Source: a virus (Duplodnaviria > Caudoviricetes). Taken from it: 64,000 bases of DNA. Numbering within the stretch: position 1 is the stretch's first letter; each line of letters opens with the position of its first letter. The DNA is taken from the IMG/VR virus record IMGVR_UViG_3300046318_000439, positions 1 through 64,000 of that record. The stretch is one strand, 5' to 3'. Below, piece by piece: positions 1-64,000 of the stretch. The position numbers were made by a program, and so were the translations under genes. Under the pieces are notes generated by a model, which saw only the letters and a program-made list of their open reading frames with translations, did no database searches and was not told where the DNA came from.

Positions 1-1338
1 CGTACCATTAGTTCGTATTGCTGCACTATGAGCAGACCCAGCGCTTGCTTGACACCAATCGGTGAATCCCCCAACAACTGAAACTGGTGATAATCTACTA
101 GTAGTAGTACCATCTCCTAATCGACCACAGCAGTTAGACCCCCATGCCCATAATGTGCCATTAGTTCTTATTGCTAAACCATGACACATACCAGCACTTG
201 CTTGACACCAATCAGTAAACCCTCCAACGACTGATACTGGAGACGATCTATTTGTTAAACTACCATCTCCTATCCTACCAGAATTATTTCGCCCCCAACC
301 CCACAATGTGCAATTGGTTCTTATTGCTAAAATATGATCGCACCCAGCACTTATTTGACACCAATCAGTAAACCCGCCAACGACTGATACTGGAGAGGAT
401 CTAGTGGTGGTGGTGCCATCTCCTAAACGACCGTAGTTATTAGATCCCCATGACCACAACGTACCACCTGAACGTATTCCTATTCCAAACTGATTCCCAG
501 TCGATACCCTACACCAATCAGTAAACCCGCCATTAAGAACTGCTGGTACAGCTCCGCAAGTGGTTGCTGTCACTATAGTACCCATTGAACCCCATGCCCA
601 TATATTACCATCAGGCCTCAATGCATGAGCCAACGAGTACCCTAACGAAACATCACACCAATCGGTGATACCACTACCGATGGAGACTGGGGATGTTCTC
701 GACAATGCGCCTACGCAGGCAGTGGCGTTACCTAATTCTCCACATGCTCCACATCCCCACGCCCACATGCTACCATTTTTTCTTACTGCTAAAGTATGAG
801 TTATTCCAGCACTTGCCTGACACCAGTCAGTAAATCCGCCAACGACTGACACTGGAGATGATCTACCAATAGTAGTACCATCTCCCAATTGTCCAGTATA
901 CACATTGCGTCCCCACGCCCACAATGTGCCATTTTCCCTCACTCCTACAGCATGAAGTCCTCCAGCACTTACCTGACGCCAATCTGTAAATCCTCCAACA
1001 ACTACTACTGGGGATGCTTTGCTAACAGAACTATTATCACCGAGAACCCCACAAAAATTGGCTCCCCACGTGTATGCAATCGCAGAAGTTGGTTCATATA
1101 CTGGAATCCATACGTTGCCAGTGCTATAGTATAATGATTCTTCTGCCTGTATAAAATATAACTTACCCAGGCTGCTTGAGGCGGATGGAAGAGATGAAAA
1201 TGTCTGCAAAACCCCTACAGCATTAACCTTTAGTAGCTCAATACTTCTCATCACTGCAAGTAATTTTTCTCTATTACTGTCTAAAGTATTAGCGCATGTA
1301 GTTTCTTGCAGTCTTGTAATCAAATTAGCAATGTTCAT
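1..1338 (-). CDS. RCC1-repeat beta-propeller protein (partial; runs off the window start)
   Basis: Not in the ORF track. The ATG at 1338 overlaps the TGA of the upstream gene. Manual translation gives MNIANLITRLQ..., an N-terminal LPSASSSLGKLYFIQ..YYSTGNVW module, then 7 complete W(A/S/G)WG..G.LG...[15 protein letters not shown] blades, with an 8th starting at the edge. Confidence 0.9.
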   Translation of the reverse strand, partial: MNIANLITRLQETTCANTLDSNREKLLAVMRSIELLKVNAVGVLQTFSSLPSASSSLGKLYFIQAEESLYYSTGNVWIPVYEPTSAIAYTWGANFCGVLGDNSSVSKASPVVVVGGFTDWRQVSAGGLHAVGVRENGTLWAWGRNVYTGQLGDGTTIGRSSPVSVVGGFTDWCQASAGITHTLAVRKNGSMWAWGCGACGELGNATACVGALSRTSPVSIGSGITDWCDVSLGYSLAHALRPDGNIWAWGSMGTIVTATTCGAVPAVLNGGFTDWCRVSTGNQFGIGIRSGGTLWSWGSNNYGRLGDGTTTTRSSPVSVVGGFTDWCQISAGCDHILAIRTNCTLWGWGRNNSGRIGDGSLTNRSSPVSVVGGFTDWCQASAGMCHGLAIRTNGTLWAWGSNCCGRLGDGTTTSRLSPVSVVGGFTDWCQASAGSAHSAAIRTNGT

Positions 1339-3788
1339 CAAACGCCTCTGTTTTTTACTTGTAGTCCAATAGTTGATACAGTTGTAGTATCAATGCAACA
1401 CCAACTAGTAATATCACCACGCACCAGCACTGGAGATGATCTGTCGGTATTAGCACCATCTCCTAACCTACCACATCTACTAACGCCCCAAGTCCATGCT
1501 GTACCATCCATCCTTACAGCTGCACTATGACACGAGCCAGCACTTGTTTGACACCAATCAGTAAATCCACCAACAACTGATACAGGTGAGGATTTATGAA
1601 CAACGGTGTTATCCCCTAAACGTCCGTATACATTACATCCCCATGCCCATAGTGTACCGTTGCGTCTTATTCCTAAACTGTGTTGAGCTCCAGCACTTCC
1701 CTGACACCAATCAGTAAATCCGCCAACAACGGATACGGGGGAACAACGATTAAATACTACTTCATACCCTCGTCCAAGCGTTCCGTTAAGATTTCGACCC
1801 CATCCCCACAATGTACCGTTAGCTCGTATTGCTAAGGTATGAGTAGAACCAGCAATCGTCAGACACCAATCCGTGAACCCGCCAATCACCGATACTGGAG
1901 ATGATCTATTAATAGTAGTACCATCTGCTAATACCCCACAATAATTACTTCCCCACGCCCATAAAGTACCATTAGTTCTTACTGCCAAACTATGATTATA
2001 ACCAGCACTTGCCTGACACCAATCAGTGAATCCGCCAATAACTGATACTGGAGAGGATCTACTAACAGTAGTATTATTTCCTAGTATACCACAATTATTT
2101 CTTCCCCACGACCATAACGTACCATTACATCTCACAGCTAAACTATGACCGCTTCCAGCGCTTGCTTGACACCAGTCTGTAAACCCACCAACTACTGATA
2201 CTGGAGAGCATTTACTAGTATTAGTGTTATCCCCTAACTCACCAAAATTTTGTCCCCATCCCCAGAGTGTACCGTTACATCTTAGTGCTAAATTGTGAGC
2301 TGCCCCAGCACTTGCTTGACACCAATCAGTAAATCCACCAACAACTGATACTGGAGATGATCTACTTGTTATTGTGCCATCTCCCAACCTACCGTTCGAA
2401 TTAACACCCCATGCATATAATACACCATTACTTCTTAATCCTAAACTATGACTGCTTCCAGCGCTTGCCTGACACCAGTCTGTAAACCCACCAACGACTG
2501 ATACTGGTGATGAACGATCCAATATTGTACCATCGCCTAAACGGCCAGCACAATTACACCCCCACGCCCATATTGTGCCATTGGTTCTTACCGCTAAACT
2601 ATGAGTACCGTTAATGCCGCCAACACTTATTTGACACCAATCGGTGAATCCACCAATAACTGATACTGGAGATGATCTAGTGTTGTTTGTGCCATCTCCT
2701 AGACGACCGCAGGCACCAATCCCCCATGCATATAATACACCATTACTTCTTAATCCTAAAGCAAACTGATTTCCAGTAGTCGTCGAACACCAATCTGTAA
2801 ATCCACCAATAACTGATACTGGCGAGGAATATGAACACTCAATTGATTTAGCAATGCCATTACCTAGTTGTCCGCCTTCACCAAGTCCCCATGCCCACAT
2901 TGTTCCATTTTGTCTTGTAGCCACAGTGTGACGGCAACCAACGTTAACCTGACACCAATCAATAAATTCCCCAATAACTGATACTGGAGATGATTTGTTT
3001 GTTTCAGTACCGTCTCCCAAGCTACCGCAGAAATTTCCTCCCCACGCCCACAGTGTGCCATTACATCTAACAGCTGCCGTATGTCCCCCATGAGCACTCA
3101 CTTGACACCAATCAGTAAACCCTCCTGCTACTAATCCTGGGGAACTGCGATTATTAGTAGAATTACTTCCTAAATAACCATTGAACCCCAGCCCCCAAGA
3201 CCACAGAGTGCCATTATTTCGTAGTCCTACAACAGTACCATTACCAACATCAACAGCACACCAATCAGTAAACCCTCCAAGAACAGATACAGGAGATAGA
3301 ACACTTGTCAAACCAGTTGTTGCTCCAATGCCAAGTTCACCACTTGAATTAAGACCCCATGCCCATAACGTGCCATCAGATCTTATAGCAGCTGCGGTGT
3401 TACAACCTATAGCAACATCACACCAATTTGTAAATCCGCCAACAATTGATGTTGGCGACGATCTATCGATAGTAGTATTGTTGTTTCCTAATAACCCAAA
3501 GGCACCACATCCCCAAGTATACACAATACCTTGTTGTGCAGTAGGCTCGTTGTTAAACGTAGACCTCCAACCACTACCATCACTGTAACGATGCTCATTT
3601 ATATCTTCAACATAAAATATTTTACCAACGTGGTTTGCCGCTAAAGGCAGCAAAGCAGTACAAGATACCTTAAATGAATTAACGATGTCAGTAAGTGTAT
3701 TTTTAGCACCAGTAGATTGCCATTCAGTTACGTTATCGCAGGATGTAAATTCATTTATTTTTTGTTGTAAACATTTAATAGGAATCAT
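1338..3788 (-). CDS. RCC1-repeat protein, 14 blades (two 7-bladed propellers), 816 aa
   Basis: ORF track gives 1338..3827. The start is moved to the ATG at 3788 (MIPIKCL), just after the upstream TAA at 3790. 14 (W/Y)xWG repeats with [15 protein letters not shown]. Confidence 0.9.
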   Translation of the reverse strand: MIPIKCLQQKINEFTSCDNVTEWQSTGAKNTLTDIVNSFKVSCTALLPLAANHVGKIFYVEDINEHRYSDGSGWRSTFNNEPTAQQGIVYTWGCGAFGLLGNNNTTIDRSSPTSIVGGFTNWCDVAIGCNTAAAIRSDGTLWAWGLNSSGELGIGATTGLTSVLSPVSVLGGFTDWCAVDVGNGTVVGLRNNGTLWSWGLGFNGYLGSNSTNNRSSPGLVAGGFTDWCQVSAHGGHTAAVRCNGTLWAWGGNFCGSLGDGTETNKSSPVSVIGEFIDWCQVNVGCRHTVATRQNGTMWAWGLGEGGQLGNGIAKSIECSYSSPVSVIGGFTDWCSTTTGNQFALGLRSNGVLYAWGIGACGRLGDGTNNTRSSPVSVIGGFTDWCQISVGGINGTHSLAVRTNGTIWAWGCNCAGRLGDGTILDRSSPVSVVGGFTDWCQASAGSSHSLGLRSNGVLYAWGVNSNGRLGDGTITSRSSPVSVVGGFTDWCQASAGAAHNLALRCNGTLWGWGQNFGELGDNTNTSKCSPVSVVGGFTDWCQASAGSGHSLAVRCNGTLWSWGRNNCGILGNNTTVSRSSPVSVIGGFTDWCQASAGYNHSLAVRTNGTLWAWGSNYCGVLADGTTINRSSPVSVIGGFTDWCLTIAGSTHTLAIRANGTLWGWGRNLNGTLGRGYEVVFNRCSPVSVVGGFTDWCQGSAGAQHSLGIRRNGTLWAWGCNVYGRLGDNTVVHKSSPVSVVGGFTDWCQTSAGSCHSAAVRMDGTAWTWGVSRCGRLGDGANTDRSSPVLVRGDITSWCCIDTTTVSTIGLQVKNRGV

Positions 3789-3789
3789 A

Positions 3790-5139
3790 TTACAACCCTC
3801 TTTTAACTGCTCGAATAGCAGCAACAAAGCATCCCTGCGTACTTACCTGCCACCAGTCAGTGAATCCGCCAATCACGGACACTGGGGATGATCTAGTATC
3901 AGTTGTACCATCTCCTAATTGTCCAGTAGAATTCCCGCCCCATGCCCACATAGTACCATCAGTTCTTACTGCCAAACTATGATTAGAACCAGCACTTGCT
4001 TGACACCAATCAGTAAACCCACCAATAACTGATACTGGAGATGATCTGTCGTTTATTGCGCCATTTCCTAATTTTCCATTCCCATTAGATCCCCATGCCC
4101 AGAGTGTACCGTTACGCCTTATTCCTAATGTATGATTCATAGCACTTGCCTGACACCAGTCAGTAAATCCCCCAACAACTGATACAGGTGATGATCTAGT
4201 ATCAGTTGTACCATCTCCTAGTTCTCCAGTAGAATTCCCGCCCCATGCCCACATAGTACCATCGAGTCTTATTCCTAAACTGTGAGTCAGCCCAGCACTT
4301 GCTTTCCACCAGTCAGTAAATCCTCCAACAACTGATACTGGTGATGATGTACTGGTGGTAGTATCATCTCCTAACTGCCCAATATAATTATTACCCCAAG
4401 CCCATAACGTACCATTACATCTCACAGCTAAACTATGACACAAACCAGCACTTGCTTGACACCAATCTGTAAATCCACCAACGACTGATACCGGAGATGA
4501 TCTACCAATAGTGGTATTAATTCCTAATTGTCCGTCAGAATTCCCGCCCCATGCCCACAATGTACCATTCTTCCTTACTGCTAAATTGTGGTTGAATCCA
4601 GCACTTGCTTGACACCAATCAGTAAACTCACCAACTATAGATACTGGAGATGACCTAGTATTTCCTGCAGTACCATCTCCTAATTCTCCAGAAATGTTTC
4701 CTCCCCATGCCCAGAGTGTACCGTTGCTCCTCAGTCCTAGTGTATGATTTACGTTTGTACTAACTTGGCACCAATCCGTAAATTCACCAATAATTGATGC
4801 TGGTGAAGATGTGTCGGTTGTATTACCATTTCCTAACACGCCGTTGGTATTAGTGCCCCACGACCATATATTTTGCGTTATCCATGAAGGCTCACTATTA
4901 AAATTATTAGCCCAGGATAAACCATCACTATAAACATAATGACACCCACTACGAACAAATATCATTCTGCCTGTATTATTAGCTGCTAATGGTAAAGAGG
5001 CGCATGTATCTACCGCATAATAGGCTTTATCCCCAGCACACTGCATTGCAGTCATTTGTGCTAGTTCAAGTGGCGTTTGATTATAACCATTAACTAACTC
5101 ATTTACTAAGCCAACAACATTTTTAACACTTATTGACAT
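3790..5139 (-). CDS. RCC1-repeat protein, 7 blades, 449 aa
   Basis: 7 WxWG repeats; the N-terminal [14 protein letters not shown]...YSDG..W module is shared with both downstream neighbours. Confidence 0.9.
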
Positions 5140-5140
5140 T

Positions 5141-5491
5141 TTATAAACTCAATAACGCTATTGTTCGAGCATATGGATCTAAATCACCAGCAGATCCAGT
5201 AAATCCCACAGATCCAACATATCCTGTAGGTCCAGGAACAGAGCTAGTATATCCTATCGGTCCTTGAGAACCGGTATATCCTGTTAACCCCTGAGAACCA
5301 GTATATCCTAAACCAGCATATTCCCCGATTGACCCAGTATATCCTATTATTCCTTGTGAGCCAGTGTATCCCCTCACGTCGCTCTGAGATCCTGTATATC
5401 CTATTGATCCCTGTGAACCAGTATATCCTATAGAACCAGTGTAACCAGGGGGTATCGTCGATTTTAGAATATTTTTTATATCTATTGGCAT
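5141..5491 (-). CDS. Short collagen-like (Gly-X-Y, GYTGS) protein, 116 aa
   Basis: Almost entirely GYTGS(Q/I)G triplets; N-terminus [10 protein letters not shown] resembles that of 5518..6969. Confidence 0.8.
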
Positions 5492-5514
5492 ATTTGAGAT
5501 TTTCTTGTTTTAAT

Positions 5515-5521
5515 TATTTAT
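5515..5521 (-). promoter_or_regulatory. Late-promoter-like ATAAATA
   Basis: Intergenic, upstream of the 5491 start. The same motif recurs just upstream of other structural genes. Confidence 0.45.
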
Positions 5522-6969
5522 GATGGAGGTAAATATTGACGAACAGCAATCCCAGTATCTATCTTGTACCAGTCTGTAAATCCTCCTACAACAGAAACAG
5601 GTGAAGATCTATTAGTAGTTGTTCCGTCGCCCAATTGACCACTAGTGTTTCTTCCCCACGCCCATAGTGTTCCATTATCTCTTCTTCCCGCGCTATGTCT
5701 ATACCCAGCTTTAATTTGACACCAGTCAGTAAATCCTCCTGCTACAGAAGCAGGGGAAGTAGAATTGGACCCATCAACAACGCCAGCACGGCCACATAAA
5801 TTACTTCCCCAAGCCCACAATGTTCCATTTGTTCTTAATGCTAAATTATGACAATGTCCAGCACTTATTTGACACCAATCTGTGAATCCACCAACGACTG
5901 ATACTGGAGAGGATCTGTCAGTAGTTGTACCATCTCCTAACTGTGAGGAACTATTGCGTCCCCAAGCCCATAACGTTCCATTAGTTCTTAATCCTAAACT
6001 ATGATATCCTCCAGCACTTGCCTGACACCAATCGGTAAATCCACCAATAACTGATACTGGAGATGATTTGTTAGTAGTTGTACCGTCACCCAATCGACCA
6101 TAATTTCCTCTTCCCCACGTCCATAAAGTACCGTTAGTACGTAAAGCTAAAACGTGCTGTATTCCCATGCTAGCTGAACACCAATCAGTGAATCCACCAA
6201 CGACTGATACAGGGGAGGACTGATTACCAGTACTACATAAATTTCCTAAGGATCCTTGACCATTATATCCCCATGTCCAAATTGTACCATTAGATCTTAT
6301 TCCCACCATACTCCTAGTACCATGGTTAACATCGACTGAACACCAATCAGTAAATCCGCCAACAACTGATACTGGGGAGGATGAATTAGCACTACTATTG
6401 TTACCAAGTTGCCCAAAGCTATTAAAGCCCCATGTCCACAGTGTTCCGTTTGAGCGTATGGCTGCATTATTGTAGTCAGCTGAACTAATATAACACCAAT
6501 CAGTGAATCCCCCAACGACTGATACTGGAGAGGATTTAGCAACAGTTGTTCCGTCTCCCAACTGTCCAAATGTATTGGGTCCCCAAGCATATGCTAAGTA
6601 TTGAAAAGGATCAGATTGTGATACGTTGGAAATGATTGGTGATATGTTGTCTACTGGAGATGTTCCATTTGACCCAGTATATCCTCGTGAGCCTGTATAT
6701 CCTACTATTGCCGATGCTGCTGATCCAATAAATCCTCTATCCCCTATACTACCAATATATCCAATTTCTCCTTGGCTACCAGTAAACCCAATTTCAGCAA
6801 ACGATCCTGTATACCCTATTTGTCCTTGACTTCCAACGTACCCTTCAACGCCTTGAACCCCAACGCTTCCTGTCTCTCCAATATCACCTTGAAATCCTAC
6901 ATCCCCTCTTGAGCCTGTATACCCTTCTGGAGATGTTTTATTAATTAGCTGCGTTATATTGATTGGCAT
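5518..6969 (-). CDS. Collagen-like stalk fused to a 7-blade RCC1 propeller, 483 aa
   Basis: N-terminal GYTGS/GFTGS triplets followed by 7 WxWG RCC1 repeats. Confidence 0.9.
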   Translation of the reverse strand: MPINITQLINKTSPEGYTGSRGDVGFQGDIGETGSVGVQGVEGYVGSQGQIGYTGSFAEIGFTGSQGEIGYIGSIGDRGFIGSAASAIVGYTGSRGYTGSNGTSPVDNISPIISNVSQSDPFQYLAYAWGPNTFGQLGDGTTVAKSSPVSVVGGFTDWCYISSADYNNAAIRSNGTLWTWGFNSFGQLGNNSSANSSSPVSVVGGFTDWCSVDVNHGTRSMVGIRSNGTIWTWGYNGQGSLGNLCSTGNQSSPVSVVGGFTDWCSASMGIQHVLALRTNGTLWTWGRGNYGRLGDGTTTNKSSPVSVIGGFTDWCQASAGGYHSLGLRTNGTLWAWGRNSSSQLGDGTTTDRSSPVSVVGGFTDWCQISAGHCHNLALRTNGTLWAWGSNLCGRAGVVDGSNSTSPASVAGGFTDWCQIKAGYRHSAGRRDNGTLWAWGRNTSGQLGDGTTTNRSSPVSVVGGFTDWYKIDTGIAVRQYLPPS

Positions 6970-6978
6970 ATTTTTATT

Positions 6979-9900
6979 TTATATTAAACAACGTCTTCTT
7001 ATAGCTATATTAGTACAAGACTTAGAACCTGTATTAACACAAACCCAATCACTATAAGGTGTAATAGATAATGGCGATGAGGCTGATGTAAACTCTCCTA
7101 TCCCTAGGCATGTGTTATTAAAATTATCCCCCCACATCCATATAGTACCGTCACATTTTAATGCCATTGTGGTGCTTGCACCAGTTTTCACTTGACACCA
7201 GTCCGTAAACCCACCAATTACAGATACAGGAGATGATTTATTAATAAATGTCTCTCCATTTCCTAGTGCTCCACTGAACTCATTACTTCCCCATGCCCAT
7301 AATGTACCGTTCCGTCTTAATCCGACTGTGTGGTACCGGGAGCTCACTTGACACCAGTCAGTAAAACCCCCAACGACTGATACTGGAGATGATCTGCTTG
7401 TAGTTGTGCCGTCCCCTAGTTGACCCTTATAGTTATACCCCCACCCCCACATAGTACCATCTGATTTTATAACAAACGTCGAGCTATAGCCAGCAGCCAA
7501 ATGTGTCCAATCCCCAAACCCGTAGATTACAGATACAGGAGAAGATCTACTTATGGTAGTGTTGTCTCCTAGCTGTCCATAATTATTTGCCCCCCAAGTC
7601 CATAGTGTACCATTACAACGTACGCCAATAGTGTGAGCATACCCAGCAACTACTTGACACCAATCTGTAAACCCACCAACGACTGATACTGGAGATGATC
7701 TGCTTGTAGTTGTACCATCTCCCAATCGTCCACTAGAGTTACTCCCCCAAGCCCATAGAGTGCCATTCGTTCTAACAGCTACACTCGATTTGTTTGTCAC
7801 TGCCGCGGAACACCAGTCCGTAAACCCACCAACGACTGATACTGGAGACAGTGGGTATAGATCATTATTTGTTCCTAATTGTCCATCACAATTTAGACCC
7901 CATGCCCAGAGCGTACCATTAGACCTTAGCCCTAACGTATGATATCCACCTACTACTTGACACCAATCGGTGAATCCTCCAAGAACTGATACTGGAGAAG
8001 TGATATCGCATACATTTCCCATACCTAAATTTCTATTTCGACCAGCACCCCAAGCCCATAATGTACCATTGCTTCTAATCGCCAAGTGTGAAATTGATCC
8101 TGCAACTATACAACACCAATCGTTATATCCTCCAATAACTGATACTGGAGAAGTCTCAACAGGTAATATAGAACATGCTTGCCCTAAACCTCCAAACAGC
8201 TCGTACCCCCAAGCCCATAAAGTTCCGTTAGTTCTCAATCCTAAACTGTGTTTGTGTCCAGCGCTTACTTGACACCAATCAGTAAATCCGCCAACGACTG
8301 ATACTGGCGACGAACGGTCAATTAGGGTACAATCTCCCAATCGTCCATGGTAATTACAACCCCACGCCCATAATGTTCCATTAGTCCTTAAGCCTAAACT
8401 ATGATATCCTCCAGCGCTTGCTTGGCACCAATCTGCAAATCCGCCAACGACTGATACTGGAGATGATTTATTAAATACAATATCGTCGCCAACCCCTAAT
8501 ACTCCAACCCCTTGGTTGTTGATTCCAATTGTCCACATTGTGCCATTACATCTTATTCCAACTGCATAGCAATTTTCGTTGCTAATAGCACACCAATCGT
8601 TAAAATCCTCCATAAAAGGTGTAGGACATCTATATTGTCCCCCCCAACAAAAAGCAGAACCATCACACCGTACAGCAGCAGTATTATACTCTGAGCTTGA
8701 GCAATTTAATGTGAGCCAAGTAGTATTGCCGAAAACTGGGGTAGGAGAGCAGCGGCCTGAAAACCCTCCATCTCCTAATGGAAGAACATTTCCAAACATC
8801 CACATCTTTCCATCACACGTCAACGCCGCGGTAGAATAACACTGAGCCCTTACTTGGCGCCAGTTTGTGATGCCACCAATAACTGATACTGGAGATGATT
8901 TATTAGTTGTTGTATTATCCCCGAGTTGCCCTTCAGTGCCACGACCCCATGTCCAAGCAGTACCATTGGTCCTTAAGCCTATACTATGAAATCCTCCAGC
9001 ACTTACCTGACACCAATCAGTAAATCCGCCAACGACTGATACAGGTGAAGATGTACCACCAATAGTGCCATTTCCTAGTTCGCCAAGAGTATTCCGACCC
9101 CAAGCCCATAAGGTTCCATTAGTCCTTAAGCCTAAACTATGATTACTTCCAGCACTAGCTTGACACCAATCAGTAAACCCACCGACTACAGATATTGGAG
9201 ATGACCTATTATTTGTGGTACCATCTCCCAGTTGCCCTTCCCAATTAACGCCCCATGCCCATAACGTACCATTACATCTCACAGCCAAATGGTGACCATT
9301 ACCACTACTTACATAGCACCAGTCCACAATTCCACCAACAACCGATACTGGCGACGACCTACCAATAGTAGTACCATCTCCCAACCTACCATTCGTATTG
9401 GACCCCCATGCCCATAATGTTCCATTGGTCCTTTGAGCTAGAACATTTAGTTCCCCAGTTCCCACCCAACACCAATCAGTCAATCCACCAACGACTGATA
9501 CTGGAGACATAGTCCTGTAAGGTTTTATTGATCCTTCATTATTTCCAAGTTGTCCATGCTGATTTTGCCCCCAAGCCCACATTGTACCATTCGTTCTTAC
9601 TGCCAAGCTATGATTAGTTCCAGCACTTGCCTGACACCAATCAGTAAATCCTCCTACAACAGAAACAGGTGAAGATCTACTAGTTGTTGTACCATCTCCC
9701 AGTATACCCCTAAAATTATCCCCCCATGCCCACAATGTGCCGTTGGTCCTTATACCTAAATTATGATAGTTTCCAGGACTCGCTTGGCACCAATCGGTAA
9801 AGCCACCGACAACTGATACTGGAGATGTTTTATTAGTTGTAGTATTGTCCCCTAGTTGGCCTCTATAATTATTACCCCACCCCCATAAAGTTCCAGTACA

Positions 9901-10845
9901 GCATCTTCCAATTATGTGAGATGATCCTGCATCGATTGAAATAAAACATGATCTTTGTGTAGTGGTCGAGACTGCTGTATAGGTGAATCGCTGGCTAGAA
10001 AAAGCAGTGCTATCGAGTGTTGCTATTTGATTTGATTCAGTGAACACTCCACTTATCCCATTTGTGCCGAGCGCATTCGTCCCAATATGTAAATCGAATT
10101 GGTTTGGGTTATTCTCATAAAATACAATTTCCCATACCATATTAGGCGAGCCAAGAGTTCCACTTGTAGCTGCTGTACCTTCAAATCTAGCTCTATAAGT
10201 TCTATTTGGAGCCACGCCTTCAGTACCGAAATATATCCTTTGCCCTGAATTATCAGCGGCCGATATCATAATCTTTGGTAAGTTGGGATTGGACGCGGAT
10301 AAGCTAGAATAAACATTCGAACCGCTTCCAAATGTTATATAAGAATTAGTTCCTACCCAAAAACCACTATAAGAAATTCCATTAAATATAATATTCCATG
10401 GCACTGAACAAAACCAATACCCATCATCATTATTTCCAATAGGCGTTGTTGAAGATTCAAGGGACGCTGCCCCAATCAAGTTCTGGGGTATGCTAACACT
10501 TGAGTATGCACTCCCTGAAGTAGAAGTAATGGATACATCTTGTGGTAGTATTAAACAGTTTGGCATGTTATCAACTCTTGCCCTGCTTCCCCAAACTCTT
10601 GTCACACCATCTCTACCGATACCTCCGACGGCGTTTTTTCCCATACTGATTGAACACCAGTTGTTGAATTGTGCAGCTACTGGGGTAGGCGAACGAACAG
10701 CGCAAACAGCTCTATTATTGATACCCAATACCCCTTCACACGGAGTGTCACGATTTAACCCCCATGTGTATGCTACATCTTCAGTATTGCGGGGTTGTAT
10801 ATCGGTTGTTAAATTGGTGCCAGTAAATAGAGAGAATAATGGCAT
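6979..10845 (-). CDS. RCC1-repeat protein, ~21 blades (three propellers) with an inserted beta-rich domain, 1288 aa
   Basis: 21 WxWG-type repeats by manual count, 4 of them degenerate. A non-repeat insert (VPWNIIFNGISYSGFWVGTNSYITFG...) follows blade 2. Confidence 0.9.
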   Translation of the reverse strand: MPLFSLFTGTNLTTDIQPRNTEDVAYTWGLNRDTPCEGVLGINNRAVCAVRSPTPVAAQFNNWCSISMGKNAVGGIGRDGVTRVWGSRARVDNMPNCLILPQDVSITSTSGSAYSSVSIPQNLIGAASLESSTTPIGNNDDGYWFCSVPWNIIFNGISYSGFWVGTNSYITFGSGSNVYSSLSASNPNLPKIMISAADNSGQRIYFGTEGVAPNRTYRARFEGTAATSGTLGSPNMVWEIVFYENNPNQFDLHIGTNALGTNGISGVFTESNQIATLDSTAFSSQRFTYTAVSTTTQRSCFISIDAGSSHIIGRCCTGTLWGWGNNYRGQLGDNTTTNKTSPVSVVGGFTDWCQASPGNYHNLGIRTNGTLWAWGDNFRGILGDGTTTSRSSPVSVVGGFTDWCQASAGTNHSLAVRTNGTMWAWGQNQHGQLGNNEGSIKPYRTMSPVSVVGGLTDWCWVGTGELNVLAQRTNGTLWAWGSNTNGRLGDGTTIGRSSPVSVVGGIVDWCYVSSGNGHHLAVRCNGTLWAWGVNWEGQLGDGTTNNRSSPISVVGGFTDWCQASAGSNHSLGLRTNGTLWAWGRNTLGELGNGTIGGTSSPVSVVGGFTDWCQVSAGGFHSIGLRTNGTAWTWGRGTEGQLGDNTTTNKSSPVSVIGGITNWRQVRAQCYSTAALTCDGKMWMFGNVLPLGDGGFSGRCSPTPVFGNTTWLTLNCSSSEYNTAAVRCDGSAFCWGGQYRCPTPFMEDFNDWCAISNENCYAVGIRCNGTMWTIGINNQGVGVLGVGDDIVFNKSSPVSVVGGFADWCQASAGGYHSLGLRTNGTLWAWGCNYHGRLGDCTLIDRSSPVSVVGGFTDWCQVSAGHKHSLGLRTNGTLWAWGYELFGGLGQACSILPVETSPVSVIGGYNDWCCIVAGSISHLAIRSNGTLWAWGAGRNRNLGMGNVCDITSPVSVLGGFTDWCQVVGGYHTLGLRSNGTLWAWGLNCDGQLGTNNDLYPLSPVSVVGGFTDWCSAAVTNKSSVAVRTNGTLWAWGSNSSGRLGDGTTTSRSSPVSVVGGFTDWCQVVAGYAHTIGVRCNGTLWTWGANNYGQLGDNTTISRSSPVSVIYGFGDWTHLAAGYSSTFVIKSDGTMWGWGYNYKGQLGDGTTTSRSSPVSVVGGFTDWCQVSSRYHTVGLRRNGTLWAWGSNEFSGALGNGETFINKSSPVSVIGGFTDWCQVKTGASTTMALKCDGTIWMWGDNFNNTCLGIGEFTSASSPLSITPYSDWVCVNTGSKSCTNIAIRRRCLI

Positions 10846-10848
10846 AAT

Positions 10849-11775
10849 TTATCCAAATGATGTGAGATGACCTAAGACAGTCCAGGCAGATCCTGTTCTT
10901 ACTAAATTGAAGCTGACGACATCTGTTTTGGTTGAGTTGCCACTAGGAGTGCTACCACCCTGCCATTTGATTGTCTGAGCCACTCCGTTTATTTGTATAG
11001 CTGTTGGAATATAGGCAATCACGCCTTGCGAGATAATAAGCGCAATTGACAAAGAACGATCGTTTGTTGTAGGCACGTTAGTAAAGTTTGCTGTAAAGTT
11101 ATCGGCTGCTGAACTGTGATACCAAACGGCACCTAATGTAAAATCATGATCTACAACACCTGTAGCTCCTGTTAGAGCATTCATTACCTCAAGCGTGCCT
11201 TCAAAAGTTACAATCTCTGTCCATGTTGTTGGGGATGAACCAGTATATCCTGTTATCCCTTGTGAACCACTGTATCCTTGCGAACCAGTATATCCTTGAG
11301 GACCAAACGTAGATGTTACTTGCCAAGTTGATCCATCGTAAATAAATTCAAACGTTGCACCGCCTAATGTTATTAAAACATCATCGGCGAATCCCTCTAT
11401 CGTACTGCCATTTCTTACAACGGTTAAGTTATTAATTTCAAAATCACTGCCATCTGTAATTTGTATATAGTGTCCAACTGTAGGACTTGATGGTAGGGTG
11501 ATATTAAAAGAACCCCCGCTAGTATCAGCAATTATTCTATCTTCTGTTGATGCTGTATAATTAGATGTTTTTACTGTCCATGGAGTGAAAGAACCAGCAG
11601 GTCCTAAACTACCTGTAAATCCAATAGAACCAGTATATCCTAACGATCCACGAGAACCAGTATAACCAACAACGGCACCAACCATTTCCCAACCATAGCC
11701 GTTATACTTCCAGGTTCTGGGACCTAGAGAATAGGTATCATTTAATACGGGGGATGAAGGGAAATCTAATGGCAT
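10849..11775 (-). CDS. Tail-fibre/appendage-like virion protein, 308 aa
   Basis: N-terminal MPLDFPSSP...TWKYNGYGW module, GYTGS triplets, and a WTVKTSNYTA...IIADTSGGSFNITLPSSPTVG domain of the kind seen in T4-like phage fibres. Confidence 0.7.
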   Translation of the reverse strand: MPLDFPSSPVLNDTYSLGPRTWKYNGYGWEMVGAVVGYTGSRGSLGYTGSIGFTGSLGPAGSFTPWTVKTSNYTASTEDRIIADTSGGSFNITLPSSPTVGHYIQITDGSDFEINNLTVVRNGSTIEGFADDVLITLGGATFEFIYDGSTWQVTSTFGPQGYTGSQGYSGSQGITGYTGSSPTTWTEIVTFEGTLEVMNALTGATGVVDHDFTLGAVWYHSSAADNFTANFTNVPTTNDRSLSIALIISQGVIAYIPTAIQINGVAQTIKWQGGSTPSGNSTKTDVVSFNLVRTGSAWTVLGHLTSFG

Positions 11776-11780
11776 ACCTT

Positions 11781-11787
11781 TATTTAT
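11781..11787 (-). promoter_or_regulatory. Late-promoter-like ATAAATA
   Basis: Intergenic, upstream of the 11775 start. Confidence 0.4.
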
Positions 11788-11797
11788 CCTGTTTAAA

Positions 11798-13396
11798 TCA
11801 TATGATTACTACGTATGTGCTGCCAAAAGTGACAGGGGTTGAACTAAAGGTTAAATTCTCTGTTAATTCAACGAACGAAGCGTGGTTTGTAACTGTTGCA
11901 CCTTGAGTGGTGTTTACGGTAGTGCCATCAAAATAAAAATTACACACATATGGGGAAGCCATTGATTGAGTAGAGTTTGCCCATATCTCACATACAACAA
12001 TATCACCCTTTTGTGCACTAACAGCGCTTGTAGTAATACCAGTTATATGTTGAACTGTTATACCAGTGCCACCAGTACCGCCACCAAGAGATGCATTACC
12101 AGAATCTCTTACATAGCCAACAATTGTCCCTGTTCTTGGTCGCCACACATATATGTTAAGCGCGTTCACAGAAAATGCTGCAGCTGCTGAGTCAGCATTT
12201 TGAGCAGTGTTCAATATCATTGTGCCACCACCAACCGTTTGATTAGAATCCAACGGTAAAGTAGCAAACATGGCACAGAATTGTTGTTGTAGAGTAGAAA
12301 GAGATGCTGATGTAAGTGTTGTGTTTGTTTGAGCTGTACCTATTGAGGTATTCATCAAACGAAGTCTTGACATAGAAGTGTCAAATATACTTGTGCCATC
12401 AGAATCAGGTGTGGCTGTACTTAATTCAGAACCAACGGTCTCCCATGTAAGTCCCTTATCAGCTGACCTATACACCATCGACACACCACCGGTAGCATAA
12501 AGGTATGTGTTAGCTCCAGCACTCTCGCCAGGCCAAACAGCATATAATGTATTAACAGAGTCTGGTGTTGGATTTGGAGAAGGGGAACGTGTTGTCCATG
12601 TAGTACCATTTGTCGAAGTGAGTAATGCCCCTCCTGTTCCACTTACAACAAGGGTGTCGTCAACTTTTGTAATACCCCACACATTTTCAGCAAAACCCAC
12701 TGGTGCTCGAGGCGTCCATGTTGTACCATTTGTTGATGTTTCTATTAAGTCAACACCACCAGTAATAAACAACGATAGAGAAGAATCCCAATATATGTTG
12801 TAACGGCTGGCCGCACCGGATGTTGTGTTGGTCCACGTTCCAGCTGGATCTGACGTCGTCCATATAGCACCAGCACTACCTACCGCTACCCATAGGTTGA
12901 GTGTTGGAGAATAATCAACGCCAATCACGTTCGTAGCGGTGCCAATATTGCCACCACTCCAATTGATACCGTCTGTGGAGGTAAAAACACATCCTTGAAC
13001 TCCAGCTGCTGTATCTCCAACTACGACCCATATATTATTTTTATAACGAACTCGCTCTAAGAAACGTGCAGATGGGTCTGTGAATCGAAGTGTCCAGGTA
13101 ATACCATCTGCAGATGAATATATACGTCCTTGCGTATCGGCCATCACATATAACGAACCGCTGTAATATACATCTGATACAACGAAGTTTCCAGTTATTG
13201 TACAGTTATTCCAGTCCACACCATTTAATGAGTATTGCAGGGATCCGTTAGTAGGATTCGTATCTCCACCTACAAAATGCTTACCGCCTGCGTAGTATCC
13301 CGTGTAGTTAATAAGATTATTAACGCCTTGGTTGTACTTGCCAGTGAATGTAGCTCTATCATAGGCAGCATTATGTAAATATAATCTAGTTGCCAT
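11798..13396 (-). CDS. Beta-propeller (BNR/sialidase-like repeats) virion protein, 532 aa
   Basis: Repeated S.DG(I/T)(N/T)WT motifs (SADGITWT, STDGINWS, STNGTTWT, SADKGLTWE). Confidence 0.7.
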   Translation of the reverse strand: MATRLYLHNAAYDRATFTGKYNQGVNNLINYTGYYAGGKHFVGGDTNPTNGSLQYSLNGVDWNNCTITGNFVVSDVYYSGSLYVMADTQGRIYSSADGITWTLRFTDPSARFLERVRYKNNIWVVVGDTAAGVQGCVFTSTDGINWSGGNIGTATNVIGVDYSPTLNLWVAVGSAGAIWTTSDPAGTWTNTTSGAASRYNIYWDSSLSLFITGGVDLIETSTNGTTWTPRAPVGFAENVWGITKVDDTLVVSGTGGALLTSTNGTTWTTRSPSPNPTPDSVNTLYAVWPGESAGANTYLYATGGVSMVYRSADKGLTWETVGSELSTATPDSDGTSIFDTSMSRLRLMNTSIGTAQTNTTLTSASLSTLQQQFCAMFATLPLDSNQTVGGGTMILNTAQNADSAAAAFSVNALNIYVWRPRTGTIVGYVRDSGNASLGGGTGGTGITVQHITGITTSAVSAQKGDIVVCEIWANSTQSMASPYVCNFYFDGTTVNTTQGATVTNHASFVELTENLTFSSTPVTFGSTYVVII

Positions 13397-13685
13397 TTAA
13401 ATAATTTCCACTCAACGTACATTCTGGAAAATGTTGTTTGATTTCAGGTCTGCAAGGATTATCAACACGAGCTTCTCCTGAGATGTTATAACAAGCTCCT
13501 GGTTCACCTGGTTGCTTTCCTTCCACCCAAGCTATTTCTGGATCATTAGCACCTACCTCACACAACCCACACTGGTTGCATGTTCCCAGTATCTCCCATT
13601 GCTCACCGCTAGTGGTTTCATATACCACACGCCCAGCCGTCTGCTCAATAATAAAGATATTAGGATCTCTAGTTGCTATTTTCAT
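13386..13685 (-). CDS. Small Cys-cluster protein (CxxCGxC; YkgJ-like putative Fe/Zn-binding), 99 aa
   Basis: GTCNQCGLC motif plus three further Cys; 11-bp overlap with the downstream gene; apparent paralogue at 21509..21880. Confidence 0.6.
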   Translation of the reverse strand: MKIATRDPNIFIIEQTAGRVVYETTSGEQWEILGTCNQCGLCEVGANDPEIAWVEGKQPGEPGACYNISGEARVDNPCRPEIKQHFPECTLSGNYLNGN

Positions 13686-13686
13686 A

Positions 13687-14184
13687 TTATGGTGTTGTTA
13701 CAATTTGTAGTGCTACAGTCACACGTGTCGCGTTGACTGGAGTTGGAGTTGCATTGACGCTAAATTGTATGATGTCGCCAGCTGTAAATGAAGTGAAGTT
13801 TGTCCAGTCGATTGTGGTATTAGCATTCTTTTGCGCTGAGGTCAATGTTGGACTTGTGCCACCCGAGTTGGTGAATGTAGGGAAGTTAGCATATGTTGCT
13901 TTCGATACATCTACTTTGACAGTACTTGAAGCGACATCAGAATAAATGTCCCACGACACGACGTTCGCATTGAAGTCTATCTGAACAAACCCTTTTGAGC
14001 CAGCTGTAACGACAGATCCACCACCATCAACAACAAAGTTAATTGTTCTTGTTTTTTCGTTTGGGGATGCAACAGCAACAGCCTGGCCTTCAAGCACCCA
14101 GGCACTACCATTATACCTCCACGTCTTACCACCAAACGTATATGTTTGGCTCGTGGCAGGGGATGTAGGAAAATCAATTGGCAT
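13687..14184 (-). CDS. Fibre-associated virion protein, 165 aa
   Basis: N-terminal MPIDFPTSP..TY..GKTWRYNGSAW module; C-terminal beta-sandwich (RTINFVVDGGGSVVTAGSKG...) that is common in phage structural genes. Confidence 0.65.
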   Translation of the reverse strand: MPIDFPTSPATSQTYTFGGKTWRYNGSAWVLEGQAVAVASPNEKTRTINFVVDGGGSVVTAGSKGFVQIDFNANVVSWDIYSDVASSTVKVDVSKATYANFPTFTNSGGTSPTLTSAQKNANTTIDWTNFTSFTAGDIIQFSVNATPTPVNATRVTVALQIVTTP

Positions 14185-14206
14185 AACTTAACCTTTTCAA
14201 TTTCTA

Positions 14207-14213
14207 TATTTAT
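14207..14213 (-). promoter_or_regulatory. Late-promoter-like ATAAATA
   Basis: Overlaps the stop of 14213..18700; upstream of the 14184 start. Confidence 0.45.
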
Positions 14214-17200
14214 TATGCGGCGGTCTTGCCGCCAAAACCGTACGATGCATCAAACTCAATCATCGTTCCATTTATTGTACTGTCCGCAAATGTTGCACGT
14301 GAATAACCAGTAATAATTAGTCGCTCGCCAACAGCATGAACACTTGATGTGAAATCCGTAGCACCAGAACCAACTTGATACTTAGTCCACGTACCAGTTG
14401 TTAGATTCAAAATGCCTAAACACATATCTAACAATCCATATGTTTGTTGATCGTCGCTGAACGAGCCAGCAGAGGAACAAACAATACATATGTGTTCATT
14501 ATCGTCCATTAAAACACTTGGCTTGCCATTTTGCTCAAAAAACTCAGAGCTTGTACTACCAGTCTGATAGGCAGTTCCCCACGTTCCAGTTGAATAGTTA
14601 AACAACACAACACCGATGTCTTCAGTACCAGTGTTTGTTTGGTTACCTAAAGCACCATAACTTGAATAAACAACAGCAAGGGTATTAGCACCAAGATCAT
14701 GCACATTGACGCCTTTATCATCTAGACCAGAACCTATATTATAGTAGCTAGATGTTTCCGTGGTAGGATCAAATATTCCCAAGAATACATCATAACCTCC
14801 TTGGTTTGTGCCACCTAGGTTACCAGATGTTCTTCCAGTGTATGCAATTTTACCATTTGCTAGTTCACATAGTGCATATGTTTCTTCATCTAAACTTGTG
14901 CCATTTTGATAGTAATCAAATGTTTCGTTTACAGGATCAAACTCAAATATAATATAATCATAAACACCTGAAGTGCCTGTATTAGTCTTGCTAACATCTC
15001 CAGAAGTTTGACCGATGGCATATATTGTACCATCGCTTGCTTCAATTATATCATATCCAAATATATTTCCATCGTCGGCAGTGCCATCGCCAACTGTGCC
15101 TACTTGATAGAATTGGAATATGTCGCTAGTATAATTTAACTTAATGCCATTTAATCTATTTGTCAAATAATGTTCTGAATTTAAGTATGTCTGAATACTA
15201 TCTAAGTCAATATAACCCAACCAGAACATAAACACACCTGAAGGTCCATATGAACCATCATAAATGTTTGCTGTGAACCCATAATCATTTGTTTGGAAGT
15301 CATTAGACAAACTTGGGTTTTCAATAATGTTGATTGTTCCACCCATGCCACTATGACTACCACAACGATAGTATAATATATCCGGAGCGTCATGTGGTAC
15401 AGTAAATGTTAGCGTAACACCAGCAGTAGCTCCATTATTTGTCACGCCTTCGTTATAAGCGCCAGCTGAACCTACAGTATTGACTGATTTAATCCAGAAA
15501 GGATGGCTGCCTGTATAAGCCATCGTAAATGTGTAGGTACCACCTCGGGCTAACGTTAGTGTTGGATCTTGTGCGTTAACTAAATCACCACCATTGAAAA
15601 CATAGTTGTTGGTACCAGAGTTAGTGACGGTATAAGATGTACCAGTAAAGGGTGTGTATATGCCACCTGTTTGAACTAAGCTTGCTACTATGTCAGAAGG
15701 AGCGGTTTGACTAGAAGGATCTCCTGTGCCACTACTACCAGTTAAAGAAGTTGCTTGGTAAATATAAGGCACGCCAGGATTACCTTCAATGTGATACAAA
15801 CCAGTACCAAAACCACCTGTCCAACATCTGAACAAAACAGCATCACGCCCAAAACTATGGCTCTCACTCCATCCAACTGATACAATATTTTCTCCAGATG
15901 GATCTTTCCTTACAGCAACAAGACGCTCGTCCATATCATGCCCAAAAGCATTTTGCCAGAGCAGTGTACCCGCTAAACTGTACTTAGCCACAAATCCATC
16001 GTCCATGGCCATATTAGTTACACCGGATGCTGTAGTATATCCAACAACATGAACGCCAGTACTGTTAACTGCTAGAGAGTTAAATGCAGTAGTAGCTATT
16101 TTATTAGCCCATGTTTTAGTTAGCGTGTATGTACCAGAAGATTCTGTTATTTGGAAACGCATCGCGTATCCGCTTGTTCCTACGCTACCAGCTAATACAT
16201 ACTCATCAGCATCAACAATATCAATATCTCTAGCATAGCATGCAGTACCATCGGTGTAAGTTTGTACCCACTTAATCATTCGATCGGAGTCGTCAATTAC
16301 TCCCATACCAAACTTCATTGATGGCGTACCTGCACCATTATTACCAGCAAACAAGAATTGTCCGCCATTTGAATTGTTTGTATCTCTACGCAATCTGTTG
16401 ACTACAAGATTAGATACAGAGTTTTGTTCCAACACAACCCCATCATGATCTGTCACTACAAATATTGTAGATGTTCCTGATACGACAGAAAGTGTGAAGA
16501 AGTCAGTACCAGCTTTACGAGTAAGAGCAATGCTTGATGCATATTCTTCGCCTGCTGAACCATATACAGCAGCAAACTCCAAACGTCCTGTTGCGCAATT
16601 AGCTTTAATTAATAAAGCATCACTGCCACCTTCTCCAGCATTCGTTGTCTTGCCAGCTATAAACACATGCTCTTCTGCAGTATCGGCAACAAGAGAATAT
16701 GCTGTATCTACACCTAGTGCACCACCATCAAATGATGTTTGCCATACTAATTCGTAGTTGGCATTGAATTTCATTAATATGATATATCCAGCATCATGAT
16801 TACCGACAGCATACATGTTACCATTAGAATCAATAGCAACATCCACAAAATCCATCTGGTTAGATCCGTCCGTGAAGTTGCGGACAAACCCATGAACCTT
16901 CATATCCTTCTTTTCTACTAACTCACTCTTTGTGTAACCAGTCAGCCAGAGTTTTCTTGATGTTGGAGATTCGAATACACCAGTGATGTAATCATCGCCA
17001 GCACCTCCCCACGCAAAGTGATATGGTTCCTCGTTGGTGTTTGGAAACACACTAACTAATAAATCTCCACTCGTAGATGAAGTATCAAACCCATTAGCAG
17101 CTTGTGTTATTCTTCCGACAGCAACTCTTCTACCATCTGTTAATTCGATTCCTTGGTAGTAAAATTCTTCACCCCCAAGTATAGATTCTTTTCTATTAAT

Positions 17201-18700
17201 AAATTTAGGGCTTGATATTGTATATTCTAAAACTGATGTATCATCTGCAATACCAGCTGGTTCTATTGTTGTGTGTTTTGTAAGCTCGGATGTTATATGA
17301 TCATACGACACGTATCCAGTATTGCTAGCAGGCTTAGTTGTAAATGAATTAGTAGATGGATTATAATCTAAATGAGGATATCCTGTAAATGTACCACCTA
17401 CTTCAAATGAATACATTCCAGGACCAGCATAACTTCCGCCTCCTAATGATGTGCCACTAAGAAGTGCGTAAAACTTAGCATCTGTAGGGTTGTGTTCAAA
17501 TCCATGAACACGTACGTATTTGGTGTTGCTGTTTGTAACAACTTGACCTTCGCTTGTCCATGTAGTGCCATCAAAAGATTGTAAAGATACTCCACCTGTT
17601 GCTGGATCCGTATAGCAAGCATAAAGTTTGTTGTTATATACAAGCAGATGACAATCTGGTCTTACGGCAGCGCCAGACACTAATGTGTATTGAATAAGAC
17701 TACCACCAGCAATTGTATCTAAGCTATTCAAGCTCCATATCTTAAGATCAAAACCGCTAGTAGCATTATTAAAAATAACTGGGAAATATATACGTACCCC
17801 ATATGCTGCACCAGCACTAGCGCGAACAGGATAATTGTGTTGAGTGTTTGTTGATGGGTTGAATGAAGGGTCAGCTAGATTATATGTTCCTAGATTAACT
17901 TCACCAGTAAATGATAGCGAACTTTGAGTATACGTTCTAGTGAACACATCCCAATCTGATCCATTAGCTGTAATATAGAAACAATGGAAACGATTACTAT
18001 TACCTTTAATAATACCACCTGGCATATAATTCTTTGCACTAGTAGTTGGTAGAGTTACGTCATTGTGTGAGTTATGAGCGCCACCAATACTTGGTGTGTG
18101 TATACGAGCAAGAACGCTTGCGTAATCGGTACCCATCACTGCAATTCGCGAATTGATCATGTAACCATATGCTTTATCCTCTGGATTGATGTATCCTCTT
18201 GCAGACATTGTTTGTCTGCCATTTTCATAAGTTGGATAAAATAACGGTAAGTGTTTGTGGTATTGATAATAATCCCACTCAGAACTATTCTCACCTAGAT
18301 ATGCTCTGTCCCAATAAAAGGCATCATCATCTGTAGCTGGAGCCAATGAGCCAAGATGGCCAAAGAAGAATGCATCTCTTTCAACAGTAGCTGTTATATC
18401 ATTAACGCCAGCACCGACGTTTTCAATTGAAGAGCCGTGATATTTTGTAGAGGTACCTTCCCATACTTCTTGTATGAAAGGAACAGTTCCTTCCATTTGA
18501 ATTGTTGGCTGACTATTTAATATTGAAAGAGCGTTGTTCCACTGGTAAGGCTTAATTGCAGCGCCAAGTGTGTCATTGTTACTATTAACAGGCACATAGT
18601 AAAACCAATGGCCGCTAGTACTAATACCGCTAGTTGCTGGTATATTTAAATATTCACTGCTTGTCAGTGATACTTCTCTAACAGTATTTGCTATAGACAT
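14213..18700 (-). CDS. Large virion structural protein with beta-propeller repeats and a cupredoxin-like domain, 1495 aa
   Basis: D.AIDS.GN.YAVG-type propeller repeats; HPFWIK...YYRCGSHSGMGG copper-site-like motif. Confidence 0.7.
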   Translation of the reverse strand: MSIANTVREVSLTSSEYLNIPATSGISTSGHWFYYVPVNSNNDTLGAAIKPYQWNNALSILNSQPTIQMEGTVPFIQEVWEGTSTKYHGSSIENVGAGVNDITATVERDAFFFGHLGSLAPATDDDAFYWDRAYLGENSSEWDYYQYHKHLPLFYPTYENGRQTMSARGYINPEDKAYGYMINSRIAVMGTDYASVLARIHTPSIGGAHNSHNDVTLPTTSAKNYMPGGIIKGNSNRFHCFYITANGSDWDVFTRTYTQSSLSFTGEVNLGTYNLADPSFNPSTNTQHNYPVRASAGAAYGVRIYFPVIFNNATSGFDLKIWSLNSLDTIAGGSLIQYTLVSGAAVRPDCHLLVYNNKLYACYTDPATGGVSLQSFDGTTWTSEGQVVTNSNTKYVRVHGFEHNPTDAKFYALLSGTSLGGGSYAGPGMYSFEVGGTFTGYPHLDYNPSTNSFTTKPASNTGYVSYDHITSELTKHTTIEPAGIADDTSVLEYTISSPKFINRKESILGGEEFYYQGIELTDGRRVAVGRITQAANGFDTSSTSGDLLVSVFPNTNEEPYHFAWGGAGDDYITGVFESPTSRKLWLTGYTKSELVEKKDMKVHGFVRNFTDGSNQMDFVDVAIDSNGNMYAVGNHDAGYIILMKFNANYELVWQTSFDGGALGVDTAYSLVADTAEEHVFIAGKTTNAGEGGSDALLIKANCATGRLEFAAVYGSAGEEYASSIALTRKAGTDFFTLSVVSGTSTIFVVTDHDGVVLEQNSVSNLVVNRLRRDTNNSNGGQFLFAGNNGAGTPSMKFGMGVIDDSDRMIKWVQTYTDGTACYARDIDIVDADEYVLAGSVGTSGYAMRFQITESSGTYTLTKTWANKIATTAFNSLAVNSTGVHVVGYTTASGVTNMAMDDGFVAKYSLAGTLLWQNAFGHDMDERLVAVRKDPSGENIVSVGWSESHSFGRDAVLFRCWTGGFGTGLYHIEGNPGVPYIYQATSLTGSSGTGDPSSQTAPSDIVASLVQTGGIYTPFTGTSYTVTNSGTNNYVFNGGDLVNAQDPTLTLARGGTYTFTMAYTGSHPFWIKSVNTVGSAGAYNEGVTNNGATAGVTLTFTVPHDAPDILYYRCGSHSGMGGTINIIENPSLSNDFQTNDYGFTANIYDGSYGPSGVFMFWLGYIDLDSIQTYLNSEHYLTNRLNGIKLNYTSDIFQFYQVGTVGDGTADDGNIFGYDIIEASDGTIYAIGQTSGDVSKTNTGTSGVYDYIIFEFDPVNETFDYYQNGTSLDEETYALCELANGKIAYTGRTSGNLGGTNQGGYDVFLGIFDPTTETSSYYNIGSGLDDKGVNVHDLGANTLAVVYSSYGALGNQTNTGTEDIGVVLFNYSTGTWGTAYQTGSTSSEFFEQNGKPSVLMDDNEHICIVCSSAGSFSDDQQTYGLLDMCLGILNLTTGTWTKYQVGSGATDFTSSVHAVGERLIITGYSRATFADSTINGTMIEFDASYGFGGKTAA

Positions 18701-18861
18701 CTACATACCTTTTCGTAATACAATCTACTAGACATTATGCTCATCACCAACCACATGAACCACATTTGTCCAGTTACTTGTCCAGACCCACATACTGGAG
18801 ATAAATTAATATATTCAAAAACAGCAAAACAAAGTAAAAGAGGAGCCCATACCCACTTCAT
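18691..18861 (-). CDS. Small membrane protein, 56 aa (MKWVWAPLLL...)
   Basis: The ATG at 18861 overlaps the upstream TGA (ATGA) and its stop overlaps the next start. Two hydrophobic segments. Confidence 0.55.
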   Translation of the reverse strand: MKWVWAPLLLCFAVFEYINLSPVCGSGQVTGQMWFMWLVMSIMSSRLYYEKVCRCL

Positions 18862-19490
18862 ACTGCCTCGCCTAATCCATTCAACCATGTGTGGTTTGCG
18901 TTTAGTGTTCTCCACTCTTCTAATGTTTTTTGTTCAAAAGGAGGCAAAGCGTTTGTGTCGACTAGATGGATGATGTTGCTTTTTGGTACTGATGGGTTTA
19001 GTATACCTTCAATATTATTAAATATTCCGGTATATGAGTCATGAGAAGTTAGTACATCTTCTGTGATAACATAATCAAACCACATTGCTCCAGTTGCGTT
19101 TCTTGTCTTTGTTACAAACTGCGCTTCAGTTAATGATACATCGTGAATAGCAAACTTTACTTTTTCTTTATTTTTAATTGTGTGTATATATCGAGAGCTA
19201 TCACATCCCCATACATTCATGCCTAACGTTTTCAACGCTTCCATTAAGAACCCTAATGCACAACCTCCAACAAATATATCGGAGCCTTCTGGAATGTTGC
19301 AGTTTGTTACAATATTTTGAGCACGTACATTAAATAACTGATCATCTTCAAAAAATAGACGTGAGTATGTAATATCTACTTCAGCACAACGACAGTTGTG
19401 AGCCCTAGCAGCTCCACAACCACGCTGTCTATAGTATTGTCTCCAGTAAGCTTTTTCGAACCCTGCTTTATCCCACGTATACAAGAGCAT
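18858..19490 (-). CDS. Class I SAM-dependent methyltransferase-like protein, 210 aa
   Basis: Start corrected to MLLYTW at 19490, 1 nt after the upstream stop. IFVGGCALGFL...GMNVWGCDSS resembles methyltransferase motifs I-II. Confidence 0.6.
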   Translation of the reverse strand: MLLYTWDKAGFEKAYWRQYYRQRGCGAARAHNCRCAEVDITYSRLFFEDDQLFNVRAQNIVTNCNIPEGSDIFVGGCALGFLMEALKTLGMNVWGCDSSRYIHTIKNKEKVKFAIHDVSLTEAQFVTKTRNATGAMWFDYVITEDVLTSHDSYTGIFNNIEGILNPSVPKSNIIHLVDTNALPPFEQKTLEEWRTLNANHTWLNGLGEAV

Positions 19491-19491
19491 G

Positions 19492-19860
19492 TTATGTTCC
19501 TGAGATTGGTGTACCTGGCTTAAACAAGAAGTCAGTTGAATTAATCGCAAATCCCAAAAACACTGTTCTTACTGTCGATGTTGGTGTTGGAGGTGAACTT
19601 GTAATACTTCCATTTGCTGCTAAGAAATATGGCGAGCCTGCACTGAGTGATGTAAACCCAGGAACAACTCCTGATGCGTAATATATGCCGTTTTGTTTAA
19701 GCAAGATCGCATTCAGTTGCACTGCGCTGTCTCCACTAGATGCGTCTGTGCATGAATTTGATCCACTTATTCTAACAACTTTACCATCTGTACCCCCAGT
19801 GAGACTTGGTACAGTAATTGCTGTATCTGTGACTGTGCTTGTTGATTTAACAAAAGTCAT
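19492..19860 (-). CDS. Small virion structural/decoration-like protein, 122 aa
   Basis: Beta-rich, with a G..PG.T.L.AG..YFL...G.I....P motif typical of small phage structural proteins; in-operon spacing. Confidence 0.5.
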   Translation of the reverse strand: MTFVKSTSTVTDTAITVPSLTGGTDGKVVRISGSNSCTDASSGDSAVQLNAILLKQNGIYYASGVVPGFTSLSAGSPYFLAANGSITSSPPTPTSTVRTVFLGFAINSTDFLFKPGTPISGT

Positions 19861-19861
19861 A

Positions 19862-20815
19862 TTAAACTCCTACCCTTGAAACTTCTAAAAATGAACTACT
19901 TGTAGCTGTACCAACAGCTCCAGAATTGCTTGCAAACAACTCAATGTAGTCTCCTACACTGAATGTAAATATTTCATCGATTATTGCCGTTTGATTAGCA
20001 TTCATGGTAACACTTGTTACAGTAGTTGTAATGTTTTTCTTTATTGTAAATGTGTATGAATTATCACTTCCAGCTGTACTAGTTATAATTGCTCCCTTGA
20101 GTCTAAAATAACCAGTAGATCCAAACGTAATTCTTGTCGGTGTACCTATATCCCAGTATGTGGCCCCATCAGCGTTCGCATTTGCGTCGTACGCAGGCGT
20201 TGTCCATATAATCGCTGTTGGTGTACTGGTCATTGATACAGCACCGCTTAAAGCTGTTCTAATCCCGCTAAATGAATCACCTTGTGATACACCTTGGCCA
20301 AATGTAAGACCAAGACGTACTATTTCAATAACACTATTTACTAATAACGTACCGACGTTATCTGATTCATTGGCTAAAATTTCAATATAGTCGCCAGCAG
20401 CCAATTCAATAATCTCATCATACGTCACCGCTTGATTGGCAGCTATTGTTTCTGATGATAAAATAGTAGTACCATTCTTTCGTACTTTTATAGTGTAAGA
20501 ACTACCAGCTCCACTAGGACCAGCATATATTGTCGTCTTTACATTATAATATGCATTATCTGGAACTGTTAGTTTAGTTGCATCAGCAGTTGTAAAATAA
20601 TTGCCAACATCAAAAGACTCAACATCCCAATCGATAGGGACGTCAGTAGATGTTAAATAAATTGGTGCGTCTGTGTATACTTTAGCTCCACTAAAAAGAC
20701 GATTAGTGGTACCAATAACAACGCTCCACTTGACGCCATCATACTTCCATAGTACTGCATTTGGATCAGTGTATGTGTCGCCAGTTGTAGGGGAAGAAGG
20801 AAAGTTAAGTGCCAT
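19862..20815 (-). CDS. Virion protein with two tandem C1q/TNF-like (BclA-CTD-like) domains, 317 aa
   Basis: MALNFPSSP..WKYDGVKW N-module, then two similar units beginning FSG(A/I)(K/R) with TKLTVP..AYYNV / TRITFGSTGYFRL...GDYIE. Confidence 0.6.
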   Translation of the reverse strand: MALNFPSSPTTGDTYTDPNAVLWKYDGVKWSVVIGTTNRLFSGAKVYTDAPIYLTSTDVPIDWDVESFDVGNYFTTADATKLTVPDNAYYNVKTTIYAGPSGAGSSYTIKVRKNGTTILSSETIAANQAVTYDEIIELAAGDYIEILANESDNVGTLLVNSVIEIVRLGLTFGQGVSQGDSFSGIRTALSGAVSMTSTPTAIIWTTPAYDANANADGATYWDIGTPTRITFGSTGYFRLKGAIITSTAGSDNSYTFTIKKNITTTVTSVTMNANQTAIIDEIFTFSVGDYIELFASNSGAVGTATSSSFLEVSRVGV

Positions 20816-20820
20816 ATGTG

Positions 20821-20827
20821 TATTTAT
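20821..20827 (-). promoter_or_regulatory. Late-promoter-like ATAAATA
   Basis: Overlaps the stop of 20827..21519; upstream of the 20815 start. Confidence 0.4.
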
Positions 20828-21519
20828 TAGTTAATATTATAATCTCTTGATCTAAAATTAGGAGAAACCATTGTACATCCAGAGCCATGTCTCAACAAAA
20901 AGTCAGCACTGTTTGATCCACTTGCGGTTGTAATCTGAAAACCAACTTTAACAATTAAAAATTCATTATTTAATCTTACAGCTGGTGCTGCCCATGTTAC
21001 AGTTGAAGCGCGCGTTGTGGTTGTTGTTGGGGCCGATGCAATCGTTCCAGCTTGCATAGCTCCAGTCAATTCTGTTACGTTAGAAAAGGCAGTGCCGTTC
21101 CGAGTCCCTTTAAACACTCTCAAATTGATACGACCAGCTCCAGTAGCAGCGGCTGTCACGGATATTAAGTTAAATGTAAAGATCCAGTTTCCTGCAGGAA
21201 ATACGCCATTGTATTCATATAAGGAACAAATTGATCCTGTGTGGTATAATAATGTAGGTGGCGTATATGTTGCGGTAGCTGCAAACGAACCTGTTGCTGT
21301 CGGAGCAGTGGTATTAGGAACAACAGTAGTTGAAAAAGCAGCTACTTCAGATCCTTGTACTAAATCACGATAGTTGTTAGCTGCTGTTTTAGCAACTGTC
21401 CAACCAGAAGCAGAAGTTGCTTGTGCTGGTGCAGTTGCGTTAGATGGGTCCCACCAAAGAATATTCGCTGGAGACCCACCTGTAGCAACTTGTCTTAAGG
21501 TCCATGTTTTAACTGCCAT
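20827..21519 (-). CDS. Hypothetical Thr/Ala-rich virion protein, 230 aa
   Basis: Long ORF within the structural operon; beta-rich composition. Confidence 0.6.
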   Translation of the reverse strand: MAVKTWTLRQVATGGSPANILWWDPSNATAPAQATSASGWTVAKTAANNYRDLVQGSEVAAFSTTVVPNTTAPTATGSFAATATYTPPTLLYHTGSICSLYEYNGVFPAGNWIFTFNLISVTAAATGAGRINLRVFKGTRNGTAFSNVTELTGAMQAGTIASAPTTTTTRASTVTWAAPAVRLNNEFLIVKVGFQITTASGSNSADFLLRHGSGCTMVSPNFRSRDYNIN

Positions 21520-21880
21520 CCGTCACAACCTCAAATTTAAAAGCACAATCTGGATAATCTTGAATATGCTCTGGTATGGTTGGCCATACGTTGCAACCAT
21601 TCTTGTAATATAAAGTATCACGTCCTACACATCCAGCTAAGCCATCTTCCATCCATCTAAAATACGCACACTTGCCAGGCACTACTGGCTCTATGCCAGG
21701 AGCATTTCCATTTCCATCAACATCTTTAAAAATGTTTTCTATATCATCACAGCAGTTTCCACATCTATTACATCGACCAGTTCTACGTAGTTGCAGCCCT
21801 TCTTCATTTTGAAAAATAACTTCACCATCAGAATTCTGATCGACGTTGTTAGGAAAACCTACTGGGTAAATTGGTATCAT
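21509..21880 (-). CDS. YkgJ-like CxxCxxCC cysteine-cluster protein, 123 aa
   Basis: GRCNRCGNCC ... GKCAYF ... GCVG ... GCNVWP ... DCAF pattern; 11-bp overlap with the downstream gene. Confidence 0.7.
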   Translation of the reverse strand: MIPIYPVGFPNNVDQNSDGEVIFQNEEGLQLRRTGRCNRCGNCCDDIENIFKDVDGNGNAPGIEPVVPGKCAYFRWMEDGLAGCVGRDTLYYKNGCNVWPTIPEHIQDYPDCAFKFEVVTDGS

Positions 21881-21884
21881 ATTA

Positions 21885-24800
21885 TTAGAATGTTAAACTT
21901 ACTGAAAATTCGTTGACTGTGCCAGATACGGCAGTTGTTTCTAACCACACAAAGTTACCAGCTGGAATAGACGCGCTAGCAATAGTGGCAGCTGTACCTG
22001 TTGTAGTGCTTGTCACTGTAGCAGCAGAAACAGCTGCTGTACCAGTTGAACTTCTATCAGAAGCATAGCGTATGGTATATGTTACAGATGGAGTAGCAGA
22101 GCCTCGTAATACAGCTCTAACTTCCGAAAGCGTTATTGCATCCACAGCATAGAAGAATGTAATATCTTCAGCTGATGTTGGATCCATTACTGATAATGAT
22201 TTTGGAGATGCAGAACCGGCGGTACCGACAGAACCAGTAAAACCAACAGAACCAGTAAATCCAGCAGATCCAGTAAAGCCAGTTCCCTCACTACCTGTGA
22301 ATCCAACTGAACCAGTAAAGCCAGTACTGCCAGCAGAGCCAGTGAAGCCAGAACCTGCTGAACCAGTATATCCAAGTATACCTTGGTTGGCTAGTTCTAC
22401 CCACTGCGAACTTGTTCCATCATTGAAGTATATGAATTGTGTACCATTATCATCAATCCACAAATCTCCATTCAGCGGCGAAGAAGGAGCAGTGGAAGAG
22501 AATGTCACGTTTACACCACCGGCAGATCCAGTGAAGCCAGAACCTTGACTACCAGTGAATCCAGCAGAACCAGTAAAGCCAACAGAGCCTGTGAATCCAG
22601 CAGAACCAGTGAATCCAGCAGAACCAGTAAAGCCTACACCTTGACTACCTGTGAAGCCAGTAGAACCAGCAAATCCAGTATCACCTTGGCTACCTGTAAA
22701 GCCTACACCTTGACTACCTGTGAATCCAACAGAGCCAGTAAAGCCAGTATCGCCTCGACTTCCCGTGAAACCTATATTACCTTGACTACCTGTGAATCCA
22801 ACAGAGCCAGTAAATCCAGTATCACCTTGACTTCCTATAAAACCAGTATTGCCTTGACTACCAGTAAATCCTATATCTCCCTGACTACCAGTAAAGCCAA
22901 CAGAACCAGTAAAGCCTACGTCGCCTTTAGACCCAGTAAAGCCTACATCGCCTTTAGAGCCAGTAAATCCTATATCTCCCTGACTACCAGTAAAGCCAAC
23001 AGAACCAGTAAAGCCTACGTCGCCTTTAGAACCAGTAAAACCTATATTACCTTGAGAGCCAGTGAAGCCTGTATCTCCACGACTACCGGTAAAGCCTTGA
23101 CTACCAGTGAAACCTATATCGCCTTTGGATCCAGTAAATCCAGTATCTCCACGACTACCGGTAAAGCCTTGACTGCCAGTAAAGCCGATGTCGCCTTGGC
23201 TACCAGTAAAGCCTGTATCACCACGACTACCGGTGAAGCCTTGTGAGCCTGTAAAGCCTATATCACCTTGAGATCCAGTAAAGCCTTGACTGCCAGTAAA
23301 GCCTATATCACCTTGACTACCAGTGAATCCACGACTACCAGTATATCCAACAAAAGTACCAACGTCACTCCATGCAGATCCATCCCATATCCAAAGATTA
23401 CCGGTATCGGATGTTACGTAAGCATCTCCGGCTGTATTGCCGCTAGAAGGTAAATTGCTAGATGTTGCTACAACACCTTTTACTGTAATTGAAGTTCCAT
23501 CATTACCACGACTACCAGTAAACCCTTGTGAGCCAGTAAATCCAGTATCCCCTTGGCTACCAGTAAATCCAGTATCGCCTCTAGAACCAGTAAAACCAAT
23601 ATCGCCTTGACTGCCAGTGAACCCTTGGCTACCAGTAAATCCAGTATCGCCTCTAGAACCAGTAAAACCTATATCACCTTGAGAGCCAGTGAACCCTTGA
23701 CTACCAGTATAGCCGATGTCACCCTTACTTCCAGTAAAACCAATATCTCCCTGACTACCAGTAAAGCCTTGACTGCCAGTATAACCAATATCTCCCTTTG
23801 AGCCAGTGAAACCAAGGTCGCCTTGAGAACCAGTAAAGCCTGTGTCTCCACGACTACCAACGAATCCAGTATCGCCTTTAGAACCAGTAAAACCTATATT
23901 ACCTTGAGAGCCGGTGAAGCCAACGACACCTTGCGATCCAGTATAACCCTGACTACCAGTAAAGCCTATGTCACCTTGACTACCAGTAAAGCCAAGGTCT
24001 CCTTTAGAACCAGTATATCCAATTATACCAGCGTTTGTCAACTCTACCCACTGACTGCTAGTGCCATCGTTAAAGTACCAATACTGAACTCCGGTTGTGG
24101 AGTCTACCCACACATCGTTTTCGTTCGGTGATACTGGAGGAGTACTTTGGAAGTATGTCATCACAGCACCACGGCTACCAGTAAAGCCTATGTCACCTTG
24201 GCTACCAGTAAAGCCTTGTGATCCAGTATAACCTATATCACCACGGCTACCAGTAAATCCAGTATCACCCCTAGAGCCTGTGTACCCTATATCGCCTTGA
24301 CTACCAGTGAATCCTATATCGCCTTTGGATCCTGTGAATCCAGTATCACCACGACTACCAGTATAACCCACATCGCCCTTGTCGCCAGTACGTGCAAAAG
24401 AGATGAATATATCTTCATTATTACTAAATGATGTTGCAGAACCAGCAATGTAATTACAACTTACCTCAAAGTAACCTGTTTGTTCTGTAATTGATGAAAT
24501 GGTGAATAAGGCAAAGTCATTGCTATCCTGCTTATTAGATATTCTAAAATGACCTTTGATTGTGCTTGTGCTGTCATCGATCGTACGCAGATATTGTTGT
24601 ATATCAAAAGCCCCATCACTTTCATCATCGATGTATAAAGTTGTAGCAAGAGATATATCTGCATTGTTAAACTTTAGATAACCGCTTGTCGGGTCACTGC
24701 CTGTCGTATCAGTACTAAACGTGTAGTCAAAAGAAGCACCACCGAAGCCACCTTGGCTACCAGTAAATCCTAAAGAGCCTGTGAAGCCAAAAGAACCAGT

Positions 24801-25598
24801 AAATCCAGTATCCCCTCGGCTACCAGTAAATCCTTGGCTACCGGTAAATCCTTGGCTACCAGTGTAGCCTTGAGATCCAACAAAGCCAGTATCGCCCTTG
24901 GAACCTGTAAATCCAATATCTCCTTTAGAGCCTGTGAAGCCGAAAGAACCAGTAAATCCAGTATCCCCTCGGCTACCAGTAAATCCTTGGCTACCAGTAA
25001 AACCACGCGATCCTGTATAACCAACAAATGGACCTACGTTCACCCATTGACTGCCGTCCCAAACCCATATATCGCCTGTATCAGATGTTACATAAGCATC
25101 ACCTGATGTTGCGCCGCCTGGTAGATTACTTGATGTAGTTACTACACCTTTAAGATTGACAGAAGTACCGTCTAAACCTTTAGAACCAGTAAAGCCTTGA
25201 GAACCAGTAAAACCTTGAGAACCAACATATCCCAAAACACCTTGAGATCCAGTATAACCAGTTAAGCCACGTGAGCCAGAATATCCTATAGGACCTTGCG
25301 AACCAGTATAACCTATATTTGTAGGGTCGGCAAATAATACCCACTGAGCACCATCGTAGATGTATGTCTTACCAGTTGTTGTATCGCGCCAGAGATCGCC
25401 AGCGAAGGGAGAGGAAGGTGCAGTTGTGCTATCCGTTACGGGCTTGTCAAATTTAACGACCGCGTCCGTACCGTCGTTCTTTTTGATGTATATTCTACCG
25501 TCATATGTATTGACGGCCAATTCACCAAGAGCAAGGTCTGTTGTGAGCGGTACTTTTCCAGCAACCGCACTGCGTTTTATCTTTATTTCATTAGCCAT
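21885..25598 (-). CDS. Collagen-like tail fibre, 1237 aa
   Basis: Fibre N-terminal anchor (IKIKRSAVAGKVP..TDLALGELAVNTYDGRIYIK; Mtd_N-like), long Gly-X-Y runs (GFT-GSQ-GDI), interspersed globular knuckles. Confidence 0.85.
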   Translation of the reverse strand: MANEIKIKRSAVAGKVPLTTDLALGELAVNTYDGRIYIKKNDGTDAVVKFDKPVTDSTTAPSSPFAGDLWRDTTTGKTYIYDGAQWVLFADPTNIGYTGSQGPIGYSGSRGLTGYTGSQGVLGYVGSQGFTGSQGFTGSKGLDGTSVNLKGVVTTSSNLPGGATSGDAYVTSDTGDIWVWDGSQWVNVGPFVGYTGSRGFTGSQGFTGSRGDTGFTGSFGFTGSKGDIGFTGSKGDTGFVGSQGYTGSQGFTGSQGFTGSRGDTGFTGSFGFTGSLGFTGSQGGFGGASFDYTFSTDTTGSDPTSGYLKFNNADISLATTLYIDDESDGAFDIQQYLRTIDDSTSTIKGHFRISNKQDSNDFALFTISSITEQTGYFEVSCNYIAGSATSFSNNEDIFISFARTGDKGDVGYTGSRGDTGFTGSKGDIGFTGSQGDIGYTGSRGDTGFTGSRGDIGYTGSQGFTGSQGDIGFTGSRGAVMTYFQSTPPVSPNENDVWVDSTTGVQYWYFNDGTSSQWVELTNAGIIGYTGSKGDLGFTGSQGDIGFTGSQGYTGSQGVVGFTGSQGNIGFTGSKGDTGFVGSRGDTGFTGSQGDLGFTGSKGDIGYTGSQGFTGSQGDIGFTGSKGDIGYTGSQGFTGSQGDIGFTGSRGDTGFTGSQGFTGSQGDIGFTGSRGDTGFTGSQGDTGFTGSQGFTGSRGNDGTSITVKGVVATSSNLPSSGNTAGDAYVTSDTGNLWIWDGSAWSDVGTFVGYTGSRGFTGSQGDIGFTGSQGFTGSQGDIGFTGSQGFTGSRGDTGFTGSQGDIGFTGSQGFTGSRGDTGFTGSKGDIGFTGSQGFTGSRGDTGFTGSQGNIGFTGSKGDVGFTGSVGFTGSQGDIGFTGSKGDVGFTGSKGDVGFTGSVGFTGSQGDIGFTGSQGNTGFIGSQGDTGFTGSVGFTGSQGNIGFTGSRGDTGFTGSVGFTGSQGVGFTGSQGDTGFAGSTGFTGSQGVGFTGSAGFTGSAGFTGSVGFTGSAGFTGSQGSGFTGSAGGVNVTFSSTAPSSPLNGDLWIDDNGTQFIYFNDGTSSQWVELANQGILGYTGSAGSGFTGSAGSTGFTGSVGFTGSEGTGFTGSAGFTGSVGFTGSVGTAGSASPKSLSVMDPTSAEDITFFYAVDAITLSEVRAVLRGSATPSVTYTIRYASDRSSTGTAAVSAATVTSTTTGTAATIASASIPAGNFVWLETTAVSGTVNEFSVSLTF
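22200..25320 (-). repeat. Coding Gly-X-Y triplet repeats (GFTGSQG/GYTGSRG) in six blocks
   Basis: Plus-strand 9/18/27-bp periodic motifs such as accagtaaagcc, ccttgactaccagt. Confidence 0.85.
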
Positions 25599-25638
25599 TT
25601 GGCATCCCTACAAATTTGCTATATAGCAGAGGAAAACG

Positions 25639-25667
25639 TTGATTACAACAGTATTTAGTTGTATAAT
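25639..25667 (+). promoter_or_regulatory. Sigma70-type promoter for the glycosyltransferase fusion
   Basis: TTGATT (25639-44), 17-nt spacer, TATAAT (25662-67), 32 nt upstream of the ATG at 25700. Confidence 0.65.
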
Positions 25668-25699
25668 TATTAGTAATTTTCGATATATTTAGGTATTTG

Positions 25700-28600
25700 A
25701 TGATCTCCATAGCAATTATTGATGTTCTTGGTTTGACATATGATGGCACGACACTAGAGAAGCGTGGACTGGGTGGTTCTGAGTCAGCTATAATCCTTAT
25801 GGCCCGTGAGTTGGCTAAAGTAGGATTTAATGTTACTGTGTTTAACAATTGTATTGATTCGCAGTCAGAGGAAGGTGTTTATGATGGCGTAAAATATATT
25901 GACCTTACAAACATTAACACTTCTCCACAGAACTACGATGTTGTAATTTCTTCCCGAACGGTTGTTCCGTTTCTACCAGAACATCTTTGGTCACAGTTCC
26001 AGTATAACCCTTCAGCATTTAAACAAATCAAACAAAACGCAAAACTAAAAATCATGTGGATGCATGATACGTTTTGCACTGGAGATCATCTGCTTGAAGA
26101 TATGTTAGTGCGCGGTGATATTGATGAGATTTTCACACTATCTGATTTTCATACATCGTACGTAACAACATGCGCACATGGACGCAAGCGTAACTTTGAA
26201 GTATTAAAGAATAAGATTTACATGACGCGTAACGGAGCTGTTGCGCACAATAAAGAAATAGATTACAGTAAAAAAGATCCAAACCTTTTTGTTTACAATG
26301 CCTCAGTAACAAAAGGAATGATTCCACTCGTTACAAAGATCTGGCCAAAACTAAAAGAAAAAGCCCCAAATATTAAACTAAAAGTAATTGGGGGTTATTA
26401 TAGGTTTAGAGATGGCGCCCCGCCTGATGCTCAAGAAGTAAAGTTCTGGCAGCTAGCAGATGAACCAAAAAATAAAGAGTTGGGTATAGAATTTACTGGA
26501 ATTATAAAACAATCAGAAATTGCTGACATCCTTGCCTCTGCATCTTTCATGATATATCCTGGAGCGTTTCCAGAAACATTTGGTATATCATCGCTCGAGG
26601 CGTTATTGAATAACACACCAATTATAACAACGCGTTTTGGAGCATTAGAAGAAACAGCAATCGGTGGTGCATGTTATTTAATGGACTATGCCATTGAACC
26701 AAATAGCTTATTTCCAGAAATTAATCACGAACGACAGGTTGATCAGTTTGTAGATCTCACTTTACAATCATACCACAACCGTTACTTGCATCAACAAAAA
26801 TCATACTATTGTAATATTATAAAAGATGTTAGTGGTTGGGATTCAGTATCACTACAATGGAAACAACATCTTTATAAGAAACTTGGAATGTGTTTACCGG
26901 TTGATGATTACCGCAAAGTATCTAAAATCAACTTTAAAGTTCAAAAAGTATTCGGAAGAAGATTTTCAAATATTGAAGAATTATCATATCCACGCCAATC
27001 AACTGAACAGCGTATTGTTGTTGTGAGCCCATTATATAACGCGCAAGACTATGTAAGTAAGTGCATTCAATCAGTAGCTCAACAGGATTATGATAATTAT
27101 CACCATTACATTATTGATGATTGTTCAACAGACAATACCAGTCGTGTAGTACACGAAACAATACAAAAGCTACCGGAACAGTTACGGGAAAGATTCACCC
27201 TAATAACCAATAAAGAAAATTATGGAGCTGTATACAATCAAATTTCCTTAATACGGGATTTAAATGACAATGATGTTGTTATGTTATTAGATGGGGACGA
27301 CTGGCTAGTTAATGATAATAACGTTTTTAGCTACTACAACAATCTGTATGATGGCACAACGGAGTTTACATATGGATCGTGTTGGTCTGTTGTGGACAAT
27401 ATTCCGTTAATCTCACAACCTTATCCAGAGCATATAAAAAAATCTAAGCAATATAGAAACCACAAGTTTAATTGGGGTATTCCATACACACATCTTAGAA
27501 CATTTAAAAAGTATTTACTTAATAACGTCGATGATGCAGCTTTTAAAGATTCAGAAGGACATTGGTACAAAGCTGGTGGAGATGGATCTACCTTCTATAA
27601 CATTATTGAACAAGCTGATCCAGATAAAGTGAAGGTAGTACAAGATATTGTGTATAATTACAACGATGCTTCTCCTCTCAACGACTATAAAGTAAATGGT
27701 GCATTACAAAACCGCAACGCAAGACAAATACAACAGAAAAAGCAGATTATGAAAACAATTTTGATAGCAGTACCTACAGCAAAGAACATTGAGGTGGATA
27801 CATTTAAATCCATATACGATCTAACCGTGCCAGAAGGATATAAGACTACATTCCAATACTTTTATGGATATAACATCGATCAGGTTAGAAACTTAATTGC
27901 TGATTGGGTGGTGAAGGGGTTTGATTATCTTTTGTCTGTAGATAGTGATATAGTACTTCCTAAAGACACTCTCGTAAAGATGTTACAGCATGATAAAGAT
28001 TTAGTAACAGGCGTTTATATACAACGCAAGCACGGTGTGCAAATACCAGAGATGTATCAGCTAAATTCCTTTGGAGGAGTTGCTAATATGTCGCTGGATC
28101 AGCTTGCGACAAATAATCTGACAGAAATTGCAGGTTGTGGTTTTGGTTGCGTGTTGGTTAAAAAGGAGGTGTTTGCAAAAGTAGGATATCCTCAATTCGA
28201 ATATCATTCAGCTATCGATCATAAATTCACTGTATCGGAAGATGTAGACTTCTGTAGAAAGGCACGCGATGCAGGATTTAAATTATATGTAGATCCAACA
28301 ATCGTTTGCGATCACATTGGTGGCTTTGTGTTTAAACCATCAATTCCAGAAGCTAGACCAGTCGATAATACTGAGCAACGATTGAGAGAGCTAGGTAGTT
28401 GGCCATTGCTACCGAAAACGCATATCGACTACCTACACAAACTTAAAACCGATTATAATTTTGAACCAAAGGTAGTGTATGACATTGGTGCATGTGTACT
28501 GCATTGGACTAATGAAGCAAAGCAAGTTTGGCCAGATGCTGAGTTTGTTGTGTTTGAAGCAATGGAAGCTGCTGAGTTTCTTTATAAAGAAAAAGGATAT

Positions 28601-29047
28601 AAGTACAACATCGGTTTACTGAGTGATCGCGATAATCGATTAATTGACTTTTACGAGAACACAACTCATCCAGGTGGTAACTCTTACTATAAAGAAAACC
28701 CACAAATCAATCCAAGTGCTTCTGAATGTTTCAACGAAACTCATAAAAAAACTCTTAGATCCATTACCGTTGATACCGTAATGAAACAAAAGAAATTTCC
28801 TTTACCTGATCTCGTGAAGATGGATGTGCAGGGAGCGGAGCTTGATGTGTTACGAGGTATGGAAAGATCGCTGAGAAAGTGCAAGCATTTGATTCTAGAA
28901 TTGCAGCACGTACCTTATAACGAAGGAGCTCCATTGAAGGATGCTGTTATAAGAGAGGTAGAAAAAATGGGATTCAAATTGGAGACACCCCTATTCAGCA
29001 TGAATAAGGATATCGATGGAGACTACCACTTCATTAGAGTAGACTAA
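25700..29047 (+). CDS. Four-domain fusion: GT-B (GT4-like) + GT2 + GT-A-like glycosyltransferase + FkbM-family methyltransferase, 1115 aa
   Basis: WMHD and FPETFGISSLEAL (GT-B); SPLYNAQDY..IIDDCSTD..LDGDDW (GT2); SVDSDIV..CGFGCVLVK..SEDVDFC (GT-A); YDIGA..FEA..KMDVQGAELDVLRG (FkbM). ATG at 25700 preferred over the TTG at 25697. Confidence 0.88.
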   Translation: MISIAIIDVLGLTYDGTTLEKRGLGGSESAIILMARELAKVGFNVTVFNNCIDSQSEEGVYDGVKYIDLTNINTSPQNYDVVISSRTVVPFLPEHLWSQFQYNPSAFKQIKQNAKLKIMWMHDTFCTGDHLLEDMLVRGDIDEIFTLSDFHTSYVTTCAHGRKRNFEVLKNKIYMTRNGAVAHNKEIDYSKKDPNLFVYNASVTKGMIPLVTKIWPKLKEKAPNIKLKVIGGYYRFRDGAPPDAQEVKFWQLADEPKNKELGIEFTGIIKQSEIADILASASFMIYPGAFPETFGISSLEALLNNTPIITTRFGALEETAIGGACYLMDYAIEPNSLFPEINHERQVDQFVDLTLQSYHNRYLHQQKSYYCNIIKDVSGWDSVSLQWKQHLYKKLGMCLPVDDYRKVSKINFKVQKVFGRRFSNIEELSYPRQSTEQRIVVVSPLYNAQDYVSKCIQSVAQQDYDNYHHYIIDDCSTDNTSRVVHETIQKLPEQLRERFTLITNKENYGAVYNQISLIRDLNDNDVVMLLDGDDWLVNDNNVFSYYNNLYDGTTEFTYGSCWSVVDNIPLISQPYPEHIKKSKQYRNHKFNWGIPYTHLRTFKKYLLNNVDDAAFKDSEGHWYKAGGDGSTFYNIIEQADPDKVKVVQDIVYNYNDASPLNDYKVNGALQNRNARQIQQKKQIMKTILIAVPTAKNIEVDTFKSIYDLTVPEGYKTTFQYFYGYNIDQVRNLIADWVVKGFDYLLSVDSDIVLPKDTLVKMLQHDKDLVTGVYIQRKHGVQIPEMYQLNSFGGVANMSLDQLATNNLTEIAGCGFGCVLVKKEVFAKVGYPQFEYHSAIDHKFTVSEDVDFCRKARDAGFKLYVDPTIVCDHIGGFVFKPSIPEARPVDNTEQRLRELGSWPLLPKTHIDYLHKLKTDYNFEPKVVYDIGACVLHWTNEAKQVWPDAEFVVFEAMEAAEFLYKEKGYKYNIGLLSDRDNRLIDFYENTTHPGGNSYYKENPQINPSASECFNETHKKTLRSITVDTVMKQKKFPLPDLVKMDVQGAELDVLRGMERSLRKCKHLILELQHVPYNEGAPLKDAVIREVEKMGFKLETPLFSMNKDIDGDYHFIRVD

Positions 29048-29253
29048 TCAGTCTGTTTGAAATCGTCTTCTTGTTCGACTGAACCAGGCTCTTTTGTGCC
29101 TGGTTCATTGTCTTTTTCTTGTTGAGCTAATAGAGCGTTGTATCTTTGCTCTAATAGTACTAACTTTGTTTCTAACATTACATTCTTATTTGTCAATTCA
29201 CTATTCAGTGCCAACATCCGTTGAATGTAAGCATTCAAAAATTCATGATCCAA
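29044..29253 (-). CDS. Small coiled-coil hypothetical protein
   Basis: AAGGAG RBS 7 nt before a TTG at 29253 (ORF track starts at 29259); heptad Leu pattern; stop overlaps the GT stop convergently. Confidence 0.55.
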   Translation of the reverse strand: MDHEFLNAYIQRMLALNSELTNKNVMLETKLVLLEQRYNALLAQQEKDNEPGTKEPGSVEQEDDFKQTD

Positions 29254-29271
29254 AATCAAACTCCTTAATAA

Positions 29272-30693
29272 TTAAAACGACCCACCATCAATTCCAGCGA
29301 ATGCTGGTACGTTAGAAATAACTTGTAATACTTGTCCATTAGCACCAGCGGCAGTTGTTTGTAATGCAGCTGAACCATTACCATACAAAACGCCATTTTG
29401 TGTGTGCGTTGTTGTTCCAGTACCACCGCTACCAACTGGTAGAGCTGTTGCTAAAGATAATGTATTTGCTGCCAATGCAACGGCATATGTGCTGTTTGCT
29501 GTAATTGAGAAATTAGTTGCATTTGCTACAAAACCGCCGACTTCGAAGAAAGCATTCAAAGTAGCTAACTTGTAGGATAGAGCAGCTGTGTCTACAGTCG
29601 TTGAAGGTTCAGCTTCTAATCCTGTAAATATTTTATATTTGCCATCAGACGCGTCACGGAAAATACCAGTGTAGAAATCTGTTGTATTGTTAGCATATAC
29701 AGAGTAGAAACCAGCATCAATTGCATCGCCAGCTGAGTTAGCTACGTTATTGTTTTTAGCCAATTTAAACATTGGATCTTCGACGACTAAGTTGACTGTG
29801 TCAATAGTAGTCAAAGTACCGTTAATGTTTACGTTACCAGAAACAGTTAAATCGTTGTTGATTGTAACGTTATTAGCAACTAAATTAGCCGTAACGTTTG
29901 CATCGCCGGTGATGTCTAAAGCAACACCAGGGGTTGTGTCGTTAATACCAATACGATTGTTTACTGTATCAACAAATAAAACACCAGAATCGAAATTGAC
30001 GTTAGCATTAAATGTGGCTAGGTTACTGAATGTAGCATTGCCTGTAACAGCAATAGTATTACTGAATGTAGCATTACCAGTTACAGTAATTGTGTTGCTA
30101 AACGTTGCATTACCAGTTACAGTTAGTTTACCACCTAATGCAGTATTACCAGATACGTTGGCTGTACCAACAACTTGTAAGCTAGCATCTGGAGCTGTAG
30201 TTAAAATACCAACGCGGTTATTGAAAGCATCAACGAACAATGTATCAGTGTCATAAACAACGTTGCCACTACCAAAAGTCGTAATGCCGTTGAATGATAG
30301 ATTACCACTAACTGTTAACGTTCCACCAACTGTTGCGTTACCGCTAATATTAGCAGTACCAGAAACAACTAAGGTTGCAGCTGCGTTTGTTGTACCATCT
30401 GGACCAATAACAATTGTATTTGTCTTAAACTGATCTAAGAAGTTATTGGCGTTTGTGACAACGACAGCGTTAGCTGTTAGAACACCACCAGATCCAGAAT
30501 CAGTATTGGCCTGATGGATAAAGCTGTATTTACCACCAGCAATACGCAATGGCGTACCTGGCGTCACCGCAATCGGATCACCAATGAATAGCGAATTGGC
30601 AGTGTTTAAGAACGAAAACGCTAGTTCGCCATTAGCTAACGACGCTGGTGCGCTTTGGCTGGTACTGCGTTTTATTTGAATAATATTGGACAT
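29272..30693 (-). CDS. Tail-fibre-like protein, 473 aa
   Basis: N-terminal IQIKRST...SLANGELAFS anchor; NATFSNTI.VTG beta repeats; LFVD..NNR(V/I)GI and LVVEDP motifs common in T4-like fibres. Confidence 0.75.
   Translation of the reverse strand: MSNIIQIKRSTSQSAPASLANGELAFSFLNTANSLFIGDPIAVTPGTPLRIAGGKYSFIHQANTDSGSGGVLTANAVVVTNANNFLDQFKTNTIVIGPDGTTNAAATLVVSGTANISGNATVGGTLTVSGNLSFNGITTFGSGNVVYDTDTLFVDAFNNRVGILTTAPDASLQVVGTANVSGNTALGGKLTVTGNATFSNTITVTGNATFSNTIAVTGNATFSNLATFNANVNFDSGVLFVDTVNNRIGINDTTPGVALDITGDANVTANLVANNVTINNDLTVSGNVNINGTLTTIDTVNLVVEDPMFKLAKNNNVANSAGDAIDAGFYSVYANNTTDFYTGIFRDASDGKYKIFTGLEAEPSTTVDTAALSYKLATLNAFFEVGGFVANATNFSITANSTYAVALAANTLSLATALPVGSGGTGTTTHTQNGVLYGNGSAALQTTAAGANGQVLQVISNVPAFAGIDGGSF
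30021..30125 (-). repeat. Three tandem 36-bp coding repeats (VTGNATFSNTI)
   Basis: ttactgaatgtagcatt(g/a)cc(t/a)gt(a/t)aca repeated within 29272..30693. Confidence 0.7.
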
Positions 30694-30927
30694 TTAAAAT
30701 GTTCCCCCGTCTAGATTTAATTCTTGTACGACATATTTATCTGTTGCTGAATTGTACACTAACGTTGCGTTGTTAGCGGCCGTTTCTCCCTCAATAACAT
30801 CATCTAGATTGTCAAGCCTGTTAAGCGAAACTGCAGTGGAACCTGAAAGCGTTAAAACATCAGTAGATTGGAATGTATCTATTGGTGTAAATTCAACTAC
30901 TATTCGATTAGTGGTATCAATTGCCAT
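30694..30927 (-). CDS. Small structural hypothetical protein, 77 aa
   Basis: L..LDDV.......N.TLVYNSAT.KY motif; ends LDGGTF like the neighbouring fibre (IDGGSF). Confidence 0.65.
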   Translation of the reverse strand: MAIDTTNRIVVEFTPIDTFQSTDVLTLSGSTAVSLNRLDNLDDVIEGETAANNATLVYNSATDKYVVQELNLDGGTF

Positions 30928-30930
30928 CGA

Positions 30931-31260
30931 TTACCTCGTCACATTCGGTGATATCGTAACAACACCTTCTACGATTCGTGAAATTCTTCCTAAACTATCT
31001 GTCAATTCTACATCATACACGTAGCGGCCTGCATTGAGGTTGGCTGTGGCATTAGCCGTAAGTGTTAAAATCACTCCTCCAGATTCTGGAGTTATAGTGG
31101 TACTAAAGCTAACTGCATTACTCGATGTGTAATGCTTTCTCATTTGAGCGGCTGCAGTATATCCAGTCAGATTGACGGCAGATCCGTCAGTGTCCGTTAG
31201 GAAAAGCTGAGTTGCGTATGTTGCGCCTTGATCGATGAATAGGTTCGCTTTGATAGCCAT
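30931..31260 (-). CDS. Conserved T4-like virion protein (BppU-N-like Ig fold), 109 aa
   Basis: IDQGAT..., NLTGYTAAAQMRKHYTSS, GRYVYDVEL, RIVEG.VT.SP.VT motifs. Confidence 0.7.
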   Translation of the reverse strand: MAIKANLFIDQGATYATQLFLTDTDGSAVNLTGYTAAAQMRKHYTSSNAVSFSTTITPESGGVILTLTANATANLNAGRYVYDVELTDSLGRISRIVEGVVTISPNVTR

Positions 31261-31290
31261 TTTTAAGCACTAAAGTAAGGATTCTTGTTC

Positions 31291-31298
31291 TATTTATA
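31291..31298 (-). promoter_or_regulatory. T4-type late promoter TATAAATA
   Basis: Exact T4 gp55 consensus on the minus strand, ~30 nt upstream of the ATG at 31260. Confidence 0.7.
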
Positions 31299-31319
31299 AC
31301 ACCCATAAACTCTAGTCTG

Positions 31320-31347
31320 TTGACTTTTATAGTATACTAGGTATAAT
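31320..31347 (+). promoter_or_regulatory. Sigma70-type promoter for the polysaccharide deacetylase
   Basis: TTGACT (31320-25), 16-nt spacer, TATAAT (31342-47), upstream of the ATG at 31376. Confidence 0.55.
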
Positions 31348-31375
31348 CAGCTTGTGGCTGTAAATATATAATTAT

Positions 31376-31933
31376 ATGGCTAATAATAAACCAATACTGA
31401 TGATTCACAAGATAGAAGAGGAGATGTTTAAGCTTCCTCTTCATGAGTACACCCTAACATTTGACGATGGGTTATACAATCATTATTTCTATAAAGACGC
31501 GCTGTCTCTAATACCTACTAAAAAGATATTCTTTATATCATCTAATATAGTATGTAATAGTGCTCAAAATCAAGCATTTACCACAAGCGACCTAGCGCAT
31601 GAAAAATCCAAAAATGGCAATTATGAGGATTTCATGACGGTAGATCAGATCAAAGAGATATCAAACACCCCTGATATGGAAATTGGGTGTCATTCCCATT
31701 ATCACAGCAACATTGACCACTTGTCAACGCTAGCAGATAAAATCAAGTTTATTAAGCAGGATACCAACACTTCTTTACAGTGGTTCGCAGATAATGTTGG
31801 CATCATTCCAACTAAGTATTGTTTTCCTTATAACAACGATCTGCAAGGAATGTATAAACTCGCAATACAAGATAAGTTTACGGAGTTTTACGGTCGCGAG
31901 AGAATACCAATTGAAACGCTTCTGCGTAGTTAA
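31376..31933 (+). CDS. Polysaccharide deacetylase (NodB/CE4-like), 185 aa
   Basis: LTFDDG, HSHYH and FPYN motifs. Confidence 0.8.
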   Translation: MANNKPILMIHKIEEEMFKLPLHEYTLTFDDGLYNHYFYKDALSLIPTKKIFFISSNIVCNSAQNQAFTTSDLAHEKSKNGNYEDFMTVDQIKEISNTPDMEIGCHSHYHSNIDHLSTLADKIKFIKQDTNTSLQWFADNVGIIPTKYCFPYNNDLQGMYKLAIQDKFTEFYGRERIPIETLLRS

Positions 31934-32528
31934 ATCCAGCCTGGGAACCTCTTACGGAAGCTACATTGATTACATTATCCACCGATCTGGCATCCGGATA
32001 ATTGTATAACTCAGTACTATAAAGTTCTATAGCTTTACGTTTTATCTCAATCACATCCGATATATCAGAATACACATTCGGATTGAACCCCCCAAACTGA
32101 CCCATACCCCACATTGTACTAGGCACTACTTCTGAGTAATACAATGCGTTTACGGAGGATGAGGGCTTTGGCCTTGATGCTACTAGGCAGCCTTCCGCGA
32201 CCATTCTATGATCAAGATGCACGTCATTTATACTATGAGTGTATATAATTTCTGGCGCATAATGTTGGACCACTCTGCATATATGTTCTGTAACATGTTG
32301 ATTATCAAGGCTACAGTCTGGATTGTCCCATATCAGAGGAGTAGCACCTAACAAATCACATGATAGTTGAAATGCCTGGCCTCTTTGATCTTGTACATTA
32401 GCTCCAGGCCTGTTACCATTGCAAAGAGACATAACAAGCACTTCATGCTGCTTGGCAAGTTTGCTTATTGTTCCAGACGGACCAAAAGCTTCATCATCTG
32501 GGTGTGCAAAAATAAAAGCTATTCTCAT
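31878..32528 (-). CDS. PIG-L/LmbE-family N-acetylhexosamine deacetylase, 216 aa
   Basis: AHPDDE and H.DH zinc motifs; C-terminal YAEAF. Confidence 0.88.
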   Translation of the reverse strand: MRIAFIFAHPDDEAFGPSGTISKLAKQHEVLVMSLCNGNRPGANVQDQRGQAFQLSCDLLGATPLIWDNPDCSLDNQHVTEHICRVVQHYAPEIIYTHSINDVHLDHRMVAEGCLVASRPKPSSSVNALYYSEVVPSTMWGMGQFGGFNPNVYSDISDVIEIKRKAIELYSTELYNYPDARSVDNVINVASVRGSQAGFNYAEAFQLVFSRDRKTP

Positions 32529-33451
32529 AACATTGCTTTTATAATGGCCTCTAAATTGTATCTTGGCTCATATTGAATGTGCCTTTTGATTTTATCTAAC
32601 ACCGGCACTCGATATTGAATATCCACGAACCCGCTAGAAAACGCTTGCTCATATGGCACCATTTTAATATTCGAAGATGATCCACTAACTGCGATTACCT
32701 TTTCTGCTAACTGAAGCATTGTCACAGGCTCAACATTATTACCGATATTAAACAGTTCACCATTTATCTCTGCTACCTTAATCAATGCATCAATAGCGTC
32801 GTTAATGTGACAGAATGAGCGTACTTGTTGTCCATCTCCATGAACAATCAAATCATCACCAGATTTAGCAGCATTAACGAACCTAGGAAGAACCATACCG
32901 AAATCTCCTAGTTGGCCTGGCCCTACTACATTGAAAAAACGTACAATGGTATATGGACATTCAGAGGTACGTATCATAAACTCCGTAAGAAGTTTGGATG
33001 TTGAATACGCCCAACGCGTTTTAGATGATGGTCCTATGTTAGCATTATCTTCTTCACTAAAAGGTCCTTCACCGTAAACTTCAGAAGTAGAAGAAAAAAC
33101 TACGTGAGTCTTTGCTTTATCAAACAAAGGAACTAATTTGTGGGCTAACTTTACATTATTGTAGAGTGTTTCTTTAGGCTTCTTATCTCCCAAAGCTACA
33201 CCAACCGAACCAGCCAAATGATATATCTTATCTTGCTTCTTAAATAACCTAAGGAGGACATCATCATCCATCTCGCCTAAGTCACCTTCTACAAACTCAA
33301 ATAGATTTTTATACTCAGCAAAATCTTCTTTATTGAACTTAGCTGTGTTTAAGTTATCAATTACTGTTACGCGATTTTGTCTGTCTTGTAGTAGTCTATG
33401 TACAAGATGTTGGCCGATGAAGCCCGCGCCGCCCAGAACTAAAATCTTCAT
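32525..33451 (-). CDS. NAD-dependent epimerase/dehydratase (extended SDR; UDP-glucuronate decarboxylase/ArnA-like), 308 aa
   Basis: GGAGFIG, SSTSEVYG, RWAYSTSK (YxxxK), RFFNVVGP, RSFCHIND. Confidence 0.85.
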   Translation of the reverse strand: MKILVLGGAGFIGQHLVHRLLQDRQNRVTVIDNLNTAKFNKEDFAEYKNLFEFVEGDLGEMDDDVLLRLFKKQDKIYHLAGSVGVALGDKKPKETLYNNVKLAHKLVPLFDKAKTHVVFSSTSEVYGEGPFSEEDNANIGPSSKTRWAYSTSKLLTEFMIRTSECPYTIVRFFNVVGPGQLGDFGMVLPRFVNAAKSGDDLIVHGDGQQVRSFCHINDAIDALIKVAEINGELFNIGNNVEPVTMLQLAEKVIAVSGSSSNIKMVPYEQAFSSGFVDIQYRVPVLDKIKRHIQYEPRYNLEAIIKAML

Positions 33452-34004
33452 AAATCTCTCCTAATGTAATCTCTTCAATATTAATACTTCTCAAATCAAT
33501 CAGTGCTTCTACGACCTCGTCTATATGAGCGATGTAGTGTAGAGTGTCTGGCTCGCTAGGTTTGTAAGCGTTTTTATCAACACATCTTTTTATGAAATTG
33601 CTATTATGCATTCCATAACCATACACAGATGGTATTCTATAGTTGATGTGCTTTAATGTACTATTATTTAGGTAGATCTCCATACACCGTTTTGCAACAT
33701 TATATGACCCTTGAGGTGTATCATTGATGTCTGCAGCTCCCTTAGAAGAAGCATTTATAAACAAAGCAGTTGGACATATTTGAATGGCTGCTCGTGTTGC
33801 GTCCATAATTGAATCCATCACCTCCAGTGGATTACTATTGATGCGTTCCGTAGTAGATGGAGATGCTAAGTGATATACTCTATCACATTCTATCTGAGGA
33901 AAAGGTCGACCCATAGGATGTACAACATAACCACGTTTTAGTAGTTCTTTAACTAAGTTACTTCCTATAAATCCACTAGCGCCAGTAACAACTACTTTTT
34001 CCAT
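33396..34004 (-). CDS. Short NAD-dependent epimerase/reductase (SDR), 202 aa
   Basis: Start corrected to MEKVVVTG (34004); TGASGFIG and YNVAK (YxxxK). Confidence 0.8.
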   Translation of the reverse strand: MEKVVVTGASGFIGSNLVKELLKRGYVVHPMGRPFPQIECDRVYHLASPSTTERINSNPLEVMDSIMDATRAAIQICPTALFINASSKGAADINDTPQGSYNVAKRCMEIYLNNSTLKHINYRIPSVYGYGMHNSNFIKRCVDKNAYKPSEPDTLHYIAHIDEVVEALIDLRSINIEEITLGEIYEDFSSGRRGLHRPTSCT

Positions 34005-34483
34005 ACTTCTCCATCCCACCCCAATCTAATATACCTACACCCTTTAACTTGTAATCCTTCTTTTATGTTCTTTACAAACGTCTGTCGGTCTGGTGGATCA
34101 AAAAGTGGTATGTCTAAAGCCTGCATTAACAATTGATCATCATCCAATAAATGACCTCTTCCGCAAATAGAATAACAACCATTAGATCCAGCATTGACAA
34201 ATATTACCGATCCGTGGTGCTCTGCCCAACCTTTAACATTCAATTTTATTTGCTCGTAGGCTTTGTATAAAACAAATCCAGCAACTCCATATACAATCAC
34301 TCGCTTGCCCTGAGACGCTAAACCAGCTGCAATATTAACCATTGTAGGTTCTTGTATTCCGCAGTTAATCACTCTTTCAGGATATCTACTTACAAACTTT
34401 TTAAATCCCCACATATCAGCATGTAGAAGATAAATGTCATTATTTCCCGCTCTAGCTAAGAATGTGTCCAAAGTACTTCTCAT
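33992..34483 (-). CDS. Transketolase-like, pyrimidine-binding subunit, 163 aa
   Basis: PERVINCGIQEPTMVNIAAGLA..G motif. Confidence 0.8.
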   Translation of the reverse strand: MRSTLDTFLARAGNNDIYLLHADMWGFKKFVSRYPERVINCGIQEPTMVNIAAGLASQGKRVIVYGVAGFVLYKAYEQIKLNVKGWAEHHGSVIFVNAGSNGCYSICGRGHLLDDDQLLMQALDIPLFDPPDRQTFVKNIKEGLQVKGCRYIRLGWDGEVWKK

Positions 34484-35175
34484 AACATACTATCCAATTC
34501 TTCTTGTGTGCTAATTTTTCTATAATGCCATTTCTGTACATTTTCCGACATGCATTGCACGCCGTTACCCTTCGTTGTATTGCAGAACACCACATTGGGG
34601 TGGTGACTGCACAGGTGGTCGAACGCTTTCCTCAATTCCTGCTTATTATGCCCATCTACCTCTTGTACACTCCAGCCGTAGTTATCAAAGAAAGATTTGC
34701 ACGGATCAATCGAAACAATGTCCTTTGTACAACCAGTGACCTGAGCGTTATTATTATCAATGGTTACAAAAATGTTACTAATCTTATGTTGACCTATAAA
34801 CTGTATCGCTTCTAAAATATTGCCCATTTGAAGACTTGCATCACTAAGATTCACCCAAACACGTTTAGGATTTACTAAAGCGATTCCAATTGCAACTCCA
34901 AGAGCATTACCGATTGTTTCGTCAGCATAATCTACAAATGATATTTCATCATGCTTAACTCCAACATTCAGTTGTTCAATATTGTCGATTAACCCCATAT
35001 CCTTCCACACGAGATAATATGCCTGAGCTCCAAACGGTTTTCCAATTACAATACCATCCGTGGGTTTGACATACTGATCTTTAAATAAAACCTCAATGTA
35101 ATCCAACATACTTAATGCTGAAGGTATGTGAGATAGTTTATTGTGGTATGAGTAGGTTAGTAATTTATTCTTCAA
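34480..35175 (-). CDS. Transketolase-like, ThDP-binding N-terminal subunit, 231 aa
   Basis: HIPSALS, SDASLQMG...EA...IDNN, GW.V.EVDGH, TTKG.GV..WH; TTG start overlapping the upstream stop. Confidence 0.8.
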   Translation of the reverse strand: MKNKLLTYSYHNKLSHIPSALSMLDYIEVLFKDQYVKPTDGIVIGKPFGAQAYYLVWKDMGLIDNIEQLNVGVKHDEISFVDYADETIGNALGVAIGIALVNPKRVWVNLSDASLQMGNILEAIQFIGQHKISNIFVTIDNNNAQVTGCTKDIVSIDPCKSFFDNYGWSVQEVDGHNKQELRKAFDHLCSHHPNVVFCNTTKGNGVQCMSENVQKWHYRKISTQEELDSML

Positions 35176-36193
35176 TTTGTTTTGGGGGCTTCACTTTATT
35201 AACATAATAATCGCCAGAGCAAATATCCCAGCGACATATTGAACCACTATTATGCAATATTACCATTTTGGTTACTGCTAGGGGATCAGTTACTAAATTA
35301 GTATAAACATCTTTTGGATTCTGCTCTTGCAGGAAGTTGGTCATTGGTCTAGAGCACACAAATACATTACCATCTCCATTTAGATACATGGTGCGCTTAC
35401 CCGCATCGCATTGCCATCCAGTAAAATCAACCCCTCGTTTAAATAGATCATTAGTTGAATATTCAACTCCATCCACTTTATACATTCGTTGGGTTTTGTT
35501 GTGTTTTTTGTAGAAAGCTAAATGACTGTCTCTAATATCATCACTATATTCGTAAGCGTAATAATCGTATATCATCTCACTATTTAATATATTTTTATAT
35601 TGTAAATACTTCTCTACTCTTTCATAGAACTCATTCAATAATTCTTTAGGTATATTTTCCAACATAATATCTAGATTGTATATTGGAATACCCTTAGCTT
35701 CAAGCATCGCAAAGTTATCTTCAAAGTCTTTCAGCTTATATCCGCCACCACGCGTTTTCAATTCCATGAAGTGGTAGGATATACCAATGCGGTCAAAAAG
35801 GTGTATGATCTTCTCTAACTTAGCTGGAGGTAAAGACAAATTGGTTTGCATTTCAATAAACGCTTCTATTCCAGTTTCTTTTGACTTTTGTTTAATGTAG
35901 GATAAAATGTCATACACTCTGTTATGCCGGGTTGCCTCTCCTCCATGGCAATAAAACACAACTCGTTTAAACTTAACCTTGTTAAAGAATATAAACAATT
36001 TGTCTATGGATGTGATAATATCTTCATATGCATAATGCTTGCCAGAATACCAATAGCAATACTCACACTTTAAGTCGCAAGCTTCCGTGATTCGTATTTG
36101 TACGTGATACTCAGAGGCTATGGCATCAGTTCTTCTCTCGCCCTCAATAATCTCATAGCTCTTTGTTGGCTTTAATCTGCGATAGACATTCAC
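35165..36193 (-). CDS. Radical SAM protein, 342 aa
   Basis: CDLKCEYC, HGGEAT; C-terminal FTGWQC...GDGNVFVC...C; GTG start overlapping the upstream TGA. Confidence 0.85.
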   Translation of the reverse strand: MNVYRRLKPTKSYEIIEGERRTDAIASEYHVQIRITEACDLKCEYCYWYSGKHYAYEDIITSIDKLFIFFNKVKFKRVVFYCHGGEATRHNRVYDILSYIKQKSKETGIEAFIEMQTNLSLPPAKLEKIIHLFDRIGISYHFMELKTRGGGYKLKDFEDNFAMLEAKGIPIYNLDIMLENIPKELLNEFYERVEKYLQYKNILNSEMIYDYYAYEYSDDIRDSHLAFYKKHNKTQRMYKVDGVEYSTNDLFKRGVDFTGWQCDAGKRTMYLNGDGNVFVCSRPMTNFLQEQNPKDVYTNLVTDPLAVTKMVILHNSGSICRWDICSGDYYVNKVKPPKQIEE

Positions 36194-36996
36194 TGGGAGG
36201 CCTCTTTGCTTCTACTAACGTATGTCATTAGTTCTTTATAGAACTCTTCATCATTCATTTCTCGGCCTGTTATCTTGAAGCTTTTTACTCCAGCTTCCTT
36301 CAACTTTTTGAGATGAGGTGAATCGATATCCATACAGTTATATTTACTTTCTTTATTAAAGTCAAATCCTTTAATCCAACACTCCTCTACTTCCTTACTG
36401 TACGGACGACCTGCTGTGTTTTCATCTGCAATTGCCTTAAAGTGCTCATCAAACCGTGAACAATTCCAAATGCATGTATCATTCACCATCACTTCCCATT
36501 TAGTTTTATCTAGTTCTTCTGAACGCTTATCAAATATATGTTCATATCTAGGTACAATCCAGTCATAATCTTTTTCTAGTTGTTTATAGAAGTTAATGTC
36601 TTCGTCTTGTAGAGGAATATTTAACAGTCCCATTCCAGTGATACTGTATATTAAATCATATTTGGGATAGTTAGCTCTAATATATTTACGCAAATCTTCA
36701 TTAACTAAAATAATAGCGTTACCATCTTTATGAAACTTTTCCAGTAGATGATTGCCTACTGGATCATTAAGATCAATTCTATGATTAGTAAACGTGAGGG
36801 CTATACTAATACCTTTATTATAATAGTATTCAATCATACCATCATTATAGTAAATATCTCGGTTGATGCGCCCACCATTCCACTTGCATTTATTAATGCC
36901 ATCATACACAACTAGTTGATCGTTGCCGTTGTACTGAGCTAAAAACTTAATCAGAGGAATGGTTTTACTGAACGCGCCAGCTAAAAGATATCTCAT
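36190..36996 (-). CDS. Peptidase U32-like (UbiU/UbiV/TrhP-type Fe-S) protein, 268 aa
   Basis: E.MVND.C...C, later Cys residues and SFKITGRE (U32 KIEGR-like) near the C-terminus. Confidence 0.6.
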   Translation of the reverse strand: MRYLLAGAFSKTIPLIKFLAQYNGNDQLVVYDGINKCKWNGGRINRDIYYNDGMIEYYYNKGISIALTFTNHRIDLNDPVGNHLLEKFHKDGNAIILVNEDLRKYIRANYPKYDLIYSITGMGLLNIPLQDEDINFYKQLEKDYDWIVPRYEHIFDKRSEELDKTKWEVMVNDTCIWNCSRFDEHFKAIADENTAGRPYSKEVEECWIKGFDFNKESKYNCMDIDSPHLKKLKEAGVKSFKITGREMNDEEFYKELMTYVSRSKEASQ

Positions 36997-36997
36997 A

Positions 36998-37753
36998 TTA
37001 CATTAAAAAACACTTGTCGTGATTGCATATGCCATCATGCTTTGTTCGATAGCAACAATTATACAATTCTAAATTGGGTCCATATAGAAAATACTTACCA
37101 TTGTACATGCATGGCTTACCTCGAGGACTGAAGTTGGGATCTCCCCACACTTCAGAACGGAACTTGCCTAAGCGCTCTACATTTTCAAACTGAATAAACT
37201 TAGTGTAATTGGAGTCCCGTCTTAAGGCATTAAATTCTTCTAAAGCCCCATTGGATATACCATCTCCAAAGTCTGATATTGGTGTTAGAAATAAACTCGG
37301 ATGATTATCTGTTAACTCTTTCACCTTTAGATAGTATTTAATAGCTTCTTTACCAGTGTACATTACATCAATCACTTTTATGTTTACTGGATTGTTATTA
37401 AACAAATCGTCAAGCTGATCCAATCTTATCTCTGTAGGATGTATGCTTATGTTGATCTGAAATGGATGTTTGATCCGCTTCATTACAGCAACACTCTTTT
37501 TGCTAAAGTTAGTTTGTATTACAAACGGAACGCTGAACTCATTAAAACATTCTATAATATGTTCAATGTGGGGATGAATGAAAGGCTCACCTCCAAATAT
37601 AAAAACTTCTACGCCAGGATACTTTTCCCCTAATCCTTTAATAAACTCGCGGAGCACATTCTTATCCATTTCAGTGCGCAATGACTGATCTAAGTTGGTG
37701 CAGTAAAAACACCCAAAATTACATTTAAGAGTTATTTCCCATTCAACTAGCAT
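36998..37753 (-). CDS. Radical SAM protein, 251 aa
   Basis: CNFGCFYC, FGGEPF, QTN; C-terminal Cys cluster. Confidence 0.85.
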   Translation of the reverse strand: MLVEWEITLKCNFGCFYCTNLDQSLRTEMDKNVLREFIKGLGEKYPGVEVFIFGGEPFIHPHIEHIIECFNEFSVPFVIQTNFSKKSVAVMKRIKHPFQINISIHPTEIRLDQLDDLFNNNPVNIKVIDVMYTGKEAIKYYLKVKELTDNHPSLFLTPISDFGDGISNGALEEFNALRRDSNYTKFIQFENVERLGKFRSEVWGDPNFSPRGKPCMYNGKYFLYGPNLELYNCCYRTKHDGICNHDKCFLM

Positions 37754-38648
37754 CTCGCACCTTTAGTTGTTTAAGTAACCCATCGCAATTACAGGCTCGA
37801 TGAGGACACGTCATAGGAATGGTTTTAGTTATTCTTTTGAAATAGTCTGGATCATCTAATAAATTAGTACGAGCATGCTCCATACAGAATTTAATTACTC
37901 CCCCATCCACATCTATCTCATAGTTGTTATTGTAACAACTCCATCCCTTAAAGTTAGTAAGCTTCTGATTATATACTTGATAGTCATTAAACACATCATC
38001 ATCATAACATAGATCTTTTTCAAAATCTTCTAAAAACTTAAAGTACTCCCAAAAATCTTGTCTGTAGTTAAATAGCGTGTGTACGTTCTTTCCGTAAATA
38101 AAATGAGGATGAACTTTGAGACCATCAATCTTGGCACATATTTCAAACATCTCTTTTATTAAAGGCCATAATTTTTTATCATGATGAAGCATGATGTTGA
38201 CCTTACATTGATACCCACGACTTATCATCAACTTGATATTAGATATAAATCTATCTCGATCTGTACAATCAGCTGGATGATAAGAAAACAAAAAAGCTAC
38301 TCTATCACTATACTGGGGATGATCGGTGAAATCTTTCTCTGCATTAGTAACAACATATACGCGGTTAAATTTATCAATCGTGGCAAGTTGGTTTAGGATG
38401 TAATAATAATGAGGGTTGAGGGTAGGTTCTCCACCAAGCAATCCTAGATTGAATGGTAAACTACTTCGTCTTAGGGATTCAATCACCCCATCAATAACTT
38501 CTTTCTTTCCCAGCTTACCCCACTTCTCACCATACTCATTTCTAGCATAGCAGTATGAGCACTTTAACTGACAAATAGTCAAAGTATCCCAATGCACATT
38601 GATGTGATCAGGATTCTGCTGATTGTGATATTGTTTAGAGTATTTCAT
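37743..38648 (-). CDS. Radical SAM protein, 301 aa
   Basis: CQLKCSYC, LGGEPTL; C-terminal FKGWSC...C...CPHRACNCD. Start moved to MKYSKQ (38648). Confidence 0.85.
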   Translation of the reverse strand: MKYSKQYHNQQNPDHINVHWDTLTICQLKCSYCYARNEYGEKWGKLGKKEVIDGVIESLRRSSLPFNLGLLGGEPTLNPHYYYILNQLATIDKFNRVYVVTNAEKDFTDHPQYSDRVAFLFSYHPADCTDRDRFISNIKLMISRGYQCKVNIMLHHDKKLWPLIKEMFEICAKIDGLKVHPHFIYGKNVHTLFNYRQDFWEYFKFLEDFEKDLCYDDDVFNDYQVYNQKLTNFKGWSCYNNNYEIDVDGGVIKFCMEHARTNLLDDPDYFKRITKTIPMTCPHRACNCDGLLKQLKVRDAS

Positions 38649-39249
38649 TTTTAGGAAAGGAGATGTTATCTCCTCCATCTATTGTTTGGTAATATAAAAC
38701 TTTACTTAATGTTTTGATGCTGGAAGCTTTAGATGCTGCATGCATAGTTAGTTTTATGTCGTTGTGAATGTCGCCATCATTAGGAAAGTTAAAATCACAA
38801 ATCACAGACCGTTTGTATATGTGCTGAGATAGTTGTAGATGTTCTATATTAACACTATCCATAAATTCTTTAGGAGTTAACCATGCATCTTTATATAGAG
38901 TCATAAATGTTAGCATGTTTGGGGTTTCATAACGCGGACAATAATTTCCAGCGATCAAATCAGCATCTAATACTTGATCAAAGAACCCTTCTACTAAGTA
39001 ATCATCATCTTCTAAGAAATATACATACTCCCCTTGAGCTGCTGATAGTAGCAGCTGATAAACTCCACAAAGAGTATCTGTCTTATTGTAGTAATAAGTT
39101 ACTTGAGGATGGTTTATTTCCAATATATCCATACTATCATTATTAACTATAACCTCCACATCAGACGTAATTTGAGCAAGCACACTCTCTAGGCAACGAG
39201 TGAACAGCTTAGGTCTATTGTGAGTAGGTATTAGTATGGATAGCTTCAT
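38635..39249 (-). CDS. Glycosyltransferase family 2, 204 aa
   Basis: SILIPTHNRP..RCLESV..Q, A.GEYVYFLEDDD. Confidence 0.85.
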   Translation of the reverse strand: MKLSILIPTHNRPKLFTRCLESVLAQITSDVEVIVNNDSMDILEINHPQVTYYYNKTDTLCGVYQLLLSAAQGEYVYFLEDDDYLVEGFFDQVLDADLIAGNYCPRYETPNMLTFMTLYKDAWLTPKEFMDSVNIEHLQLSQHIYKRSVICDFNFPNDGDIHNDIKLTMHAASKASSIKTLSKVLYYQTIDGGDNISFPKNEIL

Positions 39250-40400
39250 CGCACATCAGTGTTTTTTCTATAGAACGTCACATACTTAATTTTATCTCCA
39301 GGTTCTGGAAATACTTCTGTATCCTTGGCTACTTCTTTCTCAATACCATCGCAAATATAAAAGTGCTTACACTTAAGACAGCTAATATCTTTTTGATAAA
39401 AACGCGCTCTATGAGTGGCACAAGCATCATACGCCAATCCAAGCTTTTCTTCTGGAGTATAAGGTTTACTAACATCGATGGTGTATGTGTACATTTCTCG
39501 ATTCCAATCCCGCACATCATAAATGTGTTGATAGGTTCCAGTGACGTACTTCTCATACCCCTTCATGTAACAGAATGGTACATATCGAACATTTACTGTG
39601 ATTCCATTTTGAAGCTTGTCAATGCATTTTTTAATACCATCTGTCATATCTTTATAAGTGGCATTTTTAAAATCGATTACATTGAAATCCCCCCAATAAT
39701 TTAACGTTAGAAAGTTAGCTTCTAATGGGTTGATAGAATTGATTAGATCTGCATATTCGTTTTCAAGTTGATGGTAATTCCTGTAATATACAGTGGCATT
39801 GGTACGAACAATCATACCAAGTTCTTTTGCGTTCTCTATTCCTTGCAATATTCTTTTGAATGAACCTTTACGTCCAGTTATTTCATCGTGAATCTCTTCG
39901 GTCGCTCCATGCAGACTAAACAATATTTCCTTTAGTCCTCTATCTTTTGACTCCTTCAAAAACTCCATATTAGCAAATTTACCACCATGCGATAAACAGC
40001 TAACACTACTAAATCTTTCATTACAATAGTCTAGTATTTGAAACCAATCTGGGCTGACGGAGCTTTCACCTCCACTAAGATCTACCTCTGTAATACCATA
40101 TGCTAGTAAATGATCTGCACGTTTCTTGACAATTTCAAAAGGAGTCTTAATATCCAACATGTCTTTATAATAGCAGAACTCACAATCATAATTGCAGAAT
40201 GTTCCAGTATCCAATCTAGCACGGTTACATGATGGAGTACTATAATCAATGTCAATACCAGCTACCCCTAACTCAGATAGAGCGTTGGGAGTGGCAGATC
40301 CAAGAGTCGCAACACGGTTTTCCGACATTCTATGCACGGCTTTATTTTCCAGCATGTTGTGGAGCTCGATAGGAATTATTTTACGAGGTTTATTACTCAT
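39246..40400 (-). CDS. Radical SAM protein with C-terminal Cys motif, 384 aa
   Basis: CNYDCEFC, SGGES, FSLHG; C-terminal CLKCKHFYICDG. Confidence 0.85.
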   Translation of the reverse strand: MSNKPRKIIPIELHNMLENKAVHRMSENRVATLGSATPNALSELGVAGIDIDYSTPSCNRARLDTGTFCNYDCEFCYYKDMLDIKTPFEIVKKRADHLLAYGITEVDLSGGESSVSPDWFQILDYCNERFSSVSCLSHGGKFANMEFLKESKDRGLKEILFSLHGATEEIHDEITGRKGSFKRILQGIENAKELGMIVRTNATVYYRNYHQLENEYADLINSINPLEANFLTLNYWGDFNVIDFKNATYKDMTDGIKKCIDKLQNGITVNVRYVPFCYMKGYEKYVTGTYQHIYDVRDWNREMYTYTIDVSKPYTPEEKLGLAYDACATHRARFYQKDISCLKCKHFYICDGIEKEVAKDTEVFPEPGDKIKYVTFYRKNTDVR

Positions 40401-41334
40401 TGTTTACCGCCATTTGTTCTTTAACGTAACCAACAAAAAAATCATTAGGAAGAAGTTCTAACCCATTTAAATTAGAATCAATATCTTCTCTTCTTCTATC
40501 AATTCCCCTGCATTCGTAATCAATTTCATACACAACATTTTTTCCATACACGGCACACTCAACGATAAACCTTGGACTGCAGTCTATCTGCCATCTTGTA
40601 GGGGTGTATATGTACGTATCAAATTTCTCAAAGATGTTTTTAATTGGAGCTCTAACAACTTCTACATTTGGTTGCTTAATACTTTCATACAAGTCTGGAT
40701 TGTTTGTGACAATAAGATATTTCTCACATATTTTTTTATCTATAATATGTTTGATGTTATCTGCAGCAGTGGCTCTCATGCTGGTGGTTAGATACAGTAA
40801 TGCAGTGTTTGTTAAGGATTGCTTTGGGGGTTGATATCTTCCCCATAGTATCTTTTTAACATAATCTACTACTTTAATGTTTAGCTCCTCAAACCGTTCT
40901 GGATATAGTTTAAAGTCTTGCATTAAATGTGTGCGCTTGATTGTTTTATTATTATGAAAATAACCAAAATTATTTTCTGAACACCTTAACAGAAATACAT
41001 TATCAGCATACATTACACAATCAAGGATGCGCCACGAACCATCTACTATACAAACATTATTGGCTAATATTATCTTGGGACGATAACACTCAAACGTGTT
41101 GTCTAATATATCCCTCAACTCTTTGTCGTTGAAATTATATTTGTCCTTTAAAGCTGTGGTGAATATTTCTTTGGTAATTCCATCTGATAAAAGTACAGCA
41201 CATTTAATATTGTTAATACTACAAATATAATAATAGTCTATCATCTCGTAAAGATGACCAGACACTCCATGAGTATAAAAGAATGATGTTGTGAATACTA
41301 AGTCATAATCCTTTAGATTGAGTATCTTCGACAT
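40393..41334 (-). CDS. Hypothetical protein, possibly degenerate GT-B glycosyltransferase, 313 aa
   Basis: Coupled ORF; C-terminal DCSPRFIVECAVYGKNV resembles the GT-B E/D-x7-E...G.pV motif. Confidence 0.45.
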   Translation of the reverse strand: MSKILNLKDYDLVFTTSFFYTHGVSGHLYEMIDYYYICSINNIKCAVLLSDGITKEIFTTALKDKYNFNDKELRDILDNTFECYRPKIILANNVCIVDGSWRILDCVMYADNVFLLRCSENNFGYFHNNKTIKRTHLMQDFKLYPERFEELNIKVVDYVKKILWGRYQPPKQSLTNTALLYLTTSMRATAADNIKHIIDKKICEKYLIVTNNPDLYESIKQPNVEVVRAPIKNIFEKFDTYIYTPTRWQIDCSPRFIVECAVYGKNVVYEIDYECRGIDRRREDIDSNLNGLELLPNDFFVGYVKEQMAVNNE

Positions 41335-42224
41335 TATTGCTTTTCCTTATAAAAGTTTAGCATAAAGTCAGCATGACAATACTCTCTGGGGCATGTTACG
41401 TTCACGCAGGCATTCTGTTTATTGATTCGAATCGGCATAGGAGCTCTCGTGCACGAGTTAACTATTGTACCATCAGATAAGATTTCATATAACAAAGCCT
41501 TACAACGATATCCCTTGAATTTGACCATGTCATCTTTCAAGGCATTGAATATTGGAACATGCACTTCCCGACCGTCGCTATATTGAAAGCGATATGTTTG
41601 TTTATCAGCTATGTTCTTGAGTCTAGGTTCAAATATCTTATAAAACTCATCATTATACGTTATTGTATTGCCTGGAGTGGATAATAATATATTGAGATCG
41701 TATCTTACGCCATGGCGGTCGAACTGATCGATCATGTCTAATATCTGAGGCCAGTCTTTTGGATTATCTGATAAATTTATATGACAGTAGAAGTTCTTGT
41801 CTTTAAAAGCTATACACTTATCAAGAAATGTCTGATCGTAATATTGTGCATGGTATGAGGCTGCTAGTCGTATCTTATCGCTGACAAATGTCTGCTGCAA
41901 GAAATGCATGGGCTTTGATAGATTTGTTTTAATTTCTATCAGTGTACACTTAGACATATCAGATAGTTGCTGAAGGATGTCTATAAAGTTTGGATGAAGA
42001 GTGGGTTCTCCGCCATACAGATCTACTTCAAAATCTGTATCAATCATAGAAAGTCTTTGAAGTACTAGCTTGTGTTTGGATGGCGATGTATCTTTAGAAT
42101 ATCGCTCTACCATTTTGTCTGCAGCGTTACAATAGGTGCACTTAAAGTTACACCAATCTACAAGGAACCATTCAAAGTGTATTGTGTTATAATTTTCAAT
42201 ACCAACATTATCTATAGCGGTCAT
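41334..42224 (-). CDS. Radical SAM protein, 296 aa
   Basis: CNFKCTYC, YGGEPTLHP, KTNLS; C-terminal FKGYRC...DG...C...CPREYC. Confidence 0.85.
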   Translation of the reverse strand: MTAIDNVGIENYNTIHFEWFLVDWCNFKCTYCNAADKMVERYSKDTSPSKHKLVLQRLSMIDTDFEVDLYGGEPTLHPNFIDILQQLSDMSKCTLIEIKTNLSKPMHFLQQTFVSDKIRLAASYHAQYYDQTFLDKCIAFKDKNFYCHINLSDNPKDWPQILDMIDQFDRHGVRYDLNILLSTPGNTITYNDEFYKIFEPRLKNIADKQTYRFQYSDGREVHVPIFNALKDDMVKFKGYRCKALLYEILSDGTIVNSCTRAPMPIRINKQNACVNVTCPREYCHADFMLNFYKEKQ

Positions 42225-42230
42225 TTTGCT

Positions 42231-43148
42231 TTATGGGGATAGCACTTGATCTGGCTGAACTTGTTCGTACCCTAAAATTTCAAACACATTGTGTGGTATC
42301 TGTGGCATTTCAGCTTGCTCATCGAGTGCTGTTAAGGCAGTGTTAATCTTAGACAAGCGCTCCAACTTCGAAGCAAACTGAGTAGTAGGAACTATGTTAG
42401 TATACTCATATTCAGTAATGTACTGGTTGTGTTTTACTATTTGAGGTATATTGATAGTTCGTTCGAGTACATTAATATACCCATTCTCAATTATATCTTC
42501 AAACTTAATGTAATGAACATTGGGTCCTCCCAACTGCCTCATCACGCACATATTTAACAATGACTCCACATACGATTGTCCAACCATATCCTCCACCAGG
42601 AACCATTCTGCAGTGGCTTGTGGGGTATTATCAATTAGATATGTTATGGAAGGATTACGTTCTATACACAAAACCACAACATTGGTTTCTCCTATATCAG
42701 CTCTAACCCGCTCAATAAAGTTTTTAGAGAACAGGCCAGAAACCACATGCACATCAAAGGGACTATTTTCATATGCTTGCATGAATTCTTCATACGATCC
42801 CCCTGTGTTTTCTGGAGGTAGTCCTAAATCTGGAGTAAGATTGTTAAACTTGTCTCCATAGTAGGTTAGTTCTGGATTTGTGAAAGATTTGAGAGTGTCA
42901 ATATTTCTAACAAATGTCAACCCTCCATCAGCAGCGTATAGCAACGTTTCCGATCCATTAGGATCTTCAGAGGAAACTGGTTTATATACAAGTTCGGAGT
43001 CGGCATTATATACTTCAATTGGAATAGTATGAATATTTGCTGTGTAGTTTCCAATTGAATAATTGTCGTAGTTATTAAAGGCGCGGGACACTTCATAAGC
43101 AATCCCTGGCTTAAACGCTCCTACCGACCCTGTTACAAATATTAACAC
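42231..43148 (-). CDS. Hypothetical protein, weak sulfotransferase/P-loop-like resemblance, 305 aa
   Basis: AGGAG RBS and GTG start; N-terminal FVTGSVGAFK, later IERNP and IKFEDII. Confidence 0.45.
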   Translation of the reverse strand: MLIFVTGSVGAFKPGIAYEVSRAFNNYDNYSIGNYTANIHTIPIEVYNADSELVYKPVSSEDPNGSETLLYAADGGLTFVRNIDTLKSFTNPELTYYGDKFNNLTPDLGLPPENTGGSYEEFMQAYENSPFDVHVVSGLFSKNFIERVRADIGETNVVVLCIERNPSITYLIDNTPQATAEWFLVEDMVGQSYVESLLNMCVMRQLGGPNVHYIKFEDIIENGYINVLERTINIPQIVKHNQYITEYEYTNIVPTTQFASKLERLSKINTALTALDEQAEMPQIPHNVFEILGYEQVQPDQVLSP

Positions 43149-43149
43149 A

Positions 43150-43551
43150 CTATCTCCTTAGATACTCTTCTACTATTGAGTTAACAGCATCCCTATCATT
43201 GTAATTGGTTAGCGATTGTAATTTACTAATAATGCCTGTATACTCTTTTTTTTGTTCTTCTAGACGCTTGATATTATCCTTAAGACTTAGATATATCTCT
43301 AAATCATTAATTAAGTATTCGTCCCCTGTCTCGATAATCTTAATGTAGCATTCTTCTTTGTTTTTATCGGTAATAATTATTCCTCTATCGAGAAACTTAT
43401 TATTAATTAGCATTATGGAAATAAAGTCTAGCAGTTTAAATGTTAATAAATCATCCCCAATTATCCCTCGCACTTTTATTTTACATGCGGCTGCCGCTTT
43501 ACCAGCATAGGTACTACTATCAATACATTCAACTTCTTTATACTTCTCCAT
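43150..43551 (-). CDS. Hypothetical accessory protein, 133 aa
   Basis: Its ATG overlaps the TGA of the Cys-repeat gene; helical/coiled-coil C-terminus. Confidence 0.65.
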   Translation of the reverse strand: MEKYKEVECIDSSTYAGKAAAACKIKVRGIIGDDLLTFKLLDFISIMLINNKFLDRGIIITDKNKEECYIKIIETGDEYLINDLEIYLSLKDNIKRLEEQKKEYTGIISKLQSLTNYNDRDAVNSIVEEYLRR

Positions 43552-44309
43552 CAGTCACCTCTTAACATATCCACTGGTAATTTGTCATAATCTACTACGT
43601 AAAATCCATTGTCCGCTTTACTTACAGCATCAGCATATTCTGTGCCTAATAACTCTTGAGCCATAACTCCAACATATGTGGTATCTTTATCCCAAATGTA
43701 GCTAAAGGAATATAATTTTATTCCATGCTCAGAGCCAACATACTTAATATTTTCTTTTAATCGTTTGTCGCTATAGTTGCAATTACATGTGCAAGAGTAA
43801 TTACAATTACATGTACAATAATTACAATTGCATGTGCAATAATTACAGTTGCATGTACATACACCAGCAGCCCCTTGTATATCCGTTATGAGACTATTAA
43901 TGTTGGCAGCTGTGATTGTGCTTCCAATTGATACGCTTGTTGCACCAACATATCCCGCAACGGTTGGCCACAATATTAATTGATTGGCTCCATCGATGTA
44001 TCCATTATTAGGAGGAGATGCTTGAACGTTAAGAGCTGCTCGAAAGTTGTTTATATCGCTAGCAGTAATCGGGGAGCTAGGCGTATATGCCACAGTACCA
44101 ACACGACGTCGTGATCGCTCAGCATTGACAGCAGCAGCAAGTTGCGTATATTGGGATGTTGCAATTAGTTGTCCAGCACTTACATTTGTCAGTGCATGAG
44201 TAGTAGCATCTGATGCGTTTGTGCCATAAACAACAATATATGTTCCACTAAAGCCAGATGCGCTTGTGTTATTGAATGCTGGGACTGGGTACGGGGTGTA
44301 CGTCGCCAT
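43551..44309 (-). CDS. Fibre-like protein with (CTCNCNY)x4 core and C-terminal peptidase S74 intramolecular chaperone, 252 aa
   Basis: GV-CTCNCNY-CTCNCNY-CTCNCNY-S-CTCNCNY directly followed by SDKRLKENI...GVMAQE...VDY (S74 signature). Confidence 0.85.
   Translation of the reverse strand: MATYTPYPVPAFNNTSASGFSGTYIVVYGTNASDATTHALTNVSAGQLIATSQYTQLAAAVNAERSRRRVGTVAYTPSSPITASDINNFRAALNVQASPPNNGYIDGANQLILWPTVAGYVGATSVSIGSTITAANINSLITDIQGAAGVCTCNCNYCTCNCNYCTCNCNYSCTCNCNYSDKRLKENIKYVGSEHGIKLYSFSYIWDKDTTYVGVMAQELLGTEYADAVSKADNGFYVVDYDKLPVDMLRGD
43773..43859 (-). repeat. Four 21-bp coding heptad repeats encoding CTCNCNY
   Basis: 87 nt = 29 codons. The copies differ at synonymous positions, which suggests selection on the protein motif. 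Confidence 0.9.
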
Positions 44310-44323
44310 TTAATTATTCCTTG

Positions 44324-44701
44324 TTAAATTTTTCCTGCTAAGAAGTTTAAATCTTCTTTTGCTTTTGTTTCCGCAATAAACTTTTCATAATCATCTAATT
44401 CTGATGTGATAAAGTCTAATGTTTGTTGATCAGGTTCTTTCATCATATCTACAGCAGAACCGCTTTCCACAACATAACGTACTAGGTCTGCTAAAGAAAA
44501 CCCTAATGCAGCAGAAACCATTTCTATCTGCTCACTAGCTTCAATGGTTTCCCGGCCACCTTTCAAAGCAACCTGCTCCAACGTACGTAATCCTATACCG
44601 AAGCTTTCCATCAATACTGCTCCGACTCCGGAATCTTCTTCTGCAATGTCTTTAATTGCACCAAAAATAATGTCTAATTTATCTTGTATACTCATTTTCA
44701 T
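44324..44701 (-). CDS. Acidic helical hypothetical accessory protein, 125 aa
   Basis: Coupled between a radical SAM gene and the Cys-repeat gene; AGGA RBS. Confidence 0.65.
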   Translation of the reverse strand: MKMSIQDKLDIIFGAIKDIAEEDSGVGAVLMESFGIGLRTLEQVALKGGRETIEASEQIEMVSAALGFSLADLVRYVVESGSAVDMMKEPDQQTLDFITSELDDYEKFIAETKAKEDLNFLAGKI

Positions 44702-45560
44702 TTTCCTTTTCTTTAAAATCGTGGAATTTTAAAGCACTTTCATCATACTTGTATGTTGTAACGTTACCTTCGTCTGTAAAATACGTTTTGGTAGCATGCA
44801 CAACACCGCACCCACTACACATATCGCAGAAAAACTCACAAACTGGTATACTATTATCCCTATTTATCCAATCAGTTCTGAAGCGATTTTTACCGGCTAA
44901 TAACAGCTGTTGATCTTCATCTGAAAGGGTATCCCACGCTATTGACGTAATTACACGCAACGGCTTGAATGTTTTAATAATTCTGTTTATGTCATCATAA
45001 AAAAACTTAATATTATTGTTATGGATAGTATAACGTACTCTGAAACCCATCCTATTTTTCATTAATTTCTTAAATACTGTAATCATGGCTGATGTTGAAT
45101 CAGACCCATCATGGAATATTCTATTACCGTTTCCTACACCATCAAAACTAACATCAATGGACATGAACCCCCTCTTATAGAAAAAGTTCTCCTTTACTTC
45201 TTGCGTAAACTTATCGCTTAGAAATTTAATGCCATTAGTCTCTAAATTAAAATGCACATTCTTTTTCTTGCTGTATGCATACTCCATTAGATAACATACA
45301 TTTTCCCACTGCAATGTTGGTTCCCCTCCAAACAACACTATTAAAGTTTGTTTGTCTGGATCCTCTCTTTCGATAATACCATCAACATATTGTTCAATAT
45401 CTTGCTTTGTTAGAATTTGGGGAGGACGATTCGCCAAATCTTGATAACAATGCTTACATGCCAAATTGCAAACGTTAGTAAAATAAATGACATTAACAGC
45501 TGTATTTTCTTCTACAGGTTTGTCGTCTTTTCTTATAAAGTTTGCAATGATCTCGTTCAT
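44679..45560 (-). CDS. Radical SAM protein, 293 aa (short C-terminal Cys motif)
   Basis: CNLACKHC, FGGEPTL, ETNG, SFDG; CEFFCDMCSGC. Confidence 0.88.
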   Translation of the reverse strand: MNEIIANFIRKDDKPVEENTAVNVIYFTNVCNLACKHCYQDLANRPPQILTKQDIEQYVDGIIEREDPDKQTLIVLFGGEPTLQWENVCYLMEYAYSKKKNVHFNLETNGIKFLSDKFTQEVKENFFYKRGFMSIDVSFDGVGNGNRIFHDGSDSTSAMITVFKKLMKNRMGFRVRYTIHNNNIKFFYDDINRIIKTFKPLRVITSIAWDTLSDEDQQLLLAGKNRFRTDWINRDNSIPVCEFFCDMCSGCGVVHATKTYFTDEGNVTTYKYDESALKFHDFKEKENENEYTR

Positions 45561-45862
45561 TGTATAATCATTTGATGAGAATTCTTATATCGATCATCTT
45601 TAGGACGCGATTGAGCCTCTTTGATAATGTGAGTCATATTATCTAAAAACTTAGGATAGTCAATTTGATATTCGAATAGATGGCCGCGTTCCTGATAATT
45701 AACATACTTACTATCTACACGGGCTTTACCTTTTTTAGCTTCTTCAATTTGCACTGCTAGCTCATCTACAGTCAAAGCATTTCGTGAATCATGCTCTACT
45801 TGACTCATTTCTACTCTCACTGGTATGTCTAGTATACTTTTAAAACGTCTAGGTTCACTCAT
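45557..45862 (-). CDS. Hypothetical accessory protein, 101 aa
   Basis: Overlaps both flanking radical SAM genes (TAATG and ATGA coupling). Confidence 0.65.
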   Translation of the reverse strand: MSEPRRFKSILDIPVRVEMSQVEHDSRNALTVDELAVQIEEAKKGKARVDSKYVNYQERGHLFEYQIDYPKFLDNMTHIIKEAQSRPKDDRYKNSHQMIIQ

Positions 45863-46986
45863 TAGTTTCTACACTCCACGCCTTCATTTTCGACCCCAAC
45901 GTTCTCAATATAATGCAAGATTAAATCTTGGAATACTGGAACGTCTCTGCATTCATCTACCACTCTCATACCCTGCTCGTATGTAATCATAAACAATTCA
46001 CATATACTATCAAGAGGTTTGTTGTCGTTCATAATCTGGGAGTATGTACAGCCAGCATTACAAACTTGTCTTAGCTTACATTCCACACACTTGTCAAAAC
46101 TGTGAGGGCTGAACTTCTCTTGAAAATATTTAAAGTTGTATTGCTCATCAATCTTCATAATCTTTTTACTTGCAAAGCGAGCACAAGGATAAAATTCTCC
46201 ACTGCTCATAAGCACGCCGCCATTGGTACCAGCAAAACATCCTGTTTTACGTTTACCTTTTACTAGACCATACAACGTATCTAAAATAGCAAGTCTCAGG
46301 AATCCAACTGAACACGGAATGCCTGCTTTTAACTTTTCAATATATCGATCAGTTAATCTAATTAATTCTGTACGATATTCTCTGATATCATCAGCCGTCC
46401 ATACATCGTCTCTCACTAAGCTGAAATCTGGATGTTCAATCCCCCAGTCCAACAAAAACTCAAAGTTTTCTGTCATGTCCCTTACATTACCAGGCCAGAT
46501 CATAACTTTGCAACCGTTAGTCAAGTTGACTATAATATCTTTTTTGTATTTGTACAGTTCAAGAATGCCATCAAACAACTTACCAGTTTCTGGGTTTGTG
46601 TTTTCTAGCAGTGGTAGGAGAGGGCGCGTTTCGTTTGAACTCATTCCATCAAAAGACCAAGATACGCCCACACCATTGTCTGTTAGGTACTTGGCTTTCT
46701 CTGCATCAATCATTGTCAGGTTAGTAATAATGTTGATACCTTTACACTTAGGATCTGACTTGAGGTAAGGAACAGCGTGCTGGATTAACTCCCAGTTCAA
46801 TAAAGGTTCCCCGCCAAAGAAGCTAACGTGATATGTGCTATCTCCAGAATTTTTCATCAACACAGGTAAGTCTTGCATGCCTTTGTCAAATACCTCTTTA
46901 GTCATCCAAGTAGGCTTATTAGCAACATAGCAATACGGACATCCTAGATTGCATTTCTCTGTTACTGAAATTTCTAAAGTGAACAT
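45862..46986 (-). CDS. Radical SAM/SPASM-domain maturase-like protein, 374 aa
   Basis: CNLGCPYC, FFGGEPLL, SFDG; SPASM: CFAG...GEFYPC...CVECKLRQVCNAGC...C. Confidence 0.9.
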   Translation of the reverse strand: MFTLEISVTEKCNLGCPYCYVANKPTWMTKEVFDKGMQDLPVLMKNSGDSTYHVSFFGGEPLLNWELIQHAVPYLKSDPKCKGINIITNLTMIDAEKAKYLTDNGVGVSWSFDGMSSNETRPLLPLLENTNPETGKLFDGILELYKYKKDIIVNLTNGCKVMIWPGNVRDMTENFEFLLDWGIEHPDFSLVRDDVWTADDIREYRTELIRLTDRYIEKLKAGIPCSVGFLRLAILDTLYGLVKGKRKTGCFAGTNGGVLMSSGEFYPCARFASKKIMKIDEQYNFKYFQEKFSPHSFDKCVECKLRQVCNAGCTYSQIMNDNKPLDSICELFMITYEQGMRVVDECRDVPVFQDLILHYIENVGVENEGVECRN

Positions 46987-48080
46987 TGTTTAGCCTCAAC
47001 TTTAATAGGGATAATCTTAGAGTTCAGAGCTTTACGTAAAGCATAATGAATAACTTCGTTCATTTTAAACACTTTACATACCTGCCAATTGGATGTATGA
47101 TCACTCCACTTTTCAATATACGTTTCTTTTTCGCTCTTTTCAAACGTAGCAGCATTACACTTCATACAGAATTGAGAATCGCACGATTGACAATCAAGCG
47201 GTTGATTCTTTAAGGCATCCTTAAACATCTCTGTTTTCTCTTTGATCAGAGCATCGATATCTGGTACATTGCGAATGTTGCCTAATACGTGTGCGTGGGA
47301 TTCCTTATACATGCATCCATGACAAGGACTAATGTCACCGTTCAAATCCACGCTGACATAATTGATACCAGCAGAGCACAAGGCTCGCGATTGTTGGAAC
47401 CATCCAAACTTTTCTGGTGGAAGTTTATTTGTGTAGATATACTTTGCTATCTTTGTCAACCCAACTTTAAGTTCTTCCATGTGAACAGCAAATTCTTCCT
47501 GTGACAGAGTAGAATACAAGTCAGGAGTAGGGAAGTAGTTATCCGCCATACTAATGACGTCAAGAAATGCTTCGTAAATTAGATGAAAATGCTTAGCTGT
47601 TAATACTGATTTCATATTAACGTTCAGACCATTTTGTTTAGCAGCAAGATAGTTAGATTTAACTAACGCTGAAGATGGGTTACCTACCTTATCAATTCTC
47701 GTAATGTCGTTTACAGGTTTACCATCATATGATATTTGAAGGCGCAATCTGCCTTGACCTAATTCTTTATGCAACTGAACTAATTCAGCCATGTACTTCT
47801 TTAGATACACTCCATTTGTGTAAAAGAAGAAAGAGAAGTTAGGATCGTGTTTGTACTTATCAATCACCCCTTTGCAAAATTCCCAGTTTACAAATGGTTC
47901 TCCACCCCAAAAATACACGTCCTTTTTAGGATCGGATATTTTGGACATGAATTCGTCAATGTTGTCGAGAGTAACTGATGTGTTTTCTTCAAATTCAGTG
48001 GATAGACCGCACTCATACCCCTCTGAACAGTATGTACATGCTAGATTGCACGTGCTTGTTACGTTAATGTCAATAACCAT
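46974..48080 (-). CDS. Radical SAM/SPASM-domain maturase-like protein, 368 aa
   Basis: CNLACTYC, FWGGEPF, YTNG, SYDG; SPASM: CSAG...GDISPCHGC...CQSCDSQFCMKC...C. Confidence 0.9.
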   Translation of the reverse strand: MVIDINVTSTCNLACTYCSEGYECGLSTEFEENTSVTLDNIDEFMSKISDPKKDVYFWGGEPFVNWEFCKGVIDKYKHDPNFSFFFYTNGVYLKKYMAELVQLHKELGQGRLRLQISYDGKPVNDITRIDKVGNPSSALVKSNYLAAKQNGLNVNMKSVLTAKHFHLIYEAFLDVISMADNYFPTPDLYSTLSQEEFAVHMEELKVGLTKIAKYIYTNKLPPEKFGWFQQSRALCSAGINYVSVDLNGDISPCHGCMYKESHAHVLGNIRNVPDIDALIKEKTEMFKDALKNQPLDCQSCDSQFCMKCNAATFEKSEKETYIEKWSDHTSNWQVCKVFKMNEVIHYALRKALNSKIIPIKVEAKQCSL

Positions 48081-48111
48081 AGTATAAATCTCTCATTGTG
48101 AGTGTTACAAA

Positions 48112-48855
48112 TTACTGTTGTGATCTGTATTCGTAGTTTAATTCCAGTATGGTATTTAGCAATCTAATATCATACTGTTTTGCTAGGGCTTCAGTATCCT
48201 TTGGCAAACAAGGACCTCCAAACCCACGCTTTCCGTCTGGACCAGGTACGCTAAAGTGGGTCGTGCCCATGTATGGGTGATGGATTAACATAGATGTTAG
48301 TTCAGAAAACTCTACTCCCATTTCCTTAGCTACATCGTGTATGGAATTCATATATGTTACCTTTAGGGCTGCAAATGAATTGAGAGTGTATTTAAATAAT
48401 GCTGCAGTCTTAATATCCACGAGAAACGTTTTACCTGGAACTACCGTAGACTGTTGTTCATATATTTGGAGTAGCCGCTCAGCCTTTTCTCTATCACCAC
48501 CAATCACGAGTACTGGCGGCGCTACAAAATCGCTAAAGGATGTTGTTCGCGATAAAAACTCTGGGTTGTATAATATATCAAACTCCTCCAAATGGTGGGG
48601 GAGGATTGTTGATTTAACTACTGTAAGACCCTTGTAATTACTTTTCCTGATTTCCTGAAGTACTTGCTTTAGAATACTATAATCAGTATCGTCAGTAGGA
48701 GTGGGCACGCACACAAAAATGACGTCTGGATTTTGCATGCAGACGTCATTTATTGTTGTTGTGTTATACTGAGGATCACTTATCACAGAAGTTGTATGTT
48801 TGAAGCCGTACTCTACAGCTTTACCTACCATACCATAACCAATAATACCAATCAT
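48112..48855 (-). CDS. ugd: UDP-glucose/GDP-mannose 6-dehydrogenase family (lacks C-terminal UDP-binding domain), 247 aa
   Basis: GYGMVG, CVPTP, KST, NPEFL, GFGGPCLPKD with the catalytic Cys. Confidence 0.85.
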   Translation of the reverse strand: MIGIIGYGMVGKAVEYGFKHTTSVISDPQYNTTTINDVCMQNPDVIFVCVPTPTDDTDYSILKQVLQEIRKSNYKGLTVVKSTILPHHLEEFDILYNPEFLSRTTSFSDFVAPPVLVIGGDREKAERLLQIYEQQSTVVPGKTFLVDIKTAALFKYTLNSFAALKVTYMNSIHDVAKEMGVEFSELTSMLIHHPYMGTTHFSVPGPDGKRGFGGPCLPKDTEALAKQYDIRLLNTILELNYEYRSQQ

Positions 48856-48867
48856 AAAACTCCTAAA

Positions 48868-50310
48868 TTATAAAATGTAACACTCCACTAATTTTTCTTC
48901 AAGTTGAGAGTTTGTATGTAAGGCAATAGCAATAGGATTCACTATACCCGAAATTGCGCATCCATCAAGACCAGCTACAAGAGTCTGTCCTTTTTTGATA
49001 GCCCCAACTACTCGAACAGGCACTCGCCCTTTTAGCGCAATTGGTTGACCTGCTGCATCTGCATTCATTAGGTAAGCTGGATTTGTGGATACCACGCCAA
49101 TCGCTGGTTGACTAAAATGACTTGATGCAGTGCATTCGGCTTCAGTTGTATCATCTGCTATCACCACAACAGTGCCAGGTATATATTCTTTGTCTGTAGT
49201 GTATTTTTCTGCTATGTCGGCATATCGTGCACTGGTAGCAGTTGCTGTTATAACGCCAGCGCTGAAATTGCCACTTGCATCACGAGCAACAATTGTAGAT
49301 CCCGTCGCTGCGTCTGTCGCACTACGATTGGCACCAGCATACAGTAACGTATTGGCACCCGTTGCCGTACCACTCAATGAGGCCGTTATAACACCAGCAC
49401 TGAAATTGCCACTTGCGTCTCGTGACACTACTTTATTTGCTGTGGCAGCAGACGTTGCATCAACGTTAAGAGTGATATCTGATGTTAGTGTTCCACCACC
49501 AACCATAAAGCTTCCGTTTGACACTGAACGAGCACATTGATTGGCCGTACCGTTTAATGTGCCAGTAACTCCGCCTGTGGCTGTAATTAAGCCAGTAACA
49601 CTGACTGTGTTAGAGAAAGTAGCCGCGCCTACCACCCCTAGTGTAGTAGAAACGTTCGCAGAACCAGTTACGTTTATACCAGCGCCAGGACTAAGAAGTC
49701 CTCCAACAGAAAGTGTGTTAGAGAAAGTGCCAGCGAGAACGCCAGTAAATGTTCCACCTATTCTTAAAGCACTGGCTACGTTTGCAGAACCAGTTACAGT
49801 TAAAGCAGCGTCTGGAGTAGTGTTATTAATACCTACACGGTTATTAACGCCATCAACAAACAAAACTCCACTATCAAAAATTGAGTTACCAGTTGTGACT
49901 GTAAGATTAGTTGTGGTGACGTTGGATGCAGCTGTAATGTTTGTTGCAACAAAATCGCCGATTACGTTAGCAGCACCAGTTACAACAAAAGCTACCGTTT
50001 GACCTAATGCAGTATTAACCCCGACGCGATTGTTAGTAGCATCAATAGAAAGTGTACTTGTATCGAATGTTGCATTTGCAGCACCAAATGTTGAGATGCC
50101 TGCTACTTGAAGGGTTGTCCCAACGTTGGCAAATCCACCAATTGAGGTATTACCGGTTAGTGTGCTAGTGCCAGTAACTGCTAATGTGTTTGAGAAAGCC
50201 GCTGCATTGATGACAGATAGCTGTTGAGTTATTGATACGTTTCCAGTAACCGATGCGTTTTCTGAAACGATGAGTCCTTTACGGACTCGGAAGTCTTGAA
50301 TTGCTGCCAT
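48868..50310 (-). CDS. Tail-fibre-like protein with C-terminal peptidase G2-like autoproteolytic chaperone domain, 480 aa
   Basis: SARYADIAEKY...GTVVVI...IGVVSTNPAYLMN...ALKGRVPV.V.G.IKKG; duplicated RDASGNFSAGVITA. Confidence 0.75.
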   Translation of the reverse strand: MAAIQDFRVRKGLIVSENASVTGNVSITQQLSVINAAAFSNTLAVTGTSTLTGNTSIGGFANVGTTLQVAGISTFGAANATFDTSTLSIDATNNRVGVNTALGQTVAFVVTGAANVIGDFVATNITAASNVTTTNLTVTTGNSIFDSGVLFVDGVNNRVGINNTTPDAALTVTGSANVASALRIGGTFTGVLAGTFSNTLSVGGLLSPGAGINVTGSANVSTTLGVVGAATFSNTVSVTGLITATGGVTGTLNGTANQCARSVSNGSFMVGGGTLTSDITLNVDATSAATANKVVSRDASGNFSAGVITASLSGTATGANTLLYAGANRSATDAATGSTIVARDASGNFSAGVITATATSARYADIAEKYTTDKEYIPGTVVVIADDTTEAECTASSHFSQPAIGVVSTNPAYLMNADAAGQPIALKGRVPVRVVGAIKKGQTLVAGLDGCAISGIVNPIAIALHTNSQLEEKLVECYIL

Positions 50311-50344
50311 TAGTTTCCCTTTCCACTAACGTTAAATTGTATAA

Positions 50345-51079
50345 TTATGATAACATTAATCTAGCTACCTTAAATGTAGCGTTTGTTGTTGGTGTTGCAA
50401 GAAGACGTACATTACCAGCACTGATATCAGCATCGAATGTACAGAATGTTGCTACTGTGTTGACGACTGCATACTCAGTTAAGAATACAGTAGTACCATC
50501 ATGCGTAAGAAGTAATTCTTCGGACATATATCCAGTCGTTGCATTTTTTACTTCGATTAGATATTTTGTTGTTCTGTATGTAGTAGAGAATGTATCTACA
50601 ATAGTTTGACCTGCTACAGCGTTTGCATATACTGTATTGGTAGATTGAACCGATAATGTAGGTCCAACAGCAGCTCTAACACTTACTGTCAATGTGTTAC
50701 TAATAGTTGTGTTGTTAGATATTGTTACTGTATTAGAAACGTTGAGGTTTGTTGCATACACGAACCATCTATTATCTGTGGTACCTAATGATATATTATT
50801 TGTGCTCGGAACTGTTGATCCTCTAAAGGTCACAGTATTTGCAAAATCGGCTGAGTTGGCAAACAATTCCCAACGGTTGTTAGTATTACCAAGAGCGCGT
50901 CCAGACACATCAGGTACGAAGTTGCCGGTAACGTTGGCGGTAAATACAACACTTCCTCCAACCGTCAAATCTCCAACAACGTTGGCAAAGCCTCTAACGA
51001 GGATATTCTGCTCTATCTCTGCGTCACCAACAACCAGTAACCCGTGTTCTGCTTTGAAGTTTGTATTTCCAGTTGCCAT
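50345..51079 (-). CDS. Fibre/collar-like virion protein, 244 aa
   Basis: LG.T.NRW repeats; C-terminal DTFS..YRT.KYLI.V...E.LL.HDGT...TEY domain common in T4-like phages. Confidence 0.7.
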   Translation of the reverse strand: MATGNTNFKAEHGLLVVGDAEIEQNILVRGFANVVGDLTVGGSVVFTANVTGNFVPDVSGRALGNTNNRWELFANSADFANTVTFRGSTVPSTNNISLGTTDNRWFVYATNLNVSNTVTISNNTTISNTLTVSVRAAVGPTLSVQSTNTVYANAVAGQTIVDTFSTTYRTTKYLIEVKNATTGYMSEELLLTHDGTTVFLTEYAVVNTVATFCTFDADISAGNVRLLATPTTNATFKVARLMLS

Positions 51080-51082
51080 ATA

Positions 51083-52033
51083 TTATGCTAGTAATGAAAC
51101 ATTTAAGGTAAGTTGAGAGTTCGGTGCAGTTTGATTAAATCTCAACAGCGCATGAGTGGTATTAGCGGATATACTATACACTCCTAAATTGGATGAAGGA
51201 GGAGAGTGGAGTGTTGCATATTCTGTTAAGTATGCATTTGTACCATCAGTAACTATTAAGAATTTAGACACACGAGATGTAGATCCATTTTTAATTACAG
51301 ATGTGAAGTCTCCGCCCTTATACATCATCATTTCCCAACTATAAACATTGAGAGGAGAACCTGTCGACGCCCCTAGATCAGTGTTTGATACGTGGGTTTG
51401 AATGCCATCCATACCGTCCGGACCGTGACGCCATTCTCCCATCATTGTTATGTTGTCTGTTACTTCTACTGATCCTGTAAACAATGTATTGGATGTGATG
51501 TTAACGCCATTGGATGTAATATTGACAGTATTGCTGGAAACTGATAATGTATTCCCAGTAATATTAATAGTATTAGATCCAAGCGTTGTATTTGCCCCTG
51601 TAAAATTAGCGTTGCTACCAACGACGATTCTATTGCCAGTTAAAGTAACGTTAGCATTGAATGTAGAATTTGAGCTAACGTTTAATGTGGGACCAGTCAC
51701 ATTCATAGCAATCGCGTTAATGGAGGTCACTGCATTAGTTATGTTTAGATTGGAACTGAAGGCAGCATTAGCACCAGTAAATATTACATTAGAAGAAACA
51801 GTTAAGTTTGCTGCAGCGTTGACTGTACCGCCTCTTATACTACTACCAACTGCAATTGTATTAGCACCAAAAATACCAATCAAGTTAGTATTGCCGGTTG
51901 TATTAGCTCCATCGTTAGATGAGTTGGCTGTAATTATCTCTGAACCAAGAGTAGAAATTATTTGATTAGTTTTTGTAATAAGTGAGGAAAACGTATCCGT
52001 CGCTATTACAATTGAGGTTATATTCTTTGCCAT
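51083..52033 (-). CDS. Asn/Thr-rich fibre-like virion protein, 316 aa
   Basis: N-terminal TDTFSSLITKTN; beta repeats; C-terminal domain similar to 50345..51079 (DGTNAYLTEY). Confidence 0.7.
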   Translation of the reverse strand: MAKNITSIVIATDTFSSLITKTNQIISTLGSEIITANSSNDGANTTGNTNLIGIFGANTIAVGSSIRGGTVNAAANLTVSSNVIFTGANAAFSSNLNITNAVTSINAIAMNVTGPTLNVSSNSTFNANVTLTGNRIVVGSNANFTGANTTLGSNTINITGNTLSVSSNTVNITSNGVNITSNTLFTGSVEVTDNITMMGEWRHGPDGMDGIQTHVSNTDLGASTGSPLNVYSWEMMMYKGGDFTSVIKNGSTSRVSKFLIVTDGTNAYLTEYATLHSPPSSNLGVYSISANTTHALLRFNQTAPNSQLTLNVSLLA

Positions 52034-52248
52034 TATGCCTTACCGTTCGTTAATATTTCTAGCATACGTTTTATATCAGTCATGTCCTGCTTCAAACCGT
52101 TCACTTCCTCCACTACTTGGGTAAGAGCTAATTCTTTTGCTCTAGCATCCTTGTATGCTTGAAGTCCTGCACTATCAATATTTAGGACAGCTCGAGCACG
52201 GCCAGGAGTATCGTCCTTCATAAACCCAGGAAATTCTGTCTTTATCAT
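52033..52248 (-). CDS. Small coiled-coil hypothetical protein, 71 aa
   Basis: Coupled on both sides; E...LKQDM.DIK.ML..L heptad. Confidence 0.65.
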   Translation of the reverse strand: MIKTEFPGFMKDDTPGRARAVLNIDSAGLQAYKDARAKELALTQVVEEVNGLKQDMTDIKRMLEILTNGKA

Positions 52249-54296
52249 GCTGATACCGCAATCGCTCTAAGATCGTTAATATGAGGAACGCGATAATTAT
52301 TATCCGCTAATAACACAATTTTTATAGCGAAAGTTTTATAACCATCGTAAGCTCCATTTGTAGTGTTGTAATACCGAATGATATTGCCATTCTGTACATT
52401 AACAAATGCAGCATGGGTATCAGTAATTTTTTCAATTTTTAATCCAGCAGAAACCATGCTTGAATTAGAAATGGAATCCGCTACTGTTAATGTTGATGTG
52501 TTTGCAGCAGTCACAACTGATATGATGTGATTATTAGGGAAGTTAGGCTGATACACCTTAACTAAGTCATTTACGGATATAGCAGTGTTTACTACCACAT
52601 CTGTTCCAATGATAACATTGTTGCCTAGCTGAGTTGTATATAATCCATTAGCAGATACCCCAGTATGATATGATGGTACCTTATACTCAAACTCGATAAC
52701 ATCATTACGGTTAGATGGATTACTTAACAACCCCTTGTCTGTTACAAGCTCAAGAATTGTCCAATTTTTATCGTCAAACGGTTCTGGATCCACATTATTA
52801 TGAAACTTTGCATATACTTTAATATCTGTATTAGCAGGCTTGTAGGCACTTATATACACACGAAGATCTTCAGCGTCCTGGCCATCTGCTAACACAACAC
52901 GTTTAGCAACATACTTGGTAGTAGAGTTGCCAGAGTTGGTATATTCATTAGTTGCATCATTATTAATTTCGTAACGATTTACAAATAAGTCTAAGTTTTC
53001 TTCTTTAGCGTATGGAGAAGTATAGATGTTTATTGTATTGAAAGTAATTTCTGATTCTAGAGACTTAGCACCATCAAATAAAGTACCACCATTTAACACC
53101 TCATAAGAGCGAGATGCAATAATGGCTGGGTATGTATCCACAAACTTGATTTGATTGTTTTCTACAGAGGCTTTATTACCAGAAGATTGATAGTACGTAG
53201 AATTGGCTATATTAATTGCCACATTAGAATATGTACTAGCTGGTGTAATTATATTAAATGCTGGTCTAACTTGATTCGCTTCAAAATTTTCAATATACTC
53301 TATCTTACAAGAGGCACTTGAATCCACACCATGGATAACACCATTGTTTGCAAAATAAGAAGTTGAGTTTGCAGTTGAATTTTCTAAAGTCAAACGCTCA
53401 TTCAAAGTATTGAAATCATATACAGTACCGACAGGAGTCTTTAAATAAAATCCTGCAGCATTAGAGAATGAAGGAGCAGTATCAATTGTCATGTATGTGT
53501 TGTTAGCAATTGTTGCGACTGATCGAACATCTGCATTACCGACTGTACCGTCTGTAATTACAAACTTATCTCCAACTTGCAACGTTGAGGCAAACAAGGT
53601 TCCATTACCAACAATAGCTGCACTTGTTGCATTAATAGTTAGTGTGCCTGTGCTGGGAGCTGTGTTCTGATAAACATATTCGCCTCCCTTAAAGTTGCCA
53701 CTAATACTATTAGCAAACATCTTAAAGAATTCGTTATAGCTATTATTGAGTTTGTATGTGGCAGTGTTGCTTGTAAAGCGAGCAATATTCAACGCAAACT
53801 TTAAGTCAGCGTCTTTTAAGGCTGTTAACACTTTACCATTAGTAATGGTGTAAAAGAATCCATCTACCTTACCAGAAGATACTTGAGTGTTGTTTGTAGT
53901 GTTTAAAACCTTTTCGCCAGCTTTATTCCACCACAACTTAAAGTCATCATCACTACCATCGAATTTAACAAGAATAGCATACGACTGAGCTGTTTTAATA
54001 GCAACTGGGAAATTAAAGTTGAATTTTGTTGGAGTTACTGCAGTACTGGTTTCAAATATATCGTTATATTCGACTCGCGCAACTTCCGGATAGGCAGCAC
54101 TTAAATTTGGAACATCATTGTCGATTGGACAAATATAAACTTCAGCGCCTGGCTGAAATATACCAGTTTTGGTTTTACCAGCTACTGGTTTGTTTTTAAA
54201 ATATAGGTCAACGCTAGTAATAAAAATAGTGTCAGCTTGTCTAACTGAATCTTTATCTACGTAGAATGTTTGGGCTAGATCAAATTCTGTTGCCAT
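52245..54296 (-). CDS. Virion structural protein (VrlC-like C-terminal portion), 683 aa
   Basis: LAQTFYV...FITSVDLYFK.KP and DL.F......F at the N-terminus; DLRVY..AYKP..T.IKVY.K and FAIKIV at the C-terminus, as in T4-like cyanophage structural proteins. Confidence 0.7.
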   Translation of the reverse strand: MATEFDLAQTFYVDKDSVRQADTIFITSVDLYFKNKPVAGKTKTGIFQPGAEVYICPIDNDVPNLSAAYPEVARVEYNDIFETSTAVTPTKFNFNFPVAIKTAQSYAILVKFDGSDDDFKLWWNKAGEKVLNTTNNTQVSSGKVDGFFYTITNGKVLTALKDADLKFALNIARFTSNTATYKLNNSYNEFFKMFANSISGNFKGGEYVYQNTAPSTGTLTINATSAAIVGNGTLFASTLQVGDKFVITDGTVGNADVRSVATIANNTYMTIDTAPSFSNAAGFYLKTPVGTVYDFNTLNERLTLENSTANSTSYFANNGVIHGVDSSASCKIEYIENFEANQVRPAFNIITPASTYSNVAINIANSTYYQSSGNKASVENNQIKFVDTYPAIIASRSYEVLNGGTLFDGAKSLESEITFNTINIYTSPYAKEENLDLFVNRYEINNDATNEYTNSGNSTTKYVAKRVVLADGQDAEDLRVYISAYKPANTDIKVYAKFHNNVDPEPFDDKNWTILELVTDKGLLSNPSNRNDVIEFEYKVPSYHTGVSANGLYTTQLGNNVIIGTDVVVNTAISVNDLVKVYQPNFPNNHIISVVTAANTSTLTVADSISNSSMVSAGLKIEKITDTHAAFVNVQNGNIIRYYNTTNGAYDGYKTFAIKIVLLADNNYRVPHINDLRAIAVSA

Positions 54297-54784
54297 TATT
54301 GCTCTCCGAATCCTGATTCGAATTCTGCTTGTGTGGGTCTATATGCTTCAATTGTAATAAAATTCTTGGCGTAGGAAAAGGCCAAGCTTTCGTAGTTTTC
54401 AGGTAGCGTGGATTGATTAATATTCGCTACCACTAATTCCTTCTTACCTGCTAGTAAATTAATTAGGCTGTAATATTGAGCTAGTTCTGTTGTATAACCA
54501 GGAACATTAGATGAATAATAAAAAGTAAACTGCAACTGGCCATTTTTATCACTAACTAGCGGTCCACCCAACTTACCCCCTTGAGGTTTGAATTGCGTAC
54601 TGGTAGCAAGCTTGCCCTCAAAGAATAGATAATGGTAAGTGAGTGGTAGTAAGCCACTCACTGTTATTTCGAAAGACTGATCTCTGACTAAAAATACAAT
54701 TTGGGGATTGCGATTAGTAATTGAACCGCCGCTGCCACCTCCGTAGCCGCTGCCAAAAATATTTAATCCGCTAAAAAATCTCAT
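54296..54784 (-). CDS. Virion structural protein fragment, 162 aa
   Basis: F...GL.P.T.HY.FF.G and L.SD..G.L.F.F motifs of the VrlC-like mid-region. Confidence 0.55.
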   Translation of the reverse strand: MRFFSGLNIFGSGYGGGSGGSITNRNPQIVFLVRDQSFEITVSGLLPLTYHYLFFEGKLATSTQFKPQGGKLGGPLVSDKNGQLQFTFYYSSNVPGYTTELAQYYSLINLLAGKKELVVANINQSTLPENYESLAFSYAKNFITIEAYRPTQAEFESGFGEQ

Positions 54785-54812
54785 TTATTTAACCTTGTTT
54801 ATCTACTTCTAT

Positions 54813-54819
54813 TATTTAT
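54813..54819 (-). promoter_or_regulatory. Late-promoter-like ATAAATA
   Basis: Overlaps the stop of 54816..59324; upstream of the 54784 start. Confidence 0.45.
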
Positions 54820-57800
54820 CCCTGACTTTTTAAGCTGCGTTTAGCAAACTTAGAAAAGAAGCCAGTGATTTTATTGTAAGGAATTTCGATTGCTTGAGCC
54901 ACTAAAGAAGTTGCTAGTAATACAGTACATATACCCCATACTCCATAACCTCTCAACTTAGAACTTACTGGCACAGGCTTGAAGCCTAACTTGCCGATGG
55001 TCCAACATATCGGTAAACCGACTGCCATAATAATCTTACCAGCTAAGCTGCTCTGCTTTCTTACGCCCATCATATAAGCCATCTCTTCTGCCCATGGACG
55101 AGCTAACTTATTCAAATATTTAATAGTCAACTCTTTCTCTATACGAGAATGGGTTTCATTGCTTATGAAAGGAATTACTTTAGGACCATGGCCCTCCATC
55201 CAATCTACAACAGTTTGAGCCCATGCCAAGTAACCATTGAATATCTCTGGATGAGAATCACGCAAATATCTACCAAACGCTTGGTCAGCTGCGTTAACAT
55301 CATCTTCAAAGAATCCTAACTCGTTTAACTTAGCGCAAATAATCTTGCCACCACCACCGCCACCGCCGCTGCTAGGTACTGCTTCTGTAGTGATTTTAAC
55401 TTCACCGCGTGTTCTCAAGCGGAAGGTTGATGGGCCGATCACCATTGATCCACCGTAGTTTGTTTTATTGCCATCAGAATTAACTGTAGAAGTAGCTAAA
55501 TCTTGAGTAATTAATGATTCTTCAACATAAGGCAATAAAATAGAGTTACTATTATAGATTGCATTATTCGTTGTAGAGTCTGTTCTACTGAAAATGGTAT
55601 TTAAGTTAAACTGTTTAGATCTTGGATGCAACTCACTAAGACTTTGTTCAATGGTAGCATTGAACTCTTTGCTTGACTCTTCTGCAAACATATAGTCATC
55701 AAAATCATCTACAAAGAATCCGTTTTTAAATCTATTCACCAATGGGTTAGCTGTACTAGGAATTACTAGATCTTTTACTTCTGTTTCTAGTAAGTTGAGA
55801 CTTACGTAGTATTCAAGCTGATTAATCCGTTTTTCTAGATTGCCAATATCAGTCATAGAATAACTCTTTGCCTGATTATTTTCCTCAAAAATAGAGGTAG
55901 AAATACTAGAAGAATAATTACTAATGCGTGAGTTGATTACCCCAAGCTCGTTACCTACACTCTTATCAAATATTTCTACATTGGTGTTGCTTACTGACAA
56001 CGGTAGAGAAGGATATGGGCTTGTTGAGATTATAGACAACGTTACGCTGTCGTTAGGTTTACGAGGAGGACGTGCTCCAGTCACAGATGGGTTACCTTCT
56101 AGTACTTGGAAAGATCCATCTTTCTTAGCAACTACTCTATCAACACGTGAGAGATAGTATTCAGCGTTGAAAGAGATTTCTGAATCAGGCGCTGGAAATA
56201 ATTTATCATTAGAGTTGAATACTTCAGTGTTAGCTGGATTGACCGGAGCCCCAGCTACTGTGTTAGCAATTGCCACTGTATTAGCTACGTATGGTCGGAA
56301 GTCGAACGAATCGCGCAAGTCAAAATATTGTTTGTCTGATGTAATTACTTCTGGAATTTCTACTGTATTAACAGTATTGCTAGAAGCGCTTAATGTTTTA
56401 CCATCATTGATTGAATATGAGGATACAGTTAAGAATCCTTCACCAGAAGATGTAAAATTATCACATTTAACTAACAACCATTGTGTCGATCCAATATTTA
56501 ACGTAGATGTGCTCTTCTTGACCAAATAGGACTGACCGTAGAAGTTACCATCGTGGCCTTGGTCGATGTAGAAGTGTTTAGTTACATCGAGATCAGCAGC
56601 TGTATTTCCAAGATATACCTTTTTCAAACGCACCGCATCCGGTAGACCTAAAGACCATGGTCCAGTCGATCCAGCAACGTTATTGCCAGTATATAACTTA
56701 ATGTAGTTATCACGACGTACTGTCTTTGTTGACTGAACTGCTGTTGTTCGTTTTACGTTATATGTGACAGCTGTATTTACAGTACCACTTAGCGTTTCAT
56801 TTACATACACCTTCAACGTGCTACTACTAGGACCTGTATTAACTACACGTGTATCACGTGAAGCTAAAGGGATCGGATAGAATGCAGGGAAAAACTTCTT
56901 AGCTTTAGCTGAGGTGTTAGAAAATGATCCATTACTGTTAATGGATATATGAGTTGCATTTGTAATGCCAGTAACTCGACGCACTCCTGTTGCAGTTGCG
57001 TTTGCAGCTAGCAATATGTAATCACCAACACGCAAATCGTTAGCAAAGTTGGTGGAAGATCCTATAACGACATTAGAAGTCGTAGACACCGTCAGAGTAC
57101 CACCCAAGTTAGCAGAAGCTTCAGCATTAGCCAACGGAACAACAATAATATCATTCTTTTGAGTTGTAGTTAAACTAGCATCTGGCCCATAAGGAAACTG
57201 CTCATTAGGGTTGGCTGTTAAGTCCAACGTTAGCATACCATTAGCATTTAAAGTAACCGCTTCATCAGTGGTTCGATATGTAAATCCTATATTGTTAGCT
57301 ACTTTAACGGCATTAAGTCCTGTTGGGAAAAGCAGATTGCTATTATCTGTATCTTTTAGTACAGCTTCGTTTAATGTAGTAGTTGGATTATATTCCAAAA
57401 CAGCATCAGCCACACCATCATTAGTGCCATTGTAATTAACTGAACGCACATTACGGAATACTTTACCAGCAGACATCTTTATATCAAACAAATATATGCG
57501 ATATACTGCATCTGGTGTGCCTGGTTCTCCAGCCTCATGTACTAAGGATCTGATACGAGCAGTACCAATCACTTCGCCAGTAGGCGTAATAGAAGTGCCA
57601 GAAGGAACGCCAATGTTTGTTATATAAGCTTGAGCTGTATCATATAATGATATTGTATCGCCAGACTTAAATTTGAAATTCCCAGCCAACTCTTTGATTC
57701 GTAAATAATTGCCATAGTTTGCTGTAATTACTTGCCCACTCTTTGTTAAAGTGTCTGTTGATTTTCTTACATCGAGATATGTATTTTTTAACGTCTGAAT

Positions 57801-59324
57801 GCGCTCACCAGAAATATAGGCCAATCCTGGATCAATTACTACTGCATTATGAGTGGTATTTGATAGGGAAGTGCCATCATCGAAATCTTTATCTTTAGTA
57901 ATTACTAAAAACTCATCTACGACAAAGTCTCCACTCGTTTCACTGGTGCGTCGAGCAAATTCTTTACCTAAGATATTGTATACAGTGTTTCTATTTTCTT
58001 TATATGGTTCGCCGTTCTTAAATTCAACTAAAGTAAAGAACTCAACGTTGGCAGCTGCATTTGCAGAACTAATTGTTACTAACTCTGGTACTAACTTTAA
58101 TCGATCAGCACCTGGAGCAGCATAGTTAGTGGTACCTAACGCATTATCATATAAAGTACTATCAGTATTAACGTTAGCAGTAGTTTCTGCTGTTTTGAAA
58201 CCGACCACTACATTATTAGGTTGGCCTGAGTATTTGTCAACCACAATTACTTGTGGATCCACTCTTAGGAAATATCCTTTTTGATATATGATACCTTCTG
58301 TTGTGGAGAAAGCATATCCATTACCAACAGGAGCAGTGAAGTCATTATTAGCAATAGTTACTTGTGCTTTATAATTTTTACTTGTCAAACTCAACGTGCT
58401 GATTGAAGCGGTATTGTTTGTTGGCTTAATAGTAACATGAGGTGGAATAACGTAATTGTTACCCCCTGATTGAATATTTACGTTTACAATCACTCCAAGT
58501 GAGTCGGTTGTAATCACACCCGCAGCACCACTACCAACTAAGCTAGTTACGTTTGCCACAGCTCCGGATGATCCTCCAGTAATGTTGTAGCCAGGTGTAA
58601 AGGACCACTCACTGGTATTTGCCGATGTGTTTGCTAAATCAGCATTCAATGGTTTAATCTGTAGTACTAAAGTATCTGTGATAATACTATTATTGACGCC
58701 AATAACAACAGCTTGAGCTCCAGTGGTAGCTTGTGTAATCGTTTCGCCGTTAGAGAATGCACCAGACGTTGTATTGACTCCCAACGCACTAACAACAACA
58801 AGACTGTCGGAGTTAGAGAAATTCAAACCTCCGTTATTAACATCTACTGCATAAATTGGATAATCCTTGCTGTATACGGTTAATACATCACCATTAGAGT
58901 ATAGAGTTGTATTTCCAGTATCAGAACTATTAACATATTGTAAATATAGAGTGTTTAGATCTGGATCCTTTTGCTCGAATCCTGGACTTGTTTTGACGAC
59001 GCGTGCTACTAAATTGGAGCTGTTTCTGACAAACAACCCTTCATAAGATACCGGAATTGTTGGCTGTCCGTCTACCTGCAAATCGAGAACTTTAATATAT
59101 TGGTAGTTAGGAAGATATCTAAAGTTAACACCACTGATGATGGTTCCACTCTTAAATACATGATCCCCAAAACGTTCAATTTGTTTTTGGAGAATTGATT
59201 GGAGTTGGTTTAACTCACGGGCTTGTAAAGCAACGCTTGGCTTGAATAAGATACCGTAGTAATCTTTTGCTTCAGTATAGTCGTTAAAATATGGACTACG
59301 TGATAAATTGGTCTCGAGTGGCAT
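54816..59324 (-). CDS. DUF4815/VrlC-like baseplate-associated structural protein, 1502 aa, with poly-Gly-KIIC C-terminal domain
   Basis: PYF.DY...K.YY.ILFKP..ALQARELNQLQSILQ.QIERFG N-terminus; APGADRLK; LE.RI..LEYY.SL.LLE; RFKNGFFVDDF. Confidence 0.85.
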   Translation of the reverse strand: MPLETNLSRSPYFNDYTEAKDYYGILFKPSVALQARELNQLQSILQKQIERFGDHVFKSGTIISGVNFRYLPNYQYIKVLDLQVDGQPTIPVSYEGLFVRNSSNLVARVVKTSPGFEQKDPDLNTLYLQYVNSSDTGNTTLYSNGDVLTVYSKDYPIYAVDVNNGGLNFSNSDSLVVVSALGVNTTSGAFSNGETITQATTGAQAVVIGVNNSIITDTLVLQIKPLNADLANTSANTSEWSFTPGYNITGGSSGAVANVTSLVGSGAAGVITTDSLGVIVNVNIQSGGNNYVIPPHVTIKPTNNTASISTLSLTSKNYKAQVTIANNDFTAPVGNGYAFSTTEGIIYQKGYFLRVDPQVIVVDKYSGQPNNVVVGFKTAETTANVNTDSTLYDNALGTTNYAAPGADRLKLVPELVTISSANAAANVEFFTLVEFKNGEPYKENRNTVYNILGKEFARRTSETSGDFVVDEFLVITKDKDFDDGTSLSNTTHNAVVIDPGLAYISGERIQTLKNTYLDVRKSTDTLTKSGQVITANYGNYLRIKELAGNFKFKSGDTISLYDTAQAYITNIGVPSGTSITPTGEVIGTARIRSLVHEAGEPGTPDAVYRIYLFDIKMSAGKVFRNVRSVNYNGTNDGVADAVLEYNPTTTLNEAVLKDTDNSNLLFPTGLNAVKVANNIGFTYRTTDEAVTLNANGMLTLDLTANPNEQFPYGPDASLTTTQKNDIIVVPLANAEASANLGGTLTVSTTSNVVIGSSTNFANDLRVGDYILLAANATATGVRRVTGITNATHISINSNGSFSNTSAKAKKFFPAFYPIPLASRDTRVVNTGPSSSTLKVYVNETLSGTVNTAVTYNVKRTTAVQSTKTVRRDNYIKLYTGNNVAGSTGPWSLGLPDAVRLKKVYLGNTAADLDVTKHFYIDQGHDGNFYGQSYLVKKSTSTLNIGSTQWLLVKCDNFTSSGEGFLTVSSYSINDGKTLSASSNTVNTVEIPEVITSDKQYFDLRDSFDFRPYVANTVAIANTVAGAPVNPANTEVFNSNDKLFPAPDSEISFNAEYYLSRVDRVVAKKDGSFQVLEGNPSVTGARPPRKPNDSVTLSIISTSPYPSLPLSVSNTNVEIFDKSVGNELGVINSRISNYSSSISTSIFEENNQAKSYSMTDIGNLEKRINQLEYYVSLNLLETEVKDLVIPSTANPLVNRFKNGFFVDDFDDYMFAEESSKEFNATIEQSLSELHPRSKQFNLNTIFSRTDSTTNNAIYNSNSILLPYVEESLITQDLATSTVNSDGNKTNYGGSMVIGPSTFRLRTRGEVKITTEAVPSSGGGGGGGKIICAKLNELGFFEDDVNAADQAFGRYLRDSHPEIFNGYLAWAQTVVDWMEGHGPKVIPFISNETHSRIEKELTIKYLNKLARPWAEEMAYMMGVRKQSSLAGKIIMAVGLPICWTIGKLGFKPVPVSSKLRGYGVWGICTVLLATSLVAQAIEIPYNKITGFFSKFAKRSLKSQG

Positions 59325-59332
59325 AGGTCCTC

Positions 59333-61093
59333 TTAGAACTTTATGATAATCTTAATAACCTCTGTTTGGTTATTAGATCGTGATATTGGGTCTGTATTTT
59401 CTATATATAACACCTCTCCAGAGCCTATTACTAAGTCTGGAGGAAGTACAGAAACAACGTTTGCAGTAGCTGAACTAGTCAGTCCGATAATGGTGTTACT
59501 GCTGTTGATGTTTCCTCTAACGTCCGTTAAATATATGTAATTAGAATCTACCGAATGGAATACTCCATTTGATAATTCGACCGACGATTGATATACTTTT
59601 TCATCTGGAACAAACGTACCAGTATTACTACTTACGACGTAGCGATACCGTTGATCGAATGTGCCAAAATCTTTTGTTGTGTTATTAATCTCAAAGCTAT
59701 CAACGTTGGCTGTAGCATTGGATGACTGACCAGTTACAACTTTGCCGCTAATGAACTGTCCACTTACATTTGATAATCTTAGGGTACTACCACTGAAGGA
59801 AGAAACAACTCCAGAAGCGTTGCTATTAGCTTGTGTAACCAGTTCTGCATCAGTAAATATTCCAACAACTGATGTTAATGAAAACTCCACGTTGGCAAAA
59901 AGAGGATCTTTCAATAGTCCAATTGTACGATAATCGTTGGTAGTAGGGATTGTGTTTGATTCGCCGTTTGCAAAAGACACAGAACAACCAATATATCTAC
60001 CACCCAACTCATATTCTGGATCAGAACCATGGCCACCTTTAGGGCCAACAACAACCGTTAAAACAGCGTTGTTGGAAACACCACCAGTATTTCCTTGTAC
60101 GGTCGCTGTCGCAAAAGAATAGTTTTGCCCTCTATTAATAATTTCTACACGATAGATTGAATTACCAGCAGCTGAATTAACAAGAGCTCGGGCACGTGCA
60201 CTACTACCATCGCCTATGATATTAACAGCAGGAGTAATTTCATATGCAGATGTTGTGTCTGGAGCTATATCAAATGCAGCGTCTAGTGTGATGATTTTAT
60301 CAGTACCAACCACTGCATAATCCAAAACTTTACGAATTTGACCAATACCGGTGCCAGACTTAATGTAAATGTAACTGTCGTTGTAAAAATCGTTATTAGC
60401 ACTTGCTACGGCAGATAAACCGTATTTCTTTGTATCCCCACCAATACGTAGATTGGTAGAGTTGAATGTGTTAGCTAGATAGGCATCGTAATTTGATCCC
60501 CTGCTACTAATAGTAATAACGTCAATGGCTCCACTAACAGCATTTGCGGTTACGTTGGCGTTAGGAATTACTGGAATAAAATCTGCTGTTGCAAATTTAT
60601 CAAACTCACTCTTAGTCATGCTGTACATGTACTTCCACACATACCCATCACTAGTGCTATAATATTCATCATCAGCACCAGTATCAGAGATTTGAGGTTG
60701 ATCAATAGAAGCTGCCCCACCATTATTATCTAATACTTTGAATACGTGATATGATGAAGCTGCGTTAGTGACGGCATAAAACGGAGTGTTAGCTAAATCT
60801 ATATTACTGCGATATGATGAATACACTACATTAGACGTCCAATCGTAACGTGGTACCATTATTTTAACATCGTCCGCTGTAACACGCTTTCCAAACACCA
60901 TGTTGCGATATGAATCTACGGAAATTTCCTCAACGCTATTAACAGGATCAGCAACGATACTATCTCCGTTTGCGTAGGGGGTATGACGGCCTGCAAACAC
61001 ATAATAAACAGTGTTTGCAGGTTCTGTAATAGACTCACGCAATTGCTTTGCGTTATTTAATCTAAAAAAATCAGTTATTAGTTGCTTTGCCAT
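59333..61093 (-). CDS. Baseplate wedge subunit (T4 gp8-like), 586 aa
   Basis: YYVF.GR..P, PRYDW, DGY.WKYMY, P.GGHGSD...ELG, SGEVLYIEN..PI.R...Q.E.IKIIIKF. Confidence 0.8.
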   Translation of the reverse strand: MAKQLITDFFRLNNAKQLRESITEPANTVYYVFAGRHTPYANGDSIVADPVNSVEEISVDSYRNMVFGKRVTADDVKIMVPRYDWTSNVVYSSYRSNIDLANTPFYAVTNAASSYHVFKVLDNNGGAASIDQPQISDTGADDEYYSTSDGYVWKYMYSMTKSEFDKFATADFIPVIPNANVTANAVSGAIDVITISSRGSNYDAYLANTFNSTNLRIGGDTKKYGLSAVASANNDFYNDSYIYIKSGTGIGQIRKVLDYAVVGTDKIITLDAAFDIAPDTTSAYEITPAVNIIGDGSSARARALVNSAAGNSIYRVEIINRGQNYSFATATVQGNTGGVSNNAVLTVVVGPKGGHGSDPEYELGGRYIGCSVSFANGESNTIPTTNDYRTIGLLKDPLFANVEFSLTSVVGIFTDAELVTQANSNASGVVSSFSGSTLRLSNVSGQFISGKVVTGQSSNATANVDSFEINNTTKDFGTFDQRYRYVVSSNTGTFVPDEKVYQSSVELSNGVFHSVDSNYIYLTDVRGNINSSNTIIGLTSSATANVVSVLPPDLVIGSGEVLYIENTDPISRSNNQTEVIKIIIKF

Positions 61094-61094
61094 A

Positions 61095-64000
61095 TTAAGT
61101 GTCTAGTGAGATGCTAATGTAAGAAGCATTAGAAGTTGCACCTGAATTAGCTCCTGATATAATGGATGAATGGACAAACTGTCCAGAAACGTTTGCTATA
61201 TGCAGAGTATTTATAGAGGTTACAACAGAGTATGTATTGGTAGAATTTGTGACAGCAGCTGTGTTAGCATATGCGTTCGACGTTGTACCATACACATTCG
61301 TGTTTGTGTTCCATGTGCCAGATACTGTCCAAATCTCCACTAAAGTGCTATTAGCAGCTACCACACTACCGTTCGCTGTGTGCGCACCATCCATCGCATT
61401 GGATTGATATACAACCTCCCCCACTGCAAAGGAACCAGTTACTGTATTACCTTGTTGAACTTCGTTAATTGTTAACTTTCTTCCAAGAATTGCCTCTATA
61501 GTATCTCCAGTATCAATTGTACCTTCTAGCATAGTTGTGTACAATGTGCTATGAGAGGCATTAGATGTCACTGTAGTAACAGTAGCGCTGCTTGCATTAC
61601 TGCTAAAACTTGGTGTTGATATTTGTGTGCCAGCTTCAATATATGGTGCATTATTAGCAATTGTGATGACACCAGTGTGACCTTTGTATGTGCCATTAGC
61701 TGACGTTTGGTAAACACTTTCTCCCACGATGTAGGTACCATTACCGTCTGCAACATTTATATTATACTGACGAGGGAGAGGCGCAATCAAATTGCTATCC
61801 TCGTAAGATGCTAGTGAATCAAATACAACTTTTCCGAAGAATTTTGTACCGGCAGTATGAACAACATCTTTTAGCACGTCCGCATACTTTTCTAATGGAA
61901 TACGAGTTTGAACTTCATAACTGTATTCTTGGTAGTACTCACCGTCGTGAATTTTAGAAGAACCATCCACAAAACCACGCTCTGTTTGATAGTAACCTTC
62001 GCTCTGTCCTTGATCATTGAGTATTACTCTAGCAGTAACGTCTTGTAATCCTCCTTCAGTAGACATCGTAACAGTCTCATCCTGTACATATCCAAATCCA
62101 GAGTCAATAACTTCTAGAGAAGATACAACGGTGTTTGCAATCTGTACGTTGGCGCTTACTATAGCATTTTCTCCAACTGGTAATGTAGACTGGTCTGAAG
62201 AAACATCTAATATAGTAGCCGCTGCTCCAGACAACTTACCAAAAATTGTTTCGTTAGCTAAAAACTCATCATTTAAATTTAAACGCTTCACTGTAATTAC
62301 AGACGAGTTGCCTGTTTTGACAGAACCTGTCGTGGTGGTTACGAGGGTTACTGTATTTGCTGAAGATATGGTAGCTGTCGCATTGGTGGTTAGAGTATTA
62401 AGAGCATATGTATTAACAAACGTACCAGTAGCATTATTGATCTTAATTGATCCAGAGCCCGCAGCTACAGAAGACTCATATACAAATCCAGATGCAGTGT
62501 TGGATGTTCCATTACTCTGCCATACATACTCTCCTATCTCCGGAGCATTGGTAGCTGCTCCGTTGGCAGCTGTTCCACTAAATCCCGTAATCTGAAGTTG
62601 TTGGCCAAAGGAATTGCTCGACATCTCTATTATTTCTCCTGGAACAAATAATCCAGTGAGATTTGACAACTTAATTGTAAAGTCGTGCTTATCGAGAGCA
62701 GATATTTCTGGCTCTATCACTACGACTTTTGGATCAGCGTTATATCCCTCACCTGGGTTAATACTCCGTAGTACAGATATCTCTCCAATTGTTTTATTAC
62801 TAAAACGTAATATATTTTGAAGGGTCGTGTTAATGTCTCCAGCAGGATACTTCGGAAACCCATACGCGTTAGCAGCTACATTTGAGTTACTACCATCTAG
62901 TAAAACATTCATGAATGCAACGTTTCCAGTATTATTAGCTCTGAGTAAATCTGAAAATACTAATACCGTCTGTTCGTTTGTCAAACCACCTACGCTAAAT
63001 CTAGCGCTTGTACCGCTACTACGAACTGAAACGTTTGCGTATGTGTTACTTGTAAGTCCAACAATATAGTTGCCTGGATAAGTTACAAATTGATTGGTAG
63101 TGTCGTATACACCAATCAGAGTATTTGATACAAACATCACATTGCCAGTGGCCGTTGAATTTGTATATGTGTCGATGACGGCTGTTACGCTATTACCACT
63201 AAGGCTAATTGTAGCATCAGAACCTACGTTTCCATTAATTGGTACTACTACCATTGTACCAGATGTATTGTTTGTTGGAGTGTTTTGTATGACAACTGCG
63301 TTCGCAGATACTACTCCATTACCGTAATAATTTTCAACAATCGCGCCTGCAGAAAAAGCTGCAGAATTGGTCGTAGTAGAATAAGCAATAGTAGCAAGGG
63401 GCTGCGAAACTGTCTCGAATCTCTGAAACCCAGTAACAGCACTGTTTGCATTTGTTGGATTGTTTATTGTTAAATTAGTACTGGATATGATTACTTGAGC
63501 GTTCGTGGTGTAACCAAACCCTCCATCCTCAATTTTAAAATTAACACGTCCCGTTTCAGTCGAAATGCCAGTAACTAAGGCTTTACCTTGCTGGCCACTT
63601 CCGGTTTTGAGAGTAAGCACATCTCCGATATTGAAATCTTGGCCACCGTTTAATACAACTAATGAAGAAAGTGATCCAATAACTTTTGGAGCTCCTTCTA
63701 CAACTGGATCAGCTGAGTCAACTATACGCTCATTGTATACAAAGTTACCCTCACGAGCACTTATATAAAAAACATCAAGGAATTTACCTTGCACTCGCTT
63801 ACGCACAATCCGTTCAATAAATGCTGTTGCGCCGGAAGTAGTACCGATAGCTGTTTTACCTACCAAGCTATCATTCTTAGCTGCAGGGCTTACTTCAATA
63901 TATTCTGGAACAAACCACTGACCATCTGATGGCTTGAGTAAATCATCTCCTGGATAATATACGTCAGCTCCAACGTTGTATATTAAACGGAATAGTAAAT
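61095..64000 (-). CDS. Baseplate wedge initiator (T4 gp7-like), partial; start lies beyond the window end
   Basis: The frame stays open to the edge (LLFRLIYNVGADVYYPGDDLLKPSDGQW...). C-terminal IHDG.YYQEYSYEV...Y...LKD.VH.AG.K.FG motif. Confidence 0.8.
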   Translation of the reverse strand, partial: LLFRLIYNVGADVYYPGDDLLKPSDGQWFVPEYIEVSPAAKNDSLVGKTAIGTTSGATAFIERIVRKRVQGKFLDVFYISAREGNFVYNERIVDSADPVVEGAPKVIGSLSSLVVLNGGQDFNIGDVLTLKTGSGQQGKALVTGISTETGRVNFKIEDGGFGYTTNAQVIISSTNLTINNPTNANSAVTGFQRFETVSQPLATIAYSTTTNSAAFSAGAIVENYYGNGVVSANAVVIQNTPTNNTSGTMVVVPINGNVGSDATISLSGNSVTAVIDTYTNSTATGNVMFVSNTLIGVYDTTNQFVTYPGNYIVGLTSNTYANVSVRSSGTSARFSVGGLTNEQTVLVFSDLLRANNTGNVAFMNVLLDGSNSNVAANAYGFPKYPAGDINTTLQNILRFSNKTIGEISVLRSINPGEGYNADPKVVVIEPEISALDKHDFTIKLSNLTGLFVPGEIIEMSSNSFGQQLQITGFSGTAANGAATNAPEIGEYVWQSNGTSNTASGFVYESSVAAGSGSIKINNATGTFVNTYALNTLTTNATATISSANTVTLVTTTTGSVKTGNSSVITVKRLNLNDEFLANETIFGKLSGAAATILDVSSDQSTLPVGENAIVSANVQIANTVVSSLEVIDSGFGYVQDETVTMSTEGGLQDVTARVILNDQGQSEGYYQTERGFVDGSSKIHDGEYYQEYSYEVQTRIPLEKYADVLKDVVHTAGTKFFGKVVFDSLASYEDSNLIAPLPRQYNINVADGNGTYIVGESVYQTSANGTYKGHTGVITIANNAPYIEAGTQISTPSFSSNASSATVTTVTSNASHSTLYTTMLEGTIDTGDTIEAILGRKLTINEVQQGNTVTGSFAVGEVVYQSNAMDGAHTANGSVVAANSTLVEIWTVSGTWNTNTNVYGTTSNAYANTAAVTNSTNTYSVVTSINTLHIANVSGQFVHSSIISGANSGATSNASYISISLDT

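Follow-up and report, generated by a model that had tools for sequence, protein, structure and literature searches.

A conserved phage cassette of radical SAM and sugar-tailoring enzymes that probably decorates a virion protein

A 17.5 kb block of modification genes (positions 31376-48855) in a freshwater, T4-like phage raises the question of what its enzymes modify. We analyzed the window, a 64,000-nucleotide stretch of IMG/VR record IMGVR_UViG_3300046318_000439, whose initial annotation had proposed an island for an unusual branched or higher-carbon sugar that decorates the virion fibres.

Extent and content of the cassette

All of the genes on which this proposal was built (a UDP-glucose dehydrogenase (UGD), a UXS/ArnA-like SDR, a second SDR, a split transketolase, PIG-L and CE4 deacetylases and a GT2 enzyme) are found in place by Pfam and NCBIfam matches. 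They account for only 8 of the 23 genes in the block, however; omitted were eight radical SAM (rSAM) genes, a GT-B protein, sulfotransferase-like and U32-like proteins, three small proteins and a Cys-repeat protein with an S74 chaperone. As first described, all genes but one are co-oriented, with 22 on the minus strand and the CE4 gene alone on the plus strand. Listed from the UGD end to the CE4 end, the genes are:

48112..48855, minus: UGD-like dehydrogenase, 247 aa; GxGxxG and catalytic Cys in GGPCLPKD; cassette 5' end
46974..48080, minus: radical SAM A, SPASM domain, 368 aa; Pfam Radical_SAM 52.8 bits, SPASM 28.2 bits
45862..46986, minus: radical SAM B, PapB/CteB-like, 374 aa; NCBIfam PapB 138.8 bits
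45557..45862, minus: conserved 101-aa protein; overlaps both neighbours, rSAM B and rSAM C
44679..45560, minus: radical SAM C, 293 aa; Cys cluster at C-terminus
44324..44701, minus: conserved acidic protein, 125 aa
43551..44309, minus: Cys-repeat fibre-like protein, 252 aa; variable N-part, (CTCNCNY)x4, then S74
43150..43551, minus: conserved 133-aa protein; immediately 3' of the fibre-like gene; 61-72% identity in relatives
42231..43148, minus: sulfotransferase-like protein, 305 aa; ESM Atlas features and Foldseek; unproven lead
41334..42224, minus: radical SAM D, 296 aa; paralog fused to GT2 in one relative
40393..41334, minus: GT-B fold glycosyltransferase-like protein, 313 aa, phrog_24441; structure model
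39246..40400, minus: radical SAM E, 384 aa; 49% identity to CP220 rSAM gp163
38635..39249, minus: GT2 glycosyltransferase, 204 aa; EDDD motif
37743..38678, minus: radical SAM F, 311 aa; profile match
36998..37753, minus: radical SAM G, 251 aa; profile match
36190..36996, minus: U32-like protein, 268 aa; four conserved Cys; weak lead
35165..36193, minus: radical SAM H, 342 aa; profile match
34480..35175, minus: ThDP enzyme PP-domain subunit, 231 aa, transketolase-like; SDA..N replaces GDG..N
33992..34483, minus: ThDP enzyme Pyr-domain subunit, 163 aa; catalytic Glu (GIQE) kept; lacks the transketolase C-terminal domain
33396..34019, minus: short SDR, 207 aa; Rossmann domain and YxxxK; lacks the C-terminal substrate domain
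32525..33451, minus: extended SDR, full-length, 308 aa, UXS/ArnA-like; Pfam/NCBIfam
31878..32528, minus: PIG-L/LmbE-family deacetylase, 216 aa; AHPDD and HxxH unbroken
31376..31933, plus: CE4/NodB-type deacetylase, 185 aa; TFDD and HSxxH unbroken; convergent, cassette 3' end

The block is a conserved, widespread modification cassette. The order rSAM A, Cys-repeat protein, GT-B, GT2, rSAM H is kept in 10 of 10 contexts, our own copy included, and runs on to the ThDP, SDR, PIG-L and CE4 genes wherever the fetched DNA extended that far. Identity among the contexts is 50-84% within the cassette, and the flanks are divergent. In five related contigs, homology to the window begins at the UGD-like gene and ends at the CE4 gene, whose convergent placement is identical in all five; the limits of the block are the true limits of the cassette. 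Relatives additionally carry a gene of the Trp-halogenase family, three 2OG oxygenase genes and a cytidylyltransferase gene. The present copy contains neither a nucleotidyltransferase nor an aminotransferase, and none of the 23 island proteins has a TM-like segment.

The fibre genes reported to border the island are indeed present in this phage, with fibre-like genes at 29272-30693 and 21885-25598 on one side and at 48868-52033, together with a VrlC-like gene, on the other. A 1116-aa GT-GT-GT-methyltransferase protein also adjoins the island. In relatives, however, these flanks are not conserved, and genes for DNA ligase, IscU/IscA and lysozyme are among the neighbours. The present phage itself encodes an IscU and two IscA proteins.

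The sugar enzymes appear functional, with catalytic motifs unbroken in every one, and together with the two putative glycosyltransferases they agree with the modification role first suggested. Their families also stand as named, but the UGD, second SDR and transketolase are not complete enzymes. The UGD-like protein is missing its entire C-terminal UDP-binding domain in every copy (236-248 aa in relatives), and the short SDR truncation is likewise conserved, so the nucleotide-sugar-binding domains are gone. The C-terminal domain of transketolases is absent from the ThDP pair. Within the phage collection, its PP subunit is closest to Firehammervirus homologs (~40% identity), and fecal, Listeria and Acinetobacter records match it more weakly, at 24-32%. 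The GT-B protein, found in that collection in Firehammervirus only, gives a model with pLDDT 86.9 whose top PDB matches are all GT-B glycosyltransferases, and the GT2 match to SunS is weak (E 5.5e-4). The matches behind the sulfotransferase and U32 assignments are weak. For the former, Foldseek returns the CurM sulfotransferase domain as best match (E 5.8e-4, low TM-score, model pLDDT 68) and an RNP motif is conserved; the latter is an ESM Atlas lead with a Pfam U32 match under the cut-off (E 1e-3) and a weak U32 match in 8 of 12 family members.

Recurrence in Campylobacter group II phages

CP220, which with CPt10 and IBB_35 represents Firehammervirus, has homologs of no fewer than 15 of the 23 families: rSAM A-E, GT-B, the UGD-like protein, both SDRs, both ThDP subunits, PIG-L, CE4, the 133-aa protein (E 6e-18) and the Cys-repeat protein. 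The SDR, PIG-L and CE4 genes are contiguous in both, but in CP220 the homologs are otherwise dispersed across a 177 kb genome, whereas here they form a single operon-like block. Examples are the homologs of rSAM A (164742-165911), rSAM C (83807-84766) and rSAM B (E 6e-84); the two ThDP genes lie 94 kb apart, and GT2 is reduced to a 29-codon remnant. The CP220 Cys-repeat gene has the Pyr-ThDP homolog directly upstream, and the homolog of rSAM A follows 2 kb downstream. The many rSAM genes of CP220 have been without an assigned function since 2010 (PMC2853527, PMC3322345), and the operon-like block now ties these dispersed genes to one pathway in one colinear cassette.

The Cys-repeat protein as the likeliest target

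The Cys-repeat family comprises 669 clusters in metagenomes. Its (CTCNCNY) repeat columns are invariant while the remainder of the protein has ~32% mean column identity, and the repeat carries no N-x-S/T sequon. The candidate substrate is 170-340 aa long, and the CP220 version is 534 aa and without S74. In two relatives the protein terminates precisely after the repeat, at the predicted S74 cleavage site of other members. Chaperones of the S74 type typify trimeric fibres and spikes. The virion link drawn by the initial annotation is borne out by this fibre-type protein in the middle of the island, as published mass spectrometry lists IBB_35 gene 3-9, an ortholog with 94% identity to the CP220 protein, among the virion proteins, with a coverage of 2.6% (PMC3322345).

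Three of the eight rSAM enzymes (A-C) resemble SPASM peptide maturases, with every match to a named maturase far under its equivalog cut-off. rSAM A is PapB/SCIFF-like; the PapB match of rSAM B spans profile positions 5-320 of 330, and its best solved relative is PDB 5wgg, which we take to be CteB, aligned from 5wgg residue 101. The closest solved relatives of rSAM E are SkfB and BlsE. No RRE domain is recognisable in rSAM A-C, rSAM B having no N-terminal one, and no RRE-like protein was found. The GT2 gene sits among rSAM genes in every context read; it is fused in frame to an rSAM D paralog in one relative and adjoins one in another.

With sugar-tailoring and rSAM enzymes arranged around a Cys-repeat virion protein, the cassette probably decorates a virion protein, through a system that goes well beyond the plain sugar route of the initial annotation. 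The small Cys-repeat protein encoded mid-cassette is the most likely target as judged from gene content. Our preferred reading, to which we give a little under an even chance, is that the enzymes of a cytoplasmic cassette crosslink and glycosylate a virion protein that the cassette itself encodes. This protein would begin with a variable N-part, followed by the invariant (CTCNCNY)n core; most versions would then carry the S74 chaperone, which would trimerise the protein and then self-cleave, leaving the repeat as the C-terminus. The thioether-maturase-like rSAM A-C may introduce crosslinks or other radical modifications into the core, to which GT2 and the GT-B protein may add sugars, probably from host UDP-GlcNAc or UDP-Glc. 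The attached glycan would then be tailored by the two deacetylases, the UGD-like dehydrogenase, both SDRs, the ThDP enzyme, the sulfotransferase-like protein and rSAM D-H, giving a heavily modified virion fibre tip. The 133-aa protein is possibly an assembly factor. We infer these steps from gene content, motifs, synteny, distribution and the published virion presence of the ortholog.

The substrates of PIG-L and CE4 families are sugars already attached to an acceptor. Counted in favour of self-modification, besides this substrate preference, are the colinearity, the invariant repeat, the CP220 recurrence, the virion detection, the GT2-rSAM D fusion, the absence of TM segments, the unbroken motifs, the conserved truncations and the IscU/IscA genes, which in relatives adjoin the cassette. 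Counted against it are the missing RRE, the sub-cut-off maturase scores, the lack of a sequon, the weak sulfotransferase and U32 calls, the low mass spectrometry coverage, and the dispersed genes and GT2 remnant of CP220.

Alternative explanations and related systems

The route first envisaged, in which UGD makes UDP-GlcA from UDP-Glc, the UXS/ArnA-like SDR a UDP-4-keto-pentose and the ThDP enzyme adds a C2 unit, giving a branched or higher-carbon sugar for virion fibres generally, is possible but in our view unlikely. Its three enzyme families are present with active-looking motifs, solved relatives of the SDR include UXS1, ArnA and apiose/xylose synthase, two glycosyltransferases and the 1116-aa multi-domain protein are at hand, and fibre genes border the block here. 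Yet it rests on three genes, one of which has lost its nucleotide-binding domain in every copy; the SDR scores 120.8 bits against a 294-bit UXS/ArnA cut-off; the ThDP genes are split by a halogenase gene in relatives and widely separated in CP220; the fibre flanks are not conserved; and 15 of 23 genes, including all eight rSAM enzymes and the Cys-repeat candidate substrate, are left unexplained. YerE, the yersiniose precedent, is moreover an acetolactate-synthase-type ThDP flavoenzyme rather than a transketolase. We also consider it unlikely that the cassette alters host envelope glycans (LPS, capsule, peptidoglycan) or nucleotide-sugar pools, blocking superinfection or aiding release. Such roles have been guessed for pelagimyophage hypervariable regions with glycosyltransferases, UGD and rSAM cassettes (PMC7029224) and for the IBB_35 deacetylases (PMC3322345), and CE4 and PIG-L enzymes can deacetylate cell-wall glycans, but the island encodes no membrane, secreted, flippase, polymerase or initiating-transferase protein, and this reading would not account for its strict association with SPASM-type rSAMs and with a virion protein whose Cys repeat is invariant.

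The mixture of rSAMs, ThDP enzyme and sulfotransferase-like protein resembles a BGC, relatives add halogenase, oxygenase and cytidylyltransferase genes, rSAM E resembles BlsE and SkfB, and PIG-L enzymes are known from aminoglycoside and glycopeptide pathways. A nucleoside-, aminoglycoside- or RiPP-like product of the infected cell, with the Cys-repeat protein as precursor or scaffold, nonetheless seems quite unlikely given the S74 chaperone, the ortholog in virions and the lack of an encoded exporter or protease. It is improbable that the repeat is an enzyme-free, metal-binding or disulfide-bonded structural needle whose neighbours are linked to it by history: alternating Cys would point to one strand face in a trimer and could bind metal there, much as His repeats bind iron at the tip of the T4 long tail fibre, genes for Fe-S assembly are found with the cassette and no RRE was found, but colinearity across differing flanks and recurrence in Firehammervirus are hard to explain without shared function. 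Hypermodification of phage DNA with a sugar or other adduct is highly improbable. CP220 homologs often adjoin nucleotide-metabolism genes, several lying beside thyX, nrdB, tk and helicase genes, and rSAM enzymes take part in some thymidine hypermodification pathways (PMC8989533); against this, the cassette has no DNA-binding, base-exchange or kinase step, and CP220 already has a separate 7-deazaguanine system, with dADG reported in place of G (bioRxiv 10.1101/2023.04.13.536721).

Compared by description, the hypervariable tail-fibre region of pelagimyophages and cyanomyophages resembles the island in its location, amid fibre genes and behind a VrlC-like gene, and in holding glycosyltransferases, UGD and rSAM cassettes (PMC7029224); that region is described as variable and guessed to alter host O-chains, whereas the island is fixed, colinear and has its own Cys-repeat protein. 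rSAM A, B, C and E find their best family and structure matches among thioether rSAM/SPASM maturases, and PapB, CteB/SCIFF, QhpD and SkfB share with the island enzymes a CxxxCxxC core and SPASM-type Cys clusters, with a Cys-rich repeat substrate candidate adjoining. Unlike them, the island enzymes lack an RRE and score far under family cut-offs, and the candidate substrate is a virion-type protein rather than a short secreted peptide. PIG-L deacetylases of glycopeptide and aminoglycoside pathways act on GlcNAc already on the aglycone, and in glycocins SunS-type GT2 enzymes glycosylate Cys; the likeness of both to the island is in logic only.

The initial annotation had regarded virion glycans as a strategy of giant viruses rather than tailed phages, a view now outdated, as virion and capsid glycosylation is discussed in papers on mycobacteriophages. 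There, and in chlorovirus capsids, viral glycosyltransferases lie beside structural genes as they do here, but rSAM enzymes and a Cys-repeat target are absent from both, and glycosylation by the island is a prediction from its genes. The neighbouring 1116-aa protein recalls the multi-domain chlorovirus enzyme A064R.

Gene content and sugar-type enzymes of the island

The first 64 kb analyzed here belong to a single 202,272-bp phage contig (GC 39%) with T4-type features that include a VrlC-like gene and collagen-like fibre genes. At least 12 metagenome studies, freshwater or aquatic, contain near-identical island DNA, and a megablast search of the phage collection with the island as query returned no match and hence no close DNA relative. 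An ORF listing together with Pfam and NCBIfam scans recovered all of the genes named in the initial annotation, with the coordinates and orientation it had assigned. These are 8 of the 23 island genes, and the same scans, combined with a motif check, identify eight radical SAM proteins (rSAMs) that had gone unlisted.

Genes of the island discussed in the text
48112-48855, minus: UDP-glucose dehydrogenase (UGD)-like protein
46974-48080, minus: rSAM A
45862-46986, minus: rSAM B
44679-45560, minus: rSAM C
43551-44309, minus: fibre-like Cys-repeat protein, 252 aa, (CTCNCNY)x4 at its end with an S74 intramolecular chaperone directly after
41334-42224, minus: rSAM D
40393-41334, minus: GT-B glycosyltransferase
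39246-40400, minus: rSAM E
38635-39249, minus: GT2 glycosyltransferase
37743-38678, minus: rSAM F
36998-37753, minus: rSAM G
35165-36193, minus: rSAM H
34480-35175, minus: PP chain of the ThDP enzyme
33992-34483, minus: Pyr chain of the ThDP enzyme
33396-34019, minus: second, short SDR
32525-33451, minus: 308-aa SDR
31878-32528, minus: PIG-L deacetylase
31376-31933, plus: CE4 deacetylase

The island also encodes a 305-aa sulfotransferase-like protein (two weak leads) and a 268-aa protein that is weakly U32-like. None of the island proteins contains a membrane segment, as no 19-residue hydropathy value reaches 1.5. GC content is 0.35-0.37 in the island interior (34000-46000) and 0.35 in a multi-glycosyltransferase gene outside it (26000-28000), compared with a genome mean of 0.39 and 0.42-0.46 in fibre genes (1-10 kb and 22-24 kb).

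The UGD-like protein (247 aa) retains an NAD-binding N-domain, with GYGMVG at residue 6 (GxGxxG; PF03721, 46.6 bits), and a central domain with the catalytic Cys in GGPCLPKD at residue 213 (PF00984, 55.7 bits). It lacks the entire C-terminal UDP/GDP-binding domain, ending at profile position 295 of 413, and solved relatives of 388-495 aa align only as far as about residue 300. The 308-aa SDR matches PF01370 over its full length and carries the extended-SDR motif (GGAGFIG) and the S/T-Y-K triad (YSTSK). It falls below the UXS/ArnA equivalog cut-offs (NF008872, 120.8 vs 294 bits; ArnA, 101.3 vs 777), and from its sequence it is UXS/ArnA-like and a putative UDP-GlcA decarboxylase. In the second SDR (207 aa) the GxxGxxG and YxxxK motifs are intact and the C-terminal substrate domain is absent.

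The ThDP enzyme is built from separate chains, with PF00456 on a 231-aa protein and PF02779 on a 163-aa protein, and among solved structures it is closest to the N-terminal component of a split transketolase. The PP chain has SDA...(29)...N where transketolase has GDG-X(25-30)-N, so that the Asp and Asn are retained, and the Pyr chain contains the activating, catalytic Glu (GIQE). No Transketolase_C match is found, the Pyr chain being just 163 aa, and all NCBIfam scores lie far under their cut-offs. Motifs are intact in PIG-L (AHPDD at residue 8, HLDH (HxxH) at residue 104; PF02585, 66.5 bits vs a cut-off of 28.2), in CE4 (TFDD at residue 28, HSHYH (HSxxH) at residue 106; PF01522, 25.4 bits vs 23.1) and in GT2 (EDDD), and a predicted structure of the 313-aa protein shows a confident GT-B glycosyltransferase fold (pLDDT 86.9). 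We considered whether the short UGD-like protein and short SDR are pseudogene fragments and rejected this, as their motifs are intact and relatives keep both the lengths and about 60% identity; the UGD-like protein is 236-248 aa in all relatives that carry the gene. Because length and sequence are conserved in relatives, the short UGD-like, SDR and ThDP forms are not debris.

Radical SAM enzymes and the Cys-repeat protein

All eight rSAMs combine the CxxxCxxC core with a Cys cluster at the C-terminus. Their pairwise identity of only 23-32% led us to reject recent duplication as their source. The three that resemble SPASM thioether maturases are rSAMs A, B and C (44679-48080): the Pfam SPASM model matches rSAM A, and rSAM B spans the PapB profile almost end to end. 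No rSAM RiPP-maturase family cut-off is reached, the best score being that to PapB, at 138.8 bits vs 340. The alignment of rSAM B to PDB 5wgg, which we take to be CteB, begins at residue 101 of the 5wgg chain, suggesting that rSAM B is without a leader-binding domain. No RiPP recognition element (RRE) was found, either fused or as a separate PqqD-like protein; the rSAM motif begins at residues 11-38, and three small island proteins have no Pfam match. Neither rSAM D nor rSAM H has a match in PDB by sequence search.

A Cys-rich candidate precursor lies near these enzymes, as the Cys-repeat gene is located about 370 bp downstream of rSAM C, with a 125-aa gene between them, in every context. Its family comprises 669 clusters, on contigs of up to 364 kb. 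An alignment of 23 members has invariant columns throughout the repeat and averages 32% column identity over the rest of the protein. In two relatives the protein ends immediately after the repeat, which is the S74 cleavage point expected in the others. Papers retrieved for the repeat motif were all irrelevant, and complex predictions for the 101-, 125- and 133-aa proteins, each with the Cys-repeat protein, scored 0.00, a value that gives no verdict.

Conservation of the cassette and its Campylobacter phage relatives

Six IMG/VR contigs were retrieved with rSAM E as query, whereas a related-locus search with the 313-aa GT-B protein alone retrieved no loci. In five of the six the island is complete and its gene order unchanged, from the UGD-like gene at one end to CE4, in convergent orientation, at the other, with identities of 50-84%. 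In five more contexts sampled from the Cys-repeat family the order is unchanged and GT2 is flanked by rSAM genes each time; the UGD-like gene is absent from two of these five. The flanks in relatives are mostly unlike those of this phage, and because DNA ligase, lysozyme and HNH genes are among the neighbors there, the earlier argument that the island is flanked by fibre genes does not hold in general.

Larger cassettes add a Trp-halogenase-family gene, three 2OG oxygenases, a cytidylyltransferase and extra rSAM D and U32-like paralogs. In one related contig (G003) the halogenase-family gene sits between two ThDP subunit genes, alongside three 2OG-Fe(II) oxygenases and the cytidylyltransferase. 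These halogenase, oxygenase and cytidylyltransferase genes need oxygen or bring tailoring steps that this phage lacks. In a second contig (G005) GT2 and an rSAM D paralog form one in-frame fusion, and in a third (G002) the two are separate, overlapping genes. An IscU/IscA trio and an APS-kinase-like gene directly adjoin the cassette in relatives and lie elsewhere in the genome in this phage.

Features of related cassettes and distal genes
L026:3828-5099 (G003) and L043:13360-14502: Trp-halogenase-family gene inside larger cassettes (E 1e-66)
G005:C1 43014-44582, minus: 522-aa in-frame fusion of GT2 and an rSAM D paralog, within loci L016/L032
G000:C1 (this phage) 121503-122517, 151847-153379 and 158026-158865, outside the window: IscU (NifU_N, E 7e-53), two IscA-type proteins, a B12-binding radical SAM protein and an APS-kinase-like P-loop protein

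The gene families themselves are already seen in CP220-type Campylobacter phages. CP220 and CPt10 contain 11-12 rSAM genes, regarded as highly unusual and with no known role (PMC2853527), and rSAM cassettes have been noted in pelagimyophage fibre regions (PMC7029224). With tblastn and family HMMs run on the whole CP220 genome, at least 15 island families have a specific homolog there, at scattered positions; rSAM E is 49% identical to its CP220 counterpart. Firehammervirus is the sole source of the GT-B protein within the phage collection and also supplies the closest PP-ThDP homologs (about 40% identity; other records are weaker, at 24-32%). The gene for the CP220 Cys-repeat homolog (534 aa, seven CTC[DN]CNY repeats) follows the Pyr-ThDP gene immediately, with the rSAM A homolog 2 kb further on. 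Gene 3-9 of phage IBB_35 is 94% identical to this Cys-repeat homolog, equal in length and position, and its product is among the virion proteins detected by mass spectrometry, at 2.6% coverage (PMC3322345). CP220 (NC_027997.1) retains GT2 only as an N-terminal remnant of 29 codons (70499-70585), which may reflect decay, an intron or a sequencing problem; a stop and two radical SAM genes come next, and over its first 23 residues the remnant shares 82% identity with the island GT2.

In the literature searched we found no account of these genes as one conserved cassette, no link between them and an invariant Cys-repeat virion protein, and no description of the breadth of that family. The rSAM abundance of CP220-type phages has been without explanation since 2010, and the same families appear here in one colinear cassette, centred on a single invariant Cys-repeat virion protein and present in hundreds of environmental phage contigs, probable jumbo phages included. 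An odd gene list thereby becomes one pathway that can be tested in a culturable phage-host pair, and its candidate substrate is named.

A candidate fibre-maturation pathway and the flanking genes

That the gene order is fixed, that a distant phage lineage has the same families, that GT2 and an rSAM can be fused and that all of the proteins are soluble argue for the island as one cytoplasmic pathway, the chemistry of which is predicted. As the Cys repeat is invariant, encoded mid-cassette and present in virions, it is the best candidate target of the enzymes; a purely metal-binding repeat is one rival reading. It is possible, and we propose it tentatively, that a 20-gene system in many environmental phages and in Campylobacter Firehammerviruses matures a virion fibre tip much as bacteria mature ribosomal natural products. 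An invariant Cys-heptad core would be crosslinked by rSAMs and then glycosylated, sulfated and, in some phages, halogenated, giving a chemically exotic, non-proteinogenic tip for receptor binding or stabilization. Should crosslinking and glycosylation of a virion protein be borne out, phage structural proteins would join the targets of RiPP-type chemistry and complex glycan tailoring, with a bearing on host recognition, virion stability, enzyme discovery and immune recognition of therapeutic Campylobacter phages.

The initial annotation had proposed a UGD-UXS-ThDP route, which would run by UDP-GlcA and a UDP-4-keto-pentose to a C2-extended sugar. The route is chemically reasonable, but with three genes it accounts for only a small part of the island. 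The substrates of PIG-L and CE4 enzymes are sugars that are already attached, and given this specificity, along with the loss of nucleotide-binding domains from two NDP-sugar-type enzymes, we favor the tailoring of a protein-attached glycan over the synthesis of a free NDP-sugar. Glycosyltransferases beside structural genes, one feature expected of a phage virion glycosylation system, are present, as GT2 and GT-B share the cassette with a fibre-type protein. Remodeling of the host envelope by the island enzymes is a rival to fibre maturation; the IBB_35 deacetylases have been guessed to degrade capsule (PMC3322345), and the island has no Pfam family for a membrane initiating transferase, flippase or polymerase, such as would identify an O-antigen or capsule cluster. 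Production of a free natural product by these enzymes is another rival. DNA modification is less likely, since a separate 7-deazaguanine system, as reported, makes DNA a less probable target.

Just outside the island, among fibre genes and on the opposite strand, lies a gene for a 1116-aa multi-glycosyltransferase protein:
25697-29047, plus: GT4-type, GT2, GT2/GT21-like and FkbM methyltransferase domains

Its architecture recalls multi-domain viral glycan-building enzymes, and the phage collection contains no full-length homolog. Upstream of the island, a 480-aa fibre-like protein (48868-50310, minus) matches CP220 proteins over its last 120 residues, and the same C-terminus matches a protein of 689 aa next to the cassette in G002, in which a Peptidase_G2 autoproteolytic domain is weakly matched. 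Scans for sigma-70-like promoters and terminators returned hits at chance level. The T4 late-promoter motif TATAAATA is depleted in the window (2 vs 8.4 expected) and absent from the head of the island. One late-promoter-like TATAAATA occurs at 31291-31298 (minus), directed toward a 109-aa gene, in the 115-bp interval (31261-31375) that borders the 3' end of the island, and the same interval holds a near-consensus sigma-70-like promoter at 31320-31347 (plus) directed toward the CE4 gene.

Follow-up and report, generated by a model that had tools for sequence, protein, structure and literature searches.

What do radical-SAM enzymes do among the tail-fibre genes of a phage? The question is raised by a freshwater T4-like phage in which the gene for a Cys-repeat protein sits among tail-fibre genes, directly 3' of three radical-SAM genes. 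The window analysed here covers 64,000 nucleotides (positions 1 to 64,000 of IMG/VR record IMGVR_UViG_3300046318_000439). In it seven tightly packed minus-strand ORFs run from 48080 to 43150 and code for two radical-SAM/SPASM enzymes, a third radical-SAM enzyme, three small proteins and the 252-aa Cys-repeat protein; neighbouring genes overlap by 1-23 nt or are separated by at most 14 nt. An initial annotation had described this run between tail-fibre genes, and the repeat gene does sit in a host-recognition or fibre cluster. All seven ORFs are found on the minus strand where it had put them (Table 1), fibre-like genes flank the run on both sides, and the module adjoins a VrlC-like baseplate gene. 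What it missed is that these genes form the upstream third of a larger, gap-free array of 17 kb (48855 to 31878), to which all eight radical-SAM genes in the genome (202 kb) belong, five more than had been listed, together with sugar-nucleotide enzymes. The array opens with a gene for a dehydrogenase-like protein, which in close relatives, too, immediately precedes the first SPASM gene; in Campylobacter phage CP220 a UGDH gene lies near the homologue of enzyme 2. The downstream part includes two transketolase-like halves, epimerase/dehydratase genes, a PIG-L deacetylase and ORFs to which no function was assigned.

Table 1. Features of the radical-SAM array and the evidence for their assignment
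Feature	Position	Strand	Evidence or remark
Truncated UDP-glucose/GDP-mannose dehydrogenase-like protein, 247 aa	48112..48855	-	Pfam UDPG_MGDP_dh_N + central domain; phrog_9148; synteny
Radical-SAM/SPASM enzyme 1, 368 aa	46974..48080	-	Pfam Radical_SAM + SPASM
Radical-SAM/SPASM enzyme 2, 374 aa	45862..46986	-	PapB profile; CteB 5wgg; invariant Cys set
101-aa ORF, translationally coupled to enzymes 2 and 3	45557..45862	-	synteny; no family match
Radical-SAM enzyme 3, 293 aa	44679..45560	-	Pfam Radical_SAM; invariant Cys set
125-aa ORF, lineage-specific	44324..44701	-	synteny; no family match
Candidate substrate, Cys-repeat + S74 protein, 252 aa	43551..44309	-	motifs, TRF, Pfam, AF2 model
21-bp x4 tandem repeat encoding Cys heptads	43773..43859	-	TRF; codon listing
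133-aa all-helical hairpin protein (phrog_25260)	43150..43551	-	alignment; AF2
Remainder of gap-free array	31878..43148	-	often co-conserved downstream of Cys-repeat gene (many loci)
Five further radical-SAM genes	41334-42224, 39246-40400, 37743-38678, 36998-37753, 35165-36193	-	
GT2 glycosyltransferase, 204 aa	38635-39249	-	

The 252-aa protein starts with a disordered stretch (residues 1-27), followed by a three-helix N-domain (~30-150), four CTCNCNY units (151-179) and, from S180, a Peptidase_S74 domain of the self-cleaving chaperone type scoring 24.2 bits against a Pfam cut-off of 22. The units begin at residues 151, 158, 165 and 173, with one Ser inserted, and are encoded by a 21-bp tandem repeat (TRF score 98) whose copies vary only at synonymous third positions, which shows selection on the peptide. 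The sequence SDKRLK (180-185), with the Ser/Lys pair S180 and K185, follows the repeat. In the N-domain E64, R67 and R68 are invariant and a conserved I-x-A-x-x-I-N-x-L-I helix abuts the core. The AF2 model has pLDDT values of 68-89 for the N-domain, 72-91 for S74 and about 35 for the repeat, which is predicted to be disordered. With its invariant sequence, its varying N-domain and this predicted disorder the Cys tract looks like the substrate of a maturase. A further proposal put the repeat at the tip of a trimeric fibre. This conjecture depends on the S74 domain, which is present in 25 of 143 complete family members (~17%) and missing from most; a stub, SDxxLKxxIxYM, is all that 48 members have, and 17 stop right after the tract. 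A BFVD search with the AF2 model retrieved intramolecular-chaperone domains (E 4.6e-6) in matches that cover S74 alone, and the N-domain matched no known fibre fold in the structure searches, BFVD included.

Pfam Radical_SAM is significant in enzymes 1, 2 and 3 (rSAM1, rSAM2 and rSAM3); enzyme 1 scores 52.8 bits for it and 28.2 bits for SPASM, which is above the Pfam cut-off. Alignments with relatives reveal an invariant CX3CX2C motif and a 7-Cys SPASM set in enzyme 1 (C11/C15/C18 and C235, C253, C297, C300, C305, C308, C335) and enzyme 2 (C12/C16/C19 and C250, C268, C300, C303, C309, C313, C329). In enzyme 3 the invariant cysteines are C31/C35/C38 and C241, C245, C248, C251, the latter forming a single C-terminal 4-Cys auxiliary motif (CX3CX2CX2C) and not a full SPASM set. 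The top-scoring models for all three are PapB and CteB (PDB 5wgg), which both form thioethers, and every NCBIfam score is far below its family cut-off: against a PapB cut-off of 340, enzyme 1 reaches 77.7 bits, its best NCBIfam score, enzyme 2 reaches 138.8 bits, and enzyme 3 reaches 85.4 bits across its N-terminal two thirds. The best PDB match of enzyme 1 is CteB, starting at CteB residue 101; enzyme 2, the most PapB/CteB-like of the three, matches CteB with E 4.7e-15 and its SPASM cysteines aligned. The earlier grouping with thioether-forming peptide maturases is thus upheld by the best matches, at scores below the family cut-offs, and judged by sequence the enzymes appear to resemble peptide maturases, unlike sugar or nucleotide radical-SAM enzymes.

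In CteB the RRE is made up of the N-terminal 100 residues, a part that all three enzymes lack, and no RRE or other recognition domain was found in them or in the small ORFs. It had been suggested that the small ORFs may be substrate-recognition or scaffold factors, perhaps with an RRE- or PqqD-like fold. The 101-aa ORF has no family match even at E 10, is conserved in closer relatives only and in profile comparison matches none of the small ORFs of distant loci. The 125-aa ORF has no family match either, and its hhalign probability against the small ORFs of distant loci is <1%. The 133-aa protein is modelled as an all-helical hairpin (pLDDT 89), unlike an RRE, with no specific fold match (Z <=6.8). 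Its homologue comes after the Cys-repeat gene even in distant loci (22-30% identity), and it is possibly a chaperone or adaptor.

The pairing of enzyme and repeat was analysed by scanning viral sequences, genomes and metagenomes, which gave 153 different proteins with CxCxC(Y/F/W/H) repeats. A radical-SAM ORF lies within 4 kb of 120 of the 153 repeat ORFs and within 600 bp of 81; 32 are on contigs too short to judge, and among the 153 none has two long flanks and no radical-SAM gene. It should be noted that many of the loci come from related T4-like phages, and the counts are not independent events. The N-domains fall into 41 clusters at 40% identity, and gene order differs between lineages (rSAM1-rSAM2-x-rSAM3 here, rSAM2-x-rSAM3-rSAM1 elsewhere). 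An enzyme 1-type gene directly precedes the Cys-repeat gene in distant loci. In the reverse direction, an rSAM2 relative at >=32% identity occurs in 36 viral loci; a repeat gene lies within 8 kb in 26 of them, and the others are explained by contig ends, a degraded repeat copy or a copy elsewhere in the genome. The co-occurrence of SPASM enzyme and Cys repeat expected from the initial annotation therefore holds in both directions. The 50,697 GenBank phage records give the same picture: 15 Campylobacter records contain an rSAM2 homologue, and they are exactly the 15 with a repeat protein. Enzyme clade and repeat grammar change together: relatives at 22-27% identity adjoin (CT)n, CPCECE, CxxC or CSGxC tails, and for the CSGxC-neighbouring enzyme the CXXX-repeat maturase model gives the best score, 202 bits.

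Enzymes 1 and 2 have homologues (30-37% identity) in the Campylobacter phages CP220, CPt10, CP21 and IBB_35 (Firehammervirus), whose repeat protein is 534 aa long and contains six CxCDCNY units. Published descriptions of these phages reported 11-12 radical-SAM genes and a 21-bp intragenic repeat, which was left unconnected with the enzymes (PMC2853527, PMC3322345). Unlike here the genes are dispersed, with enzyme 1 located 2.3 kb downstream and enzyme 2 tens of kb off, and the repeat protein has a long Cys-containing tail after the tract instead of S74. Gene 3-9 of IBB_35 (60,318 Da), a distant homologue, is in the list of virion proteins identified by ESI-MS/MS, with 2.6% sequence coverage. 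The claim that the repeat protein is a virion protein draws its one support from this homologue in purified virions, and for the phage studied here it is a suggestion by analogy.

Since the repeat is paired with radical-SAM genes in every relative that could be checked, we propose that phages probably staple the Cys-repeat protein enzymatically. The model hypothesizes a conserved phage module in which dedicated radical-SAM/SPASM enzymes act post-translationally on a small, fast-evolving phage protein, modifying its C-terminal (C-T/P-C-N/D-C-N-Y/F)n tract; we give it a probability of about 0.6. The repeat protein would be made late, together with the enzymes, and its N-domain and the conserved helix abutting the tract would present the disordered cysteines to them. 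Each enzyme would cleave SAM and abstract hydrogen from the side chain of a neighbouring Thr, Asn or Asp, and the Cys sulfur would capture the carbon radical, so that the chemistry would probably be thioether cross-links of the non-alpha-carbon (ranthionine) type. In this phage S74 would then drive trimerisation and cleave itself at the Ser180/Asp181 junction, which would leave the cross-linked tract at the C-terminus of a virion appendage from the host-recognition cluster.

A different model assumes that the tract stays unmodified and forms the needle of a trimeric fibre, which would bind metal in the way of the HxH iron sites of T4 gp37 or be locked by disulfides, and that the radical-SAM genes build, for example, an unusual sugar, their proximity reflecting a shared host-recognition cluster. 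CxC is a classical metal ligand motif. In a strand, an alternating C-x-C-x-C-x-Y would turn every Cys and Tyr to one side, and the array also contains the UGDH-like, GT2, transketolase, epimerase and PIG-L genes and five non-SPASM radical-SAM genes. With these other enzymes present, some or all of the radical-SAM genes may serve another pathway. Metal binding is also suspected for the product of CrpA, discussed below (PMC13692751). We nevertheless consider this model unlikely. The linkage survives in divergent, rearranged loci and in minimal loci, where one or two SPASM genes occur and sugar genes are not in sight. The shift of enzyme clade with repeat grammar and the maturase-like character of the enzymes also speak against it. 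Units of 7 and 8 residues are mixed within the family, which would break a strict strand register and suggests that the local motif matters more than periodicity. Metal binding could still follow cross-linking.

It is more doubtful that the repeat protein is processed to a RiPP-like product, such as a toxin, signal or superinfection factor, that is released and is not part of the virion, with the N-domain as leader and S74 or the 12-residue stub as follower. The leader-core-follower architecture, the one to four tandem paralogues per locus, the members that have just the stub or end at the tract, and a bacterial contig with a 142-aa Cys-tailed protein adjoining a PapB-like enzyme would all suit such a product. 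However, an invariant core with a hypervariable "leader" is the reverse of typical RiPPs, and protease and exporter genes are missing from the array. Trimeric fibres and spikes are known to carry S74 domains, the repeat gene lies among fibre genes, and the Campylobacter homologue was found in virions. Still less probable is a tract that accepts sugar (S-linked on Cys, or N-linked on Asn in N-Y-C) from the glycosyltransferase of the array, with radical-SAM enzymes tailoring the sugar. GT2-type enzymes S-glycosylate Cys in glycocins, and the array has a full sugar-nucleotide enzyme set; but its GT2 gene lies apart from the tract gene and minimal loci do without it, whereas the neighbours of the tract gene are of the SPASM peptide-maturase type. 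An iron-sulfur donor or electron carrier for the eight radical-SAM enzymes, as the Cys density and the many adjoining Fe-S enzymes might suggest, is very improbable, being at odds with the S74 fusion, the hypervariable N-domain, the tandem paralogues, repeat counts of 3 to 28 and the virion detection of the IBB_35 homologue.

Enzymatic stapling of such a protein has so far been described for no virus, and we found no paper on a phage Cys-repeat/radical-SAM system. The best-scoring characterised families for the three enzymes, the PapB/PapA (freyrasin) and CteB/SCIFF ranthipeptide systems, share the 7-Cys SPASM set and join Cys to Asp or Thr acceptors, residues present in the phage heptad. They differ in score (78-139 bits against cut-offs of 340 for PapB and 425 for SCIFF), in having an RRE and CX3D spacing, and in substrate size, ~45 aa against 150-500 aa for the phage candidates. 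The CXXX-repeat maturation system (TIGR04115/TIGR04119) follows the same logic of a radical-SAM/SPASM enzyme adjoining a tandem Cys-repeat target, with a different repeat grammar; the window enzymes score 40-61 bits on its model against a cut-off of 350, and to our knowledge its chemistry is likewise uncharacterised. QhpD makes Cys-Asp/Glu thioethers in a lasting structural subunit, QhpC, the gamma subunit of quinohemoprotein amine dehydrogenase. Its model TIGR03906 is among the top matches (87 bits for enzyme 2, cut-off 453), but QhpC is a cellular enzyme subunit and has no repeat tract. With S74 fibres and spikes (K1F endosialidase, T5 pb1, GA-1 neck appendage) the phage protein shares the S74 fold and a Ser/Lys pair five apart, whereas its mature part, of only about 180 residues, terminates in a Cys tract and shows no known fibre fold. 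The likeness extends to a system described in a 2026 paper, in which CrpA, a Cys-repeat protein of 28.8 kDa from the archaeon Methanococcus voltae, receives ranthionine links from the SPASM enzyme CrpC (PMC13692751). There, as here, the SPASM gene adjoins the gene for a protein, not a short peptide, in which a recognition domain at the N-terminus is combined with a tandem Cys motif at the C-terminus, and the tract has a low-confidence predicted structure. CrpC has an RRE, which the phage enzymes lack, its family model TIGR04463 gives them <=63 bits against a cut-off of 525, and the CrpA repeat has 17 residues with C-x-x-Q/D as opposed to the 7-residue CxCxCNY unit. The CrpA paper makes no mention of phages (PMC13692751); new in the present case are the phage setting, the fusion to S74 and the presence of three enzymes.

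An ORF listing reproduces exactly the seven minus-strand ORFs on which the initial annotation was built; that observation is genuine and not a product of chance. The genes of this run overlap by 1-23 nt or are separated by gaps of at most 14 nt, and they make up the upstream third of a gap-free array which extends from 48855 to 31878 (Table). The eight genes of the genome with a CX3CX2C motif are all found between 35165 and 48080. The other genes of the array are a truncated UDP-glucose dehydrogenase (UGDH)-like gene, a GT2 transferase gene, two transketolase-like halves, epimerase/dehydratase genes and a PIG-L deacetylase gene. Apart from the UGDH-like gene these are interspersed, together with ORFs of unknown function (313, 305 and 268 aa), among five further radical-SAM genes, and many loci keep this set together downstream of their Cys-repeat gene. 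The set's 384-aa enzyme has the sactipeptide maturase AlbA as its top model (67 bits). The UGDH-like gene lies directly upstream of the first SPASM enzyme in close relatives, and in Campylobacter phage CP220 a UGDH gene is found about 1.5 kb upstream of the enzyme 2 homologue; it may be part of the module.

Table. Genes and loci discussed in the text (window positions, unless an L handle is given; L handles denote loci of relatives retrieved from viral contigs, genomes and metagenomes)
Feature	Positions	Strand	Length
Four consecutive RCC1-repeat proteins	1338-10845	minus	829, 449, 483, 1288 aa
Collagen-like tail fibre protein	21885-25598		1237 aa
Multidomain glycosyltransferase/methyltransferase-like protein	25697-29047	plus	1116 aa
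Gap-free array	48855-31878	minus	
Five further radical-SAM genes with interspersed genes	31878-42224	minus	296, 384, 311, 251, 342 aa (radical-SAM)
133-aa ORF	43150-43551	minus	133 aa
Cys-repeat protein (candidate substrate)	43551-44309	minus	252 aa
125-aa ORF	44324-44701	minus	125 aa
Enzyme 3	44679-45560	minus	293 aa
101-aa ORF	45557-45862	minus	101 aa
Enzyme 2	45862-46986	minus	374 aa
Enzyme 1	46974-48080	minus	368 aa
Truncated UGDH-like gene	48112-48855	minus	247 aa
L025, locus with a 28-unit Cys-repeat protein	1947-3691		
L077, broken Cys-repeat gene	12665-13090		
L086 (CP220), UGDH gene	6669-7439		
L265, (CT)n protein and neighbours	5965-9181		

The window covers the first 64 kb of one 202-kb contig, whose G+C content is 39%. 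Comparison of the gp6-like baseplate wedge protein gives 35-39% identity to the proteins of Caulobacter phage Cr30 and Sinorhizobium phage phiM12, those of cyanophages being more distant. Near-identical DNA is present in freshwater and aquatic metagenomes from at least 12 studies, and a megablast of the region against GenBank phages gave no match. The module had been placed between tail-fibre genes, and this holds: fibre-like genes flank it on both sides and a VrlC-like DUF4815 baseplate gene adjoins it. In pelagic T4-like phages the same kind of region has been named the "host recognition cluster", and the radical-SAM cassettes there were left unexplained (PMC7029224). The collagen-like tail fibre protein downstream of the radical-SAM array has PHROG fibre matches at E 3e-134. 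The only large plus-strand gene of the region codes for a multidomain protein that combines a methyltransferase-like part with two parts resembling glycosyltransferases. Four large proteins further away are packed with RCC1-like beta-propeller repeats (phrog_4219, phrog_7220), one of them also with collagen-like fibre repeats, and are probably additional host-recognition proteins. A scan for the T4 late promoter TATAAATA found it not enriched and absent from the region, and sigma-70 and terminator scans of the region gave background level only.

All three enzymes of the module belong to Radical_SAM (PF04055; 48-53 bits, gathering cut-off 29.5), and the CX3CX2C motif is invariant in the alignments of each. 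Enzymes 1 and 2 are SPASM proteins, each with seven invariant C-terminal cysteines, the motif for two auxiliary 4Fe-4S clusters. In relatives down to 25-35% identity these are, besides the radical-SAM triad, C235, C253, C297, C300, C305, C308 and C335 in enzyme 1 (Pfam SPASM 28.2 bits, cut-off 21.5) and C250, C268, C300, C303, C309, C313 and C329 in enzyme 2, whose SPASM cysteines align to those of CteB. Enzyme 3 is not a SPASM protein; because only CX3CX2CX2C (C241-C251) is invariant besides the triad, it is predicted to have a single auxiliary site. The three enzymes align with each other over only about 80 N-terminal residues (32% identity), a deep divergence. The best NCBIfam model for all of them is the PapB ranthipeptide maturase (NF047865; 77.7, 138.8 and 85.4 bits for enzymes 1-3), and other peptide maturases (SCIFF, QhpD, nif11) score well too. 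These PapB scores are to be compared with a curated cut-off of 340; the SCIFF maturase/CteB model (TIGR03974) gives 56-80 bits against 425 and its N-terminal RRE segment is missing; the CXXX-repeat maturase model (TIGR04115) gives 40-61 bits against 350, the target repeat here being CxCxCNY. All scores are thus far under the curated cut-offs, which places the enzymes outside every named family. Among solved structures CteB (5wgg) is the best match of all three, and since the alignments begin at CteB residue 101 the enzymes appear to be without an N-terminal RRE.

The candidate substrate has CTCNCNY at residues 151, 158, 165 and 173, with SDKRLK directly after. The DNA of the heptads is a 21-bp tandem repeat whose copies vary at synonymous third positions only. 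The C-terminal part is a Peptidase_S74 domain (Pfam 24.2 bits, cut-off 22) with S180 and K185, five residues apart, within SDKRLK. An AF2 model built from 24 homologues has four regions: a disordered segment (1-27), a three-helix domain (about 30-150) of moderate confidence, the Cys tract at very low confidence (pLDDT about 35) and a confident S74 domain, which finds a BFVD match (E 4.6e-6, rmsd 3.3 Å over 72 columns). A fold search with the model found nothing in the PDB and in BFVD matched the S74 part only; the N-domain has no fibre-fold match. E64, R67 and R68 of the N-domain are invariant, and a conserved I-x-A-x-x-I-N-x-L-I helix ends 3-5 residues before the first Cys. Close relatives carry one to four tandem paralogues of the substrate; since their substrates are 35-58% identical and their enzymes 60-84%, the N-domain is taken as the fast-evolving and the tract as the fixed part. 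In one close relative (L077) a Cys-repeat gene is broken: its first 71 codons are intact, and an internal deletion then takes out the tract and puts S74 out of frame. Two readings fit this copy, a pseudogene or a repeat that collapsed during assembly.

With residues 1-182 of this protein as query, matches fall into at least 633 clusters at 90% identity. For a profile restricted to the N-domain (residues 1-150) the number is 553 representatives at 50% identity, and about one quarter of its top hits are without a Cys tract. N-domains of at least 60 residues fall mainly (113/121) into one BLAST-connected family, the 121 forming 41 clusters at 40% identity. Among 143 complete proteins 25 have a tail of full S74 size, so the S74 fusion of the window is a minority form; in 48 the tail is just a 12-residue stub SDxxLKxxIxYM, 17 stop at the tract and 53 have other tails. 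What the family shares is an N-domain with a Cys tract C-terminal to it. Units of seven and eight residues are mixed, and in loci retrieved via the enzyme alone, which gives no sequence bias, the clade consensus is C-[T 66%/P 17%]-C-[N 58%/D 32%]-C-[N 90%]-[Y 71%/F 20%]. The stub (L008, L011, L024, L035 and others) is the first strand of the S74 domain without the remainder; it might be a remnant, serve as a follower peptide, or form a piece that a paralogue carrying S74 completes in trans. Distant members (L010, L018, L024, L042, L051, L036) start with M-A-C-(N/T/G)-G-H followed by more Cys or His, a motif absent from the window's protein and possibly a second metal or modification site. In the L025 lineage (same contig: L152, L243) the radical-SAM genes beside a 28-unit protein are mixed with acyl-carrier-protein-like, dehydratase-like and ketosynthase-like ORFs, which hints at acylation.

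The initial annotation proposed that co-occurrence of repeat proteins and SPASM enzymes be counted in both directions. Cys-repeat ORFs were gathered from viral contigs, species-representative genomes and metagenomes by protein similarity and degenerate DNA patterns, and 153 distinct ORFs with at least three CxCxC(Y/F/W/H) units were counted. A radical-SAM-like ORF lies within 4 kb of 120 of these and within 600 bp of 81 of the 120. Contigs too short to judge hold 32 of the remaining 33, and the last has a single long flank; none of the 153 has two flanks of at least 4 kb and no radical-SAM ORF. The reverse count agrees. A profile of enzyme 2 found 78 viral loci, and in 26 of the 36 taken at 32% identity or more a repeat gene is found within 8 kb. 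Each of the other ten has an explanation: five are cut by the contig end; one (L218, same contig as L077) is a degraded copy; Campylobacter phage CPt10 has its repeat gene elsewhere in the genome; L241 has a variant repeat grammar; L242 has none within 8 kb and a repeat gene 20-37 kb away on the same contig (in L036); and L254 is actually 29% identical, just under the limit. Enzyme 2 homologues occur in 17 GenBank phage records, and the 15 Campylobacter records among these are exactly the 15 with the 534-aa repeat protein. The 185,579 bacterial and archaeal species genomes gave only four Cys-repeat hits; one is a Clostridium contig where, on the downstream side of a 1200-aa ORF, a 142-aa Cys-tailed protein adjoins a PapB-like enzyme (184 bits). 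In another contig the same gene order appears in an independent precomputed Pfam annotation. Gene order within the module varies between lineages. The feature is real, it is widespread, and its association with the enzymes has statistical support.

Enzyme relatives at 22-27% identity adjoin other Cys grammars: (CT)n tails after the same kind of helix, CPCECE runs, CxxC arrays ending proteins of 850-2000 aa, and CSGxC (CXXX) arrays. For the enzyme beside CSGxC the top model is the CXXX-repeat maturase, for those beside the other grammars it is PapB. Repeat grammar and enzyme clade thus vary together, as an enzyme-substrate relation would predict. The (CT)n proteins of L265, L269 and L270 (about 190-205 aa) each adjoin a PapB-like SPASM enzyme (209 bits), and in L265 a gene like those of B12-binding radical-SAM methyltransferases follows too.

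Formation of thioethers from Cys to neighbouring side chains is the known chemistry of CteB, PapB, NxxcB and CrpC. The best reading, at a probability of about 0.6, is that the SPASM enzymes join cysteines of the tract by thioether cross-links to the side chains of neighbouring Thr, Asn or Asp residues. A co-fold of enzyme 2, three 4Fe-4S clusters and SAM with substrate residues 122-183 scored 0.02 (mark 0.32) and counts neither way. A firm assignment of one enzyme to each Cys position was rejected; loci with one or two enzymes keep the same heptad. The leading alternative, which we regard as unlikely, is that the tract is an unmodified needle, metal-binding or locked by disulfides, and that the radical-SAM genes nearby have nothing to do with it.

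Homologues of the 133-aa ORF follow the repeat gene even in distant loci. It had been suggested as a possible RRE; the predicted structure is a helical hairpin bundle of high confidence, and fold searches matched generic helical hairpins only (Z at most 6.8, under the noise level for helical proteins), so it is not taken for an RRE. Apart from phrog_25260 for the 133-aa ORF, Pfam (E up to 10), NCBIfam and PHROGs gave nothing useful for the 101-, 125- and 133-aa ORFs, nor did the ESM atlas for the 101- and 133-aa ORFs. The 101- and 125-aa families compared with the small ORF after enzyme 2 in distant loci gave a profile-comparison probability below 1%. Judged strictly as a RiPP precursor, the repeat protein has a leader-like conserved helix which abuts the core; an RRE was found neither in the three enzymes nor in the 133-aa ORF, and no protease was found apart from S74, with its predicted self-cleavage. 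That the module makes a released RiPP-like product is rather improbable. The tract as a glycosylation acceptor, a reading for which the array holds a GT2 gene beside its radical-SAM genes, is more improbable still, and that the Cys-rich protein is an Fe-S donor is very improbable.

The 2010 paper on CP220 and CPt10 described 11-12 radical-SAM genes and, within CPT_0180, a 21-bp repeat, without connecting them (PMC2853527). CPT_0180 is the Cys-repeat protein gene; its counterpart in phage IBB_35 is gene 3-9 (1605 bp, 60,318 Da), a distant homologue of the window's protein. Its product is in the table of proteins identified by ESI-MS/MS in purified virions, with 2.6% coverage (PMC3322345). We found no literature linking phage radical-SAM enzymes to Cys-repeat structural proteins.

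The proposed sequence of events is that the SPASM enzymes would cross-link the tract through thioethers from Cys to nearby Thr, Asn or Asp; that in this phage S74 would then trimerize the protein and remove itself; and that the tract would thereby come to form the C-terminus of an appendage of the virion. The complete proposal, in which the phage dedicates SPASM enzymes to a ladder of covalent thioether cross-links in the Cys-heptad tract of an appendage, possibly followed by metal binding, is put forward tentatively, at somewhat less than even odds. If true, it would be the first case of a virus structural protein with cross-links installed by an enzyme and would bring RiPP-type radical chemistry to virus particles, beyond secreted peptides and one archaeal protein, as a new way to harden or shape host-recognition structures. 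It would also account for the long-unexplained radical-SAM load of Campylobacter Firehammerviruses and aquatic T4-like phages, a testable answer to the question, open since 2010, of why CP220-like and pelagic T4-like phages carry many such genes. The analysis defines a large unnamed protein family, for which the cultured Campylobacter phages are a tractable experimental system, and candidate enzymes without RRE acting on a simple 7-residue motif could be of interest to peptide engineers.

The closest known system was published in September 2026. In Methanococcus voltae the SPASM enzyme CrpC, with thioether cross-linking chemistry, puts ranthionine thioethers on the 28.8-kDa Cys-repeat protein CrpA; phages are not mentioned (PMC13692751). 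The principle proposed for the phage module is the same, a SPASM enzyme cross-linking a Cys-repeat protein, whereas the phage system differs in its new repeat grammar, the lack of an RRE, the predicted self-cleaving chaperone of some members and the putative link to the virion.

Follow-up and report, generated by a model that had tools for sequence, protein, structure and literature searches.

A phage protein with a dense cysteine heptad array in front of a short S74 chaperone domain is probably cross-linked by neighboring radical SAM enzymes

What does a phage make of a protein in which 12 cysteines are packed into 29 residues immediately in front of a predicted self-cleaving chaperone? The question is raised by a gene for a protein of 252 amino acids on the minus strand at positions 43551 to 44309 of the window, the 64,000-nucleotide stretch of DNA analyzed here. 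The window comes from a virus record of 202 kb that is complete and has terminal repeats. Several tail-fiber-like genes, together with a gp6-like gene for a baseplate wedge (59333 to 61093), identify the phage as a T4-like myovirus. The Cys locus itself lies in a late-strand block, flanked by two fiber-like genes on the same strand and near the gp6-like gene. At least 12 studies of freshwater and aquatic metagenomes have public sequencing runs with near-identical DNA, and no RNA run was among the public runs containing the phage DNA. Judged from sequence, it is probable that this freshwater phage introduces cross-links into a protein of its own, which probably belongs to the virion.

The gene is preceded by a ribosome binding site (AAGGAA) within a 14-nt spacer on its upstream side. 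At the other end its stop codon TGA shares one base with the ATG start of the p133 gene (TGATG), which is translationally coupled and encodes an all-helical protein (43150 to 43551, minus strand; AlphaFold2 model with pLDDT 89). From the N-terminus, the protein comprises an N-terminal region of residues 1–150 (43860 to 44309), delimited by alignment and an AlphaFold2 model, the Cys core of residues 151–179 (43773 to 43859), and a short S74 or intramolecular-chaperone domain of residues 180–252, which with the stop codon occupies 43551 to 43772 and was assigned by Pfam and a fold match. All three segments are on the minus strand. The core reads CTCNCNY three times, a serine, and CTCNCNY once more; it consists of 12 Cys, 8 Asn, 4 Tyr, 4 Thr and this Ser, and the rest of the protein is free of cysteine. 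Its last residue, Tyr179, is directly followed by S180-D-K-R-L-K-E-N, so that the count of 12 Cys and 4 Tyr right before the Ser of SDKRLKEN given in a preliminary description was correct, with the strand left unstated. The four 21-nt heptad units (43839–43859, 43818–43838, 43797–43817 and 43773–43793) differ pairwise at 2–5 positions while encoding identical peptides; the copies have thus diverged synonymously, as had also been noted. The CTCNCNY pattern occurs at this single locus in the whole 202-kb genome.

The Cys protein belongs to a large family. A word-indexed search gave 669 full-length homologues, and an exhaustive search gave 2,563 matching cluster representatives at E ≤ 1e-3. In an alignment of 109 homologues with overall identities of 38–77%, every Cys is invariant, as are Y157, Y164, Y179, S180, D181, R183, K185 and several further residues of the chaperone. 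A heptad logo built from 1,377 repeats of 262 proteins showed Cys at positions 1, 3 and 5 in 100% of cases each. At position 2, Thr occurs in 76% of the repeats, and Val, Leu, Ile, Ser and Pro are tolerated. Position 4 is Asn in 75%, Asp in 20%, Gln in 3% and Glu in 0.4% of the repeats (together 98%), position 6 is Asn in 93.5%, and position 7 is Tyr in 91% and otherwise His or Phe. The number of heptads per protein ranges from 2 to 28 with a mode of four (181 of 262). The invariance of the core at such overall identities, together with the uniformity of the heptad, excludes a chance origin of the Cys core. Among 185,579 prokaryote species genomes only six matched the family, every one a MAG, and the family is therefore essentially viral. 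The family profile had no match among PDB sequences. When the Cys protein was used in a tblastn search of GenBank phages only S74 regions were matched, probably due to low-complexity masking of the repeat.

The assignment of the C-terminal part to the S74 family, made in the preliminary description, is well founded. Pfam Peptidase_S74 (PF13884) matches residues 180–220 with 24.2 bits, exceeding its gathering score of 22, over positions 1–49 of the 58 in the profile. The AlphaFold2 model of this part is confident (residues 182–252, pLDDT 78–96). It aligned with the intramolecular chaperone (ICA) of MyRF (7dc3) in VIA-align (Z 3.1, rmsd 1.8 Å over 52 residues) and with ICA-domain proteins of the BFVD in Foldseek (E 2e-6, rmsd 2.5 Å over 72 residues). 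The Ser/Lys dyad S180/K185, with a spacing of S+5, is invariant across the 109 homologues. Dyads with the same spacing are formed by S911/K916 in endoNF and S587/K592 in MyRF, the cleavage of which requires a trimer (PMC8326128). The predicted cleavage would occur between Tyr179 (43773–43775) and Ser180 (43770–43772). The domain is small: its 73 residues lack the C-terminal coiled-coil helix that is present in split relatives and that drives trimerization of MyRF (PMC8326128).

The boundary between Tyr179 and Ser180 emerged from a census of C-terminal architectures in 222 repeat-bearing proteins of the family. In 138 of these the core is followed by a full S74 domain. Another 49 end with a 12-residue S74 stub, S-D-x-R-[LV]-K-x-x-I-x-Y-[MLFI], and 20 end at ...CNCNY, exactly or to within three residues. 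In the stub class a separate ORF of 88–103 residues with its own ribosome binding site and ATG begins at or just past the stop codon of the stub protein; in loci L019 and L010 it overlaps this stop as TAATG. The separate downstream ORFs lie in differing frames in different phages. They match the Pfam S74 profile from position 16 of 58 onward (35.6, 37.7 and 22.2 bits), which is the portion missing from the stub. In locus L019 a single separate S74 ORF comes after four stub-bearing paralogues in tandem. A profile of the separate S74 ORFs had matches in nine loci, none of which encodes a tailless protein. In the loci with tailless proteins no stand-alone S74 body was found, and an ORF of about 155 residues encoding a hydrophobic protein occupies its place. 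At this junction the fused and split forms retain the chaperone, in cis and in trans respectively, and the tailless form stops at the tyrosine. This sharing of one boundary by three architectures is the strongest evidence available on the mature end of the protein; it supports Tyr179 as the predicted mature C-terminus and places the functional boundary at the Tyr/Ser junction, in keeping with the earlier proposal. We know of no description of an S74 domain split into a stub and a separate ORF, and this arrangement appears to be new.

The N-terminal region begins with about 30 variable, disordered residues. Residues 40–150 were modeled confidently by AlphaFold2 with the 109-sequence alignment (pLDDT >90) as a compact domain of three similar strand-helix units (I-x-A-x-x-x-N-x-L), in which E64, R67 and R68 are invariant in the family. 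The similar helical motifs listed in the preliminary description, LIATSQYTQLAAAV, ITASDINNFRAAL and ITAANINSLITDI, are all present and fall on the model helices 51–67, 83–93 and 134–148. A Foldseek search against the PDB and a wide VIA-align search with the whole model returned no credible fold for this domain and no fiber or virion fold. The top match, a BARA domain at Z 5.0, was in the chance range and was rejected. The Cys core had a pLDDT below 40 in the monomer model and is not modeled, and a homotrimer prediction with three copies and alignment A2 scored 0.00, which gives no answer either way.

The identity of the neighboring genes suggests what may happen to the core. Directly upstream, and partly overlapping, is a block on the minus strand that encodes rSAM-368, rSAM-374, p101, rSAM-293 and p125. 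Nearest to the Cys gene is the small conserved ORF p125 (44324 to 44701), followed by rSAM-293 (44679 to 45560), which has the radical SAM motif CX3CX2C at residue 31 and one C-terminal auxiliary-cluster motif, CX3CX2CX2C. A second small conserved ORF, p101 (45557 to 45862), separates it from rSAM/SPASM-374 (45862 to 46986), with CX3CX2C at residue 12 and the canonical SPASM motif CX2CX5CX3C. The block ends with rSAM/SPASM-368 (46974 to 48080), in which CX3CX2C is at residue 11 and Pfam SPASM matches at 28.2 bits. Both rSAM-368 and rSAM-374 carry the radical SAM motif together with the seven cysteines of a SPASM domain, and the best PDB match of each is CteB (5WGG for rSAM-374). For all three enzymes the best NCBIfam match is PapB (139 bits for rSAM-374, 85 bits for rSAM-293, and 78 bits). 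These scores of 78–139 bits are far under the curated cut-offs of 340–850 for PapB (NF047865; 340), SCIFF (TIGR03974), AlbA and CrpC (TIGR04463), and the three enzymes do not belong to these families. Their chemistry consequently cannot be read from homology; by sequence they are new families that resemble known maturases.

No RRE (PqqD-like) was found in the rSAM enzymes of the block, and p101 and p125 had no family match. The CteB alignments of both SPASM enzymes begin at CteB residue 101, past the RRE of CteB, and an N-terminal RRE is precluded in rSAM-374 because CX3CX2C is already reached at residue 12. The p133 protein was considered as an RRE and ruled out by its all-helical model; it gave no match in an Atlas search or in Foldseek searches against the PDB and AFDB clusters. 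A PADLOC scan of the small ORFs returned nothing meaningful, and family searches showed no leader protease or exporter in the conserved block.

The association of the rSAM genes with the Cys gene is widespread. Among 50 IMG/VR loci recruited by the Cys motif, which form 31 non-redundant groups at 80% identity, at least one of the three rSAM types occurs within 10 kb of the Cys gene in 27 groups, all three types occur in 23, and p133 occurs in 21. Gene order is shuffled between deep clades while the gene set is retained, whatever the C-terminal architecture. Three of the four groups lacking rSAM genes end at a contig edge; the fourth, L044, has complete flanks and no rSAM gene within 10 kb. Minimal loci (L017, L018, L026 and L047) have kept the adjacent rSAM genes and have no sugar genes. 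The crosslinked state, one of two suggested in the preliminary description for the cysteine tip, gains support from these three CteB/PapB-like genes and their conservation in 27 of 31 loci. Relatives that are devoid of S74 or have it split retain the same maturases, so S74 is not required for the rSAM association. The idea that S74 is a follower peptide needed for recognition therefore finds no support; of that earlier interpretation, the S74 domain and the Tyr|Ser boundary are supported, putative cross-linking has gained support, and the required follower has not.

We propose the following scheme. The product would be a small homotrimer in which a compact N-terminal domain is followed by four arrayed CTCNCNY heptads and then by a short S74 chaperone. 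On the still-unfolded core the three CteB/PapB-like rSAM enzymes would form thioethers between Cys and neighboring side chains. Asn, Asp or Gln at heptad position 4 and Asn at position 6 would be the likeliest acceptors, possibly also Thr at position 2. An acceptor role for position 4 is suggested by its restriction to Asn, Asp, Gln and Glu, as in the C-x-x-Q/D motifs of CrpA and the Cys to Asp/Glu links of PapB. Subsequently the S74 domain would assemble three chains, and the Ser180/Lys185 dyad would cut Tyr179|Ser180 and free the chaperone. A cross-linked, redox-insensitive Cys array would then form the new C-terminal tip, which in a trimer would amount to the 36 Cys given in the preliminary description. 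That Cys registers and maturase types both number three invites their pairing, which is suggestive only. For the full scheme, a trimeric, probably virion-associated protein of which the Cys heptads are cross-linked by co-encoded maturases and which is then trimmed by S74, we see the balance as even. It is weakened by the sub-threshold rSAM scores, the absence of a recognizable RRE, the shortness of the S74 domain, the thin evidence from virions, the N-terminal domain's lack of likeness to fiber or virion folds and the unusual Cys density, and also by locus L044 and by the partial dispersal of rSAM genes in Campylobacter phages.

Both halves of the system are of known kinds, S74 fiber maturation and rSAM/SPASM maturation of Cys peptides, in a new setting. 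With the S74/ICA proteins endoNF, T5 L-shaped fiber, GA-1 gp12 and MyRF it shares the C-terminal site of the domain, the S-D-x-R-x-K start and the fold. In those systems the domain follows a long triple β-helix stalk, whereas here it is preceded by a 29-residue Cys heptad array, and the family includes relatives with the domain split into a 12-residue stub and an ORF or lost altogether. With SCIFF (CteA-CteB) and freyrasin (PapA-PapB) it shares an rSAM enzyme with a full SPASM domain adjoining a Cys-rich repetitive substrate. The phage enzymes differ in scoring under the family cut-offs, in having no RRE and in having no accompanying leader protease. The putative phage substrate differs as well, being a folded protein of 179 residues that has three Cys in each heptad and is served by three distinct putative maturases. 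To our knowledge, three Cys in seven residues exceeds the Cys density of any characterized ranthipeptide or sactipeptide. PapB links Cys to Asp/Glu (PMC9413430).

The closest precedent for a protein-sized substrate is CrpA of Methanococcus voltae, on which the SPASM rSAM enzyme CrpC installs ranthionine links in Cys repeats (Dieter et al. 2026; PMC13692751). The C-x-x-Q/D motifs of CrpA were proposed as the cross-linked units, and its N-terminal protein domain is involved in recognition (PMC13692751). The phage protein likewise is a Cys-repeat protein with an N-terminal domain, and the C-x-x-N/D/Q spacing in its heptad (C1–N4 and C3–N6) resembles C-x-x-Q/D. CrpC, however, is a TIGR04463 enzyme with an RRE, and the phage enzymes fall short of this family (37 bits against 525); CrpA moreover has 17-residue repeats, no S74 domain and a cellular context. 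We found no literature on the Cys motif family, on rSAM/SPASM enzymes associated with phage structural proteins, or on a phage-encoded ranthipeptide, and a cyanophage paper merely lists an rSAM "antibiotic synthesis" gene (PMC12801897). Nor did we find a paper that describes the rSAM cross-linking of a phage's own virion protein.

Evidence on the location of the protein comes from Campylobacter group II phages (CPt10, CP220, CP21, IBB_35 and others). They encode a 534-residue protein that shares the pre-core helix, carries six CxCxCNY heptads and is 38% identical to the Cys protein over 98 residues (E 5e-14; phrog_26958). These Firehammervirus homologues (CPt10_1891, CPT_0180 and IBB_35 gene 3-9) are annotated as hypothetical. 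The protein is twice as long as the one described here, and its heptads are followed by a Cys-containing region of 200 residues and not by S74. The same phages carry homologues of rSAM-374 and rSAM-368, with the rSAM genes partly dispersed. The occurrence of 11–12 "highly unusual" rSAM genes and of a 21-bp intragenic repeat in Campylobacter phage genomes was reported in 2010, the two being left unlinked (PMC2853527). The product of IBB_35 gene 3-9 is among 38 virion proteins identified by MS, with a coverage of 2.6% (PMC3322345, Table S2). Given the distance of this relative and the low coverage, the listing is weak evidence for a virion protein. PHROG matches of the Cys protein annotated as structural cover the S74 part alone. 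The position of the gene on the late strand amid tail genes speaks in favor of a virion protein.

The three rSAM genes are part of a larger set. An extended co-directional cluster on the minus strand (31878 to 43148), conserved in about 21 loci, contains genes for p305, rSAM-296, p313, rSAM-384, GT2, rSAM-311, rSAM-251, p268 and rSAM-342, a split transketolase, epimerases and a PIG-L deacetylase. The best match of rSAM-384 is AlbA, and for p313 there is a lead toward a GT-B glycosyltransferase. At the upstream cluster edge lies a UDP-glucose/GDP-mannose dehydrogenase-like gene (48112 to 48855, minus strand). From 31878 to 48855 there are eight rSAM genes, the three adjacent to the Cys gene and five more. 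Synteny suggests that the extended cluster may be linked to the Cys protein. A megablast search of GenBank phages with the 14-kb cluster gave no match. The window contains two sites of the T4-type late promoter TATAAATA, neither of them at the cluster, which makes this search uninformative.

These sugar-pathway genes and the further rSAM enzymes that lack SPASM bear on the first alternative, in which the array binds metal or forms disulfides with no enzymatic modification and the rSAM enzymes act elsewhere, e.g., on sugars. The C-x-C-x-C strands would line the interior of a triple β-helix and hold metal ions or Fe-S/thiolate clusters, or they would form interchain disulfides after lysis. Precedents are the CxC-rich sequences by which metallothioneins bind metals and the His-x-His iron sites of T4 gp37. 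S74 domains normally fold a triple β-helix upstream of them (PMC8326128). A seven-residue unit with alternating Cys would fit one face of such a helix. Against this, the adjacent rSAM genes persist in the four minimal loci that have no sugar genes, the nearest characterized relatives of the enzymes are Cys-peptide thioether synthases, and position 4 is restricted to Asn, Asp, Gln and Glu and does not admit metal ligands such as His. We consider an unmodified array unlikely. Cross-linking and metal binding are compatible, as some Cys could be linked and others metal-bound.

According to the second alternative the protein is a RiPP precursor and not part of the virion, with an N-terminal leader, a self-removing S74 follower and a Cys peptide that acts on the host or on competitors. 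An N-terminal region and a repetitive Cys core adjacent to rSAM/SPASM genes do have the formal layout of a RiPP cluster, and 2–28 repeats are reminiscent of multi-core precursors. The conserved block contains neither leader protease nor exporter, however, and the supposed leader is a confidently folded domain of 120 residues. S74 is a hallmark of trimeric fiber and spike proteins, the gene is on the late strand amid tail genes, and the distant IBB_35 homologue is listed by MS among virion proteins. Taken together this makes a released-peptide role decidedly improbable. It is very improbable that the protein is an Fe-S carrier or scaffold supplying the phage's eight rSAM enzymes and not their substrate: the Fe-S demand implied by these genes and the 12 clustered Cys would fit, but family searches showed no similarity to IscU, NifU or SufA-type scaffolds, such a role accounts poorly for a self-cleaving trimerization chaperone, strict Asn and Tyr positions and as many as 28 repeats, and minimal loci with just two or three rSAM genes retain the Cys protein.

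The cross-linking scheme may extend beyond this phage. Many tailed phages would then mature a virion protein by a RiPP-type trio of rSAM enzymes acting on a CxCxCNY array, with the S74 chaperone fused, split or lost; this generalization is tentative, and we lean slightly against it. If it held, there would perhaps be one enzyme per Cys register, and co-conserved transferases might possibly add glycosylation. For the split form we propose that the 12-residue stub serves for docking and cleavage, with a trans-acting body that would serve several tandem paralogues.

Metagenomes contain thousands of members of the Cys family, from phages of freshwater, the sea and the gut. Should the cross-links prove real, RiPP-type rSAM chemistry would not be confined to secreted peptides and would also be used to build virus particles, as a widespread modification of phage appendages. 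This would bear on host recognition and on the stability of virions in oxidizing or reducing environments. It would also bear on why Campylobacter group II phages carry an excess of rSAM genes, long unexplained, and in these phages the idea is testable in culture. The RRE-less relatives of thioether synthases, paired with a very dense Cys repeat, are of interest for peptide stapling. With its fused, split and absent S74 domains the family offers a natural experiment on the capacity of an intramolecular chaperone-protease to work in trans, and the split form could give a portable, self-removing tag of 12 residues.

In nine loci of related phages carrying Cys-heptad proteins, the S74 self-cleaving chaperone is naturally split between a stub on the Cys protein and a separate ORF. 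The stub retained on the Cys protein is 12 aa long and bears the Ser/Lys catalytic dyad. The separate ORF has its own start codon and covers positions 16-58 of the Pfam S74 profile together with the coiled-coil helix. It was located (coordinates local to each locus) at L019:12526-12792, L010:11470-11736, L017:10570-10851, L032:10418-10729, L047:10549-10845, L048 (start 10170), L031:5505-5795, L057:3624-3926 and L060:2745-3047. In L019 four tandem stub-bearing paralogues are followed by a single separate S74 ORF.

Tandem arrays of two to four Cys-heptad paralogues, differing in their N-terminal domains, occur in L010, L018, L019, L020 and L025; in the L010 array only the middle paralogue carries a fused S74. 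Where the Cys protein ends in ...CNCNY(S) and S74 is absent, an ORF of about 155 aa with hydrophobic segments lies between the Cys protein and p133, the gene that directly follows the Cys gene in the window (L036:10576-11037 and L030:10507-10977). This ORF was confined to loci of S74-less Cys proteins, in two lineages.

The N-terminal domain of the Cys protein (window 43860-44309; aa 44-149) comprises three strand-helix units that resemble one another. The closest structural match to this domain was the BARA domain of Atg6/beclin, a three-fold beta-alpha-repeat, with a Z score of 5.0, which lies in the chance range. For p133 (43150-43551, minus strand) a confident all-helical AF2 model was obtained (pLDDT 89), which had no match in the PDB or AFDB clusters. 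The protein has the conserved motif LNN..(K/H)G..IT..N(R/K)E..Y(I/L)..(I/L)..GD..LI..LE.Y, and its distant homologues carry an extra N-terminal domain of about 60 aa.

The same helix-plus-heptad family includes a 534-aa 'hypothetical protein' of Firehammervirus, encoded at L051:6087-7691 (Campylobacter phage CPt10, APL46_gp145) and L056:3001-4605 (IBB_35, gene 3-9), and this family member is in the virion protein list of IBB_35. The CP21 and WX1 annotations give the 534-aa protein the name 'putative N-acetylneuraminate pyruvate lyase'.

Elsewhere in the window, three consecutive minus-strand ORFs at 1338-6969 (829, 449 and 483 aa) strongly match PHROG repeat families of the RCC1-like kind ('regulator of chromosome condensation'); in the third ORF a tail-fibre-like N-terminus is present as well. 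The T4 late-promoter octamer TATAAATA occurs twice in the whole window (31291-31298 and 61208-61215, both minus strand) versus 8.4 sites expected from shuffles.

Positions 31878-48855 (minus strand) form one co-directional 17-kb block with eight radical SAM genes and two epimerase-like genes, which also encodes a UDP-sugar dehydrogenase, a PIG-L deacetylase, a split transketolase and a GT2. Another of its products, p313, is a possible GT-B transferase according to a high-scoring Atlas lead, and p313 is found downstream of the Cys gene and p133 in distant loci too. The block looks like a sugar pathway, which may also decorate the Cys protein.
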